A DNA stretch of 64,000 nucleotides from an uncultured virus (IMG/VR IMGVR_UViG_3300042893_001183) (lineage: Duplodnaviria > Heunggongvirae > Uroviricota > Caudoviricetes). A model generated the notes under the pieces. That model saw only the letters and a list, made by a program, of their open reading frames with translations. It was not told the origin of the DNA and did no database searches. The DNA is taken from IMG/VR virus record IMGVR_UViG_3300042893_001183; one strand, written 5' to 3'. The first letter of the stretch is position 1, and every line of letters starts with the position of its first letter. Below are positions 1 through 64,000 of the stretch, piece after piece. The position numbers and the translations under genes were made by a program.

Positions 1-3000
1 GAAGTACCACTTGTTCCACTTGAGCCAGATGTACCTGTTGTTCCTGAAGTACCACTTGTTCCACTTGAGCCAGATGTACCTGAAGTACCGCTAGTACCAC
101 TTGAGCCAGATGTACCTGTTGTTCCACTTGAGCCAGATGTACCTGAAGTACCGCTAGTACCACTTGAGCCAGATGTACCTGTTGTTCCACTTGAGCCAGA
201 TGTACCTGTTGTTCCTGAAGTACCACTTGTTCCTGTTGTTCCACTTGAGCCAGATGTACCTGTTGTTCCTGAAGTACCGCTAGTACCACTTGTTCCTGAT
301 GTTCCTGTTGTTCCTGAAGAACCACTTGTTCCTGTTGTACCTGAGGTTCCTGTTGTACCGCTAGTTCCTGTCGAACCACTTGTACCTGATGTACCAGATG
401 TTCCTGAAGAACCCGATGTTCCTGTTGTACCGCTAGTTCCTGTTGTACCTGATGTACCGCTAGTTCCTGTTGTACCTGATGTACCGCTAGTTCCTGTCGA
501 ACCACTTGTACCTGATGTTCCTGTAGAACCACTTGTACCACTTGTTCCTGAAGAACCACTTGTTCCTGTTGTACCAGATGTTCCTGAAGAACCCGATGTT
601 CCTGTTGTACCTGAGGTTCCTGTTGTACCTGAAGTACCACTAGTTCCTGTAGAACCACTTGTACCTGATGTACCAGATGTTCCTGAAGTACCTGAAGTAC
701 CTGAAGTACCACTTGTTCCACTTGAGCCAGATGTACCTGTTGTTCCTGAAGTACCACTTGTTCCACTTGAGCCAGATGTACCTGAAGTACCGCTAGTACC
801 ACTTGAGCCAGATGTTCCTGTTGTACCTGAGGTTCCTGTTGTACCTGATGTACCGCTAGTTCCTGTCGAACCACTTGTACCTGATGTTCCTGTTGTTCCA
901 CTTGAGCCAGATGTTCCTGTTGTACCGCTAGTTCCTGTTGTACCTGATGTTCCTGAAGTACCACTAGTTCCTGAAGAACCACTTGTACCACTTGTTCCTG
1001 AAGAACCAGATGTTCCTGTTGTACCTGATGTACCGCTAGTTCCTGTAGAACCACTAGTACCACTTGTTCCGTCTATTCCTGAAGTACCGCTAGTTCCTGT
1101 AGAACCACTAGTACCTGTTGTTCCTGAAGTACCAGATGTTCCTGTAGAACCACTTGTACCTGATGTACCAGATGTTCCTGAAGAACCACTAGTTCCTGTT
1201 GTACCTGAAGTACCACTTGTACCTGATGTACCGCTAGTTCCTGTAGAACCACTAGTACCACTTGTTCCGTCTATTCCTGAAGTACCGCTAGTTCCTGTAG
1301 AACCACTAGTACCTGTTGTTCCTGAAGTACCGCTAGTTCCTGTAGAACCTGAAGTTCCGCTAGTTCCTGATGAACCACTTGTTCCTGATGTTCCTGTTGT
1401 TCCACTTGAACCAGATGTGCCGGTTGTTCCTGAAGTACCGCTAGTTCCTGAAGAACCACTTGTACCGCTAGTTCCACTTGAGCCAGATGTACCCGTTGTT
1501 CCTGAAGAACCACTTGTACCGCTAGTTCCACTTGAGCCAGAAGTACCACTAGTTCCTGAAGAACCACTTGTACCACCTGTTCCTGCTGTACCCGAAATTC
1601 CTGACGTACCTGATTCTCCTGATACTCCTGATGTTCCTGAAGAACCACTTATTCCTGTTGTTCCTGATGAACCTGATGTTCCTGAAGAACCTGAAGTTCC
1701 TGTTGTTCCTGAAGTTCCTGTTGTTCCTGAAGAACCTGAAGTTCCTGAAGAACCGCTAGTTCCTGATGTTCCTGATGTTCCACTTGAGCCAGATGTTCCT
1801 GAAGAACCTGAAGTTCCTGATGAGCCAGATGTGCCGGTTGTTCCTGAAGTACCGCTAGTTCCTGAAGAACCGCTAGTTCCACTTGAACCAGATGTTCCTG
1901 TTGTTCCTGATGAACCAGATGTTCCTGTTGTTCCTGATGAACCTGATGTTCCACTTGTTCCTGTTGTTCCTGATGAACCTGATGTTCCACTTGAGCCAGA
2001 TGTTCCTGATGAACCTGAAGTTCCTGATGAACCTGATGTTCCACTTGAGCCAGATGTTCCTGATGAACCTGAAGTTCCGCTAGTTCCTGATGTTCCACTT
2101 GTACCATCAAATCCTGAACATCCTGTAACTCCTGAAGAGCCACTTGAGCCAGATGTTCCTGAAGAACCGCTAGTTCCTGAAGAACCGCTAGTTCCTGAAG
2201 AACCTGAAGTTCCGTCTATTCCTGATGTTCCTGAAGAGCCACTTGAGCCAGATGTTCCTGAAGAACCGCTAGTTCCTGAAGAACCGCTAGTTCCTGAAGA
2301 ACCGCTAGTTCCTGAAGAACCTGAAGTTCCGTCTATTCCTGATGTTCCTGAAGAGCCACTTGAGCCAGATGTTCCTGATGAACCTGAAGTTCCACTTGAG
2401 CCACTTGTTCCTGATGAACCGCTAGTTCCACTTGAACCAGATGTTCCTGTTGTTCCTGATGAACCACTTGTACCTGATGTACCTGATGTTCCTGAAGAGC
2501 CAGATGTTCCTGTTGTTCCTGATGAACCGCTAGTTCCACTTGAACCAGATGTTCCTGTTGTTCCTGAAGAACCTGAAGTTCCTGAAGAACCTGAAGTTCC
2601 ACTTGAGCCACTTGTACCTGTTGTTCCTGAAGAACCACTAGTTCCACTTGAACCAGATGTTCCTGAAGAACCTGAAGTTCCGTCTATTCCTGATGTTCCT
2701 GAAGTTCCACTTGAGCCACTTGTACCTGTTGTTCCTGAAGAACCACTAGTTCCACTTGAACCAGATGTTCCTGTTGTTCCTGATGAACCACTTGTACCTG
2801 ATGTACCTGATGTACCTGATGAACCTGATGTTCCTGATGAACCGCTAGTACCTGATGTTCCTGAAGAGCCAGATGTTCCTGTTGTACCGCTAGTTCCTGT
2901 TGTTCCTGAAGAACCGCTAGTTCCACTTGTACCTGTTGTTCCTGAAGAACCACTAGTTCCACTTGAACCAGATGTTCCTGATGAACCACTTGTTCCACTT

Positions 3001-4706
3001 GAGCCAGATGTTCCTGAAGAACCTGAAGTTCCACTTGAGCCACTTGTTCCGTCTATTCCTGATGTTCCTGTTGTTCCACTTGAGCCAGATGTTCCTGTTG
3101 TTCCTGATGAACCGCTAGTTCCTGAAGAACCTGAAGTTCCGTCTATTCCTGAAGTTCCACTTGAGCCACTTGTACCTGTTGTTCCTGAAGAACCTGAAGT
3201 TCCACTTGAGCCACTTGTTCCGTCTATTCCTGATGTTCCTGTTGTTCCACTTGTTCCACTAGTTCCTGAAGAACCTGAAGTTCCGTCTATTCCTGATGTT
3301 CCTGAAGTTCCACTTGAGCCACTTGTTCCGTCTATTCCTGAAGTACCACTAGTTCCTGATGAACCACTTGTTCCTGTTGTTCCTGAAGAACCACTTGTTC
3401 CGTCTATTCCTGAAGTACCACTAGTTCCTGAAGAACCACTTGTTCCGTCTATTCCTGAAGAACCACTAGTTCCTGAAGAACCACTTGTTCCTGAAGTACC
3501 ATCTGTTCCTGAAGAACCACTTGTTCCTGAAGTACCATCTGTTCCTGAAGTACCTGTTGAACCTGAAGTACCATCTGTTCCACTTGTACCTGAAGTACCA
3601 TCTATTCCACTTGTGCCTGAAGTACCATCTGTTCCGCTAGTTCCGTCTGTACCTGAAGTACCATCTGTTCCGCTAGTTCCGTCTGTTCCACTTGTACCTG
3701 AAGTACCATCTGTTCCGCTAGTTCCTGAAGTCCCGTCTGTTCCGCTAGTTCCTGAAGTACCATCTGTTCCACTTGTACCTGAAGTACCATCTGTTCCACT
3801 TGTACCTGAAGTACCATCTGTTCCGCTAGTTCCGTCTGTACCTGAAGTACCATCTGTTCCGCTTGTACCTGAAGTACCATCTGTTCCTGAAGTTCCGCTA
3901 GTTCCTGTTGTTCCTGAAGTACCATTTACACCACTTAATCCTGAAGAACCACTTGTTCCTGATGTTCCACTTGAGCCAGATGTTCCTGTTGTACCTGATG
4001 TTCCTGAAGTACCTGAAGAACCGCTAGTTCCTGATGTTCCACTTGAGCCAGATGTGCCTGTTGTTCCTGAAGTACCACTAGTACCACTTGAGCCAGATGT
4101 GCCTGTTGTTCCTGAAGTACCACTAGTTCCTGTAGAACCTGAAGTGCCACTTGTTCCTGTTGTTCCTGAAGTACCATCTGTTCCGCTAGTTCCGTCTGTA
4201 CCTGAAGTACCACTTGAGCCAGATGTGCCTGTTGTTCCTGAAGTACCACTAGTTCCTGATGTTCCACTTGAGCCAGATGTGCCTGTTGTTCCTGAAGTAC
4301 CACTAGTACCACTTGAGCCAGATGTGCCTGTTGTTCCTGAAGTACCACTAGTTCCTGTAGAACCTGAAGTGCCACTTGTTCCTGTTGTTCCTGAAGTACC
4401 ATCTGTTCCGCTAGTTCCGTCTGTACCTGAAGTACCATCTGTTCCGCTAGTTCCGCTAGTTCCTGAAGTGCCATTTACACCACTAATTCCACTTGTTCCT
4501 GAAGTACCTGAAGTACCTGAAGTACCATCTGTTCCACTAGTTCCTGTTGAACCTGAAGTACCATCTGTTCCACTAGTTCCGTCAGTACCTGAAGTACCAT
4601 CTGTTCCACTAGTTCCATCAGTACCTGAAGTACCATCTGTTCCACTAGTTCCGTCTGTACCTGATGTACCATCTGTTCCGCTAGTTCCTGAAGTACCACT
4701 TGTTCC
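1..4706. repeat. 9-bp-period coding tandem repeat (about 520 Gly-X-Y triplets) with nested longer duplications
   Basis: Units such as gttcctgaa, gtaccactt, gagccagat; 4024-4212 is repeated at 4249-4437. Confidence 0.95.
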
Positions 4707-5573
4707 TCCTGTAATTACTACTGTAATGTTTCCACCACCATCATTTATAACTGATGCTCCACTGAATGTAATTCCTGAAACAGAAGTAACTGGTGTTCCA
4801 CCGTCTCCAACGGATAAGGCTGAGCCAGACCCTGAAGTTATGCCCGTAATTGATACTATACTACCATCACTATTATTAAGAGATAACGTTGAAGTACCAC
4901 TATTATAAGTTCCTCCTGTTACCGTTCCTGTAAATCCTGTAATTGATACTGTTCCACCATCGCTATCATATAAATTTAACGTTGTTGTTGCAGAAAAATA
5001 TGTACCTCCTGTAATTGAAGTATCATTTAGATTAGCAATTCTCCATCTAGCGTTTTCTTTAGTAACTCCATTTACTCCTTCAATTGTTGAACCTGTCCAA
5101 GCATCCATAAGGGCTTGTCCACCAGCACCAATGTTCAATAATTGATATCCTGTACCTAAGTCAGTAATATCTCCATCAGCAACTGCTAAGTTCCATAAAC
5201 TTGAATAGTTAGGAATTGTGTATTGATATGTTGTTTGAGCTTCTTGAACAAATACCAACATTCCCAATCTTCTTCTACCTGAAGAAATTCCATCATTATT
5301 AAGATTTAGTTGATTAATTACTGGTGGATTAAAAGGGACGTATCCTCCACAAATAAAACTGATAGGTATTACGTTTCCTGAAAAAGCAACAGGTCCTCCA
5401 CCATCATATATTTCTTGTGGGATTGTCCAATTTAAATTGTCAAGGCTCCACACCTCTTGATATCCGCCGACACTGTTTACACTGAACATTACACCAGTGT
5501 CGTTATCTCTATTTACTGAAATAGGACCTTCAATTATTGCTCCAGATGTGGGATTTTTATATTCAAAGCTCAT
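1..5573 (-). CDS. Giant collagen-like (Gly-X-Y) fibre protein, 3' end beyond the window; absent from the ORF track
   Basis: ATG at 5573 gives MSFEYKNPTSGAIIEGPISV...GRRRLGMLVFVQE...; about 289-aa globular N-terminus, then G-T-S/G-S-S/G-T-T/G-T-D/G-I-D triplets from 4706 to position 1 with no in-frame stop seen. Confidence 0.9.
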   Translation of the reverse strand, partial: MSFEYKNPTSGAIIEGPISVNRDNDTGVMFSVNSVGGYQEVWSLDNLNWTIPQEIYDGGGPVAFSGNVIPISFICGGYVPFNPPVINQLNLNNDGISSGRRRLGMLVFVQEAQTTYQYTIPNYSSLWNLAVADGDITDLGTGYQLLNIGAGGQALMDAWTGSTIEGVNGVTKENARWRIANLNDTSITGGTYFSATTTLNLYDSDGGTVSITGFTGTVTGGTYNSGTSTLSLNNSDGSIVSITGITSGSGSALSVGDGGTPVTSVSGITFSGASVINDGGGNITVVITGGTSGTSGTSGTDGTSGTDGTSGTDGTSGTDGTSGTDGTSGTDGTSGTDGTSGSTGTSGTDGTSGTSGTSGTSGISGVNGTSGTSGTSGTDGTSGTDGTSGTDGTSGTTGTSGTSGSTGTSGTSGTTGTSGSSGTSGTSGTTGTSGSSGTSGTSGTSGTTGTSGSSGTSGTDGTSGTDGTSGTTGTSGTSGSTGTSGTSGTTGTSGSSGTSGTSGTTGTSGSSGTSGTSGSSGTSGTSGTTGTSGSSGTSGTSGSSGLSGVNGTSGTTGTSGTSGTDGTSGTSGTDGTSGTDGTSGTDGTSGTSGTDGTSGTSGTDGTSGTSGTDGTSGTSGTDGTSGTSGTDGTSGTDGTSGTDGTSGTDGTSGTSGIDGTSGTSGTDGTSGSTGTSGTDGTSGTSGSSGTDGTSGTSGSSGTSGSSGIDGTSGSSGTSGTSGIDGTSGSSGTTGTSGSSGTSGTSGIDGTSGSSGTSGTSGIDGTSGSSGTSGTSGTTGTSGIDGTSGSSGTSGSSGTTGTSGSSGTSGIDGTSGSSGTSGSSGTTGTSGSSGTTGTSGIDGTSGSSGTSGSSGTSGSSGTSGSSGTSGSSGTSGSSGTTGTSGTSGSSGTTGTSGTTGTSGSSGTSGTSGSSGTSGSSGTSGTSGTSGSSGTTGTSGSSGTSGSSGTTGTSGSSGTSGTSGIDGTSGSSGTSGSSGTSGSSGTTGTSGSSGTSGSSGTSGSSGTTGTSGSSGTSGSSGTTGTSGSSGTSGTSGTSGSSGTTGTSGSSGTSGSSGTSGSSGTSGSSGTSGSSGSSGTSGIDGTSGSSGTSGSSGTSGSSGTSGSSGTSGSSGSSGTSGIDGTSGSSGTSGSSGTSGSSGTSGSSGSSGVTGCSGFDGTSGTSGTSGTSGSSGTSGSSGTSGSSGTSGSSGTSGSSGTSGSSGTTGTSGTSGSSGTTGTSGSSGTTGTSGSSGTSGSSGTSGTSGTTGTSGSSGTSGSSGTSGSSGTSGTSGTSGSSGTSGSSGTTGTSGTTGTSGSSGTSGSSGTTGISGSSGTSGVSGESGTSGISGTAGTGGTSGSSGTSGTSGSSGTSGTSGSSGTTGTSGSSGTSGTSGSSGTSGTSGTTGTSGSSGTTGTSGTSGSSGTSGTSGSTGTSGTSGTTGTSGSTGTSGTSGIDGTSGTSGSTGTSGTSGTSGTSGTTGTSGSSGTSGTSGTSGSTGTSGTSGTTGTSGSTGTSGTSGIDGTSGTSGSTGTSGTSGTTGTSGSSGTSGTSGSSGTSGTSGTSGTTGTSGTTGTSGSSGTTGTSGTSGSTGTSGTSGTTGTSGTTGTSGSSGTSGTSGTSGSSGTSGTSGTTGTSGSSGTSGTSGTSGTSGTSGTSGTSGSTGTSGTSGTTGTSGTTGTSGSSGTSGTTGTSGSSGTSGTSGSTGTSGTSGSTGTSGTSGTTGTSGTSGTTGTSGTTGTSGSSGTSGTSGTSGSTGTSGTTGTSGTTGTSGSSGTTGTSGTSGTSGTSGTTGTSGSSGTTGTSGTSGTTGTSGSSGTTGTSGSSGTSGTSGTSGSSGTTGTSGSSGTSGTSGTSGSSGTSGTSGTTGTSGSSGTSGT

Positions 5574-5616
5574 TTTCTATTATTTTTATTTCTATTATTT
5601 TTTATTTATAAAATTA

Positions 5617-7446
5617 TTATACTAACGTTCCTCCTTGTAAATAATTCGGTAGTGATGATGTTGATAGTCTGAAATCTGTTGCAGTAAATGTACTATACAT
5701 CCTATACGCTCCTGCAGGTATATTAGTACTTCCAGAATAGTTTATTATCAAATTGTTAGGTGCAGAACCATTATAAGTTGTACTCATTGTTTTTGGTGTC
5801 ATTGACCCAGCTCCTGTACCGTTGTTAATTGTTGAGTATAGTTGTCCGTTTGTTGCTCCCGTTGAAACAAACACTGTAACCCAGTTGTTTGTTGTTGCTG
5901 TAAATGCTCCAATTGGAATTTGAACAGTTTGGAATTTATATGCAACAATAGCATTACCATATGCGTCACTACCTCCACTTGTTGTTGATATTGGAGCTGT
6001 TATAATTGCTGGTTCTCCTCCTGAAGTTATAGCTCCTGTCCATCCTGAATAAGCTAAATATGCGTTCATTTGTGCATTAAATGTTGCCTGAACTGTTGAT
6101 GGTGAATTAGGAACTTGGTTAAACCCTCTCCAAGAGCTTCCTTGAGATGTCATCCATGTACTTAAATTAGCTTTAGATTGTGTACCATTTGTATCAATGA
6201 ATATGTATGCAAATAATGGTTGGTTAGTAGGTGTAGGTGAAGGTGTGTTAGTTGGTGTTGTTGTATTAGTTGGTGTCTGTGTTTGTGTTACTGTTGGTGT
6301 GTTTGTTGGCGTCTCAGTAGGTGTTGAAGTTACGGTTGCAGTATTAGTTGGTGTTGGTGTCATAGTCGACGTTTCAGTTGCCGTTGCAGTAACCGTTGCT
6401 GTATTAGTCGGAGTAGGAGTTGATGTTGCTGTTTCAGTAGGTGTTGATGTTAACGTTGTAGTTGGTGTGCTTGTAACTGTTGGAGTCTGAGTTGGTGTTT
6501 CAGTCGGAGTACTTGTTGGAGTCTCACTTGGAGTCTGTGTTGGAGTCTCTGTATTAGTTGGTGTTACTGTAGGTGTTGAAGTCTCAGTATTTGTAGGCGT
6601 ATTTGTAGGAGTCTCACTTGGAGTCTGTGTTGGAGTCTCTGTATTAGTCGGAGTTACACTTGAAGTATTTGTTGGTGTATTTGTAGGCGTTTCTGTTGGA
6701 GTTGGTGTAGATGTTTCAGTATTTGTAGGCGTATTTGTAGGAGTCTCACTTGGAGTCTGTGTTGGAGTCTCTGTATTAGTTGGCGTGTTTGTAGGAGTTT
6801 CGGTTGGAGTTTCGGTTGGAGTTTCGGTTGGAGTCTGTGTTGGAGTTTCTGTATTAGTTGGCGTATTTGTAGGTGTCTCTGACGGTGTATTTGTCGGAGT
6901 CTCAGTTGGTGTTGGTGTAGATGTCTCAGTATTAGTTGGAGTGTTTGTAGGAGTCTCTGACGGTGTATTTGTCGGAGTTTCAGTATTTGTAGGAGTTGAA
7001 GTTGCAGTTTCAGTTGGCGTATTTGTTGCGGTAATTGTTGGAGTAGTTGTTGGAGTAACTGTAGGTGTTTGAGTCGCAGTCTCGGTTGGAGTAGGACTAG
7101 CTCCGTTTGAAGCTGTTTGACTTGGCGTGGCTGTTTGAGTTGGCGTGCTAGTTGTTGTTTCTGTCGGAGTCGGTGTAGACGTTGCGTTTGGCGTTCCAGT
7201 TGGAGTTGGAGTTGGTGTTGGTGTTGTACATTCTAAAACAACAACGATACCATTAAACATATCATTTCTTGATGCCGCAGAATAGTAAATAACATCGTTT
7301 ACATAAATATTAAACGGACCAAGAGCATTTGAATTAGAAGCTAATCTAACAATGTATGTAGTACACCCTGTTACCGTTAATTGTTGTTCAATTTCGGTAG
7401 AGCATCCTGGGGCGTTATTTGTGACAAGAATATTATAAGTGGACAT
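5617..7446 (-). CDS. Thr/Pro-repeat (mucin-like stalk) virion protein with globular N- and C-terminal domains
   Basis: 609 aa; central [24 protein letters not shown] repeats; lies in the structural cluster. Confidence 0.8.
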
Positions 7447-7531
7447 CCGCTGTTTTTATTAAATAAATACCGCAACTATTCTATTTCCTTACTAACAATA
7501 TTAAAAATAATAAAATGAATTTGTTTTTATT

Positions 7532-7891
7532 TTAAACAGCTACCATACTACATGATGCATCACTCGAATATATGTTGAAATCACAATTTGATTCTTGAAT
7601 ATCAATGTTCACAATACAAGACTCCAATTCAATTGTAATTTGGAAAGTACATCCAAATGTACAATCTAAAATTTTAAATACAGTGCAATTATTGGAGTCA
7701 ACTAATGTCAACATTATTTGAGGTGCAGTCTGAAAAATTGAAGGTATTACTGTGTTATAATAAACTGTAGGTGGGACCGCAGTACTTATGGTACCAATCA
7801 AAGTTTGATAATTTCCATAAACATCCGATATGTAAACACTAAACGGATACGCCGTACTTCCTGATATGTCTGTTATTCTAACTTGTGTCAT
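7532..7891 (-). CDS. Small Cys-containing structural-cluster protein
   Basis: ORF track 7532-7900; the ATG at 7891 overlaps the upstream TGA (ATGA) and is the likelier start. Confidence 0.65.
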   Translation of the reverse strand: MTQVRITDISGSTAYPFSVYISDVYGNYQTLIGTISTAVPPTVYYNTVIPSIFQTAPQIMLTLVDSNNCTVFKILDCTFGCTFQITIELESCIVNIDIQESNCDFNIYSSDASCSMVAV

Positions 7892-10020
7892 GATAAGCAC
7901 ATTATGTCATAAACTATGATTAAGTCAATTACAATTTCTTGTCCTTGTAAGGATGTATTGTTTTTGCTTGTTTCAATAGTAATTTGATTATTTAATTGGT
8001 TAATAGTCACCTTACCTATACCAGGAATACTCAACAATAAACTTTTTATAGTATTATACCATAAATTATCACTTGGAGCTTGGACTAAAGATGTTGAAGT
8101 GAAGAATGGTTGGCTAACCACTATTCCCGCAGGATTTACCGATACTTTGGCTGTATATGTCGCATTAACTAAACTACAACTTGTATTACCTGTGGTTAAA
8201 TCATAAAATCCTTCGTTCAACATTTGTAACATACCAAATTTAGTTGGTGAAGAAACGTTGAATACTTCCGCACCCATAACATATGATTGATATGAAGCAT
8301 AATTTTTATAACAATTAATACTTGTTGTTCTTGTTAAAGAACATCCATTATCATCAACTACGGTTAAACTATATGTTCCCGCGGTTAATCCTGTAACTTG
8401 AATTTGTTGTGGTTCATTAGGAACATTATCCGACCAATTAAAATTAAATGGTGGTTCACCTGATGATATAAATGCGGTTATCTGTCCATTACTACCACTA
8501 CCACAAGAAGTACTATATAATGAGAAATCTAAACGTTGGCTAAACGGAATAAAAACAGTTTGATTTTGAACACACCCATCAGAATCGGTAACACTAACAT
8601 TATGGGCTCCTGCCGATAAATTATTGAACGTTACCGCACTTAAGTTAGTATCAAGTACGTTATATAACCCATCAACTGAATAATCTAAAGGCATTGTACC
8701 TCCTGTTGTCGAATATATGGTTATTGTCCCATTATTTTGATTACAACTTGTTTCAGTAACATTTGTTGAAATTGTAAATTTGTTTTCTGTTATAATGGTA
8801 ACTTCTTGCATGTAAGAACATCCTGTTGAATCTGAAACTGCAACAGTATAAGTTCCTGTTGATAAACCATCAAAAACATTAGTTGTTTGAGAAGTGTTTA
8901 TATTAAGTTGTGTACCATCTGGTGAAATTAACGTATAAGTATATGGAGTGGCTCCTCCAACTACTGATATTTGAATCAATCCATTGGTACTTGAACAAGT
9001 TGAATTTTGATTAGTTACCAATACTGAAGTTATCCCACCAGGAGTTTGTAATGTAGTTCCTGCAAATAATTGACAATATGCTGCGTCTGTAACTTGAAAG
9101 CTATAATCACCTGCAGTCAATCCTGATAAACTGTAAGTTCTTGAATACGATATTAATACGTTACCTGTTGATGCCGAATAATAAAAAGGCTCAGTTCCTC
9201 CTGTAATAGTTAAATTAATAACACCATTATTTTGAAAACAACTTGGTGATGTTGAAGTTATAATACCTAGTCCAATTTGATTAACATTTGTTACTGACCC
9301 TTCTGCTGATTTTGTACATCCATATGCGTCTGTTACAGAAACAGAATAACTACCTGAGGTTAATCCTGTAATTGTACTCCCTGTTTGACCATTACTCCAA
9401 AGATATGAGAATGGTGCTTGTCCTGTTTGTCCTGTTACAATTATCTTACCTATTGGAGTTCCTCCACAACTTGAATTTGGCACAACATATAATCCAAAAC
9501 TAAACTCCGTTGAAGTATCAATAATAAAGCTTTGTGTTTCACCCGTACACCCCCCTAAATCTTGAGCCACTAAATAATAAGAACCATAGTCAATTCCTCC
9601 AAAAATAATTTCTGATGTATTAGTTACTCCTGATTGAATCAAGGAGTTACTCATATTATACAGATAGAAATTTGTTGAAGAATATTGAGATGTTGACGTT
9701 CCTGTTACAGAACCATTGATAAAATTACATGTAGTATCTTGCACACCTAAAATTGATGCACACACACCACTTGAAACTGGTATGTTTATATAAAATTCTT
9801 GGTTTGTTGGTATTGTAGAATCGTTAACTCTGATTACATATGTATTTGCCGACAATCCATATCTAGATGAATCTAGTACTGCAGTGTCTTGTCCTAAATT
9901 AGGGTCTGTCCATTGAACGGTATATGGTGCGGTGCCTCCTGTTGGTACTATAGTAATAGCACCACCATTATTCGATTGGCAATCACCCGTAATCTGTAAT
10001 ATATAATTAAAAGCTGCCAT
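7888..10020 (-). CDS. SprB-repeat (Ig-like) adhesin/fibre protein
   Basis: Repeated C..NG.I....GGT.PY.Y.W...GL..G.Y.V.VTD..GC units typical of SprB repeats. Confidence 0.8.
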   Translation of the reverse strand: MAAFNYILQITGDCQSNNGGAITIVPTGGTAPYTVQWTDPNLGQDTAVLDSSRYGLSANTYVIRVNDSTIPTNQEFYINIPVSSGVCASILGVQDTTCNFINGSVTGTSTSQYSSTNFYLYNMSNSLIQSGVTNTSEIIFGGIDYGSYYLVAQDLGGCTGETQSFIIDTSTEFSFGLYVVPNSSCGGTPIGKIIVTGQTGQAPFSYLWSNGQTGSTITGLTSGSYSVSVTDAYGCTKSAEGSVTNVNQIGLGIITSTSPSCFQNNGVINLTITGGTEPFYYSASTGNVLISYSRTYSLSGLTAGDYSFQVTDAAYCQLFAGTTLQTPGGITSVLVTNQNSTCSSTNGLIQISVVGGATPYTYTLISPDGTQLNINTSQTTNVFDGLSTGTYTVAVSDSTGCSYMQEVTIITENKFTISTNVTETSCNQNNGTITIYSTTGGTMPLDYSVDGLYNVLDTNLSAVTFNNLSAGAHNVSVTDSDGCVQNQTVFIPFSQRLDFSLYSTSCGSGSNGQITAFISSGEPPFNFNWSDNVPNEPQQIQVTGLTAGTYSLTVVDDNGCSLTRTTSINCYKNYASYQSYVMGAEVFNVSSPTKFGMLQMLNEGFYDLTTGNTSCSLVNATYTAKVSVNPAGIVVSQPFFTSTSLVQAPSDNLWYNTIKSLLLSIPGIGKVTINQLNNQITIETSKNNTSLQGQEIVIDLIIVYDIMCLS

Positions 10021-13007
10021 TAAATGGTATTACAATTTATACTAATGTTTATTCCTGAATTTAAAGATAAAATCTCTCCAACATTTCTTTCTGTACAAGT
10101 AAGGCTTGTTACTGTTAAAATATTACCATTTAGGTAATAAGTGTATCCATATTTATATAATTCAGGTAGATATTGAATTAAAGCATTTCTCCAATCTCTG
10201 TTTGATGGCACGTCTGTTAATCCATATCCAGTATAAAATGGTTCTTCTATAATATTATCACCTCCAATTGTTAAATTAACAAACCAATTAGATTGTACTG
10301 AATTTTGTACACATTCAGTTAAAGTTACCCCACTTGATGATAACATATTATTTAATCTGTTGGACAAAATACTACTAAAATTACTTACATTAGTATCACC
10401 ATTTAACCAAGGATATATATTAAAATCTATATACTCCGTCGTACATGTATAATCAAATATATTTGAAATAATAAAACAAGGGTCGACAGGTACTGGTATA
10501 AACTGGCATCCTCTTTGTCTTCTATAAACAAATTTTTGTTTATGTAAAACTGAGTTTTCCATTCTAACACCTGTATTCCAAATAGTTGTGGCAGGAATCA
10601 TTTGTTCGGCCAATTTCATCCAATAAGGTCCAATACCGTTTACGTAATCAATTAATTTTTGATACGTATACTTGTTGTTTGGTAATCCCACAGTGGCTTC
10701 AGATTCAATATATTTCCACCAAATAGATTGTAATGTTGGATATCCTCCTGTCTTACCATCTGTAATGTATTGTCTATTTCTAACATTAATCATGTTCTGC
10801 CAAAATGTTTGAGAGAACTCGAAGAATGTTTTTTTCTTTGGTTCGGGATTAACTCTTGTCCAATCTACTCCACCAGGTACAGGATAACCAACAGTTAATC
10901 CTGATTCGGGAATCGGATAGTCATATCTTCTTGACTCGTCCCATACATCGTATACAAGACCTTGTCCAGGGTTTAAAAATAAATCAACATTCTTAACATT
11001 TAGAACTAATTTTTCATTATCAACATAATAGTAAGCGTTATAATCCGCGTTTGTTGAAACCCTAATTTTGTTATCTTCTTCTAACCATGATTTATTATTA
11101 TCAACTACTTGAGTTAATTTAAAACCTTCTGTCATATATGGAAAATCTCTAAATCTATTCAAGTATGGTTGACCATAAGAGAATGGAGTTAATTGAGTTT
11201 GAATATTGTAGTTTTGGCCTGTGTATACACTTCCTGTAATTTGTACTTGGTCTGGACTTCTGTGTTGTGGAGTTACTTCGTACCATCCCGCTCCTAATTG
11301 GAAGAAATAATCCTCAGTATTAAGAGGCGCTTGAGGATAACCTAAATCATCTATTGGATAATCTTCTAACCTAATATTAACATCACTGTAAGTTGCAACA
11401 GATGTGAAAGCGCTATACACACTTCCTTTAATTTTATATGTTTGTCCTGGCAAATAAGATGGAGTATCTTGTACGTATGTACCTCCCGATATTGATGCCC
11501 ATTGTGTGTAGAATTGGTCTAAGTTAATTTTTTGGTCAGCGAGATAAATGTGTTCATTAAATTCAATTAATGATTCGGGTGCTCCAATCAATCTCATCAT
11601 AAATTCAACAGACCTTCTTGTTCCTTTAGATTTAAAAAGGTATGCCGCATTTAAAATTAAGTTTCTATAAAACGCATAATTTAATTCTGTTGGTGTAAGG
11701 GCTCTTGCATAACCAGGATAAGTTGGTGTATTGGTATTTCCAAAAACAGAACTTAAAAAATCTTCATTTGTTATTGGTGAAAAATTTGAAGAGTACCCTA
11801 ACGTTCTTGCGAGGTTAACTAACAACTCAGATGGAATATCATTTTCAGGGTTATAATTAACCGAATTCATATAAGCCAAAGCGTCAATGAATTGTTTTAC
11901 TTGGTCAAAACTTCTACCATATATTTGGAATATTTTCTCGACCTTTTGTCCTCTTGTGTCAAATTCTTTTAACGAATCAGTAACCAAAAATCTTGATATT
12001 AAATTTGTTTTAAATGAATCTAAATTCTGTCCAATTTCCTCTAACTTACTCAAATAATCATCAAACAAAAACGACCTAATATCTAAATTCCAATTACCGT
12101 CTAACGGCCAAGTAACTTGTTGATAGTCAGTATAAAATTGCCCGTCTTCATTTTGTTGAGGTACTTGGAATATTGCAGTATATGGTGGTCTTATTAAACG
12201 ATTTAATAAAAACTTCTCGACCTCATCAAAATTCTCCGCAAAGATTTTATCTGTAATAAAATCATTTGGTTTTATTTGGTATTGTTCGTTCGTTGTAGAG
12301 GCTGTAGTACCAAATGGTGCTCCTGATACATAAAATTGAATATACCCCGAATTTAACGTCTCTGATGGGGTAAACGACACAACATTATATATGTTATCAT
12401 TAATACTTACACAATAATCTAAATAAGTGTTATATAAGTTTCTGTATGGTGACTGCGTAATCTCACTAGCTAATAAATTAGTTGATGCACTTATTGAGTA
12501 ATCAATACCAAAAGGGTTATTAATTCTATTAACATCAACTTGAAAATAAGTTTCATCTGTTGTTTCATCATATTGAATATCAATCGCGGTAGGTCCTGTT
12601 GTAAAATCAAGGTTAGTATACATGATATCCAAAGAAGCTGGAAACTGATGAAGAATATGAGTAACCGAAACTTGGAATCTTTTACTTAAAGAACCATACA
12701 TTGAAAAGTTAAGAACTTGAGATACATCATAGTTTGGATAAACTCTAAATTGAGTTGCCATTATTCTACGACTTTCGGTTAAATCTTCAATATCTAACGA
12801 ATCTAAACTAATTGGTTCAGAGAATGCTCCAACGTTAAAAGTTCTATTAACCTTTTCTACTACTGACGTTGTAAACTCAAAATTACCTTGCGTAAGTCCT
12901 CCACCCTCAACTGTTTGTAATCCTACAATGTTGTCGGAAAAAGTTGCGGCGCCACTACCAGGTCTTGGAGGGTAAAAGTATTTCGTAGTCTTTTGCGTTA
13001 TCGCCAT
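10020..13007 (-). CDS. Baseplate wedge protein, T4 gp7/P2 gpI-like core
   Basis: IPSELLVNLARTLG and FKSKGTRRSVEFMMRLIG motifs; context. Confidence 0.6.
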   Translation of the reverse strand: MAITQKTTKYFYPPRPGSGAATFSDNIVGLQTVEGGGLTQGNFEFTTSVVEKVNRTFNVGAFSEPISLDSLDIEDLTESRRIMATQFRVYPNYDVSQVLNFSMYGSLSKRFQVSVTHILHQFPASLDIMYTNLDFTTGPTAIDIQYDETTDETYFQVDVNRINNPFGIDYSISASTNLLASEITQSPYRNLYNTYLDYCVSINDNIYNVVSFTPSETLNSGYIQFYVSGAPFGTTASTTNEQYQIKPNDFITDKIFAENFDEVEKFLLNRLIRPPYTAIFQVPQQNEDGQFYTDYQQVTWPLDGNWNLDIRSFLFDDYLSKLEEIGQNLDSFKTNLISRFLVTDSLKEFDTRGQKVEKIFQIYGRSFDQVKQFIDALAYMNSVNYNPENDIPSELLVNLARTLGYSSNFSPITNEDFLSSVFGNTNTPTYPGYARALTPTELNYAFYRNLILNAAYLFKSKGTRRSVEFMMRLIGAPESLIEFNEHIYLADQKINLDQFYTQWASISGGTYVQDTPSYLPGQTYKIKGSVYSAFTSVATYSDVNIRLEDYPIDDLGYPQAPLNTEDYFFQLGAGWYEVTPQHRSPDQVQITGSVYTGQNYNIQTQLTPFSYGQPYLNRFRDFPYMTEGFKLTQVVDNNKSWLEEDNKIRVSTNADYNAYYYVDNEKLVLNVKNVDLFLNPGQGLVYDVWDESRRYDYPIPESGLTVGYPVPGGVDWTRVNPEPKKKTFFEFSQTFWQNMINVRNRQYITDGKTGGYPTLQSIWWKYIESEATVGLPNNKYTYQKLIDYVNGIGPYWMKLAEQMIPATTIWNTGVRMENSVLHKQKFVYRRQRGCQFIPVPVDPCFIISNIFDYTCTTEYIDFNIYPWLNGDTNVSNFSSILSNRLNNMLSSSGVTLTECVQNSVQSNWFVNLTIGGDNIIEEPFYTGYGLTDVPSNRDWRNALIQYLPELYKYGYTYYLNGNILTVTSLTCTERNVGEILSLNSGINISINCNTI

Positions 13008-13915
13008 TAGCTAGTTATGTTTGTAAAGTTTTTACTGAAATCAATATTATCGTTTCTATTTTGTCTAACCTCATATAACAACGCATTAAATTGGTCTCTA
13101 ATTTCATATAAGTTGTATTGTCTGTATATGTTATTTTGAGAGTCATAGATTGTGTAAATACCATCATCAATAGACTTGGTCTGATTACCGTAAAGAGCAA
13201 TAGCAAGAGATGAGATATCGTATTCAACCATTTCTACCTCCAAACTAATAGGGTTAAAGAAAGTATTAGTGATAATAATATCTTGGTCAGGCTGTCCAAT
13301 ATATGGAGTCGCATTTGGTTTGTTAGTAGGTGAAGATGATGGTGATAGTGTTAGGAAAATAAGATTTGAATCGCCATCAACATATCTATATCTAATAGAT
13401 TTTTGAGAAGTATTGATTTCATTACTTACAACTGGTTCACAATAAAAACTTGAAGTAACAACTCTAAAGAAGTTAGGTATTTTTGAACCGTCATTATTTA
13501 AGTATTCAATTCTAAATCCCACAAGTCCTTGAGGAACAAATTTATTTTGATATTGAGTTGGTACGTTACTAATATCGATAACGAGACCTTTAACATTTGG
13601 CAACGCACTTAAAACACCACAATCGGTAATAACCGTTCTTATTTGTGCAGGTCTTAAATATAATGTGTAGATACCCAACGCATTAAACTGATTTGCAGGT
13701 AAGGTTAAATTATATAGTCCACCTAAAACCTCAACTCCAGCATTTCCTCCTGTTTCAGTATTAGCAAAGTAAGGTTTAAGTATGGTAGGTGCATCCAATT
13801 TTGTAAGCACAAATTGGTCTGTCACATCTCTTGTTGGAGTGTAGTTCATGATTATTTCAACATCCTGTGGTGAAACATCTGATGGTCTTATTGTACCGTA
13901 TGAGCCTATTGCCAT
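13007..13915 (-). CDS. Hypothetical structural (baseplate-region) protein
   Basis: 302-aa ORF preceded by the TATTTATA motif; context only. Confidence 0.6.
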   Translation of the reverse strand: MAIGSYGTIRPSDVSPQDVEIIMNYTPTRDVTDQFVLTKLDAPTILKPYFANTETGGNAGVEVLGGLYNLTLPANQFNALGIYTLYLRPAQIRTVITDCGVLSALPNVKGLVIDISNVPTQYQNKFVPQGLVGFRIEYLNNDGSKIPNFFRVVTSSFYCEPVVSNEINTSQKSIRYRYVDGDSNLIFLTLSPSSSPTNKPNATPYIGQPDQDIIITNTFFNPISLEVEMVEYDISSLAIALYGNQTKSIDDGIYTIYDSQNNIYRQYNLYEIRDQFNALLYEVRQNRNDNIDFSKNFTNITS

Positions 13916-13924
13916 GTTCTCTTA

Positions 13925-13944
13925 TTTAATTTATAAATAGTTTA
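13925..13944 (-). promoter_or_regulatory. Putative late promoter (TATTTATA core)
   Basis: 20-mer tttaatttataaatagttta, identical to 22337-22356. Confidence 0.65.
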
Positions 13945-13957
13945 GTTCTTTTTTTCA

Positions 13958-15046
13958 TTAGGTTCTTTTCTTATTATCGACATTAAAAAATCCATAACCA
14001 TAATTAATCATGTCTCCTAAATTATCAACCTCCCCTAATCTTTGCACTCTTTCATATGCGCTATTCTTTCCTCTCTCCACAAATACATCTGTTTGTACTT
14101 GAGCTTGGTCAATAACTTTTAATAAAACCTCATCTTTTGTTATTGGACTTGCTTGTAGATTATTCTCAGTTAGTCCTGATGATTGTTGAAAGAAAATTGT
14201 TGTCCCGTCACTATAGTCATAATAGTTTACGTTTGTTATAGTGTAAGCAGTATATACCGAATTAATGTCAGATATTGCCCCCCATATTTGTCCGTTAGCA
14301 ATAACAGGAACTCCAACTTGGAATTTTGGCGAACCGTATTGGGCTAATTCATTAACTCTTGATTTGGTTATTCCAGATACAGTAAATGGTATTGTTACAT
14401 AATTATTAGACGTTTGTGCGGACACAACATTAACCGCATCTCCTGAAAATATATAATCATATGATACAGATGTTCCAATCCAATTTCCAGCCGAAGGAGT
14501 AAAATAAGCAGTTCCTTGTGGGTTATAAATCGTTGGATTTGTAAACGGAGTCTTAATTATTTTTGATACTCTTGTTACACCCCATGGATTGGTTTGTTCC
14601 ATAGTAATAGTGTATTCACTATTTGCCGAAGCGTAAGTATGTGTTATTGATGTTGGTGTATACCCTGTTATAATTTCTTTTGGTGTGCCGTCTCCCCAAT
14701 CAACTTTGTATGCAGATAAATCTAAAAACTTTTGAAATTGATTTGAGGTATTATAAACATTATAAACATATGGATTTGTAGTTGTTGATGAAAATATGAA
14801 ATTTGCAACAACATCTTTTTGTAATACCGCCCCATCAAATGGACTATAGTAACCTGCGTCTACTGCTGTTTGTCTTAATAAAATAGGTACCGTTAAGTTA
14901 GTCAATAACGAAGCTCCATAAGGACCTGAACTAACAACCGCAGTCATTGCAGAATAAACACCTACAGGCGTTCCATCATAACTAACAATGGACAAATCTC
15001 TTTTGACGTTTTCTGGTGATACCGTTATTTTATATAAGTCTTGCAT
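13958..15046 (-). CDS. Structural protein with PKD-like segment
   Basis: YKVDWGDGT...ITHTY...YTITM resembles the PKD signature. Confidence 0.6.
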   Translation of the reverse strand: MQDLYKITVSPENVKRDLSIVSYDGTPVGVYSAMTAVVSSGPYGASLLTNLTVPILLRQTAVDAGYYSPFDGAVLQKDVVANFIFSSTTTNPYVYNVYNTSNQFQKFLDLSAYKVDWGDGTPKEIITGYTPTSITHTYASANSEYTITMEQTNPWGVTRVSKIIKTPFTNPTIYNPQGTAYFTPSAGNWIGTSVSYDYIFSGDAVNVVSAQTSNNYVTIPFTVSGITKSRVNELAQYGSPKFQVGVPVIANGQIWGAISDINSVYTAYTITNVNYYDYSDGTTIFFQQSSGLTENNLQASPITKDEVLLKVIDQAQVQTDVFVERGKNSAYERVQRLGEVDNLGDMINYGYGFFNVDNKKRT

Positions 15047-15870
15047 TATTGTGGCGGATTAACATATTCGAACCATTTTATGGGTATATTTGTTCCCATC
15101 CTTTGACCTTGGGTATTAAAGACTTGATATGTTTGAGTTGTATAATCCAACTTAACCGTATAGTAGAAATACTGAGTACTATCAAAGGCGTATTTATTAC
15201 CCGATAAATAAACTTGAGGCCCGTTTGTTTGGTCCAAAGGATTAGTCCCTTTACCCGTCATCATTTTAGTAAATTGGCCTGTCTTAGCATTGTAAAACTT
15301 GGCACTCATATAAAATGTACTAACATCCAAAAAATTTCTTTTCTTTAACCAATAAATAAAAAACCCTTCTTTATCTCCAACATAATCTAACACAAACTTT
15401 GGTTTCTTAATATTAACCAATGTTCTTTGCATTTGAGTTTCCATTGTTAAACCTTGTTGGGTTGGTAAAATTATTGTCAAATAATTTTTTTGGGCTTTTT
15501 CATCAGGAGTGTCATAAAAGTCTAATTTGAAAAATGAATTACTAAAATTATTTTCGTAATAATAAACTTCTTGAGGCGTAAACCCTTCACCTAAATAATT
15601 GATTCTCCAATTATTAATATCGTTTAATGAACCACCAGAATAAAAATAAAACTCATAATTAATTTCAGTATTATTTGTTGTTGCAGTTGCAGGCAAATGT
15701 TCAAATCTTGAAACTTCAAAATCTCTGCCAACACCTATTACTTCAGTAATGACAGTTTTTTCGTACTCCTCAATTGCCATATCTAAACCTAAATAATCCC
15801 ATTGCAATTCAACAGGAATATTGATTTGTTTGTCGGTAATTCCGTCTTGTCTTATTACTACTTTATTCAC
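15046..15870 (-). CDS. Hypothetical structural protein
   Basis: 274-aa ORF overlapping both neighbours. Confidence 0.6.
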   Translation of the reverse strand: MNKVVIRQDGITDKQINIPVELQWDYLGLDMAIEEYEKTVITEVIGVGRDFEVSRFEHLPATATTNNTEINYEFYFYSGGSLNDINNWRINYLGEGFTPQEVYYYENNFSNSFFKLDFYDTPDEKAQKNYLTIILPTQQGLTMETQMQRTLVNIKKPKFVLDYVGDKEGFFIYWLKKRNFLDVSTFYMSAKFYNAKTGQFTKMMTGKGTNPLDQTNGPQVYLSGNKYAFDSTQYFYYTVKLDYTTQTYQVFNTQGQRMGTNIPIKWFEYVNPPQ

Positions 15871-17578
15871 AATTATCTATTAATGGTTTGAATGAAAAAT
15901 CATATCCTGTTAGATTATCATTATAGTTTATACCTTCAGGTATTAATCTAAAATTAATATCTGAGTATGGGTATTGAGCCGTATTTAAATATGGATAATC
16001 CACTCCTCTACCAAAATTATCTCTATATCCATAAGTATATAAGTCTCTCCATCTGAACTGTTGGTCAGTCATAGAATAGAATGACCATTCAGGTACTTGG
16101 TCTACAAAAGCAATTCCTCCTGTTTCGATGTAATCAGAGAATACTCTAATTGTCATCTTATTATGAGGTTGGTAATAATATCCTGGCGCGTTTGTTGTTG
16201 CAACCGTTGTTGTTTGAAAAACAGTTTGATTAAACTTTAATTTATGAAAATAAGGAGATACTACTCTTTCTATTTGCTCATAGTCATTCCATTCACAAAA
16301 ATCACCGTCCATTAAATCTTCTTTTTTCAAGTCTAAATTATAATAGAATGTTTTGGTCTCTCCGTTTGTTAATGTATATGCCGAGACTGGTATGTTTGTA
16401 TTTGATTTTTCATTAGTTAAATTCCACCACGGATTTGTCGTCTTTGATAAATTAAACTCCCATCCTTGTTTCAATCCAACTCCATTTTGTGGGCTATTAA
16501 AATAACCTGAATAACCCTTATTAACTATTGTTAAATAAATTTCAGTTATTGGTCTTTGTTGATTATCTTTTAATCCTGCAAAATCTAAATCATATTTTGA
16601 TGTTAAATTATAAGTATTACTACTAGTTTTTTGAGAAATTCTTGTAATGTTGTTTGGAGTTATTGAACTATATTCTAATTTCTTTTCTTCATTAAAAATA
16701 TTTTTTTCAAACCCAGCTTTAACCATTTCAAGGTCAGTTAAATTTGTTAAAACTTTGTTTTGTTTTACATAATATTTTGACTTAGTTTCCGTTAAATTAT
16801 CAGGATTAATAACTCTTTTAAACGTACCTGTTGTACCATTACTAAATGTTGTTCCTGTATATCCAATATTCAAAACATTAAAAACATAAACACCACTATC
16901 AAATAACCCATTACCTAAAGAGTATACTTGGAATATATTTGAATTTCTATATGTTAAAGATAGTTCAACATATTCACCCTCAGTTAATCCATGAGGCGCA
17001 ATACAATTAAACGCGATAAGTCCATTACCGTTTGATGTAGAATTTAATATTGAAAAAGGTATCCCATCCTTTGCTAACCAATTTACCGCATTTGTATTAT
17101 TTGAATAATAAGTTAATTCTTTATTATAATTGTTTTCATATGGATATGTTAGATAGTACATCCAATTATAGGTATAAGCACTTTTTGACTTATATACAAA
17201 ATGTTGGTCTGAAATATCTGGTCTAAAAAAATCAAATTCATAATATTGCGGATAACCAGGCCATTTACCATTACCACCATTTTGAGCACTTGATTTTGAA
17301 TTCTCTGGACTTGTATAATAAAGATTATATTGGAAAGGTAAGTATCCCGTAGTTCCTGTATAAGTATTGGCATATAAATACGAGACTTTAAACGTTGGTC
17401 TAAAGATTGTACATCCTTGTCTTTCGTCATCATATACTTGAGCTAAACTAATTGTTGAACTCCTATCATACTCAGTGATTTGTTGACTTTGTTCTTCAAG
17501 TGTTAATGAAATTTCTTCATTAACCGATGGTGCTCCTTTATATCTTAAGTTACTTGGAACTATTGTATACTTACTCAT
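15863..17578 (-). CDS. Hypothetical structural protein
   Basis: 571-aa Tyr/Thr/Asn-rich ORF in the coupled operon. Confidence 0.6.
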   Translation of the reverse strand: MSKYTIVPSNLRYKGAPSVNEEISLTLEEQSQQITEYDRSSTISLAQVYDDERQGCTIFRPTFKVSYLYANTYTGTTGYLPFQYNLYYTSPENSKSSAQNGGNGKWPGYPQYYEFDFFRPDISDQHFVYKSKSAYTYNWMYYLTYPYENNYNKELTYYSNNTNAVNWLAKDGIPFSILNSTSNGNGLIAFNCIAPHGLTEGEYVELSLTYRNSNIFQVYSLGNGLFDSGVYVFNVLNIGYTGTTFSNGTTGTFKRVINPDNLTETKSKYYVKQNKVLTNLTDLEMVKAGFEKNIFNEEKKLEYSSITPNNITRISQKTSSNTYNLTSKYDLDFAGLKDNQQRPITEIYLTIVNKGYSGYFNSPQNGVGLKQGWEFNLSKTTNPWWNLTNEKSNTNIPVSAYTLTNGETKTFYYNLDLKKEDLMDGDFCEWNDYEQIERVVSPYFHKLKFNQTVFQTTTVATTNAPGYYYQPHNKMTIRVFSDYIETGGIAFVDQVPEWSFYSMTDQQFRWRDLYTYGYRDNFGRGVDYPYLNTAQYPYSDINFRLIPEGINYNDNLTGYDFSFKPLIDNCE

Positions 17579-20500
17579 CTATTGAATATTTTGTTTTAAA
17601 TCTGTCTAATGCCGATTCACCTTTAACCACTCCAAAATAAAATTGGAATGGGGCTCCAACTAAAAATTTACTTGAAGTTTGTGGTGTTGAAGTGTATCTT
17701 CCTCCTACGGTTGGATAACTTGTTACATTTCCATCTACACTATATATGTATCCTCTCGCAGTTAAGTCATTTGCGACTGAAGTTCCGTTTAAATAATATT
17801 TTGTATTTGTGGCCGCCCTATCTAAAGATTGATAGTTATTTTGAATAATATCAGCAGTATCTGTCGCCCAATTATTATTTTGGTTTCCAAATATAGTACT
17901 ACTACCTGACGCAAATTTCCATTGATAGAATGGTGTTAGTTGTGACTTAACTCCATATGCAAATGGAAAATATCCATTATTATTTGTACCTCTAAAATCA
18001 ATTCTGCCAGGAGTTAAATAATCTTTAGTTTGTAAATCTTGAGTTGTTGATGAATACCAAACAGCCATAATTGGGTCACTACTTGTACCTAAAATATTTG
18101 TGGCATTAATTTCTCCAGGTCTTATTTCATAATATTCAGGTGAAAAATTAACATTACCTATTTCAGAATTTATTGACATCAATTGTGCTAAATCACCGTC
18201 AATTCTTCTTTGAGGCCTTGAAAATAATTGATTAATAGAGTTATCACCTAAAGGAATTATTTGAGCTAAAAAACTTTCATCTGTAATTCTAGAAATAACA
18301 AATAAATTAATTAAATCTGAAGTATCACCATAACTAGTTGAATCTATGTTAGGCATTATATATCCTTTGGTCGCTGGGTCAAAAGTTATTTCAGAATAGA
18401 AATAATCTTTCATACCCAAGTTAACGATTGTAGTTGGATACAATAAATTTAATACGTTAACTCCACCAGGGTTATTTGTTTTTTTACCTATAAATTTATT
18501 TGAAATATCATTCCAAGGACTACTTCTATAATAGAAATTATTACTATCCATATTGAAATATGCAACATCGTTGGCAAATCTAGGGTATTCGGGTTTATTT
18601 TTACTATCATAATATGTATTAACTTGCAATGGAAATGCAAATAATGAACCATTAATCCAATTATTCATAAATGATTGAGATAAAACTCCTCTACATAATC
18701 CATAGAAAAATCTAAACCTAAATCCCCATTCTCCAAAGTTTCCAAGGTCTTTTTTCAAATCAGTTAATGGTCTTCTCATAAACATGTAACATCCACCCTC
18801 AACCGCATCTGCGGTAGTACATGCTTGGTTAATACTAAAATTATCACCAAAACCTTGATAACAGTCTAATCCAACCATACTTTCGCAATTAAAACTTTCC
18901 AATACTTTAATTGAGTTTGCTAATCCTTCTAAATCAGGAGTAACTGTTTGAGCCCCTGTTGAGAAAGCGGTTGAGGTAATATCGTCAGAATCAGTATTAA
19001 CTAAATAAACATTAAAATTATTATTTTGCTGTAATAAAGATGGATTATTTGTAAATGAAGAACCATCCAATCCATCTGAAGATGGTAATCTATCGGTTCT
19101 TAAAACATTCAATGTGTCATTATTAATTAACATTGTAGGGTTAGTACTAAAGAATGTTTTTGTTGTATAATAATAACCAAGGCTATTTGAATTAACTATT
19201 AAATTACCTATACCTGAATTACTCGCCATTACTGCCGACCCAGATAAGTCTTCACTGTTATCGTATTTGACACTAGATGCATTGACATTATAAAAACCAT
19301 TTGAAGATAACGAAAGTACTTTATTACCATTAATTGTTGATTTAACAGGTAATGGACTTGTTGTTGCATCTAATGAACCATAATACGCAGTATTTGTTGT
19401 TGTAAATCCTGTAAATGATTGCCCTGCTATTGATGATGTTGTAGTACCAGGTTTAAAGAAATAAGATTGGTAGTACATATTAGTTTGATTATATGGTTGT
19501 ACAGTCATACTAGATGTATCTACTTTTTGTATAGGTATATTAACTCTTGTTGATGCGGTTATTGTCCAATTTGAATCAAATTCAGTTGTTCCAAATAAAC
19601 CACCTAAACAATATTCATTAACATACTTTGGAGAATACGGGTCAACTCCTCTTTGTAAGATTAAAATATATTGTTCATTACCACTTTGGAAAAATTCATA
19701 AGCATTTAAAGTGTTAGTACCATCTTGGACCCTGAAACCTGCAATTGATTTCCATCTAGTTGAGATAGAAGGAGTATTTAAAACATTCCCAAAAGATTGA
19801 GTTGTACCTGTATTCCATATTTTAGCAGCGTCTGAAACAGTTATTGCCGTAATAACCTGATAATATTCTAAATCCGCAGGGAATCTATAATTTGTTTCTG
19901 AAGAGCCATACGGTAAATCATATCTTACAGGTGTTAAAACATTTGATGTTTGAGTCGTAGCATATGACACATCAACATATGTTGCTCCACTACCATTATA
20001 AGTTTGCCCACTAATTCCTGTAACCAATGTCGCAGTCTCACCTGTTGTCAATCCAGTATATAGATAATTAATGTCAGTAGTCCCTGTTACGTTAACAAAA
20101 GTTAACAGGTCTCCAGTTTGAAACTGTTCTTGAGATAAAACAGTTATCGTATTATCATAATGAAATTTACCTAAATTAGAATCCTTTGCAATTGTTACTT
20201 TAATTTTATTAATATTTGAAAAATAACTATCTCTTTGATTAAAGATATTAATCCTTTCTCCAATAGGTAAACTAAATGAATTAACAAATACAGTGCTACC
20301 ATCACTAACATTTAATGTTTGAGAAAGTGGTAATTTATATCTTCCTGAATCCATATTAGCTGACATTAATGCCAAACCCGATAACGACTCAGAATACATT
20401 GTTGCAAATGTTGAACCATCTTCAGTTAACCCTGAAAAGTAAGTTGACACTAAACCATCATAATAAGAATCAGGTGATGATAACAAACTTAAAACACCTC

Positions 20501-22328
20501 CAGCAGCATTATTATTCGCAATACCCGTTGTTTTTAACTCTTGAGTACATTCACAAGCTTGACAATCAGGATAAGTTATCATTGGTAATCTTATAGTAAA
20601 ATCTTTTTTGTCGCAATATTTTTTATATTTTTTAAAAGGGTACCAATTAATCCACCCTCCAATACCAACACCTGAAAGCCAACATAAAAAATCAAGAACT
20701 AAATTGTACAAATATATTAAAATGTGTGCAAGTGTTAATAGAATTAACGCAATTGGTTGTATTACCGTAAAAATTATTGAAAATAAAAAAAATAAAAAAT
20801 CAAAATTTTTAAATCCGTCATTAACAGGGAATTTGTTTACACTACCTTCACAGTCTTGGTCATCAATTTCTTTAATACCAATAAATTTACCAGGAGCAAC
20901 CCCTAAAAGCCCTCCCCCTTTTTTAAATTGGTCAATTAGTGACGATACAGTATAAACTCTATTATATTGAAATTCATAAAATGTGTCTTCACAATCTATC
21001 ACTTCATTAAGTCTATCTATTTTTTGTTGTCCACTAAATCCATTGGTATATCCACTCCACGCAAGTCCAAAATAATAAGAACTTTGTTGTCTTTTGCCAT
21101 TTAAAGTTGTCGGAGTACCAAATGTTGTTGGGTCTGTAGTTGGCGTTGCCCATCCGTATTCTTTAACATTTGGAACCAAATAATAAGGTCTTCTTGTTTG
21201 TAAAGTTAAATCATTTGGTTGAGTCCATTTAACTTTAAAACGATATTTTGCCTTTGTTGGAATACCTATCGTTGGGTCATTAGATAAAACTTTTTCTCCA
21301 AATTCGTTAGTTATAAAATAATCCAAATTCATTGGTAGTTCTATTAACCATGTTCCAGAACCATCAATAACATTACCTGATTGTTCTAAATCATATTGTT
21401 CTAAAACAGGATTACCCTCACTATCTTGTTGTATTGTTTGTCTTAACGCTAAGATTTGGCCAGGAGCTGTTGTTAACCCACATAAATTACCCATGTCATC
21501 TCTTGGTCTACCATTTGCACGTAATCTGTAACTATCTGCGGTTGAAAACATTGAACCCATAAAAACTGATGTTGGTTGGATATCAACATTAGCGTCATCC
21601 CTTAAGTCAAAATCTAATCTACTAACCGCAATTTGGCAAATTGTTGGGTCACCCCATAATGGAGAAATTTCAGCGTTTTTAGTTAAACTAATAATTTGAG
21701 GTAATGAACTTAAATCAGTTGAAGTCCTAAACTTACTACCAGCAACTTGAGCTTCTGTTGCAAGACCCATTCTAATCAAATCTTGAGGTGTTAGAGAGAA
21801 GTCCCCTATATCTGATAGGTCAACATCCATAACAATAGTTTGTTCTCCTAATGGAGCTCCCATTATCATGTAATCACCACTCTCGTTGGTTTTGGCTGTG
21901 AACTTATAATAAGTGTCGTAAATTTCAACCGCAGTTAATCCTGTTAGAACATCCAATCTTGTTGGAAGAGTTCCTGTCGCTGCGTGTTTTGAATAAGATT
22001 TTTCGTAAGGTAATAGATTATATCTATAACCATCATCATTTTTGTCTGTTGGTGATTTGTAAGGATATATACTTGAAATAAGTGGATTAGATTCATCTGT
22101 AGTTTTTATTGGAATAAAAACAGATACTCTCGCATTAGGTATACCAAATCCATTGTTTGCAGTAACCCTACCTACCAACACCCCATATTCCGAACAACTT
22201 CTTGTATAGATGTTGGACTGTTGTATTTTCAACGATAAGATTTCTAAAAACTCAAATTCTTGGTCTATTTGAACATTAATATTTTTATTAACACCAAGTT
22301 CGGTTTTAATACGATATGATTCAGCCAT
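17571..22328 (-). CDS. Large structural protein with N-terminal carboxypeptidase-regulatory-like Ig domain and an internal hydrophobic segment
   Basis: GVLVGRVTANNGFGIPNARVSVF; FLFFLFSIIFTVIQPIALILLTLAHILIYLYNLVLDFLCWL; 1585 aa. Confidence 0.6.
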   Translation of the reverse strand: MAESYRIKTELGVNKNINVQIDQEFEFLEILSLKIQQSNIYTRSCSEYGVLVGRVTANNGFGIPNARVSVFIPIKTTDESNPLISSIYPYKSPTDKNDDGYRYNLLPYEKSYSKHAATGTLPTRLDVLTGLTAVEIYDTYYKFTAKTNESGDYMIMGAPLGEQTIVMDVDLSDIGDFSLTPQDLIRMGLATEAQVAGSKFRTSTDLSSLPQIISLTKNAEISPLWGDPTICQIAVSRLDFDLRDDANVDIQPTSVFMGSMFSTADSYRLRANGRPRDDMGNLCGLTTAPGQILALRQTIQQDSEGNPVLEQYDLEQSGNVIDGSGTWLIELPMNLDYFITNEFGEKVLSNDPTIGIPTKAKYRFKVKWTQPNDLTLQTRRPYYLVPNVKEYGWATPTTDPTTFGTPTTLNGKRQQSSYYFGLAWSGYTNGFSGQQKIDRLNEVIDCEDTFYEFQYNRVYTVSSLIDQFKKGGGLLGVAPGKFIGIKEIDDQDCEGSVNKFPVNDGFKNFDFLFFLFSIIFTVIQPIALILLTLAHILIYLYNLVLDFLCWLSGVGIGGWINWYPFKKYKKYCDKKDFTIRLPMITYPDCQACECTQELKTTGIANNNAAGGVLSLLSSPDSYYDGLVSTYFSGLTEDGSTFATMYSESLSGLALMSANMDSGRYKLPLSQTLNVSDGSTVFVNSFSLPIGERINIFNQRDSYFSNINKIKVTIAKDSNLGKFHYDNTITVLSQEQFQTGDLLTFVNVTGTTDINYLYTGLTTGETATLVTGISGQTYNGSGATYVDVSYATTQTSNVLTPVRYDLPYGSSETNYRFPADLEYYQVITAITVSDAAKIWNTGTTQSFGNVLNTPSISTRWKSIAGFRVQDGTNTLNAYEFFQSGNEQYILILQRGVDPYSPKYVNEYCLGGLFGTTEFDSNWTITASTRVNIPIQKVDTSSMTVQPYNQTNMYYQSYFFKPGTTTSSIAGQSFTGFTTTNTAYYGSLDATTSPLPVKSTINGNKVLSLSSNGFYNVNASSVKYDNSEDLSGSAVMASNSGIGNLIVNSNSLGYYYTTKTFFSTNPTMLINNDTLNVLRTDRLPSSDGLDGSSFTNNPSLLQQNNNFNVYLVNTDSDDITSTAFSTGAQTVTPDLEGLANSIKVLESFNCESMVGLDCYQGFGDNFSINQACTTADAVEGGCYMFMRRPLTDLKKDLGNFGEWGFRFRFFYGLCRGVLSQSFMNNWINGSLFAFPLQVNTYYDSKNKPEYPRFANDVAYFNMDSNNFYYRSSPWNDISNKFIGKKTNNPGGVNVLNLLYPTTIVNLGMKDYFYSEITFDPATKGYIMPNIDSTSYGDTSDLINLFVISRITDESFLAQIIPLGDNSINQLFSRPQRRIDGDLAQLMSINSEIGNVNFSPEYYEIRPGEINATNILGTSSDPIMAVWYSSTTQDLQTKDYLTPGRIDFRGTNNNGYFPFAYGVKSQLTPFYQWKFASGSSTIFGNQNNNWATDTADIIQNNYQSLDRAATNTKYYLNGTSVANDLTARGYIYSVDGNVTSYPTVGGRYTSTPQTSSKFLVGAPFQFYFGVVKGESALDRFKTKYSIDE

Positions 22329-22336
22329 GTAATACC

Positions 22337-22356
22337 TTTAATTTATAAATAGTTTA
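22337..22356 (-). promoter_or_regulatory. Putative late promoter (TATTTATA core)
   Basis: Identical to 13925-13944; 8 nt before the ATG at 22328. Confidence 0.65.
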
Positions 22357-22424
22357 TGTGTTATTTTTAAAGTATAAACACACTCTTTTTAAATTATAAA
22401 CTAAACGATTTGAGAATAAACCTA

Positions 22425-24263
22425 TTAAGAGAAGGTAACCGATTGGAAGTTTTTAACCGAAATTCTGATGTCTTTATTTGGATAACGAATTTGATAAACT
22501 TGTGACGGTTGAGCAAAAATTGTATCGTCAACAGGTGCAATTTCTTTTGTTTCGGGATTTGAATATTGCATTGACGTTTCAGCCGATGAGTATTGTCCAC
22601 CAACATTATTATAAACGTTAAGGCCCGCAACAGTTAAAACACCATTTTGATTTTGAACAATACTTCTAATCTCAGATAGATAAACGTTTTGACCAAGTTG
22701 TCTTACTTGTGGATTAAAATATGTAGATATCTTATCAACAACATCAGAAATAATCTGTCCTGAATTTTGTGCAGAGTCTAACACAATTTGAACATCAACA
22801 CTAAGGTCAATAACCTCAGCAGTTAATATTGAAATATAATCATTCATCATTCTATAATTAGAAAGATATGTTGCAACGTTCTGTCTTAATGTATCAGATA
22901 CGATACTTGTTAACTTACCTGATGTATCGTAAGATAATAACTGAATTAAAATTTTGTTGTTGTTTTCCGTAATTGAAACTTTAGCAGGAGCTCCGAACTC
23001 TGATGGCATATTTCTAATAATTGCCTCATAGTCTTGTACTGTAACCGCTCTTTTTTGTGCCGCAAAGTTAAATGACACATAGTTTCTAATTTCTTCTAAT
23101 GAAGGAATACCCGCTCCACCAATAGCCGCAGTCACGTTAGTACATCTTAATGAATTAACTACTGCAGAGTTTTGTGATTCTGAAGGACCATTAACATAAA
23201 ATGAAACGGTTCCTATTTGAGTAATAACATTTGTACCTAAGTTTGTTGCCAATCCACCACCAACTCTATACTGAATGAATAATGTTGAATTGGGAATTAA
23301 GGCAGAACCTAATGAAAAGTTATTTGAATATCTTTGTAAGTCTAATGTTGTACCTAAAGTTGTAAATTGGTTTAATGCATCTTGAGCGGTGTTAGTTCCA
23401 CCTCCAAAAGTTAATTTTTTAAATCCTTCAGAAGTATACTCACTAATAAATCTATTTTGAGTTTGGATATATTTTCCAACTTTAATACCTGGCTGGTCTG
23501 AAACTTTTGTAGGGTCTTCAATAAACACTCTATCTTCCGCTAATGCATCAACTTGATACCATTTATTAGACGCTCCTAAGAATTCTGCCGCTGTTGGTAA
23601 GTTTGTATACTCTGTTCCACTTTTTAATAAAACACTAGTAATACCTAATACGTTCTTTTCAGGTAAGAATAATTCAAAAAATGGTCTAACATCATTTGGA
23701 CCAATAACTCTCTTGAACACTTTAGTAATACCATTAACAACAAGTTCCCTTTTTGTAATGGTATAGTTAATTAAAACGTTATTTGCGTTAAAGTTAGGTA
23801 TCTTTAATCTATTAGGGAATCCTTGGGCGTTATATGGTGATGTAAAATCAATGTCATATATGTTTTCAAAAACTATTCCTGCACCTGTCACTTGGGAACC
23901 TCTTGTAAGTGTTCCTAAGTATCTTTCATCTTCTTTGTCTCCGAACGCAGGTACTGTAATTGAAAAATCAACTAAAGATACTGAAGGTCTTTGACCTGGC
24001 AATTTTAAACCATAGGTTCTTGCAATGTTGTAAATTGAAGACCTTTGTTGTGCATATTGAAGAACTGTTTCTTGAATACTTCTATCAATATGATAATGTA
24101 GGTTATCTGCAACCGCAGCATTCAAATCTAAGAATACTGAAAATACAGAAGCGTCATTAAAATCTTGAATTAATTCAGGATAATATGTTCTTACATAATT
24201 TAATAACTCAGTTCTTATTCCTTGATAGTCTCTGGTTGTGTATGATATTTTACGATTTGCCAT
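22425..24263 (-). CDS. Baseplate wedge subunit, T4 gp6/baseplate J-like
   Basis: YTTRDYQGIRTEL N-terminus; YRVGGG; AQKRAVTVQDYE. Confidence 0.85.
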   Translation of the reverse strand: MANRKISYTTRDYQGIRTELLNYVRTYYPELIQDFNDASVFSVFLDLNAAVADNLHYHIDRSIQETVLQYAQQRSSIYNIARTYGLKLPGQRPSVSLVDFSITVPAFGDKEDERYLGTLTRGSQVTGAGIVFENIYDIDFTSPYNAQGFPNRLKIPNFNANNVLINYTITKRELVVNGITKVFKRVIGPNDVRPFFELFLPEKNVLGITSVLLKSGTEYTNLPTAAEFLGASNKWYQVDALAEDRVFIEDPTKVSDQPGIKVGKYIQTQNRFISEYTSEGFKKLTFGGGTNTAQDALNQFTTLGTTLDLQRYSNNFSLGSALIPNSTLFIQYRVGGGLATNLGTNVITQIGTVSFYVNGPSESQNSAVVNSLRCTNVTAAIGGAGIPSLEEIRNYVSFNFAAQKRAVTVQDYEAIIRNMPSEFGAPAKVSITENNNKILIQLLSYDTSGKLTSIVSDTLRQNVATYLSNYRMMNDYISILTAEVIDLSVDVQIVLDSAQNSGQIISDVVDKISTYFNPQVRQLGQNVYLSEIRSIVQNQNGVLTVAGLNVYNNVGGQYSSAETSMQYSNPETKEIAPVDDTIFAQPSQVYQIRYPNKDIRISVKNFQSVTFS

Positions 24264-24268
24264 TTATA

Positions 24269-24739
24269 TTAAATATTAATAATAACAAAATCACTCTGCG
24301 AATAAGTGTTTTTATCTGTTGAGTAGTCTATTTTAACTTTTGCCGTGTAATCCGAGGTTCCTTTTCCTGGAAATCTATATATTGGAGATTCAGTTGTTCC
24401 TAACGTGCTTTGACCTGTTGCAATATCAACTTCCTCTTGTGGGTCTGCAGGGGTGATTGTTATATTGTTTAACAATAGATTTGGCATAAAGTTTGCCACA
24501 GCATCTCTTATGTCAGATTCAATTGCGTCGAATGTAAGTCCATCAAACGGTTCAAATACAAATTCATATAATCTTGTTCCAAAAGTAGGTAAAAAATATC
24601 TTGAACCTTTTCTTGTTAACAAAAGATGAATTAAATCTGCTTTAATTTCTTGTGCTTCAAACTGAGTAAGTTGCAAATAATCTCCCCTACTAGAATCTCT
24701 AAAAGGGAAATTAAGACCATATGTTGTACCTTGAGCCAT
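24269..24739 (-). CDS. Baseplate wedge/sheath initiator, T4 gp25-like
   Basis: IKADLIHLLLTRKGSRYFLPTFGTRLYEFVFEP motif. Confidence 0.9.
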   Translation of the reverse strand: MAQGTTYGLNFPFRDSSRGDYLQLTQFEAQEIKADLIHLLLTRKGSRYFLPTFGTRLYEFVFEPFDGLTFDAIESDIRDAVANFMPNLLLNNITITPADPQEEVDIATGQSTLGTTESPIYRFPGKGTSDYTAKVKIDYSTDKNTYSQSDFVIINI

Positions 24740-24781
24740 AACTATAAATATAATGTCCTGATTTTTCCTTATAAATAGATT

Positions 24782-24817
24782 AAAATAAATAATCCCGATG
24801 GTGGTCGGGATTATTTA
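24782..24817 (-). terminator. Intrinsic terminator after nrdA
   Basis: 13-bp inverted repeat taaataatcccga/tcgggattattta followed by TTTT on the minus strand. Confidence 0.7.
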
Positions 24818-24823
24818 ATTACT

Positions 24824-27250
24824 TTAAGATGAACAACCGAAACATTCAATTTCGATTCCTTCAGGTTTTGGTGGTAAATTCATATCACTATAGTCCACTT
24901 TAGGAACCTCAACATTTGTTTTAGGTTTTTGTATTTTTGATACATCAACAGCCAAGTGTTTAGCTCCTGTTGAAATCGCTTTAGTTCTAACATAATAACA
25001 CAAAGTTTTCAAACCTTTCTCCCATGAGTGGAAGTGAGAAGATGTAATCTTTGACAATGTTGGATTTGCCATATAGATATTCATTGATTGTGATTGGTCA
25101 ATGAACGGTGCTCTATCAGCCGCCATGTCAATTAATTCTCTTTGAGAAATCTCCCAAATAGTTTTGTACTTTGGAATTAGATGTTCAATTCTCTTAACTT
25201 TCTTGTTATAGTTTTTGTCTTCAGGGTCAAGATATTGATTGAAATTAATATTTTGAATTGAACCTTCGTTCATAATAATTTCATTTTTCAAGTCCTCACA
25301 CCAAACACCAATTTTTTCAAAATCATTAATCAAATACTTGTTTACAATCATAATCTCACCACCAACAACTCTTCTGTTAAATAAAGCTGAGTGAGCTGGT
25401 TCGGTCATTTCAAATGAACCTGTAATTTTAGCTGAAGATGCAACTGGCATTTGCGCTGTAAATAATGAATTACAAACTCCATATTCTTTTACTTCTTCTT
25501 TTAACTTCTCCCAATTTAAAAATAAATCAGATTCATCTAATCCCCACATATCAAATTGGAAAATACCTTTTGACATTGGTGACCCTTTAAAGAACTTATA
25601 TGGTTCTCTAATACCTTTCTTACACAAGTCATTACTTTCAGTAATTGCCGCAAAATAGATAGCTTCAAATATATTCTTGTTTAAAGACTTAGCTTCTTCA
25701 GATGTGAAAATATAATCCATTAAATAGAATACATCCGCTAATCCTTGAGTTCCAATTGCAATTGCTCTTTGTTCAAGACCTCCTTTTAAACCTTTTTGAG
25801 TTGAGTAGTTATTCTTGTCAATAACATTATTTAAAGCTCTTACAGCTTTTCTAACTTCCTCAATTAATAATTTATAATCAAACTTACCATCAATAATAAA
25901 GTTTTTTAATACTATAGAAGATAACGTACAGATTGCTGTTGTCTCTTCATCAGTATATTGATAAATCTCATTACATAAGTTTGATTGTTTAATCACCCCT
26001 ATGTTTTGGTGGTTAGTTTTCTTATTGGCACTATCTTTAGCACATAAATAAGGAACTCCTGTTTCTACTTGAGATTCAATAATTTTTGACCAAATCTCTT
26101 GAGCTTTAACTTTTCTACCAATACCTAAATCAATCGCCTTTTGATAGTTTTTCTCATACTCATCACCAAAACATTCTTGTAATGGTTTGATACCAGCTTT
26201 AATAATTTCGTTAGGACAGAATAAGTACCAATCTTGATTGTCTTTAACTGCTCTCATAAAGTTATCAGGAATCCATAATGCGGTGAATAAATCTCTCGCT
26301 CTTAATTCCTCAGCACCTGTGTTCTTTTTAATTTCTAACAAGTCCATGATATCTCTGTGCCATGGTTCTAAATAGATAGCAGCACTACCAGGTCTTCTTC
26401 CTTGTTGGTTAAAGAATCTTAAGGACTCGTTAACTATTTTTAAGTACTTCAACAATCCACCAGCAAATCCTCCTGATGATTTAATTCTACTTTCTTTACT
26501 TCTAATGTTAGACATTGATAGTCCAATACCCGCAGCGTCTGAAGAATAAGTTGAGATGTCATTCAAAGTTTTCAATAACCCTTCTCTCGAGTCAGAGTTG
26601 TTATAATGTAACACACAAGACGCTAATTGAGGTACTCTTGTACCTGCATTAATCATGATAGGTGTTGCCTTTGATATACGTTGGTTTGATAATGAATTAT
26701 AATATTCTACAGCCTCTTCAAACGTGTTAGTCACCCATAGAGCGACTCTCATATACATGTGTTGCGGTCTTTCAATAACTTTACCTTCAGGTGTCTTTAA
26801 CAAATACATTTCTTGTAATGACCTCCAAGCGAAATAATCGAAATTATAATCATTTTCATGATTAATTACCTCATCAATTTTATTCGGACCGTATTTTTCA
26901 ATAATTGACATTAGTTCATCATGTACAATACCATCAACGTGTAATGTATGCATTGTATTTGAGAAACTTGGGTCAGTTTCTTTGTGATAAGAAGAAATCG
27001 CAACTGAAGATGCAAGTCTTGAGTAGTCATGGTGACTACCTGTGTAAGCCGCAGCAATTTCATATACGAGCTTATCTAATTCTTTAGTTGTTATAATACC
27101 TTCCGTTGGGACTGAGGTAATAACTTTAATAAAGATTTCGTCCGAATTTACATTCAAACCTTTAGCAGCTCTTTTAATTCTGTTATATATTTTTTGTGGA
27201 TTAAAGGACGCGTCTTCCCCGTCTCTTTTTTTAATTTTTAGTGACATCAT
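24824..27250 (-). CDS. nrdA: Class Ia ribonucleotide reductase alpha subunit with ATP cone
   Basis: ATP cone (KIKKRDG), ERPQ, QLASC, SNLCNE, MPVASS, YYVRT, C-terminal CFGC. Confidence 0.97.
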   Translation of the reverse strand: MMSLKIKKRDGEDASFNPQKIYNRIKRAAKGLNVNSDEIFIKVITSVPTEGIITTKELDKLVYEIAAAYTGSHHDYSRLASSVAISSYHKETDPSFSNTMHTLHVDGIVHDELMSIIEKYGPNKIDEVINHENDYNFDYFAWRSLQEMYLLKTPEGKVIERPQHMYMRVALWVTNTFEEAVEYYNSLSNQRISKATPIMINAGTRVPQLASCVLHYNNSDSREGLLKTLNDISTYSSDAAGIGLSMSNIRSKESRIKSSGGFAGGLLKYLKIVNESLRFFNQQGRRPGSAAIYLEPWHRDIMDLLEIKKNTGAEELRARDLFTALWIPDNFMRAVKDNQDWYLFCPNEIIKAGIKPLQECFGDEYEKNYQKAIDLGIGRKVKAQEIWSKIIESQVETGVPYLCAKDSANKKTNHQNIGVIKQSNLCNEIYQYTDEETTAICTLSSIVLKNFIIDGKFDYKLLIEEVRKAVRALNNVIDKNNYSTQKGLKGGLEQRAIAIGTQGLADVFYLMDYIFTSEEAKSLNKNIFEAIYFAAITESNDLCKKGIREPYKFFKGSPMSKGIFQFDMWGLDESDLFLNWEKLKEEVKEYGVCNSLFTAQMPVASSAKITGSFEMTEPAHSALFNRRVVGGEIMIVNKYLINDFEKIGVWCEDLKNEIIMNEGSIQNINFNQYLDPEDKNYNKKVKRIEHLIPKYKTIWEISQRELIDMAADRAPFIDQSQSMNIYMANPTLSKITSSHFHSWEKGLKTLCYYVRTKAISTGAKHLAVDVSKIQKPKTNVEVPKVDYSDMNLPPKPEGIEIECFGCSS

Positions 27251-27268
27251 AGATTTAAAAATAGTAAA

Positions 27269-28216
27269 TTAGAAATCAGAATCAAATGATAATGTTTCGT
27301 TTAGTTTTGCTTTTTGGTACTCCATCGTTCTTGACTCAAAGAAGTTACCCTTTGTTTCAACTGCGATTTGTTCCATAAACTTAAATGGTTGTTCAACGTT
27401 AAATTCTTTTTTACAACCAAATTTAACTAATAACCCATCGGTTACAAATTCAAGGTATTGTTTCATTAAATTTGAGTTCATACCGATTAGGGAAACAGGT
27501 AAAGATTCTGTGATAAATTCTTTTTCAATTTCAAGTGCAGATAATAAGATTTCTCTAATTCTTTTTTCAGTTGGTTTGTTTTCTAAGTGATTGTTTACCA
27601 AATGGATTGCAAAGTCACAATGTAAGTTTTCATCTTTAAAAATTAAAGTATTTGCATTACATAGTCCTTGCATGATTCCTCTTGATTTCAACCAAAAGAT
27701 TGAACAAAATGACCCTGAGAAGAATATTCCTTCAACCGCAGCAAAAGCCACAAGTCTGTCTTGGAAAGATGCGTTATCAATCCAATCAAGAGCCCATTTT
27801 GCTTTCTTTTGTACTGCAGGTAGGTTATCTAAGGCAGTGAAACATAAGTGTTTCTCTTCTTCGTTTGAGATGTACGTGTCAATTAATAAAGAATACATCA
27901 AACTATGAATATTCTCCATCATCAATTGGAACCCGTAGAAGAACTTAGCTTCAGGGTATTGTACTTCTCTATAGAAGTTTTCGGCGAGATTTTCGTTAAC
28001 AATACCATCCGATGCCGCAAAGAATGATAATATATTTTTAACGAAATATTGTTCGTTTTCAGTAAGATTATTCCAATCTCTGATATCGTTTGTTAAGTCA
28101 ACTTCTTCCGCTGTCCATAATGCCGCTTGGTGGTTCTTATAGAACTCCCAAATATCGTCGTGTTGAATTGGAAATATGACGAATCTGTTAGGATTCTCTA
28201 CTAAAATTTTCTCCAT
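27269..28216 (-). CDS. nrdB: Class Ia ribonucleotide reductase beta subunit
   Basis: WTAEEVDL, FFAASDGIVNENL, ENIHS, VEGIFFSGSF, DENLH. Confidence 0.97.
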   Translation of the reverse strand: MEKILVENPNRFVIFPIQHDDIWEFYKNHQAALWTAEEVDLTNDIRDWNNLTENEQYFVKNILSFFAASDGIVNENLAENFYREVQYPEAKFFYGFQLMMENIHSLMYSLLIDTYISNEEEKHLCFTALDNLPAVQKKAKWALDWIDNASFQDRLVAFAAVEGIFFSGSFCSIFWLKSRGIMQGLCNANTLIFKDENLHCDFAIHLVNNHLENKPTEKRIREILLSALEIEKEFITESLPVSLIGMNSNLMKQYLEFVTDGLLVKFGCKKEFNVEQPFKFMEQIAVETKGNFFESRTMEYQKAKLNETLSFDSDF

Positions 28217-28238
28217 AATTAATTGTATTTTTTTTGTA

Positions 28239-29624
28239 TTAAGATTGTTGTTTCTGTTGTTCTTCTTTTTGTTTTCTTTTCTCCATTAACTCTTTTACTC
28301 TATCTCTTTTTCTTTCTTCTTGTTGTTCTTCAAAACCTAAGAATGTAACTGAACTTTCAGTATCGATTTCAAGTAACTCATTGTTAAATTTACAATTCTC
28401 AAAAACTACTCCGTCTTTACCTAGACGAGATTTTGTTATTGCAATAGTTGCGAGGTTCATTTCTTTTTGTTGGAGGGTCTTAGCTACAGAGATGATTACG
28501 TGACCAACTTGAGCCTTTTTAATTGACCCACCCATTTGGTCTGTCGTTACTACTTCAGCTGAAATTGAAGACCTATTACCTTGTGTGGCGGTCCATCCGA
28601 CTAAGTCTAGCTCATGACACATTGCTTCAAATCCTCTCATTACAGAACCTTCAGCTTTCCACTCATCTTTACTTGTTGATTCAGGTAATATACAATCGAT
28701 ATAATCTAACATGATTAAATCAATTTTGTTTCCGTCTGCAATCATTTTTCTTACTTGACCTTTGATTTGATTCATAGTCATAGTATCAGATGCCAACTTT
28801 TTAAGAACCAATTTGTTTTTCATAGTCTCTTGAATCTCAGTGACCTTTGACATTACCTCATCTCTATTTTTCACCAAATTGTCTGGTTCAATTCCTGTCC
28901 AAAGTGTGAAGTGTTTTCTCTGAATAATCTTAGGGTTATCCTCAAAAAATACTTGAAGGACATTGTATCCTAAGTTAAATGCAGTGTTTGCAATCTTGGT
29001 TAAGATAGTAGTTTTACCAACACCAGTTGGTGCAAGGATTACACCTATCTCACCCTTAGCTAAACCACCTTTAAGTAGTCTGTCAATTCCCGCAATCCCC
29101 ATTGGAATTGGATGTCTATAATCTTCTTCTAATACGGTATCCAAGTTATCAAAAATATCCGTTTGTCCTTTGTCAATTTCACCAACTTGTAACGCGTTTC
29201 TCACTAATCCCTCAACTTTATCATAAGACTCAAAATCACCCTCAGTAATAATCTTCTGAGCCTTGTCCATAGCCTTTTGAAGTTCTTGTTGTTTACAGAA
29301 CTTTAAAGCCTTTTCCTGAACAAATACAGTTCCTTCAAAAGGCGCGTCTTTTACCTGTTTCAAGGTATCTAAGACCACTTTTGCAACAATTTCTTGTGTA
29401 ATTTCTGATTTAACAATTTGGTCAAGAGTTTCAAAATTAGGAGTTGATTCATACTTTACATAGTATTCTTTTATCATCTGCAAGATGATTTTAAAGTACT
29501 TGTTGTCAAAGTACGATGACTCAATCACGTCCATAATAGACGATGAAAAGTCTTTGTCTACAACTATCTGATTCAGTAGTTGTATCTGAAATGTATTACC
29601 TAAATAATCGAAATTTTTGTTCAT
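28239..29624 (-). CDS. dnaB: Replicative helicase, DnaB/T4 gp41 family
   Basis: Walker A APTGVGKT, MLDYID, WTATQGNR, KSRLG. Confidence 0.92.
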   Translation of the reverse strand: MNKNFDYLGNTFQIQLLNQIVVDKDFSSSIMDVIESSYFDNKYFKIILQMIKEYYVKYESTPNFETLDQIVKSEITQEIVAKVVLDTLKQVKDAPFEGTVFVQEKALKFCKQQELQKAMDKAQKIITEGDFESYDKVEGLVRNALQVGEIDKGQTDIFDNLDTVLEEDYRHPIPMGIAGIDRLLKGGLAKGEIGVILAPTGVGKTTILTKIANTAFNLGYNVLQVFFEDNPKIIQRKHFTLWTGIEPDNLVKNRDEVMSKVTEIQETMKNKLVLKKLASDTMTMNQIKGQVRKMIADGNKIDLIMLDYIDCILPESTSKDEWKAEGSVMRGFEAMCHELDLVGWTATQGNRSSISAEVVTTDQMGGSIKKAQVGHVIISVAKTLQQKEMNLATIAITKSRLGKDGVVFENCKFNNELLEIDTESSVTFLGFEEQQEERKRDRVKELMEKRKQKEEQQKQQS

Positions 29625-29662
29625 ATATTGTTTTAAAATTATCCCTCGTATTAATTAAATAG

Positions 29663-30115
29663 TTACTTGCTAAGGTCAAATTCCAAATATTCGTAAGTTA
29701 ATTTGTTGTTTGAAAAAATGTCAGTTAACTCGCGAAGAACCTCTTTTAAAAATGGTCTTACGTCCACTGTATAACGAACTTTTGGTGGATAAAATTTTCC
29801 GTCAAAAACTCTATGACAAATTGTCTGTTCTCCAACTTTAACATAAATGTTAAAAATTTCAGGACCATCCGTATAAGATGTGTTCATAATTGATGGGTCA
29901 TGCTCAATTGCATCTCTGTTGTCCATCATGTAAATTACTGTCTTCATTTTCAAGGCATATTGTAATTCATTTTTCAAACTCAGGATGAATTCATATAACT
30001 CCATCGAGTTTTTCGCTTTCGGGGTATACCCTCTAACGTTGAAGAATCTTTGAACTACAATGTTGTCATTCAATGTCAAAAGGAATTCCATTTTTGTGCT
30101 GTCTTGCTCTCTCAT
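29663..30115 (-). CDS. Hypothetical protein in replication block
   Basis: 150-aa ORF between exonuclease and helicase. Confidence 0.7.
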   Translation of the reverse strand: MREQDSTKMEFLLTLNDNIVVQRFFNVRGYTPKAKNSMELYEFILSLKNELQYALKMKTVIYMMDNRDAIEHDPSIMNTSYTDGPEIFNIYVKVGEQTICHRVFDGKFYPPKVRYTVDVRPFLKEVLRELTDIFSNNKLTYEYLEFDLSK

Positions 30116-30118
30116 GTT

Positions 30119-31120
30119 TTAATTTTTGTTTGTATTACGTTTTTCTTTTCGTGTTAATTTCATAAATGGTTTGAGGAAATTTACCCAAGCCTCGTCGTTC
30201 TTGGGGAGGTACTTAAAGAGGCCATCCTCCATCATCATTCTCATTAAGTTTTTGTATCCTCTATCTGTGGGGTCAATTGTATCGGTGTGTATTTGTTTTA
30301 CGAGTTCTTTACCTTCATCGGTAATAAGTGGGTTCTCAAGGTCTACAATCTTTTTATTTGTATTATAGAACTCCTCACCAAGTATACCATTTTTTGTCTT
30401 ACCAGTCAAAATATTCTCAAGAGCTTTTGGTTTTTTCTTTTGCTCGTTATTTCGTGCAATATAGAGTAATTCTTCCATAGTACAGGGTTTTTCATGTAAT
30501 TCAGGAAAGAACTTTAATAAAGTCTTTTCCCCCAACCCTTCAATACCATCGATATTGTCGGACTTGTCTCCTGTGAAAATTTTGGTAACTAAAACATTAT
30601 AATGTGGTATGTCAACCTTATTGATAGTTATCATATCTCCGTTCTTAAAATATTGTTTTGAGATTGGAGAATATATGGTAACTCTTTCTGATATGAGTTG
30701 TGTTAAGTCTTTATCTGCAGAGAAGATAATGATATCCTCCTCATTTGATACTTTACAGTAGTAAGCTATCAGGTCATCAGCCTCGTTGTTTATCATTTCA
30801 ACTTGGCGTACGAATATCTCCTCGAGGTATTGTTTAACTCGAGATTTTTGTTGAAGGTATGACTCGTACTTATACTCGTTCATGTCCCTTTTTCTATTCG
30901 CCTTGTATTGTGGATAAATCGTTTTCCTAATAGATGAGTTCGAGTCTCCGTCCCAAAAGACAACAACTTTATCCAAGTTATGTTCTTCAAGAAACTTTTT
31001 TATGATGTTAATGAAGTGGTAGATGCCACCTAAGTGGTCACCCCCATCATACATCCCTCTAACTCCGTGAAATCCAATTTTAAACAGATTGTCTCCGTCT
31101 ACTAATAATGTCTTAATCAC
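30119..31120 (-). CDS. 5'-3' exonuclease/flap endonuclease (T4 RNase H/PolI N-terminal family)
   Basis: LLVDG, YKANR, EADDLIA, SADKDLTQL, GDKSDNIDGIEGLGEKT; GTG start. Confidence 0.93.
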   Translation of the reverse strand: MIKTLLVDGDNLFKIGFHGVRGMYDGGDHLGGIYHFINIIKKFLEEHNLDKVVVFWDGDSNSSIRKTIYPQYKANRKRDMNEYKYESYLQQKSRVKQYLEEIFVRQVEMINNEADDLIAYYCKVSNEEDIIIFSADKDLTQLISERVTIYSPISKQYFKNGDMITINKVDIPHYNVLVTKIFTGDKSDNIDGIEGLGEKTLLKFFPELHEKPCTMEELLYIARNNEQKKKPKALENILTGKTKNGILGEEFYNTNKKIVDLENPLITDEGKELVKQIHTDTIDPTDRGYKNLMRMMMEDGLFKYLPKNDEAWVNFLKPFMKLTRKEKRNTNKN

Positions 31121-31151
31121 ATCCGTGATTTAAATTGTGAAACAATATATA

Positions 31152-32153
31152 CTAATCTTCTTTTTCTTCTTTCAAATCAAAATCGCCATCGGTTCCAATG
31201 ATATCTTTCCAATAGTCTGCGTATTCTTTTTTGTATTTTTCAATTGAAGTTTTCTCTTCCGCAGCTTCTTTACCTGCAATGAATCCGTGTGGTGTAACAA
31301 TAATCTTTCCATCTTCATAACCCAATCCATTGATGTGGTTCTTCATTACAGAAACTTTTGTTCTTGATGCAAACTTAATAGTTCTCTTATCTTTTGTTGC
31401 GGTAATTTTAGTTGTACCCGCACCTTTTTGGTTTCCGAATAAGAACACTAATGATGAGTTTAACCAAATGGCCTCACCACCTTTAGCTTTAATCTTTGGT
31501 TGTCCAAATGGATTGTCAGGTAATTCTACCCATGGTTGGTTAACAATAACCAGAGTGTTTTCATACTTTGAATCTGATTTACGAGACCCTGAAATTCTTT
31601 GGTTAATACCCATACCAATCTTGTCGGCTAAAGTACTTGCATTGTGTTGTTTACCACCTTTACCTTCGAATGTCATCTTACATGGTACAGAACCAACTGA
31701 GTCCCATAAGAATAACAAACTGTAGTCAAGGTTACCTTTCTCTTGTTCGTCTAACAAGTTGTTGATGTAGTCGGTGATTTGTTCGATGTAGTTGAAGTTA
31801 TTGTTGAAGATGTAAAAACCATCCCAATCTAACTCACCCGTTTCTTCATCAACTACTTCATTACAATCAAACCCCATTAATTTGGCGTGTTCAAATGACC
31901 ATTTTTGTTCTGTAATAATAAACACAGGAAGAATACCTTTCTTTTGAGCATCAACCGCAGTCTTTACAAGTGCTGTTGTCTTACCTGTATCTGAGTGACC
32001 AAGTAACATATTCAAGTGTCCTACAGCAGGACCTGGTAAACCAACTGCATCTAAGAAATCAGGACCTAAGTCAAAAAACCTTTGAGGTTTATATTTTGCT
32101 GAAGTCGAGAATTTGTCTTTGATAGACTTAAAATCATTTTTCTTAATTGCCAT
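31152..32153 (-). CDS. recA: RecA/UvsX-like recombinase
   Basis: Walker A GHSDTGKTT, LWDSVG, VIVNQ, KGGEAI, KNHI. Confidence 0.88.
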   Translation of the reverse strand: MAIKKNDFKSIKDKFSTSAKYKPQRFFDLGPDFLDAVGLPGPAVGHLNMLLGHSDTGKTTALVKTAVDAQKKGILPVFIITEQKWSFEHAKLMGFDCNEVVDEETGELDWDGFYIFNNNFNYIEQITDYINNLLDEQEKGNLDYSLLFLWDSVGSVPCKMTFEGKGGKQHNASTLADKIGMGINQRISGSRKSDSKYENTLVIVNQPWVELPDNPFGQPKIKAKGGEAIWLNSSLVFLFGNQKGAGTTKITATKDKRTIKFASRTKVSVMKNHINGLGYEDGKIIVTPHGFIAGKEAAEEKTSIEKYKKEYADYWKDIIGTDGDFDLKEEKED

Positions 32154-32436
32154 TTTCTATTCTTTTAATATTCGGTAATTTATTTGCCTTTGTTTTATTA
32201 TAGAAAAAATTATCTTCTTCATATAAAACTCCTATCTCCTCTTCGTGAAAAGTTATTAATCTTAGATTTAATTCTCCTTCTTCACTTTCTTCTTTTAACA
32301 TACCAAACAAAACAGTATCACCGATTTGCTTACCTCTACCTGAGAAGTATCCTTTGTCTTTTAGTTGACTCAAGATTTCATAGGACAACATTTTATTGTC
32401 TTTTAACTGTAAGTCAATTTCTTCTTTAAACGTCAT
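32143..32436 (-). CDS. Hypothetical protein
   Basis: 97-aa ORF overlapping the recA start. Confidence 0.6.
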   Translation of the reverse strand: MTFKEEIDLQLKDNKMLSYEILSQLKDKGYFSGRGKQIGDTVLFGMLKEESEEGELNLRLITFHEEEIGVLYEEDNFFYNKTKANKLPNIKRIENGN

Positions 32437-32441
32437 GTTAT

Positions 32442-32474
32442 AAAAAAATTAAAGGGTGGGGGATTCCCACCCTT
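32442..32474 (-). terminator. Hairpin/terminator after the SSB gene
   Basis: aagggtggg/cccaccctt stem with T-rich run on the minus strand. Confidence 0.7.
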
Positions 32475-32482
32475 GTTATAAA

Positions 32483-33343
32483 TTAGAACGGTAAATCTCC
32501 GTCTGGTTCGTCATCCGATTGTGGGTCTAAAGTTACAGCTGGTGTAGATTTAGAAGTTCCACCACCAAAAGACTCGGTAGCCACTGAATTACTTTCGTAA
32601 ACATATCCACCCTTTTCAGTATCCCATTTTGGAGTCTCTCCACGAGCAATCGCTTCAAGGTAGTCAATAGGTTTTTTAGAATAAACATCTAACCAAGTTA
32701 ACTCATTATTAATCCATGCACTTGCTTGTGCCGCGTCTGTATGAACAGGAGCTGGGTCGTCGTACATAATTGTAGATACAGTTGTGTACTCCTTACCTTT
32801 TGGAGTTTTAGCTTTAGATAACTCAATGATTAAGTCACGGCCTTTTTCAGCGTCAGTGATATCACCTTTGTTTCTCCAAATTGGAATGATTTTATCTAAG
32901 ATACCATCATTCTTGTAATTGTGTTTGAATCTCCAAAATTTTGGACCATCTTCTTCGTGGTCTCTGTCGATAACCTTAACGATATAAAATTTACGAGAAC
33001 GGTATTGAGCTGCTAACAATTTGTCAGACTCTTTACCTGTTGCAATTAACTCTTCGTAAACCTCGTTTAAAGGTGAACGTTCGTTATCGTTCTTACCTGG
33101 GTCGTAGAACTTTTGCCATTGGCCACCTACTTGGATTTCGTGGTACCATGCTTCTTTGAATGGTGAAGAACCATCTGTGGTAGGAAGAATTCTTACTCTT
33201 CTCTGACCTGACTTCTCTTTATCCCCAAGGATTAAAGCGAAATACCTTTTCATTCTTTCGTCTTGCGACATTTTACTTTGGGCCCCGCCCGATGCATTTT
33301 GTGTTTTTTCGTACTGTGCCAATACGGCGTCTAATGAACTCAT
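32483..33343 (-). CDS. Single-stranded DNA-binding protein, T4 gp32-like
   Basis: RVRILP..DGSSPF..W.H, DITDAEKGRDL, acidic tail DDEPDGDLPF; next to recA. Confidence 0.8.
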   Translation of the reverse strand: MSSLDAVLAQYEKTQNASGGAQSKMSQDERMKRYFALILGDKEKSGQRRVRILPTTDGSSPFKEAWYHEIQVGGQWQKFYDPGKNDNERSPLNEVYEELIATGKESDKLLAAQYRSRKFYIVKVIDRDHEEDGPKFWRFKHNYKNDGILDKIIPIWRNKGDITDAEKGRDLIIELSKAKTPKGKEYTTVSTIMYDDPAPVHTDAAQASAWINNELTWLDVYSKKPIDYLEAIARGETPKWDTEKGGYVYESNSVATESFGGGTSKSTPAVTLDPQSDDEPDGDLPF

Positions 33344-33377
33344 GTTTTTTAAGTTTTAAATTATTAAATGTGTTATA

Positions 33378-33409
33378 CAATTATAGGTGAGTCTATGTAT
33401 TTTGTCAAA
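33378..33409 (-). promoter_or_regulatory. Early/middle promoter for the replication block
   Basis: TTGACA (33408-33403), 17 nt, TATAAT (33385-33380). Confidence 0.8.
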
Positions 33410-33410
33410 T

Positions 33411-33435
33411 AAAAAAGGTGTCTTTCGACACCTTT
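33411..33435 (-). terminator. Intrinsic terminator
   Basis: aaaggtgtc-GAAA-gacaccttt followed by a T run on the minus strand. Confidence 0.8.
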
Positions 33436-33438
33436 AAA

Positions 33439-34143
33439 TTATTTAAATGAAGTTTTGTATGTGTCCGTTTCGGGAGCTCCTCCAGGTTGAAATGAATTTT
33501 TAATGTCTGCTACGTTAATGTCTTTGACCTCGTCAGCAGTTAAAATGTAATCATTTTTTCCTGTCTTTTCCATTTCTTCTGATTTATCATCAAAAAATTG
33601 TGAAAGTTTTTGGTTGAATGGATATGAATCGTAAGTTCTTAATTCTAATTTTTCTTGTGGAGTTTTTTCTCTGTATTTTTCAATTTTAGCTTCAAGTGAA
33701 TTTAATTTATTCATGATGTTATCCATCTCTCCAAGTCTTGATTGTAAATCATTTAATTGTCCAAATAGATTGTTAAAATATTCTTCTTGTTTTGTTTCAA
33801 TGCTTTTTTGTGAGTCTACTAAATCTGTAATATCAAGTTCTTCAGATTCACCTTCTCCTTCATTGCTTTTTTCTTCAGACTCTCCGTCATCATTAAGTTT
33901 CTCAACGTCAGGGTCGTTTTCAACGTCTAAAGGTTCTCCACCTGCTGGTGCTGGGGCTGGAGGTGGTACCGCACCTGCATCTGCTGGAGGTGGTGGAGCT
34001 CCTGCTCCTACGTCTCCTGGTAATGGTGCTAATGGACCTAAATCTTGTTCAGGTGCCGCAACGTCAGCCGCTTGTTCCATGATGTATTGATTGATACTTC
34101 TGTATCTATCAATTTCACTTAATATTTTTTTATCTAAACTCAT
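33439..34143 (-). CDS. Acidic, Pro-rich, coiled-coil hypothetical protein (possible internal head protein)
   Basis: 234 aa; APPPPADAG linker; heptad C-terminal half. Confidence 0.6.
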   Translation of the reverse strand: MSLDKKILSEIDRYRSINQYIMEQAADVAAPEQDLGPLAPLPGDVGAGAPPPPADAGAVPPPAPAPAGGEPLDVENDPDVEKLNDDGESEEKSNEGEGESEELDITDLVDSQKSIETKQEEYFNNLFGQLNDLQSRLGEMDNIMNKLNSLEAKIEKYREKTPQEKLELRTYDSYPFNQKLSQFFDDKSEEMEKTGKNDYILTADEVKDINVADIKNSFQPGGAPETDTYKTSFK

Positions 34144-34148
34144 TTGTT

Positions 34149-34373
34149 TTATCCGTTTAATAGTTGTTTTATTCCTCTTGATGTTTCTACTCTAACTTTT
34201 CTGTTAGCGTTAACTTGATGACCTGCTCTTTCAATTAGCCCGTCTCTTTCTCTAACGGTGTAACAATCCCCTGTGTCTAAATCACATACTTGTTTTGTTC
34301 CGTCTCCGTTATCTTCTTCAGAATATCTTGTTGATTTTCCTAAGTAGTTGTCTAATGCTGTTTTTATGTTCAT
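34149..34373 (-). CDS. Small hypothetical protein
   Basis: 74 aa, VCDLDTGDCY; preceded by TATTTATA. Confidence 0.65.
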   Translation of the reverse strand: MNIKTALDNYLGKSTRYSEEDNGDGTKQVCDLDTGDCYTVRERDGLIERAGHQVNANRKVRVETSRGIKQLLNG

Positions 34374-34404
34374 AAGAATCTTTCTATATAAATATGTTGT
34401 TATG

Positions 34405-37400
34405 CTATAAAGTGAAAATTGGGCTATATACCGTTTGTGTTAACACTTGACCGCCTATTGGTCCAGTATAACCATAAGGTCGATAGTCTACTCTTAGTTT
34501 AAAACTTCCTAAACTGTTTACCGTTACTAGATTGGTATATTTGGTGTCATCGCCTCCACTTGAACTATATGAAACTAAATCATTATTCAAATCAACAACA
34601 TATTTGCTACCATAATTAGCAGTACTAAATTCAGGTGCGTCAAACTTAAATGTTATGTAACCACCCGCTGGCTTTTTAACGTTGAAATATTGCCATCCAT
34701 CGCCTTGTAATGAATCATACTCTCCAACTTTAATTATTGAAATTGCTTTTTGAGCAAATGTTCTTCCTGTTGTTGTCCCTGTTGTTGACGATGTAACAGT
34801 ATTTGAAATTGCATCTCCAACATTTCTATCTGTTAAGAATAAGTTGAAATTATATGTTTGAATAACATCCTGAGGATTTTTGACATTATCTGTAGGCCTC
34901 ACATAAAGTTCAATGCTTGCGTAAATCTTAGAATTTTCTAATTCTTCATCGTCAAGACTTTGTCTAAATTCATCCAACATTTGAGCTCTATTAATTGAGA
35001 ACTGTTGTTGGTCAGCAGAAACATATCCTAACAATCTACTTCCACTTGCAGTTGTAATTGTTTGACCTTTATATTTTCCATCAGGGCCAGGTGTAATTTG
35101 AATAACTTTATAATTGAAGTTTGGTTGCGTATCGATTTTCCAAGCTCCTGCATCAGGTCCGACTTGTACCGTTAATTGTGTATTACTTCCAATTAAATCT
35201 TTTGTATCCGTCACCGCACTAAGAACGATAGGCCCTGTATTTTGTGGGTTAAGATTAGATGACACAAGTTTTGTGTCAGTAATTCCTGTTGTTGCAGAAT
35301 ATGGTGGTATTTTATTTGCCGCCGCTGGATTCGTATATGAACCTGGCGATGATGATGTAACACCACTTAAGGCTGGATTATAATTAAACAATACTGCTCC
35401 TGTAAATGTTCCATGGTTAGTTTTAACTTCAATTTTACCTGAAGCCGCAACAGTTCCTGTGGCAATCTGAGGTACAACAAATCTTAATGTTTCATCATTA
35501 TAGATTGTTACATCTTTAAACGGAACAACTTTATTCATAAGTTTAAGTTCTTTAGTTGTTGATAGATATCTACCATTAACTTGAACAATTGTTCCTGTAT
35601 ATCCTGATAACGGAGCAAATGATGTAAATACTGGCGGAGGACATAAATTGGTTGAGGTAGCACCCGAAGCCGATACAAGTGGAGTGACTGTCGTAGTCCC
35701 TAATGATGATGTTGTAGTTGCTGTTATTGTTAACGCGGCTTTTATTTTATTAATATTTTGTTGGATGGTAGATTTTAAATCTTTAGAAGCATTTAAACTT
35801 GACAACCCAACATTGACTGCAGAATCTAAAGCCTTATATAAGGTATCCGTTGTTGGTTTAAATTCAGCAGTATTTGCGTCGTAATACTCAGGACTAACAT
35901 TAGAACCTGGCCAATCACAAATATAATATTTTGCCAATCCTCCTGTTAAAATTCTTGGAATATTTGGTTCAATTCTAGCTCCCATAAATCTAACATATGA
36001 GTCAAGAGTGTCAAAATGTGTCACAGGGTGTGATATGTTTGTTGACGCATTACTTTTAGACTTAACACAACTATATACCGTCGATAATTGAGTTGTTTGA
36101 GACCCCCAATCAACATCTAAAGAAATCATACCTAAGTTATTATTCCATCCGTTAAACGCTCCATTTTTGCTACTTGAGTTTTGTTGGAAAGTTTTAAGAT
36201 ACGACATACAATATACAATTGTTTGAAGACTTTCATTATTTGGAAATACTCTTTTTAAAGTATCTGCCAATGTTTTCTCATTTATTGGAATTAAATCACC
36301 TTTAACAGAAACATATTTACCAGGTGTATTAACAGGGTTATATACTTTAAGAACATTACCTTCACAAGAATTAGTAGTGTCTAAAGTGTTATCCGCCTTT
36401 TGAGAAATTTGTTTTGCTTTAATAGCATTTGTTGTTCCAGATACCGTAACACTATCTTTATTAATTTTAAGAAGCTCTTCTAACTTAGTAATAAGATTTT
36501 GGTTAATACTCTGTAAGAAAGTATCAATTGCAGGTAAGTCATAAATACCCTGTCTAACCCCTGTAAATGTTGTTTGAAAATTACCAGGTTGTATAGTATG
36601 TTGTACATCTTGAATCATATACGGACCATTAAACATTGGAACGTGTCTTAAGTTAAAATACATTGTTGGTTGTAATAAGGCATTACCTAAACAAACAACA
36701 CTACATTTATAACTTCTTTGTTTATAAAGATTATATAAACTTACGTTTTGTGTTGCGGTTTGTCTACCTGACGATTGGTCAACCATATTCAATTGAGTAT
36801 TAATTGATTCTGATGTTGCGCTACCATTGTCTTGACTAACACTAAACGAATAGAATATATTTTGATTTCTAATACCAATATCCACGTTGAATCCAACGCA
36901 TTTATTTGATACCGCCCAATCTTTTTTACCTTTTTGGTCTTCAATTAATGGGTTTTCAGAAGCTCTTCTCATTTCAAACGCATCATCTCTAAACTTGAAG
37001 TTTCCTTTAGGTAGGTCTAAATATTGTGAAGGTTTACCTGCATAAAAACAAACCATTTTTGGGCCTGATTTTCTATAATCAACATCCAAATATGTACCCC
37101 ACATACTATTAGCAAAATCTAACGAACCTTCAGCCTTTGGAATTGTGGTTCCGTCAACATCTTGTACGTTGTAAAAATTAACATATGCTGGCAGGTTCAT
37201 AACATTAAAGTTATTCTTAATAAGAATACCGCTAATAAAAGTATAAACACTCATGGCTTGGTTAAGAGAGTATTCTCCATTACCTTTACCTCCTCCAAAC
37301 ATATATTTTAAATCAAAGATATCTAATAAGATTGTATCTCCAATATTTCTTGAGGCTCTATCTAAAAACATAATATCCTCAAATAGTGTTTTAGTTTTGT

Positions 37401-40400
37401 AATCACCTCCAGAAATCCATTTATCGTTTAACGCTTTAAACACTTCATAGTTCTCAACTTTACTTTGTTCTCCACTAATAACACTTTGTACCGTACTAGA
37501 AGGAATTTGTTGTTGATTTGGTAGAGCGGCTCTAACACCTGATAATACTCCATTTAAGAAATTATTTTGTAAATCTGTTTCTAAACCAAGATATTGAGTA
37601 AGGTTATTTTTAAATTGTACAACAGTCATTGTTGGACTCTTTAACTTTTGAGTTGCAAACATTTTAATCAATGGTGTCAATAATACCACGTTTTGAGCAG
37701 TGAACTCAATGTTATTATCAATAAAGAAATCCGTAATATATGAACCATTAGATGTATAGGTAACTCCACTAATTGTGGAGAATCCAACATTAGTTTCAAG
37801 TGCGTTCCAAGCTGTAGGATTTAATAATTTAGATTGAGTTAGTGTTAACGTTCCCCCGTTAATTGGTAAAGTTCCTTTAACGTAAGGATTAAATGTTATT
37901 GGGTCAACAACTAATTGTTGTCCGTTATATGACAGGTAGGAATTAAAAATTCTGTAATCATAATTAGATGGATTACCATACCTAAAAATAATATCGTATT
38001 CCATAAACGCTCTAACTCCATTTTGAAATACGTCATATTGTGATTGGATTGTCCCATTAAAATAATCAGTATCTGTTTGTCCTTTAGATTGAGCAGGTAC
38101 CATCATTAATGTTTTAAATAACGATTGAAAGTTTTTGTAATTGGCATTTATATTAACGGGACTTTGTCCAAAAGTAACAGTATAGTCACTAACATCCGTG
38201 TTACTCATAGACTTTGAGAAATTTAAAAACTCTTGTTCAAAAGTATCTAAAATTCTTTTTTCAAAAACCGAAAATACTTCTTCAATTTTTGAATATGAAT
38301 TTGTACTTAAAAAATGAACAGGTGTTTGAGTGTTTCCTGTATTAATAAAATTAAGATATGAATCAGGATTTGGGTATGCTATTTGATTATTATCGTAATA
38401 TCCAAAATTTGGGGCTGACCATAAACATCTAACTGAACCATTATATACACTATTATTTGATGTTAAATTTACTTTGGTTCCAACAGAAGTTGTAACACCT
38501 GTTATACATGCTCCTACTGTTTGGTTTAATGGTGTACCAAAAGATGGTATAACAAAATATTGTTCTCCCTTTGTATTATCTTTAGGGTCACAATCTACAG
38601 ATATTTCAGGTGTTAAATCAGGTACTAAAACAGACCATGTAATTAATCTTAAATTTTTAGTTCCTTGGGTAGCATTATTAATGTTTGAATCCAAAAAGTT
38701 ATACATTTTTAATCCACCATTAACACTTTCTTGTATCTCTTGATTAGTATATCCACTATACAAATTATACCCATTATAAAAAATATTAAAATCATTAACT
38801 AACTTAGGATAGAATCCAACTTGCATATTTGCATCAGTCGTTGTTTCATCTTGTAATACAACAGTTCTATCAACACCACTATATTTGAATACATACGGTT
38901 TTGTAGTACTCCCTGAAATTGGGTCGTAGTTTAAACTATAGTCAAAGTTTTTCCAAACATCTGTTAAGATATCAACACCAGTATCTTTATATTTTTTATA
39001 TCTATGCCAAACGGAACCATACTTTATCATCCAAGCGTATGGTATTTTATGTATTGCGCCAAATTTATTAAAACACGAAGCAATATAATCTAAATCAGTT
39101 ATTTTTGGACCGTCAGTTGTTATTGTACCGTCAGTTGTTGTTTTATATTTTTCTCTTAAACTCGCTAATGGTAATGAATTAAGAAAAAGATACGCCGCTT
39201 GAACATAAGGGTATTGGTCGTTAGTTTTTGAATTGGCAACCCCGTTTTGAATTGCATTAACAAAGTATGGTGTATTCAACATTGATGTTGTTGTTCTCGG
39301 TCCTAAAAACCCTGTTGGTGTTGTATAGTCACAATAACCCTCAGTTGCAATAAAATTATTAGGTGTCCTTGTTGTATAAAATGATGATAACCCTGGTATT
39401 GCACCTGGATAAATTCCTGAAGCTATAGCAACTAAAGTTGGGTTTTGTCTTAACAAATAAGAAAAGTTAGTTACAGGTCTATTTGTTTTATAGTCATTTA
39501 CGTCACTAAAGTTTGAGATAATCTTTCTTGGTTCAAAAACTTTTAATGTTTTTTTAGTATCATAAACTTGAGTACCAAAAGATGTCGAACTTTGATTTAA
39601 ATTATTTAAACACCATGATGAGTCAGTAAATGGTAAGGTATCAACAACCATAGGTTCGTTAGACGCGTTCGCAATTAATTTTGCAAGAGCTTCGGACTTG
39701 GTACTAAGTTGTGGTATTTTACCTAAGTCATTAATACTTAATACACTATACGAATTATTAGTGATAGATTTAATATATGGTGTTACAAAGAAATCTCTAA
39801 TATGGTCTTGATATGCTCTACCTGTACCCATATTTGATATGGTACTCAAAAATTGTTCGTAGTTAGATGCGTTTAACCCATAATTTTTTAATTTGAACGT
39901 AATATATGGTGAACTCACCCCTAAACTTGTTGTAATATTGCTAACCTCAGTTTCAATATTAAGTTTAAGTAAGTCATTAATTTGACCTAAGTTAGCCCTA
40001 ACTAATCCTGAATAATGTGAAGTTAAAAATTGTCTCTCCCATATTTCATAATAAAATTTAATTTCTTCTTTATTCTCATAGGCAATTCCTAATGACGGAA
40101 ATTCAATTGGGTTAATATTAATAATATTTGTATCTCTTTGATTTGCCAATGGAGGGGCGGCAGTAGGGTTTTGAAACTTCATTGTAAGTCCTTTCATATA
40201 CTCTTCCACAAATTGTACCTCAGGCCATTTAGAATAATCGCCTCCTTTTGTTCTATCAATAACTGTTGGGTCCGCAATATACTTTAATTGGAACCTACCC
40301 TTTTTGTCTTCGGGTGTTTCTACAAAAAATTGTGGCCAAGGATATACAGGAATTTGTGCATTCTCAGCTGCGGTATTACCTAATAAAGAACCTTGTGTTT

Positions 40401-42261
40401 GTTTCACATGGTCTCTAGTTTCAGAACTTGGTGCTGAAGCATCATTATCTAAAATTGCAGCTTTTCTAACAGGGTCGTATTTTACATTCCAAGCCTTAGT
40501 ATGAACATCATCCATTAATCTAATAAAACCTTCAGCTGACGCCATGACAACCGCAATCATATTTCTAACCGTAGGCTTAAACCCAAGTCCAGTATCTTTA
40601 TCTTCAATCTTTCTTAATAAAGCCTCGGTTATTATTGACTCATATTCTGATAATTTTTTATTTGCCGTTGTTTCTAAAGATGATATTGTTGCATCAAATT
40701 TACCCTCTCCTTCAAACACAAACCATTTTTCTTTTGATAAAGTATAACTATTTCTTCCATTAACATCCGTTACTTCAATATTATTAACGATTCCAATAAA
40801 TTTAGATTGAACCGATTCTATTGATTCACGAGTTGGTGTTATAATCCCTGTCTGAGCTCTTGTAGTCTCAACCCAATCAATTTGAGAGTCACTTGGAGCT
40901 TCAATTACAATCATGTCCAATTTAATTGGATTTGGGATTGGGGATGCTCCTTTAGCTCCAAGGGTTGTATTCCCAGCAAGTGCATCATTAAATTTTTTGA
41001 TGTTACTATCTAATAATGATAGTGCCTCTGTCTTAGTAGTTTCATTTGTGGTATTAAAAACATAAACTTTTTTATTATCCTTTAAATAAATTGGTTTTGG
41101 GTTCAAATATGTATTAAACCATGAACTATTTGAATTTCTAATATTTGTAAAATATTGGGTTAAAATATCCTTATAATTTCTAATATTAGTTAAAGGTTCA
41201 ACATCAGCTTTAGGAAAAGAATTTGTAATGTTTTGTTCAAATGTATCCAATTTTGCCATTAATTGAATTAGCGTAAGCTCGGGTAAGTCTTTAGGTATTA
41301 AACCTTTGGCTTTGTATTCACTATAAACTTCAACAATTTTTTGATATCCAATTTCTGTAACTAATTCAGTAACAACAGCGTCACTACTATTACTACTATT
41401 AGCTCCAATTGCAGCTTGTACTTTTGATTGAGACTCATTTGATTTATTTGACGCTTGAGGTGTTACTGGTGTTTGTGAAAAATTAAACCTTTGAGAATAC
41501 ATGTGTGGTGTTGCTAATAAGTGTCCCATAGCAATCTCATTCAATATGTTAAATTTATAACCTTTGAATGTTAAACTGATTTGATAGTTTCCACTAAATG
41601 AGTTGAACGCAGCATGAAATTTTTCTAAATTAAGTTGGTATCTTACCGCTTGTCCGTAAAACCCTTTAAGAGTTAAGTAAAATGGTGGATAAGGTAAATT
41701 AAAAAAGGCTGAGTATGGTGAATTGTTTCCTAATTGAAACAATGCTTTACCCTGAACATCTTCCAATTGCATTGTTACCGATGGTATAAACGAACTATTG
41801 GTTGTAATATTAATACTTGTAATACCTAATAATCCGTTATCAATTACATTCGTCTCATTGGCAACACTATTTGTAAAAAACGGTTTTGCTCCTCCACTAG
41901 GTTGTTGCCCTATTTGAGCAGGTTGATTAGTTCCATCAAATTTAGTAGTATTTTGTCCCGTTAATTCATCATAATATCCTGTCCCTAAATAATTATTTTT
42001 ACTTGGTTTAAGAAAATTAAGTTTTGCAACAGAAATTGTTCTTATTCCACTATCTTCAGGGCTAATACCAACCGCTAATTTTGTTCTTGGTAAAACATCG
42101 GCCTCTAAATTAGCATACATAACTAAGTTTTCATGGTCAACTAATCTTTCTTGAATTTTTCCATTACTAATTGTTTTGTTTGGGTCGACTAAAATGAGGT
42201 TATTATAGTCAAACTCAACATATATGTCTCCACTCTTGTCTGGTGATAAGTTACCTGCCAT
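34405..42261 (-). CDS. Giant baseplate hub protein (gp27/late control D-like) with C-terminal accessory domains including IPT/TIG
   Basis: 2618 aa; LGITSINI...VTMQLEDVQG N-terminus; CSVVCLGNALLQPTMYFNL...GPYMIQDVQHTI..GNFQTTFTGVR; PVFTSFAPLSGYTGTIVQVNG. Confidence 0.7.
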   Translation of the reverse strand: MAGNLSPDKSGDIYVEFDYNNLILVDPNKTISNGKIQERLVDHENLVMYANLEADVLPRTKLAVGISPEDSGIRTISVAKLNFLKPSKNNYLGTGYYDELTGQNTTKFDGTNQPAQIGQQPSGGAKPFFTNSVANETNVIDNGLLGITSINITTNSSFIPSVTMQLEDVQGKALFQLGNNSPYSAFFNLPYPPFYLTLKGFYGQAVRYQLNLEKFHAAFNSFSGNYQISLTFKGYKFNILNEIAMGHLLATPHMYSQRFNFSQTPVTPQASNKSNESQSKVQAAIGANSSNSSDAVVTELVTEIGYQKIVEVYSEYKAKGLIPKDLPELTLIQLMAKLDTFEQNITNSFPKADVEPLTNIRNYKDILTQYFTNIRNSNSSWFNTYLNPKPIYLKDNKKVYVFNTTNETTKTEALSLLDSNIKKFNDALAGNTTLGAKGASPIPNPIKLDMIVIEAPSDSQIDWVETTRAQTGIITPTRESIESVQSKFIGIVNNIEVTDVNGRNSYTLSKEKWFVFEGEGKFDATISSLETTANKKLSEYESIITEALLRKIEDKDTGLGFKPTVRNMIAVVMASAEGFIRLMDDVHTKAWNVKYDPVRKAAILDNDASAPSSETRDHVKQTQGSLLGNTAAENAQIPVYPWPQFFVETPEDKKGRFQLKYIADPTVIDRTKGGDYSKWPEVQFVEEYMKGLTMKFQNPTAAPPLANQRDTNIININPIEFPSLGIAYENKEEIKFYYEIWERQFLTSHYSGLVRANLGQINDLLKLNIETEVSNITTSLGVSSPYITFKLKNYGLNASNYEQFLSTISNMGTGRAYQDHIRDFFVTPYIKSITNNSYSVLSINDLGKIPQLSTKSEALAKLIANASNEPMVVDTLPFTDSSWCLNNLNQSSTSFGTQVYDTKKTLKVFEPRKIISNFSDVNDYKTNRPVTNFSYLLRQNPTLVAIASGIYPGAIPGLSSFYTTRTPNNFIATEGYCDYTTPTGFLGPRTTTSMLNTPYFVNAIQNGVANSKTNDQYPYVQAAYLFLNSLPLASLREKYKTTTDGTITTDGPKITDLDYIASCFNKFGAIHKIPYAWMIKYGSVWHRYKKYKDTGVDILTDVWKNFDYSLNYDPISGSTTKPYVFKYSGVDRTVVLQDETTTDANMQVGFYPKLVNDFNIFYNGYNLYSGYTNQEIQESVNGGLKMYNFLDSNINNATQGTKNLRLITWSVLVPDLTPEISVDCDPKDNTKGEQYFVIPSFGTPLNQTVGACITGVTTSVGTKVNLTSNNSVYNGSVRCLWSAPNFGYYDNNQIAYPNPDSYLNFINTGNTQTPVHFLSTNSYSKIEEVFSVFEKRILDTFEQEFLNFSKSMSNTDVSDYTVTFGQSPVNINANYKNFQSLFKTLMMVPAQSKGQTDTDYFNGTIQSQYDVFQNGVRAFMEYDIIFRYGNPSNYDYRIFNSYLSYNGQQLVVDPITFNPYVKGTLPINGGTLTLTQSKLLNPTAWNALETNVGFSTISGVTYTSNGSYITDFFIDNNIEFTAQNVVLLTPLIKMFATQKLKSPTMTVVQFKNNLTQYLGLETDLQNNFLNGVLSGVRAALPNQQQIPSSTVQSVISGEQSKVENYEVFKALNDKWISGGDYKTKTLFEDIMFLDRASRNIGDTILLDIFDLKYMFGGGKGNGEYSLNQAMSVYTFISGILIKNNFNVMNLPAYVNFYNVQDVDGTTIPKAEGSLDFANSMWGTYLDVDYRKSGPKMVCFYAGKPSQYLDLPKGNFKFRDDAFEMRRASENPLIEDQKGKKDWAVSNKCVGFNVDIGIRNQNIFYSFSVSQDNGSATSESINTQLNMVDQSSGRQTATQNVSLYNLYKQRSYKCSVVCLGNALLQPTMYFNLRHVPMFNGPYMIQDVQHTIQPGNFQTTFTGVRQGIYDLPAIDTFLQSINQNLITKLEELLKINKDSVTVSGTTNAIKAKQISQKADNTLDTTNSCEGNVLKVYNPVNTPGKYVSVKGDLIPINEKTLADTLKRVFPNNESLQTIVYCMSYLKTFQQNSSSKNGAFNGWNNNLGMISLDVDWGSQTTQLSTVYSCVKSKSNASTNISHPVTHFDTLDSYVRFMGARIEPNIPRILTGGLAKYYICDWPGSNVSPEYYDANTAEFKPTTDTLYKALDSAVNVGLSSLNASKDLKSTIQQNINKIKAALTITATTTSSLGTTTVTPLVSASGATSTNLCPPPVFTSFAPLSGYTGTIVQVNGRYLSTTKELKLMNKVVPFKDVTIYNDETLRFVVPQIATGTVAASGKIEVKTNHGTFTGAVLFNYNPALSGVTSSSPGSYTNPAAANKIPPYSATTGITDTKLVSSNLNPQNTGPIVLSAVTDTKDLIGSNTQLTVQVGPDAGAWKIDTQPNFNYKVIQITPGPDGKYKGQTITTASGSRLLGYVSADQQQFSINRAQMLDEFRQSLDDEELENSKIYASIELYVRPTDNVKNPQDVIQTYNFNLFLTDRNVGDAISNTVTSSTTGTTTGRTFAQKAISIIKVGEYDSLQGDGWQYFNVKKPAGGYITFKFDAPEFSTANYGSKYVVDLNNDLVSYSSSGGDDTKYTNLVTVNSLGSFKLRVDYRPYGYTGPIGGQVLTQTVYSPIFTL

Positions 42262-42574
42262 AATAATAAAAATGATTTTCTAACGCCGCTTTATAGTCCT
42301 GTAAAGATGGTAGTAATGGGAAAGGAATAGTCAACACCGCTCCATCATATATATTGTTTTCAAGTCCTCCAAATTGTGGATTTGCTTGAAGTATTAACCA
42401 CCCAAATACAGGTGAGCTATAATATTCTTGTGATACCTTATCTAATCTACTTTGAGCAACTTTATATATGTAAGATACATCGGTTGCCTTTTGAGGCATA
42501 TAAACATACGGGACAACTGTTTGCTCTCCATTAATTAAAAAATCACTATATCTATTCCAATATTGAAATGCCAT
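42251..42574 (-). CDS. Baseplate wedge protein, T4 gp53/LysM-like
   Basis: SRLDKVSQEYYSSPVFGWLILQANP motif. Confidence 0.8.
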   Translation of the reverse strand: MAFQYWNRYSDFLINGEQTVVPYVYMPQKATDVSYIYKVAQSRLDKVSQEYYSSPVFGWLILQANPQFGGLENNIYDGAVLTIPFPLLPSLQDYKAALENHFYYYGR

Positions 42575-45500
42575 TAGTTTAATTTTGCTTTAGATATGTA
42601 TGCACCTGTTGAATTTCCATTAGTATCATTCCAAGTGTTGTTATTTGTGTTTTGATTTGTTGTTGCACCCAATCCTTTAATCATATTTTGTTGTGATGTT
42701 TTAACTTGAGCAACAGCCGCGTTTTCAATAGTGTACGTAAAGACTCTGTCTTTTTTATCAAACGGTGTATATACCAAGAAGTTTTTTAACTTTGTTTTTT
42801 CCATATTTTCAATAAACGCCTTAGTAATGTTGTTTTCACTCAAAAATACAGGCTTAGCAGTTTGTTGCCAATAGGCATCAAATACCGCCTCAATATTATC
42901 AGCTCCTTTTCCAATGATAGATGCATTACCAATGATATTACCAATTAAAGCTTTTTTAAATGTTTCATACTTTTTTTCATCAAGAACATCTTCAGACATA
43001 ATCATATATTCTCTTCTAAATGGATAATTTTCAACATTATTACTAAATGATGGATTTGTACTAAAAGGTAAAAAAACTTGTTCAACCGTAACCTCTTTAG
43101 ACACTCCATCATTTGTTTGGAAAACTAATTTACCTTCATATTCAGTTGCATTATAAGTAAATTTTGTATTTGACCATATTGCCTCATTAAACTCTGCAAT
43201 ATTTTTTTGTATCTTTTGAACGTCTTGTACTAATTCTTGTAATGTATTTGTTGCCGTAGAACTTGTTGAAGCTGAAGAAGTTCCAAGTGTTACATATACT
43301 TTAGCATTACCTGTTTTACCTTGTAATCCATCTGTACCTGTGTTAGGCGTACCAGGGAATGTTATAAGATTAACTCTCCCTAAACGTTGAATGTACTTTT
43401 GTTCTTCGGTTGTAAGGTCCTGTATTATTTTTGATACTGCGTTTTGGAAAGAACTTCTTTTATTTTTAACAAAATTAAAATAGTTCTCTTGAACGGTTCC
43501 TGTTAACCTTGGTGAGAAATCTCTAACCTTTGCTGCGATGAATTGTAAAAATGGCTCGTTACCATTTTTAATATTTTTTTCAAACGTACCAAAAATTTCA
43601 TCAAATCTTTTTTCAACATTAGCTGGTTTACCAAATAACGATACTGTTGATGCACTCACACTAAGATTTCCTTGAGTGTAGGAACGTTGCAACATCCATT
43701 GTTGTCTTACCGCGTTGTTATATTGATTAACAGTTTCTTTTGTTTTGTTAACCACTGTTGTAAAGTAATTCTGAGTATCGGTAACTGTTTGTGACATAAA
43801 ATCAGAATAACTTAATGTACCAGTTTCTCCACTTGCCGTTATAACATTAGTAAGAATTGTACCCACAGTTCCATTATTGTTTTGACCCGCATTAGGTACT
43901 GCTTGATTTACTGCCGGTGCTGATACCGTATCTTGTTTCCAAAATTCTTCATCTAATACTTTTAAGAAATCTTCATTAGCAGTAACAGTAGACCTATCGT
44001 CATAAATTTCAGTATTTGCGTAGTAATTAAAGGTTAATGCATTTTGTAATCTATCCACTGATTCTTTTAATCCACTACCTCCAACAAAATTGAATCCCAT
44101 GGTTACATTGGCAATCATTGGTTGTACACCAATACCTTCAGGATTAAGGTCTAATTCCTCATAAGTTAATCCTAATGATGTTGGAATAATTTTAGTGTTA
44201 TAAAAATCTCCAATTCTTAATACTAAGACTGGTGGCGCTCCAAATGCGGTATTAACAGCATTGTTATATTCTAACACAGGTTTTCCACTTGGGGTACTCT
44301 TTTTAATTGTTGGTATTGTATTACCAGGTCTCATACATTGTTGTAAGAAAGTAAGTCTTGTATTCAATCCTTCAGGTGTTGTTGAGTGAAACGCTGGTTG
44401 GAAAAATTTCAATTTATCTTTTAAATTGTCATAGACCATTGGTGTTTCTGTTTTAATTGTTTCAAAGTAATCACACTCAGATAACAAATTTCTTAACACT
44501 CTCTTGGTAATATTGTCTCTTCTAATTCGTTGTTCAACAACTTCTTCAGTTCTAACTGTAGTTGTTACCACATTTCCAACTAATACCTCAGTATAGTTTG
44601 GTGGCGGTGGTAATATTGGGGCAGATAATGTAGATTCGATTTGTGAGATATAAGCTCTTCTACAAGCCATTGAAGGTACAGTATAAATATCTTTTGACCC
44701 TGATTGAGTATCTCCTCCTGGTGTATTAACATCCTTATCTCCACAATTATAGGTTTGTCCCGCAGTTTTAACATTATCAGCAGTATATGGTCCTGTATCC
44801 GCACTTGCCATAAGTGGTTGAGCGGCAGCTTGATTTTCACCAAACGGTTTTCCTTGTTTAATTAGTAATCTTTTGTTAATAAATGGAGCTGTATTGGGGT
44901 CTTCTTCAAAAAACTTAACAAGTGATGCGATTCTTCTTTTAGATAACTCAATATTATAAGTTTGAGTTGCAGGAGCAGAACAACTTGAGTCAATAACAAT
45001 CGTTACACTACCATCAGGGTATTGTGTAAGTTGATTTTTTAAATCTAACGTCATTCCTGTTAAGACATGATAGTTTGGTGTAACAGCTTTATTAAAGAAG
45101 TTACCTAATGCCGCACCGTTATTTTTTTGAGTATATAAATTAACGTTACTTGGACTGGTATATCTAACATACTCTGTTGTGTAGTTTGGTGCAGTGTTTG
45201 GTTTTGGGTAATCATTTCCAAAGTACGCACCAATATTTATATACTTTCCAAAATAATCTTTACCTAACGAATTAGATTGAGCAACAACTGTGCCACCTTT
45301 ATTTGGAGCATCTTTACCTGTTTGAATAGTTTCTTTAATAAATTGAAGTTCTTCTTTTGTCGCCTCTTTAGAAGTTATAACATCTTGTAAGTAAGATAAT
45401 TCGCCAGGAGGAATTGTATAATATTTTTTAGCAAGTTCATATAGGTCATACTTTCTACAACCAGCAAAGAATGAATCTAAAATACCATCAATCCTAACTT

Positions 45501-47616
45501 TATTAGTTTCATTGTTTAATACTTTATTAACAATAACATTCAATACAGACGGATGGTCAACAACAATTTTCCATGTTAAAGTTCCACTTCTTTGTGTATT
45601 TTTATAAGTGTAAATAGGTTCAGGTCTTCCTAAGAAGTCTGAACTGTTCCAGTTAGCCGATACAGACTCACTAAAGGTCAATCCGTACGGAGGGAACCAC
45701 ATTACTCGTCCACCATTTGGTCCTCTCTCACAGACCGCTAAATCCGATACAGAGTTACCTGGCGCACCTGTTCTCCAAGCCAAATTCTCCAATGAGAACA
45801 TATATTTTTTGGCGTAACCCGTATTACCCGCTCCGCCTATTATGTTAGTAGAACTATGTCCTCCCTCCATCTTATTTGGAGCAATGTTAAGGTTGTATGT
45901 ATTATCTAGTACTGAATCAGAGAATCTTCTACCACTAACCGTAATACCATCAACTTTTTGAAGGTCATTATATTGTAGGTAAGGTATGTCTTTGGCAAAT
46001 ACCCTACAGTATTCGGTTCCAACTTCCTGACCAATAGCTCCAGTGTATTTATATACTCTTGAACCCTTAGTCATTTCTTTATACCCGTCGTTAAACACTT
46101 TACTCACTTGGTCAATCGCATTACCTACGTGTTGTAATCTTTTACCTCCTTGAGGTTGGCTATCAATTATTCTTTGTGTTTGGTCTAAGATTGAACCTTG
46201 TTTAAATGTTCTTTCAGTTGACTCAGTTGAATTGTATGATGATGGTTTAAAGTCTTGGTCCTCATTAACAATCAATCCTCCGATACCAACTGTCTTACCA
46301 GCATTACCCTTATACTTAGGTGATACCCACGTAAATCCACCTTCAATACCTCCACCATTTGAATATGTAGGTCCATTAGCTCCTAACTTAATTTCTTTAC
46401 TTGGTCCTTCATATAGTTGAGCTAACTCAGATGGTCCATAAACAGGAGATTGTTGTTCAATACCATAAGCGTTAACAGGTACCTCACCAGCTGGTGAAAA
46501 AACTTGTGAAGGATTAGAACTTATACTACCTACATAGAAATTACTATTATCCGATTGAGTACCTGTAAGTACTCCAGCAGCTCTATCAATAAACGTTCTT
46601 GGGAAATTTGGTTTGTATCTGTTGTAATCAATGTTTTTGAATAGTCTTGACCTTTGTCCTGCTCCCATGTTATTAAACATGATTTGAGAACCAGTGTCTC
46701 CACCACCCATAAGTCTATTAAAAAATTTACCAACCCCACTACGTCTAAACGCATTGGACATTTGTTGTATTGTCGTCTGTGGTCCTGGATTAGTATTTGG
46801 GTCAAAATAAGAACCAGGTATTGTTGAAGTTGGTAATATACTTCCTCCTAATCTTAATGCAAAATTGGCGGCCGCAAGTATTGGGTTTGCGGTAATGGTA
46901 ATTGTATAGTTTGGTTCAATTAACGGAACATTACCTGTAATGATATTAACCAAATCAGTACCACTATTAACATTTAAAATGTTAGCTCTTCCAATAGTAT
47001 CTTGTCTAATTTGAGTGGCAATTCTTTGTTCAAACTCATGTCTAAGTGTTTGAGCGCCTAATTTGGCAATAAACGAATCCTGACTTAATAAACCATTACT
47101 TCCGCCAGGGTCTTGGGAAAGTAATATTGATAACGGACTATAGTTTGACGGTACAAATGTTGTTGGGTATGGTTGGTTGTTATAATTGTTTGTAGTTTGT
47201 GGTTTGTCTAAAGAATTAAAAAATTCAGCACTATCTAATTGTATTTGACCACCATTAGAAAATACGTTAAGTGGTTTCCACTTTTGTGATTCAGGTACTG
47301 ATTGAGCAACGATATTGGCGTCTTGAAATCCGTATTCACCGTCATTTGATTTGGTATTCATTAACCCTCCTGGGTCAGGAACTTGTTTGTATCCTCCTTC
47401 ATTACCCCATTGATTAAGAGGAAATAATTTGTTTGCGAAAGATGGCTCATCAATTAATTGGTCAGGACTATCTTGAACTGATGTGTCTGACTGAATGTAT
47501 TCAGTATTAATAGGTTGCGTAGGTCTGTTAGGGGACTTAGCATAAGGAGTTAAGTTCCTAGTTATAAGTTTCTTTCTAAAACCATCCGAATTTATAAAAT
47601 CTAAAGGACTTCCCAT
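42574..47616 (-). CDS. Large tail-tube-initiator/baseplate protein with inserted OmpA-like domain
   Basis: 1680 aa; FSESVSANWNSSDFLGRPEPIYTYKNTQR and PPVLVLRIGDFY halves flank YNIELSKRRIASL. Confidence 0.65.
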   Translation of the reverse strand: MGSPLDFINSDGFRKKLITRNLTPYAKSPNRPTQPINTEYIQSDTSVQDSPDQLIDEPSFANKLFPLNQWGNEGGYKQVPDPGGLMNTKSNDGEYGFQDANIVAQSVPESQKWKPLNVFSNGGQIQLDSAEFFNSLDKPQTTNNYNNQPYPTTFVPSNYSPLSILLSQDPGGSNGLLSQDSFIAKLGAQTLRHEFEQRIATQIRQDTIGRANILNVNSGTDLVNIITGNVPLIEPNYTITITANPILAAANFALRLGGSILPTSTIPGSYFDPNTNPGPQTTIQQMSNAFRRSGVGKFFNRLMGGGDTGSQIMFNNMGAGQRSRLFKNIDYNRYKPNFPRTFIDRAAGVLTGTQSDNSNFYVGSISSNPSQVFSPAGEVPVNAYGIEQQSPVYGPSELAQLYEGPSKEIKLGANGPTYSNGGGIEGGFTWVSPKYKGNAGKTVGIGGLIVNEDQDFKPSSYNSTESTERTFKQGSILDQTQRIIDSQPQGGKRLQHVGNAIDQVSKVFNDGYKEMTKGSRVYKYTGAIGQEVGTEYCRVFAKDIPYLQYNDLQKVDGITVSGRRFSDSVLDNTYNLNIAPNKMEGGHSSTNIIGGAGNTGYAKKYMFSLENLAWRTGAPGNSVSDLAVCERGPNGGRVMWFPPYGLTFSESVSANWNSSDFLGRPEPIYTYKNTQRSGTLTWKIVVDHPSVLNVIVNKVLNNETNKVRIDGILDSFFAGCRKYDLYELAKKYYTIPPGELSYLQDVITSKEATKEELQFIKETIQTGKDAPNKGGTVVAQSNSLGKDYFGKYINIGAYFGNDYPKPNTAPNYTTEYVRYTSPSNVNLYTQKNNGAALGNFFNKAVTPNYHVLTGMTLDLKNQLTQYPDGSVTIVIDSSCSAPATQTYNIELSKRRIASLVKFFEEDPNTAPFINKRLLIKQGKPFGENQAAAQPLMASADTGPYTADNVKTAGQTYNCGDKDVNTPGGDTQSGSKDIYTVPSMACRRAYISQIESTLSAPILPPPPNYTEVLVGNVVTTTVRTEEVVEQRIRRDNITKRVLRNLLSECDYFETIKTETPMVYDNLKDKLKFFQPAFHSTTPEGLNTRLTFLQQCMRPGNTIPTIKKSTPSGKPVLEYNNAVNTAFGAPPVLVLRIGDFYNTKIIPTSLGLTYEELDLNPEGIGVQPMIANVTMGFNFVGGSGLKESVDRLQNALTFNYYANTEIYDDRSTVTANEDFLKVLDEEFWKQDTVSAPAVNQAVPNAGQNNNGTVGTILTNVITASGETGTLSYSDFMSQTVTDTQNYFTTVVNKTKETVNQYNNAVRQQWMLQRSYTQGNLSVSASTVSLFGKPANVEKRFDEIFGTFEKNIKNGNEPFLQFIAAKVRDFSPRLTGTVQENYFNFVKNKRSSFQNAVSKIIQDLTTEEQKYIQRLGRVNLITFPGTPNTGTDGLQGKTGNAKVYVTLGTSSASTSSTATNTLQELVQDVQKIQKNIAEFNEAIWSNTKFTYNATEYEGKLVFQTNDGVSKEVTVEQVFLPFSTNPSFSNNVENYPFRREYMIMSEDVLDEKKYETFKKALIGNIIGNASIIGKGADNIEAVFDAYWQQTAKPVFLSENNITKAFIENMEKTKLKNFLVYTPFDKKDRVFTYTIENAAVAQVKTSQQNMIKGLGATTNQNTNNNTWNDTNGNSTGAYISKAKLN

Positions 47617-47658
47617 TAATATCTTTAATTAATAAATAGGTTAAGGACTATTTTTTGT

Positions 47659-49512
47659 TTATCTCGTTACTGTTTTTCCAGTAGGTGCCTTTGTTGGGTT
47701 ATTTGGTGTATTAACCTCAATCATATATTGTTTCATATCCGTACTATTCATTTTTTCAATAAGCATTTTGGTAATCTCTTCTTTTTGAGCATTTGTTAAA
47801 TTTTCCGCTCCTCCATTGAAATTGACATCAATTTTAATCCCTCCTCCAAAATCTACTTGTGATTTCTTTGCTCCACCAAATGGTCCTCCGTTATTACTAA
47901 CAACGTCTTTAACTTTAGATGATGCGTTTGTACCTTCAATTAAACTTGAAATTGGTCTATTTCCATCACCAGTATTTTTAGTTGTTTGAGTTTTAGTTTC
48001 ACCTAACATTTGGTCAATAAAACTTCTGGCGTTTCTATCAATTGCATTTTTATCGCCTAACTGTGAACGTGTTTCTTGTAATGTTTTTATAATATTTGCT
48101 TGAGCATCCTTACTTAAATCCTGTAATTGAACTCCGGCTTTAGTTAGATAATTTGATAACGCATCTGTTGTTGAAACATCTTTATTTGCAATATCTTTAA
48201 ATAACGATTTTACGTCGTCAAAAGAGTCGGTCATTGTATCTCTAACTTTTTGTGGTGAACTAAAGTTTTTAGATAATGCGCCAGTTAAACTAGAAGATAG
48301 TTTTCTAATGGCTTCTGAACTAGATAAGACATCTTTTTGTGTAACAGCACCACCTAGAACTGCGGCTTTAATTGCGGAAACATTACCTGCAATATCCGCA
48401 CTAATGGTCATTTGAGATTTTGCAATCTCTTCCATTGTTTTAGGTCCGTTCTTTTGTTCTTCAATAAGTTTATCAAATTCTGGCTGTGTTAAGTCCGCTA
48501 ATTCTTTTTTAGTTCCATCCTCCAACGTTACTTTGTACTTACCATCTTGCATTGTTGCAATATTTGCCAAATATTGTTTGTCTTCATCACTAGCAATTGT
48601 AAGTCCTGCATTATTGATTGCCGACAATCTTTGGTCCAATTCTGCGGCTGCAAGCCCCATTTTACTCATCTCCTTAGCACTAACCCCCGTTTGTTGTTCC
48701 ATCTCTCTAAGGGTTAATACACCTTGTGGGTTAATCTTGAAAGTTTTTGTTTTTTCGTCAAAATAGGTAAATTGTTTTGCAACATCTGCCAAACTATTTT
48801 GAAGTCCTGATGGGTCATTAATCGATTGGTTCATTAATTGGAATGGGTCAGCAAGGGCACCAGCACTAACACCTAATCTTTGGAAAGCCGCTGCCACTTC
48901 AATAGCTCCTTCAGGATTTAATACTTTATCCGCAAGTCTAAATGTTTCCCCCATATCAAACCTCAACATTGAAGCTTGAGCTGCCATTTTGGTTAGACCT
49001 TGAACTCCTCCCTCAAATTGGTAACGATTCATTTGTTCCATGTTATTTCTAACATCTCCCATCACTTGTTTGGTGTTTCCACCTATACTACGAACATAGT
49101 TAACTGAATCCTCTAATTGTTTACCAACTTGTTCAATTCCAACACCAACATTTAAAAACGAATCCGCAATTTCTTTAACACTTCCCCCAATTACTTTAGT
49201 AGTTGCATATAACTTTTCAACATCTTCAGTATTGGCGACAACGTTTCTTCTTGAAGCTTCAGCAATTTGACCAATAGTTTCGCCAACAGCACCTAAATCT
49301 CCTCCTAATCTAACAATACCAGGAAGAGCGTCGGCAAGAGCAACTTTAACTTCATTAATTCGTTCTCTACTCTGACCAAAGGTATTATTAACTTCACGAG
49401 CAACTGAACCAACTCTCTCATACGCATCAATAAAGTCAGCAGCATTAAAACTTGCTGCATTTTTTATGTCATCTGCATATTGTCCTGGGGTCTTTTGGGT
49501 TTCGTCTGCCAT
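47659..49512 (-). CDS. Tape measure protein
   Basis: 617-aa Ala/Gln/Met-rich helical protein directly after tube and chaperone genes. Confidence 0.75.
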   Translation of the reverse strand: MADETQKTPGQYADDIKNAASFNAADFIDAYERVGSVAREVNNTFGQSRERINEVKVALADALPGIVRLGGDLGAVGETIGQIAEASRRNVVANTEDVEKLYATTKVIGGSVKEIADSFLNVGVGIEQVGKQLEDSVNYVRSIGGNTKQVMGDVRNNMEQMNRYQFEGGVQGLTKMAAQASMLRFDMGETFRLADKVLNPEGAIEVAAAFQRLGVSAGALADPFQLMNQSINDPSGLQNSLADVAKQFTYFDEKTKTFKINPQGVLTLREMEQQTGVSAKEMSKMGLAAAELDQRLSAINNAGLTIASDEDKQYLANIATMQDGKYKVTLEDGTKKELADLTQPEFDKLIEEQKNGPKTMEEIAKSQMTISADIAGNVSAIKAAVLGGAVTQKDVLSSSEAIRKLSSSLTGALSKNFSSPQKVRDTMTDSFDDVKSLFKDIANKDVSTTDALSNYLTKAGVQLQDLSKDAQANIIKTLQETRSQLGDKNAIDRNARSFIDQMLGETKTQTTKNTGDGNRPISSLIEGTNASSKVKDVVSNNGGPFGGAKKSQVDFGGGIKIDVNFNGGAENLTNAQKEEITKMLIEKMNSTDMKQYMIEVNTPNNPTKAPTGKTVTR

Positions 49513-49543
49513 AATTTTATTCTGTTAGATATTATATAAATAC

Positions 49544-49570
49544 AAAAGGACTGATTTTTCAGTCCTTTTT
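49544..49570. terminator. Bidirectional-type hairpin terminator
   Basis: aaaaggactga-tttt-tcagtccttttt. Confidence 0.75.
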
Positions 49571-49738
49571 ATTGTCTTCAATCCATTTGTCTAATAAATA
49601 CTTTCTCATGAAGAGTGGCATAATTAGAAAATCCTGATACGATATGTTTAATAGTGTCGATAAATAGTAATACTCGTCGAGCTGACTTTTCCTATAATCA
49701 GAAGAAAGGACGAAAAAAGTCCACCCCAAAACCGACAT
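49559..49738 (-). CDS. Second tail-chaperone segment (gp51/lambda gpT-like); absent from the ORF track
   Basis: 59 codons: MSVLGWTFFVLSSDYRKSQLDEYYYLSTLLNISYQDFLIMPLFMRKYLLDKWIEDNKKD; +1 frame overlapping the upstream chaperone. Confidence 0.75.
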   Translation of the reverse strand: MSVLGWTFFVLSSDYRKSQLDEYYYLSTLLNISYQDFLIMPLFMRKYLLDKWIEDNKKD

Positions 49739-50441
49739 TAACTGTCAATCTATCTCCTGATGGGGTCATTACTACTCTTGTCATATCCAATCTTGGCTCA
49801 TTCTCACTCATAAAGTTTCTTATGAATTTTGAATCAGCAATTGGCATCTGCTCTATAAATTTGGCGATTTCGCCTTTATCGGTTGAACCGTTTGCTTCAA
49901 CAATTTCTTTTTGAAGTCTTAATGTAACTTTTGGAGCCACTCTACCTACAGGGTATGAATCCGCAATTCTTTGGTTTTCTAAAATTTCACCATAAGTCAT
50001 CGGTTTTAACTTAACCGTTGTTTGTGATTTTGGTAAAGTTGTAATAAATGTACCATCTTCATTTGGTGTTTGTCCTTGTAAAATTGTTAATTGGTCCAAT
50101 AATACGTTTGACTTAAATGATTTTCTTGTTGTGGGGTCAGTTAATGTAACCTCCATCTCAGGTCCAAATGCTGTGTTTCTTAAAAAGATTAAGATAGCTT
50201 CAACATCACCTTCCAACATTTCCTCAACTCGTAAGTCTGGTTCGTAAATTTTAGTTCTTAAAAGATTCGGTGTCATATCTTCACCACCAGCCATTAGTAA
50301 GTTCTCGTCATTGGCGGTTAAGTAACCGACTTTGACTGCTTTCTTTTTGTTTTTGTAGAATATACCTTGAGATGGTAATGGTACCACGTCATGGGGAAGG
50401 GAGAAATTTGCCTGTCCGTATTCTTTTGATTGATTATCCAT
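49698..50441 (-). CDS. Tail/baseplate assembly chaperone, T4 gp26-like
   Basis: LPSQG..Y; YLTANDENLL; GDVEAILIFLRNTAFG; ends DFFRPFF; between tube and tape measure. Confidence 0.8.
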   Translation of the reverse strand: MDNQSKEYGQANFSLPHDVVPLPSQGIFYKNKKKAVKVGYLTANDENLLMAGGEDMTPNLLRTKIYEPDLRVEEMLEGDVEAILIFLRNTAFGPEMEVTLTDPTTRKSFKSNVLLDQLTILQGQTPNEDGTFITTLPKSQTTVKLKPMTYGEILENQRIADSYPVGRVAPKVTLRLQKEIVEANGSTDKGEIAKFIEQMPIADSKFIRNFMSENEPRLDMTRVVMTPSGDRLTVNVGFGVDFFRPFF

Positions 50442-50443
50442 AT

Positions 50444-50480
50444 AAAAAATTAACCGTAAAGTTTATGTGCTTTACGGTTA
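50444..50480 (-). terminator. Hairpin/terminator between tube and chaperone genes
   Basis: taaccgtaaag/ctttacggtta stem followed by ATTTTTT on the minus strand. Confidence 0.6.
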
Positions 50481-50513
50481 AATATAATAGTTCTAAATTT
50501 TTTATAAATAGTA

Positions 50514-51002
50514 TTAGTAAACTAACACACATCTATCCATTCTTAAAGTTGCTGCGATTGTCGCTAAAGCATCTGTATTGTAGGCCAATGCGTTGAAGTT
50601 AACATCTGTCAAGAATGTTCCATAAAGAATCCACTTCTCAACAACAACTCCTGTTGGGTCTAACATCTCAAGGTCAATATCTTTTTTATAACCAGCAGCG
50701 TATCCCATACGACCTGTTACTGATTCCGCATGTAAACGTACCCACTCCATAAGAGCTTGTGACGCAGAAGGACCAATTGGGTCTCTAAAGACTACGTTAA
50801 TTGTTTGCCAGTTGAATCTACCTGCAACATAAGTTGAGGTGTTCAAAAACGGAATTTCCGTTGCTGCGATTGTGATATGCGGTCTAGATGCAGATTCTAC
50901 AAACCACTCATTAATTCCTAAACTCGATGGAAACCTTAAAATGAATCGGTTTTGACGTTTCGGTTCATAAGGAATCGGCATTTTCATCAGTAAATCAGCC
51001 AT
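50514..51002 (-). CDS. Tail tube protein, T4 gp19-like
   Basis: EPKRQNRF; YVAGRFNWQTI; YKKDIDLEMLDPTGVVVEKW. Confidence 0.88.
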   Translation of the reverse strand: MADLLMKMPIPYEPKRQNRFILRFPSSLGINEWFVESASRPHITIAATEIPFLNTSTYVAGRFNWQTINVVFRDPIGPSASQALMEWVRLHAESVTGRMGYAAGYKKDIDLEMLDPTGVVVEKWILYGTFLTDVNFNALAYNTDALATIAATLRMDRCVLVY

Positions 51003-51098
51003 ATTATTTAAATTTTGTTTCTATGTTTATAACGATAAATATATCCTGTTTCAAAAATTTTTCTATTTACTTAAATTTTTAAAAATGATATTCTTTAA

Positions 51099-51926
51099 CT
51101 AGACTTCTTTTTTAACGCCTCCAGTTGTAGAATATGTTCTTACTATATTATCTGGTTTATCTTTAAAATGTTTTTTCATTACTTCTATATTCTTTGGGTC
51201 ATCGTCTGAAAAGCCTATAGATGGTTCTTTAGGAATAAAGTTGTTATTAACATCATTCTTTAAAAAAGCCTTTTTGTTTAATATTGCCGCCATTCCTTTA
51301 ATATAACTTACAAAATCATCCATTGCACGGACCTTCGCCTCTTCAGGATTTTGAGCCCCTCCTTCGTCACCAAAAGAAACGGGGTGGTACTTATTAAGTT
51401 CTAAATATGATTTGATTAATTCATCATCACTCATTTCATCCTCATCAGTAAACGACCTAAATTTTTTAAGATTTTTAATAAGTTCTTCTTTGTTTATCCC
51501 ATTATAATCATTTATAATGTAGTTATAAACGGCTTGTTTTAAAGTATTTGGATTATGTCCTCTTGCAGTAATAATTGAAAATATTGAACCATTATTAATT
51601 GCTTCTCTAAAATCATTAAACGCTGGTCCTTCTTTGGCTCTCATTGAGTCAATTAAAAAATCTTTGTCTCCTTCAGTTCTAAAGTTTCTAAATGGGTTAT
51701 TTGCAAAACCCACAATTTTTTCACCTTTATATTCAAAAGGTTCCTTACCTAAATGATGTCTATGTTCCGCAAAGTCATCAGTTGACATACCCACTTCATC
51801 ACCGTCTTCTGTTTTAACAATGATTTTTGTTGGCATGTGTACAATATTATCGTCCCAATCAAACGCATAATATTTCATGTCTGGTGAACCCTTATCTTTA
51901 AACCCCTCTATTAATTTTTCTCTCAT
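51099..51926 (-). CDS. HAD-superfamily hydrolase (phosphatase)
   Basis: YAFDWDDNI (DxD), IITARGH, conserved Lys (EAKV), IGFSDDD. Confidence 0.75.
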   Translation of the reverse strand: MREKLIEGFKDKGSPDMKYYAFDWDDNIVHMPTKIIVKTEDGDEVGMSTDDFAEHRHHLGKEPFEYKGEKIVGFANNPFRNFRTEGDKDFLIDSMRAKEGPAFNDFREAINNGSIFSIITARGHNPNTLKQAVYNYIINDYNGINKEELIKNLKKFRSFTDEDEMSDDELIKSYLELNKYHPVSFGDEGGAQNPEEAKVRAMDDFVSYIKGMAAILNKKAFLKNDVNNNFIPKEPSIGFSDDDPKNIEVMKKHFKDKPDNIVRTYSTTGGVKKEV

Positions 51927-51933
51927 TTTGGCT

Positions 51934-51956
51934 AAAGGGGGGATTTAACTCCCCCC
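51934..51956 (-). terminator. Hairpin after tail sheath gene
   Basis: gggggga/tcccccc stem, short TTT tail. Confidence 0.6.
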
Positions 51957-51966
51957 ATAATTTTTA

Positions 51967-54900
51967 TTAGATATTTTCAAACGAAGCTCCTGTTGGAGTG
52001 ATGAAGAATTCAATGTCGATGAATTCTAATGCCTTCGTAGGTTTTAAGTAGATTTTACCTGTTAAAGTATTTCTATCTAAGTCTTCAGGTGTTGAAGAAA
52101 CTGTTACACGGAAATCGTATAAACCTCTGTCTCTTCTTATTGAATCTAAAATAGGGTTAACACTATCTAAGAATTGTTGTCTAACGATTTGGTCGTTTTG
52201 TTCGAACAATAATCTTACCGCTACCGCTGAAATTAATTTACGAGCTTGTAATAACAATCTTCTTACGTTTAATCTGTTCAATGCTGAATCAGCTACTTGT
52301 AATGTTTTGTTACCCCAAATTACTGTACCAACGTCTGCGAATGTTGCGATTGGGTTGATTCTACCTTGATAAAGAGTATCTCTATCTTCTTGAGTCAACT
52401 TAACTCTCGCTTTGATTGAATTTACAAGACCTCTTGTGTAACCCGCTGATGCGAACCAAGGGAATGCAATATTATCAGTCAATGCTAAGTTTCTACAAAC
52501 TTCACCTGTTGGAGGTAAGTAGATTTGTGTATTATTAACAGTATCTCTTACCAAAATCCATGGGTAATAAGTTGCAGTATAGTTTGAATCTATTCCTGTA
52601 TTATCTAAGTTATCAACTGCCTCTTGTGGGTAGATGATATCTAAAGAGTTAGTTCCATCTGGAGTATACATTAGATAGTCAGGAGTTGTTGCGATATACA
52701 CAGAGTCAGCTCTTTGATATTGAACCATATCAATAGCTTCCTCAACAAGATTTGAGTTATTAACATAATCGATACTTGAAGTTGCAAATATGTTAATGTT
52801 TGTTGCTTCAGGATTAGCGAATGTTAATATACCAAGTAAGTAAGCGTAATAATCGGTGTTAGCAAAATCTTGAGTATTGTTTGCAACAACAATTCTTTTA
52901 AATAAACCATCACCTGTTGCTGTTGGGTATCTTGTAGAAGACGAAGCTCCTGCTAAGTAACCTGTCGCCCCTAATTGGAATCTATCTTGGTTAGTTCTAA
53001 ATTCTCTATAAACATCCCACCCGTCAAATCCACCTGCGAAACATATTGTATATTTTCTTGAATAGATAAAGTAGTAAGGGTTTTCTTGAGTCTCAGGGTC
53101 GAATCTGAAATCCGCAACACCACACTCAAATGCTGTTTGACCACTTGTTTGGAATGAATTTGCAATTGTAACTACAGTTGCTCCTGAGTCCATGTGGAAT
53201 CCTTTACTTAAATAATTCCAAGGTTCACCTGCAATAGGTAATGCAGAAGAGACCCAGTTAGGTGGATTTTGTCTACCTTTAAATTGTAAGAACGCATCAT
53301 CAATTCCAAATTGGGAAGAGAAACCTAAGTAAGCTCTTCTAACAATATCACCCGCAGATTCAGTTGCGTTTGTTGTAGAACCAAATGGAGGGTTATAAAT
53401 AACCTCACCTGGAAAATAGTATTTAGTTTTGAATGTAGGTACTGGTGAAATATTAGCAGTTGATTCGTATTCTCTTTGAGTATAACCGTAGAATCCACAA
53501 GGGATTGCATCTATCGGAGCTTCATCAGCTAATTCAATCATTACATATCTTGAAATTAAAGCAAATTCACCGTTAGACGAACCAATTTTCTTAGCAACAA
53601 AGTTGTTTGAAGCTGGGTCCATGTTACAGTTTGTAAATTTCTCAATTACAACAGGATTAGCATCTGTATCAAAGAAGTTTCTAACCAATACATCAAATGT
53701 CATATTGTTAAATGATAAGTTTGCAATTGAAACTTTAACTTCTGTGTTAGCTGCGTCACCATCAGAGATTGAGATAAACTTAAATAATCTATATACTTTA
53801 TTACCTCTTAACTCAGATACCAAGAACGGAGTTTCAGGTGATTGATATTTTTCAACTTTATAAGCGATTGATTGTGTATTTTCACCTCTAGCATCTTCTA
53901 ATGCAACTAACTCAGGATTAATTCCTTTAATATAACCTTGGTTATATGCGTAGTTTAAAGAACCTGGATAAATTTCTTCAACATATAATGGAACCTCATT
54001 TCTTGATTTTCCAAAATTATCAACACCTAAAACTTTAGTTATAAACTTAGGAGACGCCGCAGATAATGAAGTTTCAAAAGAGAAAGTATCAGAATCTTTA
54101 GTAATACCTGAAAGTAAGAATCCTTCATATGGTGAATTTGTAATACCTGAATATTGTCCTGTTGCAACTAAATTAACATCAGTTAATCCACTTACTTCGT
54201 ATATAGGACCGTGTTGACCAAGGTCTGCGTTGTTTGAGTATAATGAAATACCTCTTGAACGTAAAGTTGCAACAACCATGTTGTTATATTCACTATATGC
54301 AGTTCCTGAGAAGTTGAATACATCACCTTCAATAGTACCTGTGTAAGTTGCTCCACCGTCAGTTGTTGTTAAAGACGATACAGTATAATAAAATGAATAA
54401 CCTGAGTAGTTGTTATTAACATTAGCATCATTGTCAAATGTTGCGTAATACCAAGGGTCATTTAAATCTGCACTTAAATCATTAGTGTCAAGGTTGTTTG
54501 AACTAGACCCAAATACATTTAATTGATTTGAATATTGACTAACTAATCCCCAATATGTTGATGAAGGTACCGAACCATAAAATGCAACTGTTGTTGCAGA
54601 AAACGATGGGTTATCAATAATATTACCTAAGTTAGAATTAAAATCATCTTGATATGTAGAAGTACTACCATCAGATAATCTATATTGTACGTTTAGGTTG
54701 TTCTGAACATCTGTAGGTAATCCACTTATCATATCAATAGTACTACCTGAAGTAGCACCTGTAAATATTGCAGTAAATGATGTACCTGTATTTGTAATAC
54801 CAATAGTTAATGGGTCAACATTGGCAGTAACTCTAATACTCCAAGAGGGTCCCGCGTCGTATCCCGACAACCCTAATACTCTTGTAACAAACAATTGGTT

Positions 54901-55173
54901 AGATTGTTGTAAGTATGACTTGGCAATGTATGCCGCTTCATATTTTGGGATTTGTGTGTTTACAAATTTTACTGGTTCCGTTCCGCCAAAATAAGCTTGG
55001 AACTCGTCGTAGTTAGTTATAAAAACAGGTTCGAATGCAGGGCCCTTTATTGTTTCCCCTACTAAACCTAAGGTAGTAACACCGACACTCTGTGCTACGA
55101 ACGAAAGGTCCGTTTCAGATGTGTATACTCCAGGTGATACAAAAACTTTTTGATTTGCTTGTGCTGTTGCCAT
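51967..55173 (-). CDS. Contractile tail sheath protein, T4 gp18-like
   Basis: SPGVYTSETDLS; PWFASAGYTRG; RDTLYQGRINPI; WGNKTLQ; LNVRRLL. Confidence 0.95.
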   Translation of the reverse strand: MATAQANQKVFVSPGVYTSETDLSFVAQSVGVTTLGLVGETIKGPAFEPVFITNYDEFQAYFGGTEPVKFVNTQIPKYEAAYIAKSYLQQSNQLFVTRVLGLSGYDAGPSWSIRVTANVDPLTIGITNTGTSFTAIFTGATSGSTIDMISGLPTDVQNNLNVQYRLSDGSTSTYQDDFNSNLGNIIDNPSFSATTVAFYGSVPSSTYWGLVSQYSNQLNVFGSSSNNLDTNDLSADLNDPWYYATFDNDANVNNNYSGYSFYYTVSSLTTTDGGATYTGTIEGDVFNFSGTAYSEYNNMVVATLRSRGISLYSNNADLGQHGPIYEVSGLTDVNLVATGQYSGITNSPYEGFLLSGITKDSDTFSFETSLSAASPKFITKVLGVDNFGKSRNEVPLYVEEIYPGSLNYAYNQGYIKGINPELVALEDARGENTQSIAYKVEKYQSPETPFLVSELRGNKVYRLFKFISISDGDAANTEVKVSIANLSFNNMTFDVLVRNFFDTDANPVVIEKFTNCNMDPASNNFVAKKIGSSNGEFALISRYVMIELADEAPIDAIPCGFYGYTQREYESTANISPVPTFKTKYYFPGEVIYNPPFGSTTNATESAGDIVRRAYLGFSSQFGIDDAFLQFKGRQNPPNWVSSALPIAGEPWNYLSKGFHMDSGATVVTIANSFQTSGQTAFECGVADFRFDPETQENPYYFIYSRKYTICFAGGFDGWDVYREFRTNQDRFQLGATGYLAGASSSTRYPTATGDGLFKRIVVANNTQDFANTDYYAYLLGILTFANPEATNINIFATSSIDYVNNSNLVEEAIDMVQYQRADSVYIATTPDYLMYTPDGTNSLDIIYPQEAVDNLDNTGIDSNYTATYYPWILVRDTVNNTQIYLPPTGEVCRNLALTDNIAFPWFASAGYTRGLVNSIKARVKLTQEDRDTLYQGRINPIATFADVGTVIWGNKTLQVADSALNRLNVRRLLLQARKLISAVAVRLLFEQNDQIVRQQFLDSVNPILDSIRRDRGLYDFRVTVSSTPEDLDRNTLTGKIYLKPTKALEFIDIEFFITPTGASFENI

Positions 55174-55295
55174 TATTTAATTTAATTCTATTGCAGATTT
55201 ATTTTAATGATAAATATTCGTTACTACTACAAAAAACTTGACTTTTGAATATGTATTTGTAAACGGTATGAATAAATTCTGCCTTTTTTCTACCT

Positions 55296-55463
55296 ATGAA
55301 AACTAAGAAGGAAATAAAGAACATTAAAATAGACCCAGAAGTACACGAGATATTAAAAAAGTACTGTGAGAATCGTGGGATGAAGATTTATAAATTTTTG
55401 GAAAATTTAATAATTGAGAAGTGCAAAGAAAAAAAAGATATCTACGGAGAGAAGTTAAACTAA
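55296..55463 (+). CDS. Small ribbon-helix-helix-like DNA-binding protein; absent from the ORF track
   Basis: 55 aa MKTKKEIKNIKIDPEVHEILKKYCENRGMKIYKFLENLIIEKCKEKKDIYGEKLN; fills the intergenic gap. Confidence 0.7.
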   Translation: MKTKKEIKNIKIDPEVHEILKKYCENRGMKIYKFLENLIIEKCKEKKDIYGEKLN

Positions 55464-56495
55464 GATATTATCAAACTTAATATTCGCTTCTAAAGAATTA
55501 TCTTGCTTAACAACCTGAATCCTTAAAACATCGTTAGTTGTTATTTGAATTTTTTGAACATCGGTACCATAATAGTCTTCATTAATATAAACATCATATG
55601 ATTCAACGTTGACTGAATTAGCCCAAGTTAAATTGGTAGTATAGGCAACCACATCACTTAATGTATTGTTACCAACAACATAATAAAAGTTTGATAAAAA
55701 CTCATCAGGGTTTTCAGGACTTTTTTTTCTTCTTTGTTTTAAACTTGAAGTATCAATCTCCATAATTTGAGAAACTCTTGCGATTGCTGGCTTAACTTCA
55801 AATTCATCTTCATCAATAAGGTATCCTAACATTGTAAAATCATATGATTGGACATAATATTTTCTTGACTCCAAACTCATCTGAGATTCATCAGAAATGT
55901 TACTTAATATGATTGGAACATATTGTCCTTTAATAAAAGTATATGCCTGTCTTGATGAGAATTTTTGCATAACGATTTTATTTAATTCGTTAAGCTCCCT
56001 CATTCTATTACAAATAATTTTTACACTATAGTTAATATCGACAGGTACTGGCTGTGGTATTGTGTATATATCCATACCTTGCTCGTTACCATTCCAAGTT
56101 GGAACAGATGCATAATAAAATTGTTTTCTATTAGGTATTGTATATAGAAGAGCGGGATTAGTTCCAAATTTAACTTCAGGACTTCTTACCACCGTAATGA
56201 ATGGTGGAGAAGGGTTATAATCTAAATCAACAAATAAAGCGGTCTCAACATATTGAGTCCAGTTTTGAGTTGTAATAATAATATCAACCATAGGTACTAC
56301 CTTACCTGCGGTTATAACTTCTAAATCCCCCTTAACAAAATCAAGCATACCTCTATCCAAGTCGGCATGTAATACTGACTTAGGTAGATAAGTTCCATCT
56401 TTGTTAATGTATTCCAACAACTGCTCTCTACGAGCAGACAAAGTTTTTTTAGGAACTAACGGCAATGTTGGTTTAACTTGTTTTGGTAATGGCAT
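55455..56495 (-). CDS. Tail terminator/completion protein, T4 gp15-like
   Basis: PQPVPVDINYSVKI...ELNELN motif; position upstream of sheath. Confidence 0.6.
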   Translation of the reverse strand: MPLPKQVKPTLPLVPKKTLSARREQLLEYINKDGTYLPKSVLHADLDRGMLDFVKGDLEVITAGKVVPMVDIIITTQNWTQYVETALFVDLDYNPSPPFITVVRSPEVKFGTNPALLYTIPNRKQFYYASVPTWNGNEQGMDIYTIPQPVPVDINYSVKIICNRMRELNELNKIVMQKFSSRQAYTFIKGQYVPIILSNISDESQMSLESRKYYVQSYDFTMLGYLIDEDEFEVKPAIARVSQIMEIDTSSLKQRRKKSPENPDEFLSNFYYVVGNNTLSDVVAYTTNLTWANSVNVESYDVYINEDYYGTDVQKIQITTNDVLRIQVVKQDNSLEANIKFDNILV

Positions 56496-56497
56496 TA

Positions 56498-57010
56498 TTA
56501 AATTCCTCTAAATTCATTTTCACTAACATAAGTGGCAACAATAGTTCTATAAAAAGGTTTGTATCCACCGTAAGTGTGTTTATTGTCTGACTTAACATAT
56601 CCATCATCAGACACTACATAATATCTAACCCTATCTTCAGATTCATAATATCCAATATAATCACCTTGGAATATCTCAACTTCCAAATCTACAAGAGTTT
56701 TTTGATAAATAGAAAATTTCATATTACCAGGTTCCTGTTGTTCAACTTTAGAATTACCTAATAATTTATGTGCAGGTGCCATAATTTGCACCAACCCTTT
56801 AAGTTCAACAGGTGCCAAGAATTGGATTCCGTCTTCAAGTACCTCACCATAAACATCATCTATTTTTGTTTTTTGTCTATCTACTCTATAAAGAACAATA
56901 GTAAAATTCATATCACCTAGCAACCACTCCTCACCCATACCAATGTCGAGCGAATAATCCTCAGCTCCGAAGAACTTACCTAATCTTGTAATTGGGACTA
57001 ACTTTTGCAT
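56498..57010 (-). CDS. Neck/head-closure protein, T4 gp14-like
   Basis: LYRVD....DDVYGE....F..PVEL; start placed at ATG 57010 just after the TATTTAT motif. Confidence 0.6.
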   Translation of the reverse strand: MQKLVPITRLGKFFGAEDYSLDIGMGEEWLLGDMNFTIVLYRVDRQKTKIDDVYGEVLEDGIQFLAPVELKGLVQIMAPAHKLLGNSKVEQQEPGNMKFSIYQKTLVDLEVEIFQGDYIGYYESEDRVRYYVVSDDGYVKSDNKHTYGGYKPFYRTIVATYVSENEFRGI

Positions 57011-57012
57011 AT

Positions 57013-57044
57013 ATTGATAAATACTCAAACATTAACTATATTTA
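57013..57044 (+). promoter_or_regulatory. Putative early/middle promoter for the SNF2 gene
   Basis: TTGATA (57014), 17 nt, TATATT (57037); same geometry as the promoter at 33378-33409. Confidence 0.5.
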
Positions 57045-57065
57045 AATCAAATATTTTTCCTATTA

Positions 57066-58817
57066 ATGGATGCTAGTTTAGAATCAAAGGCAATGTCTCT
57101 CTTGGAGGCTTATGAAGGAGGGAATAACTACCTTATTGAGCTTAAAAGAAAGTCTCAAATAAATAGAAGATTTTACCCCACAAGGAGTCAGTCTGAGTAT
57201 ATTATTAATAACCACGACAAACAACCAAAGGTTGCAAAGAAGTGGGTGATACTTGATGCATATTTCGCACAGAAACTTGCTGATGATAAACTTATGACCG
57301 AAATTCCCGAAAAGGTTTGGGTAGAAAAACTATTAGCAGAAAAAGAAAAGGCGTTCCATATTTGGGGTAAGATAACCGAATCAGAACAACTACATGATTT
57401 TTGGTTACCTAAAGCAGCAATTATTAAAGACAACACAGTTAAAAACGTTGTAATAAACTATGAAAAATATTCTCATCGTCCTCCTCTTGAACATCAAAAA
57501 GAAGCTATCCAAAAATTGGTTGAAAATAAAAAATTCATACTTGCAGATGATATGGGTCTTGGAAAGACTACTTCTACTATTATAGCAGCATTAGAATCAG
57601 GTTCCAAGAAAGTATTAATTATTTGTCCAGCAACTTTAAAAATTAACTGGAAAAGAGAGATTGAAAATTATTCAGACAAACCAGTTTATATCGCTGAAGG
57701 TAAAAACTTTAGTACGGATGCTGACTTTGTAATAATAAACTATGATATTATAAAAAATTTCCATGATACAAAAAAGAAAGGCGAATCGCAAATTCTTGAT
57801 GCCAATTTTGATTTGGTGGTCGTTGATGAAGCACACTATATCAAAAACGCTACAGCCCAAAGAACAAAATTAATTAACGACCTCGTTAAGAAAGTAGACC
57901 GACTTTGGTTACTAACAGGAACACCAATGACATCAAGACCAATTGATTATTTCAATTTGTTAAGTTTAATTGAATCTCCTGTGGCAAAAAACTGGATGGC
58001 TTACGCTATCAGATATTGTCAAGGATACCAATTCAATGTTGGTGGAAGAAAAGTGTGGAATGTTATGGGAGCTTCAAATCTTGAAGAATTAAGAGACAGG
58101 ACCACAGGACTTACATTAAGAAGACTTAAAGAAAATGTTCTTGATTTACCAGATAAAATAATCACACCAGTATATCTTAGATTAAAATCTAAAATGTATG
58201 AAGAAATAATGGGTGAGTATTATGATTGGTATGATAAAAATCCAGAAGAATCAAAATCACTTACAGTTCAATTTACCAAACTAACTAAGATACGACAAGT
58301 TATTGCCGACGAGAAGATTGCTCAAACAATAGAACTTGCGGAAAACATTGTTGAACAGGGAAAGAAAGTAATCATCTTTTGTAACTTTACTGACTCACTT
58401 AATAAGATATGTGAACACTTTGGTAAAACTGCGGTTAAGTTAGATGGGTCAATGTCAAAACCCGAAAGACAACATAGCGTTGACGGATTCCAAGAAAATG
58501 ATAAAGTTAAAGTATTTGTTGGTAATATTAAAGCGGCAGGTGTCGGACTTACTCTCACCGCTGGTGAGGCAGTTATTATGAACGACTTATCATTCTTACC
58601 ATCAGACCACGCCCAAGCAGAAGACCGAGCTTACAGATACGGTCAAAAAAACAATGTATTAGTTTACTACCCCATATTCGAAAACACAATCGAAGGAATT
58701 ATCTACGACATATTAAATAATAAAAAACAAGTGATTGCCACAGTTATGGGGGACAATCAAAATACGGCCGATGCTGCCGAAGAAATTTTGAATAGAATTA
58801 ATGAAATGCGTCGTTAA
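57066..58817 (+). CDS. SNF2-family helicase/ATPase
   Basis: LADDMGLGKT, VVDEAH, LLTGTP, GVGLTL, QAEDRAYRYGQ. Confidence 0.93.
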   Translation: MDASLESKAMSLLEAYEGGNNYLIELKRKSQINRRFYPTRSQSEYIINNHDKQPKVAKKWVILDAYFAQKLADDKLMTEIPEKVWVEKLLAEKEKAFHIWGKITESEQLHDFWLPKAAIIKDNTVKNVVINYEKYSHRPPLEHQKEAIQKLVENKKFILADDMGLGKTTSTIIAALESGSKKVLIICPATLKINWKREIENYSDKPVYIAEGKNFSTDADFVIINYDIIKNFHDTKKKGESQILDANFDLVVVDEAHYIKNATAQRTKLINDLVKKVDRLWLLTGTPMTSRPIDYFNLLSLIESPVAKNWMAYAIRYCQGYQFNVGGRKVWNVMGASNLEELRDRTTGLTLRRLKENVLDLPDKIITPVYLRLKSKMYEEIMGEYYDWYDKNPEESKSLTVQFTKLTKIRQVIADEKIAQTIELAENIVEQGKKVIIFCNFTDSLNKICEHFGKTAVKLDGSMSKPERQHSVDGFQENDKVKVFVGNIKAAGVGLTLTAGEAVIMNDLSFLPSDHAQAEDRAYRYGQKNNVLVYYPIFENTIEGIIYDILNNKKQVIATVMGDNQNTADAAEEILNRINEMRR

Positions 58818-58825
58818 AGAAAATC

Positions 58826-58854
58826 TGGATTATTTATATGAAATGGATAATCCA
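58826..58854 (+). promoter_or_regulatory. Hairpin containing the TATTTATA motif, ending 5 nt before the SOD start codon
   Basis: tggattatttat/atggataatcca 12-bp stem (two G-U pairs). Confidence 0.6.
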
Positions 58855-58859
58855 AAATT

Positions 58860-60398
58860 ATGAAAAAAATAAAAGAGAAAATCCAACAACTCGAAACACA
58901 AATACTTGAAAACCACATCACAAAAGAAAAAGAGTTGTTGATTAACGAAATGAAAAAAATAGGAATAGAAAAATTACCCTATTCTTACTCAGCCCTGAAA
59001 CAGTTTATTGACCCCGAGACAATGAACTTTCACTATAACAAACATTATAAGGGATATGTGGATAAATTGAATGACGCTTTAAATAAAAAGAAATACGGGG
59101 ATTTAGAGTTAGAACAAATAATCAAAACAATAAGTCGTTTTGATAAGACAATAAGAAACAACGCAGGAGGAGCATTTAACCACGCATTGTTTTGGAATAT
59201 GTTAACACCAACTCCAAAGAAATTAGAAGGAGAATTACTTAAAAAAATCACAAAACAATTCGGAAGTTTCACTGCGTTCAAGAAACAATTTGATACTGTT
59301 GCCAAAGATAGATTCGGTTCAGGGTGGGTATGGTTAGTCCTTACTGCCAAGAACACATTAAAGATTATGTCGACTCCAAATCAAGACAATCCTTTAATGA
59401 ATGTGATTGAAGGTGGTGGGTTTCCAATATTAGGGTTAGACTTATGGGAACACGCTTACTACTTGAAGTATAGAAACAAGCGAGACGAATATATTGTTAA
59501 CTTTTGGAAAGTTGTAAACTGGGAATTTGTTTCCAAGTTATATGAAATGAAAACGGAAACTAAATTAGTAGAATCCGTTAAGTTAGAAAAGTTGATAACA
59601 GAATCCAAAGAGGCAAAATTTTGTGACGCCAAGGAAGTTCAATTCTACAGAGAACTTATTAATAATTCAAACATTAAGAGAATATACCAAGACGGAGTAA
59701 CTAATGCTTTAAAAGAAGTGTTTAGTCAATTTTGGGTTGATAGTACAAATAAAGAAATGTCAGGGTTTTATGGATTAGAGTCTAAAGAAGGAAGGTCTAT
59801 TTTAAATAACCTAAACACAAACTTCAACACTTTTTGTTTATTAACCAAAGCAATTAATACTCAAATTGAAAAAATAGGTAGACCTGAAAAGAAATTTGAT
59901 TTTTCTAAAAAAGAAAATAGAACCATTAAAGAGATTAACAGATTAATGAATGCGTTGTATCATTTCAAAACAGAAATATTCACAAAAAACAACGAGGAGT
60001 TTATTAACATAATTAAAGTATTAAAAAAATTGTGGGATAGAGGACAAAAATCTGAAGATGATGTTTTAATTAAAATTGAAAAATATTTTGGGGATTCCGC
60101 AAAACTTGAAAAGACTGGAGGACATGGTCAAAAAACCGACGCACTCCTTGGTGTTGATTTAACAATTACTTTAAATGAAACAAGATATACCGCTCAGGTT
60201 AAACCATTTTCAAGAATAATAAACGAAGATGGAAAAATTACTGTAAAAGATACAGGAAATGTTAAACCGTACGATGTTGATTGGTTGATATTTATTAATA
60301 CAAAATCAAACGAGATTTTGATTTTTGAAAACAACCCGATTAAAAATCATAATCAATATGTGTTTAATGAGAGTTCATTAATTCATAAAATAGAATAG
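58860..60398 (+). CDS. sod: Mn/Fe superoxide dismutase fused to a C-terminal putative PD-(D/E)xK-like domain
   Basis: LPYSYSALKQFID, HYNKH, NNAGGAFNHALFW, FGSGWVWL, NQD, DLWEHAYY; then about 280 extra aa with E...GVD...QVK. Confidence 0.85.
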   Translation: MKKIKEKIQQLETQILENHITKEKELLINEMKKIGIEKLPYSYSALKQFIDPETMNFHYNKHYKGYVDKLNDALNKKKYGDLELEQIIKTISRFDKTIRNNAGGAFNHALFWNMLTPTPKKLEGELLKKITKQFGSFTAFKKQFDTVAKDRFGSGWVWLVLTAKNTLKIMSTPNQDNPLMNVIEGGGFPILGLDLWEHAYYLKYRNKRDEYIVNFWKVVNWEFVSKLYEMKTETKLVESVKLEKLITESKEAKFCDAKEVQFYRELINNSNIKRIYQDGVTNALKEVFSQFWVDSTNKEMSGFYGLESKEGRSILNNLNTNFNTFCLLTKAINTQIEKIGRPEKKFDFSKKENRTIKEINRLMNALYHFKTEIFTKNNEEFINIIKVLKKLWDRGQKSEDDVLIKIEKYFGDSAKLEKTGGHGQKTDALLGVDLTITLNETRYTAQVKPFSRIINEDGKITVKDTGNVKPYDVDWLIFINTKSNEILIFENNPIKNHNQYVFNESSLIHKIE

Positions 60399-60415
60399 TT
60401 AAGATATTTATTGAC

Positions 60416-61540
60416 ATGGCAGTATTACCAGAACCAGAAAGAAGTAGGATATATACGAGAATCAAACATCAGTTAGGTGCACCACTAAGAAGTGTTGAAC
60501 TTGAAGATGAGATGATGGATTCGTTAATGGAATTAGCAATTGGGGATTACGAAGAGTATATCCTACAATGGTTAATTGATTCTCAATGGGTTAACTTAGT
60601 TAACTTGAATATGAATGAAAGGTCTGTTGCAAGAGCGTTAGTTACAAGAACTATGGATTTTGAACAACAGTTTAGCTATTCATATTCCAAAATTGTTGGT
60701 CTTCAAACTGAAGGTCCGTGGGTTTTAAAGAAAGATTATTTTGTTCTTGAAAAAAATGTTCAAACATATGAAATTCCTGCAGGTAGAGAGGTTAACGAAC
60801 TATTATGGTTTAGTGACCAACCTTGGACAGCATTTGGAATAGGTGGTATGGCTGGTGGTTTTGGTGGTATTGGTTTAGGTGCCGACCAAGCGGGATTCGC
60901 CCAAATGGGTAATCAAGGTTCTTATTTTATGATGTCAGGGTTTGATTACTTAATTAGAATGCAAGAATCAAATATTCTTAATAGAATATTGGGAGGTTCA
61001 ATGACATATAGAATAACAGGATTACCTGACGGTAAAAAGTTAATTCACCTAATGAACACTCCTGGCGGCAAATTTAATTGGTCTAGTTATAGTCAATATG
61101 TTGGTAAAGCCGTATGGTATTGGTATTATGATGTTGAGCCTGATAGTAGAGCAGATTGTCTCAAAAACAATCCTGATATTATTAAATTACCTACAGATGT
61201 TCCAATCGAATCACTTAGTTGGGAGGACTTAAATGTCCCTGGTCAACAATGGGTAAGAAGATGGTTTACAGCTTATTGTAAAGAAACTTTAGCGAGAGTT
61301 AGAGGTAAGTATAGTGGTAACTTAAAAACACCTGATTCTGAAATTATAATGGATTATCAGAGTTTACTTACTGAAGCTAAAGACGAAAAAACCAAACTTA
61401 TTGATGAACTTACAGGTGCTGAAGGATGGTTGACAAGAATGAGACCCGATAAAGTAATGGAACGAGAAGCGTTAATCGCAGAAAATTTGAACAAACAAAT
61501 GAAGTTCAGAGCAATGCCTCGTCAAATATATGTAATTTAA
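60416..61540 (+). CDS. Neck/head-tail adaptor protein, T4 gp13-like
   Basis: IKHQLGAPLRSVEL; WVRRWFTAYCKETLARVRGKY. Confidence 0.8.
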   Translation: MAVLPEPERSRIYTRIKHQLGAPLRSVELEDEMMDSLMELAIGDYEEYILQWLIDSQWVNLVNLNMNERSVARALVTRTMDFEQQFSYSYSKIVGLQTEGPWVLKKDYFVLEKNVQTYEIPAGREVNELLWFSDQPWTAFGIGGMAGGFGGIGLGADQAGFAQMGNQGSYFMMSGFDYLIRMQESNILNRILGGSMTYRITGLPDGKKLIHLMNTPGGKFNWSSYSQYVGKAVWYWYYDVEPDSRADCLKNNPDIIKLPTDVPIESLSWEDLNVPGQQWVRRWFTAYCKETLARVRGKYSGNLKTPDSEIIMDYQSLLTEAKDEKTKLIDELTGAEGWLTRMRPDKVMEREALIAENLNKQMKFRAMPRQIYVI

Positions 61541-61544
61541 TTTT

Positions 61545-61880
61545 ATGGCAATAATAAAAACAATACCATCAAGAAAGGTAATCAACGGGTTTGTTGTAGA
61601 CACCTCAGAAATTTCTATAGTATCTGAATCAGAATATAAAACAAACGGTGAATCCTGTATTGTGATTAAAGGAGTTTCTGACTCTACAGTTATTTTAGAT
61701 TCTACAACTACAGACCATATTGTTGTTAAATCAATGACAAGACTTACAATCAAACCAGACATCGGTAAAATTGATGAAGACTATGACGAAATAGTCGCTG
61801 ATAAGTACGCTTGTATTGAATTTAGATTTATGGGTGGAAGTTGGTATATTCTATCATCAGACGGTTTGAAGCAATCCTAA
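61545..61880 (+). CDS. Small beta-rich hypothetical protein
   Basis: 111-aa ORF following the neck gene. Confidence 0.6.
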   Translation: MAIIKTIPSRKVINGFVVDTSEISIVSESEYKTNGESCIVIKGVSDSTVILDSTTTDHIVVKSMTRLTIKPDIGKIDEDYDEIVADKYACIEFRFMGGSWYILSSDGLKQS

Positions 61881-64000
61881 TTTTTCTTTCCAACCCTCTT
61901 CGGCTAAGTGGTACATATAAAAAGGATTTAACCCTCTTTTTGCCCAATAACTTAATTCCTGTTCGGTAATATCCAAAACATCTTCTTGTAATTTATCTTG
62001 GGAACCTTCATCTAATGGGTGACCGTTGATAAGTTCACACTGAGTTGTTGTAAAAATACCTCTATCTGCAGGGTCATTAACAATTAAAGCATTTCTAACC
62101 TCATCTTTAAAGACGACCATTAAAGGTTCAATTCTTTTATTAAATGTTGCAATTGCTCTTGGTACATTATAATCACCAGTTAAATCAGGGTCATTATCTA
62201 ATATATCTTTATCCAACATATAACAGTTTACCATAACACCATCAGTTACAGGTTTTGATTTAGGATTCATAAGGGCGTTATAAGCATTCGTATCTTTAAT
62301 TTGTTTTACAGTCATCTTTTGAACATCTCCTTGAGATGACTTAGTTCCGTTGTTAACATACAAAATAACATCACCTAAATTTACATTTAAATTATTTTTT
62401 AATGCTAATTCCATGTGAGCCATTCTACTCATACTATTACCAGATTTAGTCTTTGTAGTTAACCTTTTAGTATAATCATCAAGACTTAATTTAACTTTAG
62501 CTCTCTGAGCAATCTTACTTAATGGAATCTTTTTGTCAAATATGATTTGAAGATATTCATAATAATATTCAACAAATGCCTTACCATCACCTTGTAATAA
62601 CATTTTAATACCCTTATCTAAAAACGTTTCAATATACAATGGAAGTTTCTTCGATTTAATACTATTACCTGTTAACTTAATTTTACCCTTGGAATCCATA
62701 ACGGCATAGTTCTTACGAGCCAAGTTAATACAAGACGGCCATACCCCATCGGTATCAAGAGCCATCTCACCTCTCATAAAGATATCGTTATACTCCGCAA
62801 CATCAGCCTCAGGTCCATAATATTCTTTACCTAATTCAACCTTCCAATTCAAACCACGACCAACATAAACTCGGTCTTTTGCCTCATCAGGAGTCGAGAA
62901 GTTTACACCATCCGTATCCATTACCAATGGAACATATCCCTTGGTCATAAAGAATCTAATCATCTGACGAAGATATTGTCTACCTGTACAAGTGATTTGT
63001 TCTCCCATATACATGTCACCCCAAGCAAATACTTGTGGAGCGGACAACGCACCAAACATCGAGTTAATGAAAATCTTAATCGGTAATTGTTTATTACCAT
63101 ATGATTCAGATTTCTTACGGTCAACATTATAAAACTCTTCGGCAAGTTGTTTGTATTTGATACGGGTGTTACGGAAATAACTTAACATTCCTTTCATTGC
63201 GCCTGTAACATCACAGTCAGGGAATACATCGTGTACTAATTGAATAGAAGGGTATAGAGACGAGAAATCGAGCTTAAGTACGTTCTTACTATAACCAACT
63301 TTAAGTAGTCGAGAAAGACCTCCTACGAAGTCTGTCTTGGATTCTTTGGCAGGTATTGCAAGTCCATGTTTATAAGACCAAGCCAACATTAACATTTTCC
63401 ATAATGTTGCGGTACCCATTGTGGATACTCTTTCATATGTTGTTGGAATCATCGCAGCCAACAAGAACGAACCTTGGTTAAACTCTTGGTCAACCTTTAG
63501 AGTTTCATCTAAGTCATCATCAAGATACATCTCAACTAACTTGTCACCAGCAATCTGATTATAAACATCTGAACGTTTAGAACAAGCGTCATCAATCTTA
63601 GAATCAACACCGACTTTCTTGTACTTACCGTTTTGAGTATTTAACCAATAATTTTCTTTCTTTGTATAGAATGGTCCAATATCTGAATGGTCAATGTATA
63701 CACGGTCAGGTGCTTCGGCATTAATGAATTGGGTAATGTATTTCAAACCCGCAGCTTTAATACTTGAATTAATTGCCTGAGCTCTACGAACGGCATGAAT
63801 AATATCAATAACGTTGTAACCCCAAATAGAAGTCTGAGTAAAGTTCTCAACCTCATTGGCAAGTTTTAACATACTATCTTTTCTTGTGAAAGAATGTTCA
63901 GGGTGTAATGATTTACAAATCTTCTTTGGGTCAATATTTAAGATTCTACATCTTTCGAATATCCAATGCCAGTCGAAGTTTGCTGAATTATACCCACCAA
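61857..64000 (-). CDS. Family B DNA polymerase, 5' part beyond the window
   Basis: Frame stays open past the track's ATG at 63872 to the edge (GGYNSANFDW, ExoII); DFSSLYPS, KIFINSMFG, MDTDG. Confidence 0.95.
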   Translation of the reverse strand, partial: GGYNSANFDWHWIFERCRILNIDPKKICKSLHPEHSFTRKDSMLKLANEVENFTQTSIWGYNVIDIIHAVRRAQAINSSIKAAGLKYITQFINAEAPDRVYIDHSDIGPFYTKKENYWLNTQNGKYKKVGVDSKIDDACSKRSDVYNQIAGDKLVEMYLDDDLDETLKVDQEFNQGSFLLAAMIPTTYERVSTMGTATLWKMLMLAWSYKHGLAIPAKESKTDFVGGLSRLLKVGYSKNVLKLDFSSLYPSIQLVHDVFPDCDVTGAMKGMLSYFRNTRIKYKQLAEEFYNVDRKKSESYGNKQLPIKIFINSMFGALSAPQVFAWGDMYMGEQITCTGRQYLRQMIRFFMTKGYVPLVMDTDGVNFSTPDEAKDRVYVGRGLNWKVELGKEYYGPEADVAEYNDIFMRGEMALDTDGVWPSCINLARKNYAVMDSKGKIKLTGNSIKSKKLPLYIETFLDKGIKMLLQGDGKAFVEYYYEYLQIIFDKKIPLSKIAQRAKVKLSLDDYTKRLTTKTKSGNSMSRMAHMELALKNNLNVNLGDVILYVNNGTKSSQGDVQKMTVKQIKDTNAYNALMNPKSKPVTDGVMVNCYMLDKDILDNDPDLTGDYNVPRAIATFNKRIEPLMVVFKDEVRNALIVNDPADRGIFTTTQCELINGHPLDEGSQDKLQEDVLDITEQELSYWAKRGLNPFYMYHLAEEGWKEKLGLLQTV

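Follow-up and report, generated by a model that had tools for sequence, protein, structure and literature searches.

General O-glycosylation in Bacteroidota attaches glycans to Ser or Thr within the three-residue sequon D-(S/T)-(A/I/L/V/M/T) and is extracytoplasmic, away from the site of virion assembly. Glycosylation of mycobacteriophage virions was reportedly described by Freeman et al. in 2023. As that work is cited in PMC12619734, mycobacteriophage-encoded glycosyltransferases decorate the phages' own virion proteins, with capsid and tail-tube subunits carrying glycans at their C-termini. Virus-encoded enzymes of PBCV-1 use the atypical sequons NTGT, NTET, NTAT and NIPG (PMC9614988), and virions of the jumbo myovirus XacN1 gave at least two periodate-Schiff-positive bands, reported without assignment to particular proteins (PMC5852040). 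In Actinobacillus, large beta-rich surface proteins are glycosylated in the cytoplasm at a short sequon: a GT41 enzyme initiates on Asn in N-x-S/T, and ApAgt, a homolog of AmGGT, elongates the protein-linked glucose (PMC12159676).

The window (the whole stretch of DNA analysed, 64 kb in length) encodes proteins rich in the tetrapeptide [ST][GA]xT (positions 0 to +3), in which a preliminary description had seen a candidate signal for virion modification. PBCV-1 resembles the phage and its relatives in being a large virus whose genome encodes cytoplasmic glycosylation enzymes and part of sugar-nucleotide synthesis, in using four-residue sequons (Thr occupying +3 relative to the acceptor in three of four), and in its fucose-rich, methylated glycans, fucosyl- and methyltransferases being encoded by the phage relatives too. 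It differs in its Asn linkage, which was proven on one capsid protein by structural and mass-spectrometric work, whereas the phage motif carries Ser/Thr at position 0 (NGxT is not in excess, 6 vs 5.8 expected), belongs to a virus of a bacterial host and amounts to dozens of sites per virion protein set, mainly in tail, baseplate and fibre proteins. In contrast to the mycobacteriophages, a motif defines the phage sites, which lie internally, with none in the tube, and the enzymes are far more numerous. XacN1 shares a PF11397 homolog (ORF334, 46% identical to a relative's enzyme and adjoining the DNA polymerase) and 14 Thr/Pro mucin-like ORFs, but has neither [ST][GA]xT enrichment nor the GT2_5+GT4 and Agt-like enzymes described below. 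The Actinobacillus system is approached by a ~350-aa enzyme of the phage clade that matches AmGGT (PDB 8XSG, E 3.4e-10), whereas GT41 was found in none of five phage genomes. Bacteroidota O-glycosylation shares the probable host phylum of the phage; its sequon is not enriched in the window proteins (28 vs 33.2 expected), and the preliminary description was right to separate the motif from it.

Motif counts and motif-bearing proteins

Over all 35 window proteins, taken without selection, [ST][GA]xT was found 92 times with 40.5 expected from 20-residue local shuffles (z 8.5), a total matched by 0 of 400 shuffles; the excess noticed in the preliminary description was thereby upheld. In eight large outer proteins, 73 sites were counted, with 24.5–25.1 expected from 20-aa block shuffles, 21.2 from whole-protein shuffling, and 23.4 and 26.1 from 40-aa and 10-aa blocks, respectively (z 9.8–11.5 across schemes). 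In the same proteins, the reverse pattern T.[GA][ST] was flat (23 vs 20.6–26.5), the Ser-ending [ST][GA].S showed no excess (14 vs 18.9–20.7), and the shifted [ST].[GA]T was judged flat (31 vs 21–26.7). N-x-S/T was not enriched (126 vs 145). An unbiased scan of ~24,000 patterns of the types a-b-x-c, a-x-b-c and a-b-c placed TGxT (37 vs 12.2, p 8e-9) and SGxT (29 vs 9.2, p 1e-7) at the top, outranked by a TPT-type low-complexity repeat of one protein. The enrichment is confirmed as genuine, oriented and residue-specific. The proteins concerned, and one Thr/Pro-rich protein discussed at the end, are as follows (sites observed vs expected):

4719..5573, minus strand: collagen-like fibre head, residues 1–285 (non-collagen, N-terminal); 7 vs 1.7, 0/400 shuffles
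5617..7446, minus strand: 609-aa Thr/Pro protein with a mucin-like (T-P-T-x)n tract, residues ~75–410; PHROG 15511
7888..10020, minus strand: 710-aa SprB-repeat protein (Pfam SprB repeat, E 3.6e-24); 15 vs 3.4
10020..13007, minus strand: 995-aa protein of the tail/baseplate region; 7 vs 1.3
13958..15046, minus strand: 362-aa protein of no known family; 6 vs 1.0
15863..17578, minus strand: 571-aa protein of no known family; 4 vs 0.9
17571..22328, minus strand: 1585-aa protein of no known family; 13 vs 3.6
34405..42261, minus strand: 2618-aa protein, the "hub" of the preliminary description; 15 vs 5.2
51967..55173, minus strand: 1068-aa tail sheath; 8 vs 2.5

The collagen-like fibre protein spans 3–5573 on the minus strand, its collagen part matching Pfam PF01391, and several sites of its head lie within an internal repeat ending in V-S-I-T-G-x-T. 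Sites 27, 196, 273 and 439 of the SprB-repeat protein occupy homologous repeat positions. The 995-aa and 2618-aa proteins gave no Pfam or PHROG family match; all 15 sites of the latter fall within residues 1116–2498. Orthologs in the relative G009 are likewise enriched (995-aa protein, 6 vs 1.9; 571-aa protein, 5 vs 0.6; 1585-aa protein, 1684 aa in G009, 11 vs 2.2). All eight sheath sites fall within residues 138–677, an expansion outside the gp18-like core: only residues 686–1067 align to T4 gp18 (residues 266–653), and the Pfam sheath domains cover residues 835–1058.

No excess was seen in replication enzymes (3 vs 3.6), in small core virion parts (4 vs 4.6) or in the 609-aa Thr/Pro protein (5 vs 5.4). 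Every tetrapeptide listed in the preliminary description is present; its counts were exact for the 362-aa protein and the sheath and too low for the SprB-repeat protein (13), the 1585-aa protein (9), the hub (9) and the collagen head (6). Its statement that NrdA, DnaB, the visible PolB, the tube and the gp13-like neck protein have no site and SNF2 has one holds throughout, whereas the 617-aa protein at 47659–49512, probably its site-free tape measure, has one (TGKT, at the C-terminus). The counts support a motif confined to the outer or variable portions of virion proteins from different sequence families, and from domain layout only we infer that the sites may be solvent-exposed.

Residue preferences and coding

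A hydrophobic residue ahead of the motif (phi-[S/T]-[G/A]-x-T, phi being I, V, L, Y, F or W) was found 47 times with 7.7 expected. When residues were substituted in the pattern, position 0 favoured S (4.6x) over T (2.2x) and D (2.1x; others ≤1.5x), position 1 favoured G (3.6x) and A (2.2x; others at most about 1.1x), and position 3 accepted T (3.1x) as against S (0.73x), with I, Y, L or V at –1 giving a further 2–3x over the motif's own level. The scan was replicated in the G007 lineage with ORFs picked regardless of motif count (position 0, S 2.8 and T 1.5; position 1, G 2.1 and A 1.8; position 3, T 2.0 and S 0.77). Across 1,041 sites, position –1 was hydrophobic in 48% (background 33%) and Pro was depleted at x (1% vs 4%); neither extended sequence context nor strand periodicity or alternating hydrophobicity was found on either side.

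The signal lies at the protein level: the Ser of the motif draws on AGY as well as TCN codons, and in the five alternative reading frames of these genes the motif is not in excess (0, 0, 0, 7 vs 9.8, and 0). A codon skew was recorded at the sites themselves: for Thr at position 0, ACA is used in 27 of 33 cases (49% elsewhere, p 2.5e-4), and for Gly at +1, GGA is used in 31 of 51 (p 0.018). In an independent protein set, the ACA skew was weak (10/15, p 0.065) and the GGA skew absent (9/30). The claim of convergence holds in part: 23 of 112 sites fall in repeats of the SprB protein and the collagen head whose segments resemble one another, the segments around the other 89 having no detectable mutual similarity.

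Conservation and distribution

Among close relatives, the motif is under purifying selection: Thr at +3 was retained at 0.865 (other Thr, 0.651; p 0.005) and Ser/Thr at position 0 at 0.961 (vs 0.766; p 0.003), and position x varied more freely than its surroundings. In 41 sequences of the 362-aa protein (74–96% identity), sites 224, 266 and 290 were retained in all, with swaps at x and between S/T and G/A; sites 32, 209 and 127 were retained in 40, 36 and 16 sequences, respectively. Sheath site 142 was retained in 60 of 63 sequences at a local identity of 0.47, swapping between SGNT, TGNT, SGST, SANT and SAGT. Among distant relatives, sites turn over and density is retained: where aligned in 60 sheath homologs of 30–61% identity, site 663 persisted in 6/60 and site 342 in 3/57, and 150 diverse sheath homologs contained 704 sites with 320 expected (2.2x; reverse motif, 327 vs 318).

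The motif was in excess in the window and in all six relatives scored over whole contigs: G009 (169 vs 101), G007 (70% assembled; 163 vs 103), G010 (39% assembled; 76 vs 41), G011 (107 vs 48.7), G012 (99 vs 42) and the remainder of G002, where single proteins are enriched (13 vs 2.3 and 7 vs 1.2). No excess was found in T4 (25 proteins of the homologous machinery, 27 vs 28.4), XacN1 (393 ORFs, 143 vs 154), pT24 (59 vs 55.6), a Saprospiraceae MAG (64 kaa, 151 vs 174) or 22 giant beta-rich SprB-type adhesins (133 vs 150); Mel-JY01 was scored as absent (67 vs 52, with the reverse motif at 61 vs 52). Two of the three jumbo phages tested from outside the clade (XacN1, pT24 and Mel-JY01) are AT-rich. 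Only a single clade of ~320-kb aquatic phages, for which Bacteroidota are the predicted hosts, carries the trait, and no motif-poor member of it was found.

Glycosylation enzymes

Directly beyond the window edge, relatives encode about ten glycosyltransferases together with sugar-nucleotide enzymes. One relative aligns collinearly with the window (92.5% nucleotide identity); 1–6 kb past the window's right end it carries an HtrL/YibB-like protein, a GT25 and a PF11397 glycosyltransferase, and 17–35 kb past that end a glycan-synthesis cluster, so that the earlier remark that no modifying enzyme is visible is true of the window and reflects its edge only. The encoded functions include fucosyl-, amino-sugar, acetyl-, methyl-, sulfo- and carbamoyl-transfer enzymes.

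A trio of glycosyltransferases, consisting of a bifunctional GT2_5+GT4 enzyme (~540 aa), the Agt/AmGGT-like enzyme and a GT2 (~268 aa), was found in G002, G009, G007, G011 and G012, that is, in all motif-rich genomes with enough sequence; none of it occurs in the assembled part of G010, nor was it detected in XacN1, Mel-JY01 or pT24 by BLAST and profile searches. Since all motif-rich genomes form one clade, this link represents a single evolutionary event. The trio belongs to 56 clade-specific genes.

Interpretation of the motif

We favour, at slightly less than an even chance, phi-[S/T]-[G/A]-x-T as the acceptor sequon of a phage-encoded cytoplasmic O-glycosylation of virion proteins. Selection maintains this short linear tag on outward-facing, fast-evolving parts of these proteins, which would be glycosylated in the cytoplasm before or during assembly; a transferase would read the tag and add a first sugar to Ser/Thr at position 0 or to the invariant Thr at +3, and further transferases would extend it, the trio supplying the candidate core enzymes. 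Against this reading stand the lack of enrichment in a 1680-aa virion protein (5 vs 3.4), the hydrophobic residue at –1 with a small one at +1, which a packing or turn element could also call for, and the link to the trio being shared with the 53 other clade-specific genes. Jumbo-phage glycosyltransferase clusters may instead serve DNA or host-surface modification (PMC12619734). The earlier interpretation as a modification signal is partly supported, the sequences at hand tying no enzyme to the motif.

A strand-end, turn or capping device in lineage-specific beta-rich modules of the outer virion proteins, retained because it aids folding or packing and read by nothing, is a less likely but plausible alternative. 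The preferences at –1 and +1, the beta-branched Thr at +3 and the rarity of Pro at x would fit such an element, as would the sites at fixed positions in SprB and collagen-head repeats and a model of the 362-aa protein, in which site 127 is predicted directly after a strand (the sole stretch of moderate confidence); purifying selection in close relatives suits structure and function alike. It is harder to reconcile with the homologous T4 machinery, three other jumbo phages and the beta-rich adhesins, all without the motif excess, with sheath positions lost while density held, with flanks that lack alternating hydrophobicity, and with the many sites in mutually dissimilar segments. A by-product of nucleotide or compositional bias or of duplicated sequence, without protein-level function, would explain the codon skew at the sites; it is highly improbable and was largely refuted by the Ser codon families, the other five frames and the persistence of z at about 10 under 10-residue local shuffles. 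The acceptance of Ala for Gly, the faded skew in the independent set and the AT-rich control phages without the motif also argue against it.

Specificity, selection and turnover at held density do not identify the reader, and a tag for phosphorylation, hydroxylation, sulfation or the docking of an assembly chaperone or decoration protein would fit them too, an option to which we give a small chance. Relatives encode an Asp/Asn beta-hydroxylase-like protein, a sulfotransferase and methyltransferases, and ClpB-like, DnaJ, cyclophilin and thioredoxin proteins are among the clade-specific genes. The sulfotransferase (PF03567) and carbamoyltransferase families, however, are known to act on carbohydrates, which counts against a non-glycosyl reader, and Hsp70-type chaperones bind charge and an extended hydrophobic core, which the motif is without, counting against chaperone docking. 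No kinase or dedicated protein-modifying enzyme beyond sugar-metabolism transferases was recognised in 96 kb of G002 or among the 46 of the 56 clade-specific genes that were scanned.

Of the enzymes found, only PF11397/GT60 belongs to a family with a known role in initiating protein O-glycosylation. It does not follow the motif: XacN1 has the enzyme without the motif, and it was not found in the assembled parts of the motif-bearing G007 and G010. Thr/Pro mucin-like tracts co-occur with PF11397 in the relatives and in XacN1; the GT60-like enzyme probably acts on these tracts rather than on [ST][GA]xT, and the 609-aa Thr/Pro protein is a likely acceptor of this second, GT60-type system.

Motif frequency in the proteins of the window

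The motif [S/T]-[G/A]-x-T (Ser or Thr at position 0, Gly or Ala at +1, any residue x at +2, Thr at +3) was counted in 35 proteins of the window and compared with shuffled sequences. The eight large outer proteins (among them the SprB-repeat protein, the sheath and proteins of 362, 571, 995, 1585 and 2618 residues) carry 73 sites against 21–26 expected (z 9.8–11.5), whether the shuffles preserve composition over the whole protein or block by block (10, 20 or 40 residues). Composition, overall or local, was rejected as the cause, since a z of about 10 survives the shuffles in 10-residue blocks. All 35 proteins pooled give 92 sites against 40.5, a count reached by none of 400 shuffles, so the excess is not an artefact of the choice of proteins. 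The preliminary description, made by eye, had listed such tetrapeptides in unrelated outer virion proteins and had found next to none in replication and metabolic proteins. All the listed tetrapeptides are present, its counts were too low, and the excess holds against composition-preserving shuffles; the 11 replication or metabolic proteins show no such excess (3 versus 3.6). The 14 small or conserved-core virion proteins likewise have no excess (4 versus 4.6). The head of the following fibre protein carries 7 sites (1.7 expected):

3–5573, minus strand: collagen-like fibre protein, G-X-Y repeats (GTS/GTD type) spanning over 1,570 residues, exiting the left end of the window

In the eight outer proteins, the reverse motif T-x-[G/A]-[S/T] (23 versus 21–26) and [S/T]-[G/A]-x-S (14 versus 19–21) are flat, and shifted forms, NGxT and DGxT are enriched weakly or not at all. 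SGxG (3 versus 4.3) and N-x-S/T (126 versus 145) are not enriched in the motif-rich proteins. The motif had been described as distinct from the Bacteroidota O-glycosylation sequon D-(S/T)-(A/I/L/V/M/T), and the latter indeed shows no excess (28 versus 33.2, z −0.9). When about 24,000 three-residue patterns were scanned without bias, TGxT and SGxT came out on top, a TPT-type repeat of one protein being set aside. With the preferred hydrophobic residue at −1 included, 47 sites stand against 7.7 (z 14.8). In the 2618-residue protein, termed the hub (34405–42261, minus strand), all 15 sites lie within residues 1116–2498 and none in the first 1,100, and this placement suggests an inner N-terminal and an exposed C-terminal part.

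Residue specificity and level of action

Substitution of each motif position in turn gave the highest enrichment at position 0 with Ser (4.6-fold), followed by Thr (2.2-fold) and Asp (2.1-fold), and at +1 with Gly (3.6-fold) and Ala (2.2-fold). At +3, Thr is enriched 3.1-fold, Ser stands at 0.73-fold, and no other residue exceeds about twofold. A matching profile was obtained for the lineage of the relative G007, for which open reading frames were picked regardless of motif count. Over 1,041 pooled sites, the context consists only of a hydrophobic residue at −1 (48% versus 33%) and a depletion of Pro at x; these sites show no alternating pattern.

A motif acting at the DNA level was rejected, as the motif Ser is drawn from both Ser codon families and none of the other five reading frames of the motif-rich genes has an excess. 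A codon skew was observed for the position-0 Thr (sites in 7888–55173), encoded by ACA in 27 of 33 cases versus 49% elsewhere (p 2.5e-4), also when compared with other Thr residues that precede Gly or Ala. When other proteins were taken as an independent set, the skew recurred weakly (10/15, p 0.065), and a GGA skew at +1 did not recur.

A single shared repeated domain was rejected at BLAST sensitivity, because just 23 of 112 sites lie in mutually similar, centre-aligned segments, mainly the repeats of the SprB protein and the collagen head. Centre-aligned similar pairs numbered 18 for motif centres and 4–8 in three random-centre controls.

Conservation and turnover of sites

Short-term conservation was followed in 62 sheath relatives of 77–100% identity, in which sites survive through swaps of residues within the permitted classes. 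At sheath site 142 the motif is intact in 60 of 63 sequences, as SGNT, TGNT, SGST, SANT or SAGT, at a local identity of 0.47. In a pooled test on the sheath insertion and the 362-aa protein, conservation was higher for Thr(+3) than for other Thr (0.865 versus 0.651, p 0.005) and for Ser/Thr(0) than for other Ser and Thr (0.961 versus 0.766, p 0.003); for Gly/Ala(+1) it was not significantly raised (p 0.24). The x position in the sheath is less constrained than its neighbours.

Over longer distances, 150 sheath homologs (one per cluster at 50% identity) contain 704 sites against 320 expected (2.2-fold), the reverse motif staying at 327 versus 318. Few of the aligned homologs retain the sites of the window: 6 of 60 at site 663, 3 of 57 at site 342 and 14 of 54 at site 355, the alignment of the insertion domain being uncertain at such distance. 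The positions of the sheath motif move while its density is held. Among the 126 homologs of at least 700 residues, bimodality is weak (dispersion 1.39; at most one site in 19 versus 13.6 expected).

The sheath sites cluster at residues of about 100–500 and 600–700 and avoid the conserved core; the alignment to T4 gp18 covers residues 686–1067 only. The non-core domains of gp18 form the outer surface of the T4 sheath, and by this analogy we infer that the sites here probably sit on an exposed expansion. The predicted model of the 362-aa protein (mean pLDDT 37) was too low in confidence to be used.

Distribution among relatives and controls

G002, a relative of 127 kb, runs parallel to the window in gene order (92.5% nucleotide identity over the collinear stretch), and G009, a complete genome of 321,283 bp with direct terminal repeats, has the same gene order as the window, gene for gene. 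Every relative scored over its whole contig or genome is motif-rich: G009 (169 versus 101), G007 (163 versus 103), G010 (76 versus 41), G011 (107 versus 48.7) and G012 (99 versus 42), the reverse motif being near expectation in each. Elsewhere along G002, site counts exceed expectation in a protein of 807 residues (13 versus 2.3), one of 502 residues (7 versus 1.2) and the gp23-like capsid protein (4 versus 1.1). G009, G010, G011 and G012 had appeared motif-poor, being weak within 10 kb of the sheath, yet are motif-rich over their whole length, and no motif-poor clade member was found among the relatives scored.

No enrichment was seen in 25 structural proteins of phage T4 (27 versus 28.4), in the whole genomes of the jumbo phages XacN1 (143 versus 154) and pT24 (59 versus 55.6), in 63,737 residues from a Saprospiraceae metagenome-assembled genome (151 versus 174) or in the 22 giant SprB-type adhesins within that sample (133 versus 150). 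The jumbo phage Mel-JY01 gave 67 versus 52 with the reverse motif at 61 versus 52, and the motif was counted as absent. On these controls, a generic trait of beta-rich tail proteins and one of AT-rich or Bacteroidota-related proteomes were both rejected. At the edge of one Saprospiraceae contig (L143, 1–919, minus strand), an open reading frame of 306 residues has 4 sites versus 0.2 expected, unlike the rest of the sample; it might be derived from a phage.

Predicted glycosylation enzymes beyond the window

The preliminary description had seen no modifying enzyme and had proposed a search of the remaining genome for glycosyltransferases and sugar-synthesis clusters. There is none in the window itself, which ends at PolB and for that reason offered none to be seen; the enzymes lie just beyond its end in the collinear G002, where both kinds were found. 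The next genes of G002 encode an HtrL/YibB-like protein, a GT25 enzyme and a 421-aa PF11397 "GlcNAc" transferase (E 2.7e-66), beyond which follow Thr/Pro-rich proteins, a small collagen-like protein and the motif-rich 807-aa protein. A glycan cluster, beginning 17 kb beyond the window end, encodes transferases (a bifunctional GT2_5+GT4 enzyme, two of GT2, and one each of GT11, GT10 and GT1-like type), sugar enzymes (UDP-sugar dehydrogenase, DegT aminotransferase, a dehydrogenase and an epimerase/dehydratase), a methyltransferase and a hexapeptide acetyltransferase. A sulfotransferase, a carbamoyltransferase and an Asp/Asn beta-hydroxylase-like protein are encoded elsewhere in G002:

G002 93340–94564 (locus L095): Asp/Asn beta-hydroxylase-like protein, adjoining Sulfotransfer_2
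G002 121078–122745 (locus L096): NodU/CmcH-type carbamoyltransferase

In XacN1, a carbamoyltransferase gene directly follows the PF11397 gene.

G009 and G007 have 56 genes in common that are absent from XacN1, Mel-JY01 and pT24, and three of these encode transferases: a GT2_5+GT4 enzyme of about 540 residues, a GT1-like enzyme of about 350 and a GT2 enzyme of about 268. This trio was found in G002, G009, G007, G011 and G012, and by profile and protein searches not in XacN1, Mel-JY01 or pT24. Since the motif-rich genomes all belong to a single clade, the association of motif and trio counts as just one event in evolution and is weak as evidence. The enzyme of about 350 residues matches the structure of AmGGT (8XSG) at E 3.4e-10; ApAgt, a homolog of AmGGT, is reported to elongate glucose attached to protein, as part of a cytoplasmic system that glycosylates adhesins (PMC12159676). 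A GT41 initiator (PF13844) was found in none of five genomes, and sequence searches of the PDB gave no match for the PF11397 protein, the 542-aa enzyme or the 268-aa enzyme.

Mucin-like tracts and the PF11397 enzyme

PF11397 was found in G002, G003, G006, G009, G011 and G012 and in none of 14 control genomes. As readers of the motif, the HtrL-like protein and the PF11397 enzyme were both rejected. For the latter, XacN1 has a homolog (46% identical), yet its motif is not enriched, and G007 and G010 are motif-enriched, yet their assembled portions (70% and 39%, respectively) contain no homolog. The enzyme instead tracks mucin-like (T-P-T-x)n tracts. Open reading frames with such tracts number 14 in XacN1, 9 in G009, 7 in G011, 5 in G002, 4 in G012 and 1 each in G007 and the window; none occur in Mel-JY01, pT24 or G010. 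The one in the window is:

5617–7446, minus strand: 609-aa mucin-like protein, (T-P-T-x)n tract at residues of about 75–410, Thr 32%

Mucin-like tracts and a PF11397 transferase, the family which we take to correspond to GT60, thus co-occur in the clade and in the unrelated XacN1, and both are absent from Mel-JY01 and pT24. From this co-occurrence and the 609-aa protein, a second, mucin-type system of virion glycosylation is predicted as probable. GT60 enzymes are described as polypeptide alpha-GlcNAc-transferases of protists (PMC8724618), and at least two periodate–Schiff-positive bands have been reported for XacN1 virions (PMC5852040).

Comparison with known systems and interpretation

To our knowledge, very few cases of protein glycosylation in phage particles have been described, none with a defined sequon, and a literature search on phage virion glycosylation and SGXT/TGXT returned no such sequon among the matches listed. 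The system of the virus PBCV-1, with its atypical N-glycosylation sequons (PMC9614988), resembles the present one in its virus-encoded glycosyltransferases and sugar-nucleotide enzymes, which occur likewise in G002 beyond the window, and in its spacing: its acceptor lies at 0 and a Thr at +3, and Ser/Thr(0) of the motif would parallel this acceptor. It differs in that its acceptor is Asn, whereas position 0 here prefers Ser, Thr and weakly Asp (NGxT, 6 versus 5.8). Mucin-type O-glycosylation by GT60/PF11397 shares its enzyme with the clade (PF11397 in G002), and its Ser/Thr/Pro-rich acceptor tracts are present, but on proteins other than the motif set. The cytoplasmic NGT/Agt system of N-glycosylation uses a GT41 initiator and N-x-S/T; here GT41 was found in none of five genomes, N-x-S/T is not enriched, and only the Agt/AmGGT-like enzyme is present. 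The sequon of general O-glycosylation in Bacteroidota is not enriched on the proteins here.

The best single explanation, tentatively put and somewhat short of an even chance, is that the motif is a candidate phage-encoded O-glycosylation sequon. It is rated so because the motif looks read and is confined to a clade that is also unusually well equipped with glycan enzymes. The motif behaves like something that is read, being sharp and oriented, with a free x, and lying on probably exposed, fast-evolving parts; purifying selection in the short term is combined with long-term turnover at constant density. The strict Thr(+3) would suit a Thr-preferring transferase, with Ser/Thr(0) as the alternative acceptor by the PBCV-1 spacing. 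A lineage-specific structural element ranks second and is considered rather unlikely: a motif determined by the fold is opposed by the failure of sheath homologs to keep its positions, as far as their uncertain alignment goes, and by its absence from the similar machinery of T4, XacN1, pT24 and Mel-JY01 and from beta-rich adhesins. Even if its role is structural, a five-residue motif that occurs at six times the expected frequency, is kept by selection and is limited to a single phage clade wants explaining. A reader of another kind comes third and appears improbable. Phage glycosyltransferases are reported to have other uses, on DNA and on the host surface (PMC12619734), which those of this clade may serve instead.

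If the motif is a true sequon, it would show that a widespread group of environmental phages routinely sugar-coats tail, baseplate, sheath and fibres. This would have consequences for adsorption and host range, for the stability of the particles and for how grazers or defences recognise them, and a compact acceptor tag with a cytoplasmic enzyme set might find use in glyco-engineering. A broader and more doubtful proposal is that this abundant clade of aquatic phages of about 320 kb glycan-coats nearly all outward virion proteins by two phage-encoded cytoplasmic systems. One would use a previously undescribed O-glycosylation sequon, a hydrophobic residue followed by [S/T]-[G/A]-x-T, read by the clade-specific bifunctional GT2_5+GT4 enzyme, the Agt-like elongase and the GT2 enzyme, and the turnover of its sites would resemble that of glycan shields in animal viruses; in the other, mucin-type system, the GT60-like enzyme would decorate Thr/Pro stalks.

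Further features of the phage

The window comes from a distant T4-like myovirus. It holds tail, baseplate, sheath and fibre genes, nearly all on the minus strand, and replication genes (NrdAB, DnaB-like helicase, 5'–3' exonuclease, UvsX-like, gp32-like, SNF2 helicase and PolB) are interleaved with them. Local GC at the collagen-like fibre gene is 47% versus about 33% elsewhere. At the DNA level, the window matched none of the cultured phages. Its NrdA is nearest to those of Cellulophaga and Tenacibaculum phages (41–42%), relatives of its SprB-repeat protein were found only in Saprospiraceae metagenome-assembled genomes, and a sheath relative is encoded on at least 805 IMG/VR stretches. The phage looks similar to the "moraphages", a freshwater jumbo phage lineage whose hosts are predicted to be Flavobacteriia and whose core genes include four families of glycosyltransferases (PMC12619734). 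The first ~64 kb of G009 (loci L249–L252) reproduce the gene order and coordinates of the window, shifted by about 500 bases, and the start of the window is probably close to one end of the genome.

Clade-specific genes of G009 (loci L255–L263) encode ClpB-like, DnaJ, cyclophilin and thioredoxin proteins, a sigma-70-type factor and a Dam-type methyltransferase. For DnaJ there is a parallel in the "moraphages", whose reported chaperone genes include DnaK and DnaJ homologs (PMC12619734). In one further protein of the window, a known enzyme is followed by a stretch of about 280 residues that belongs to no known family:

58860–60398, plus strand: 512-aa protein, complete Fe/Mn superoxide dismutase in the first half (Pfam E 5e-40 and 6.5e-22)
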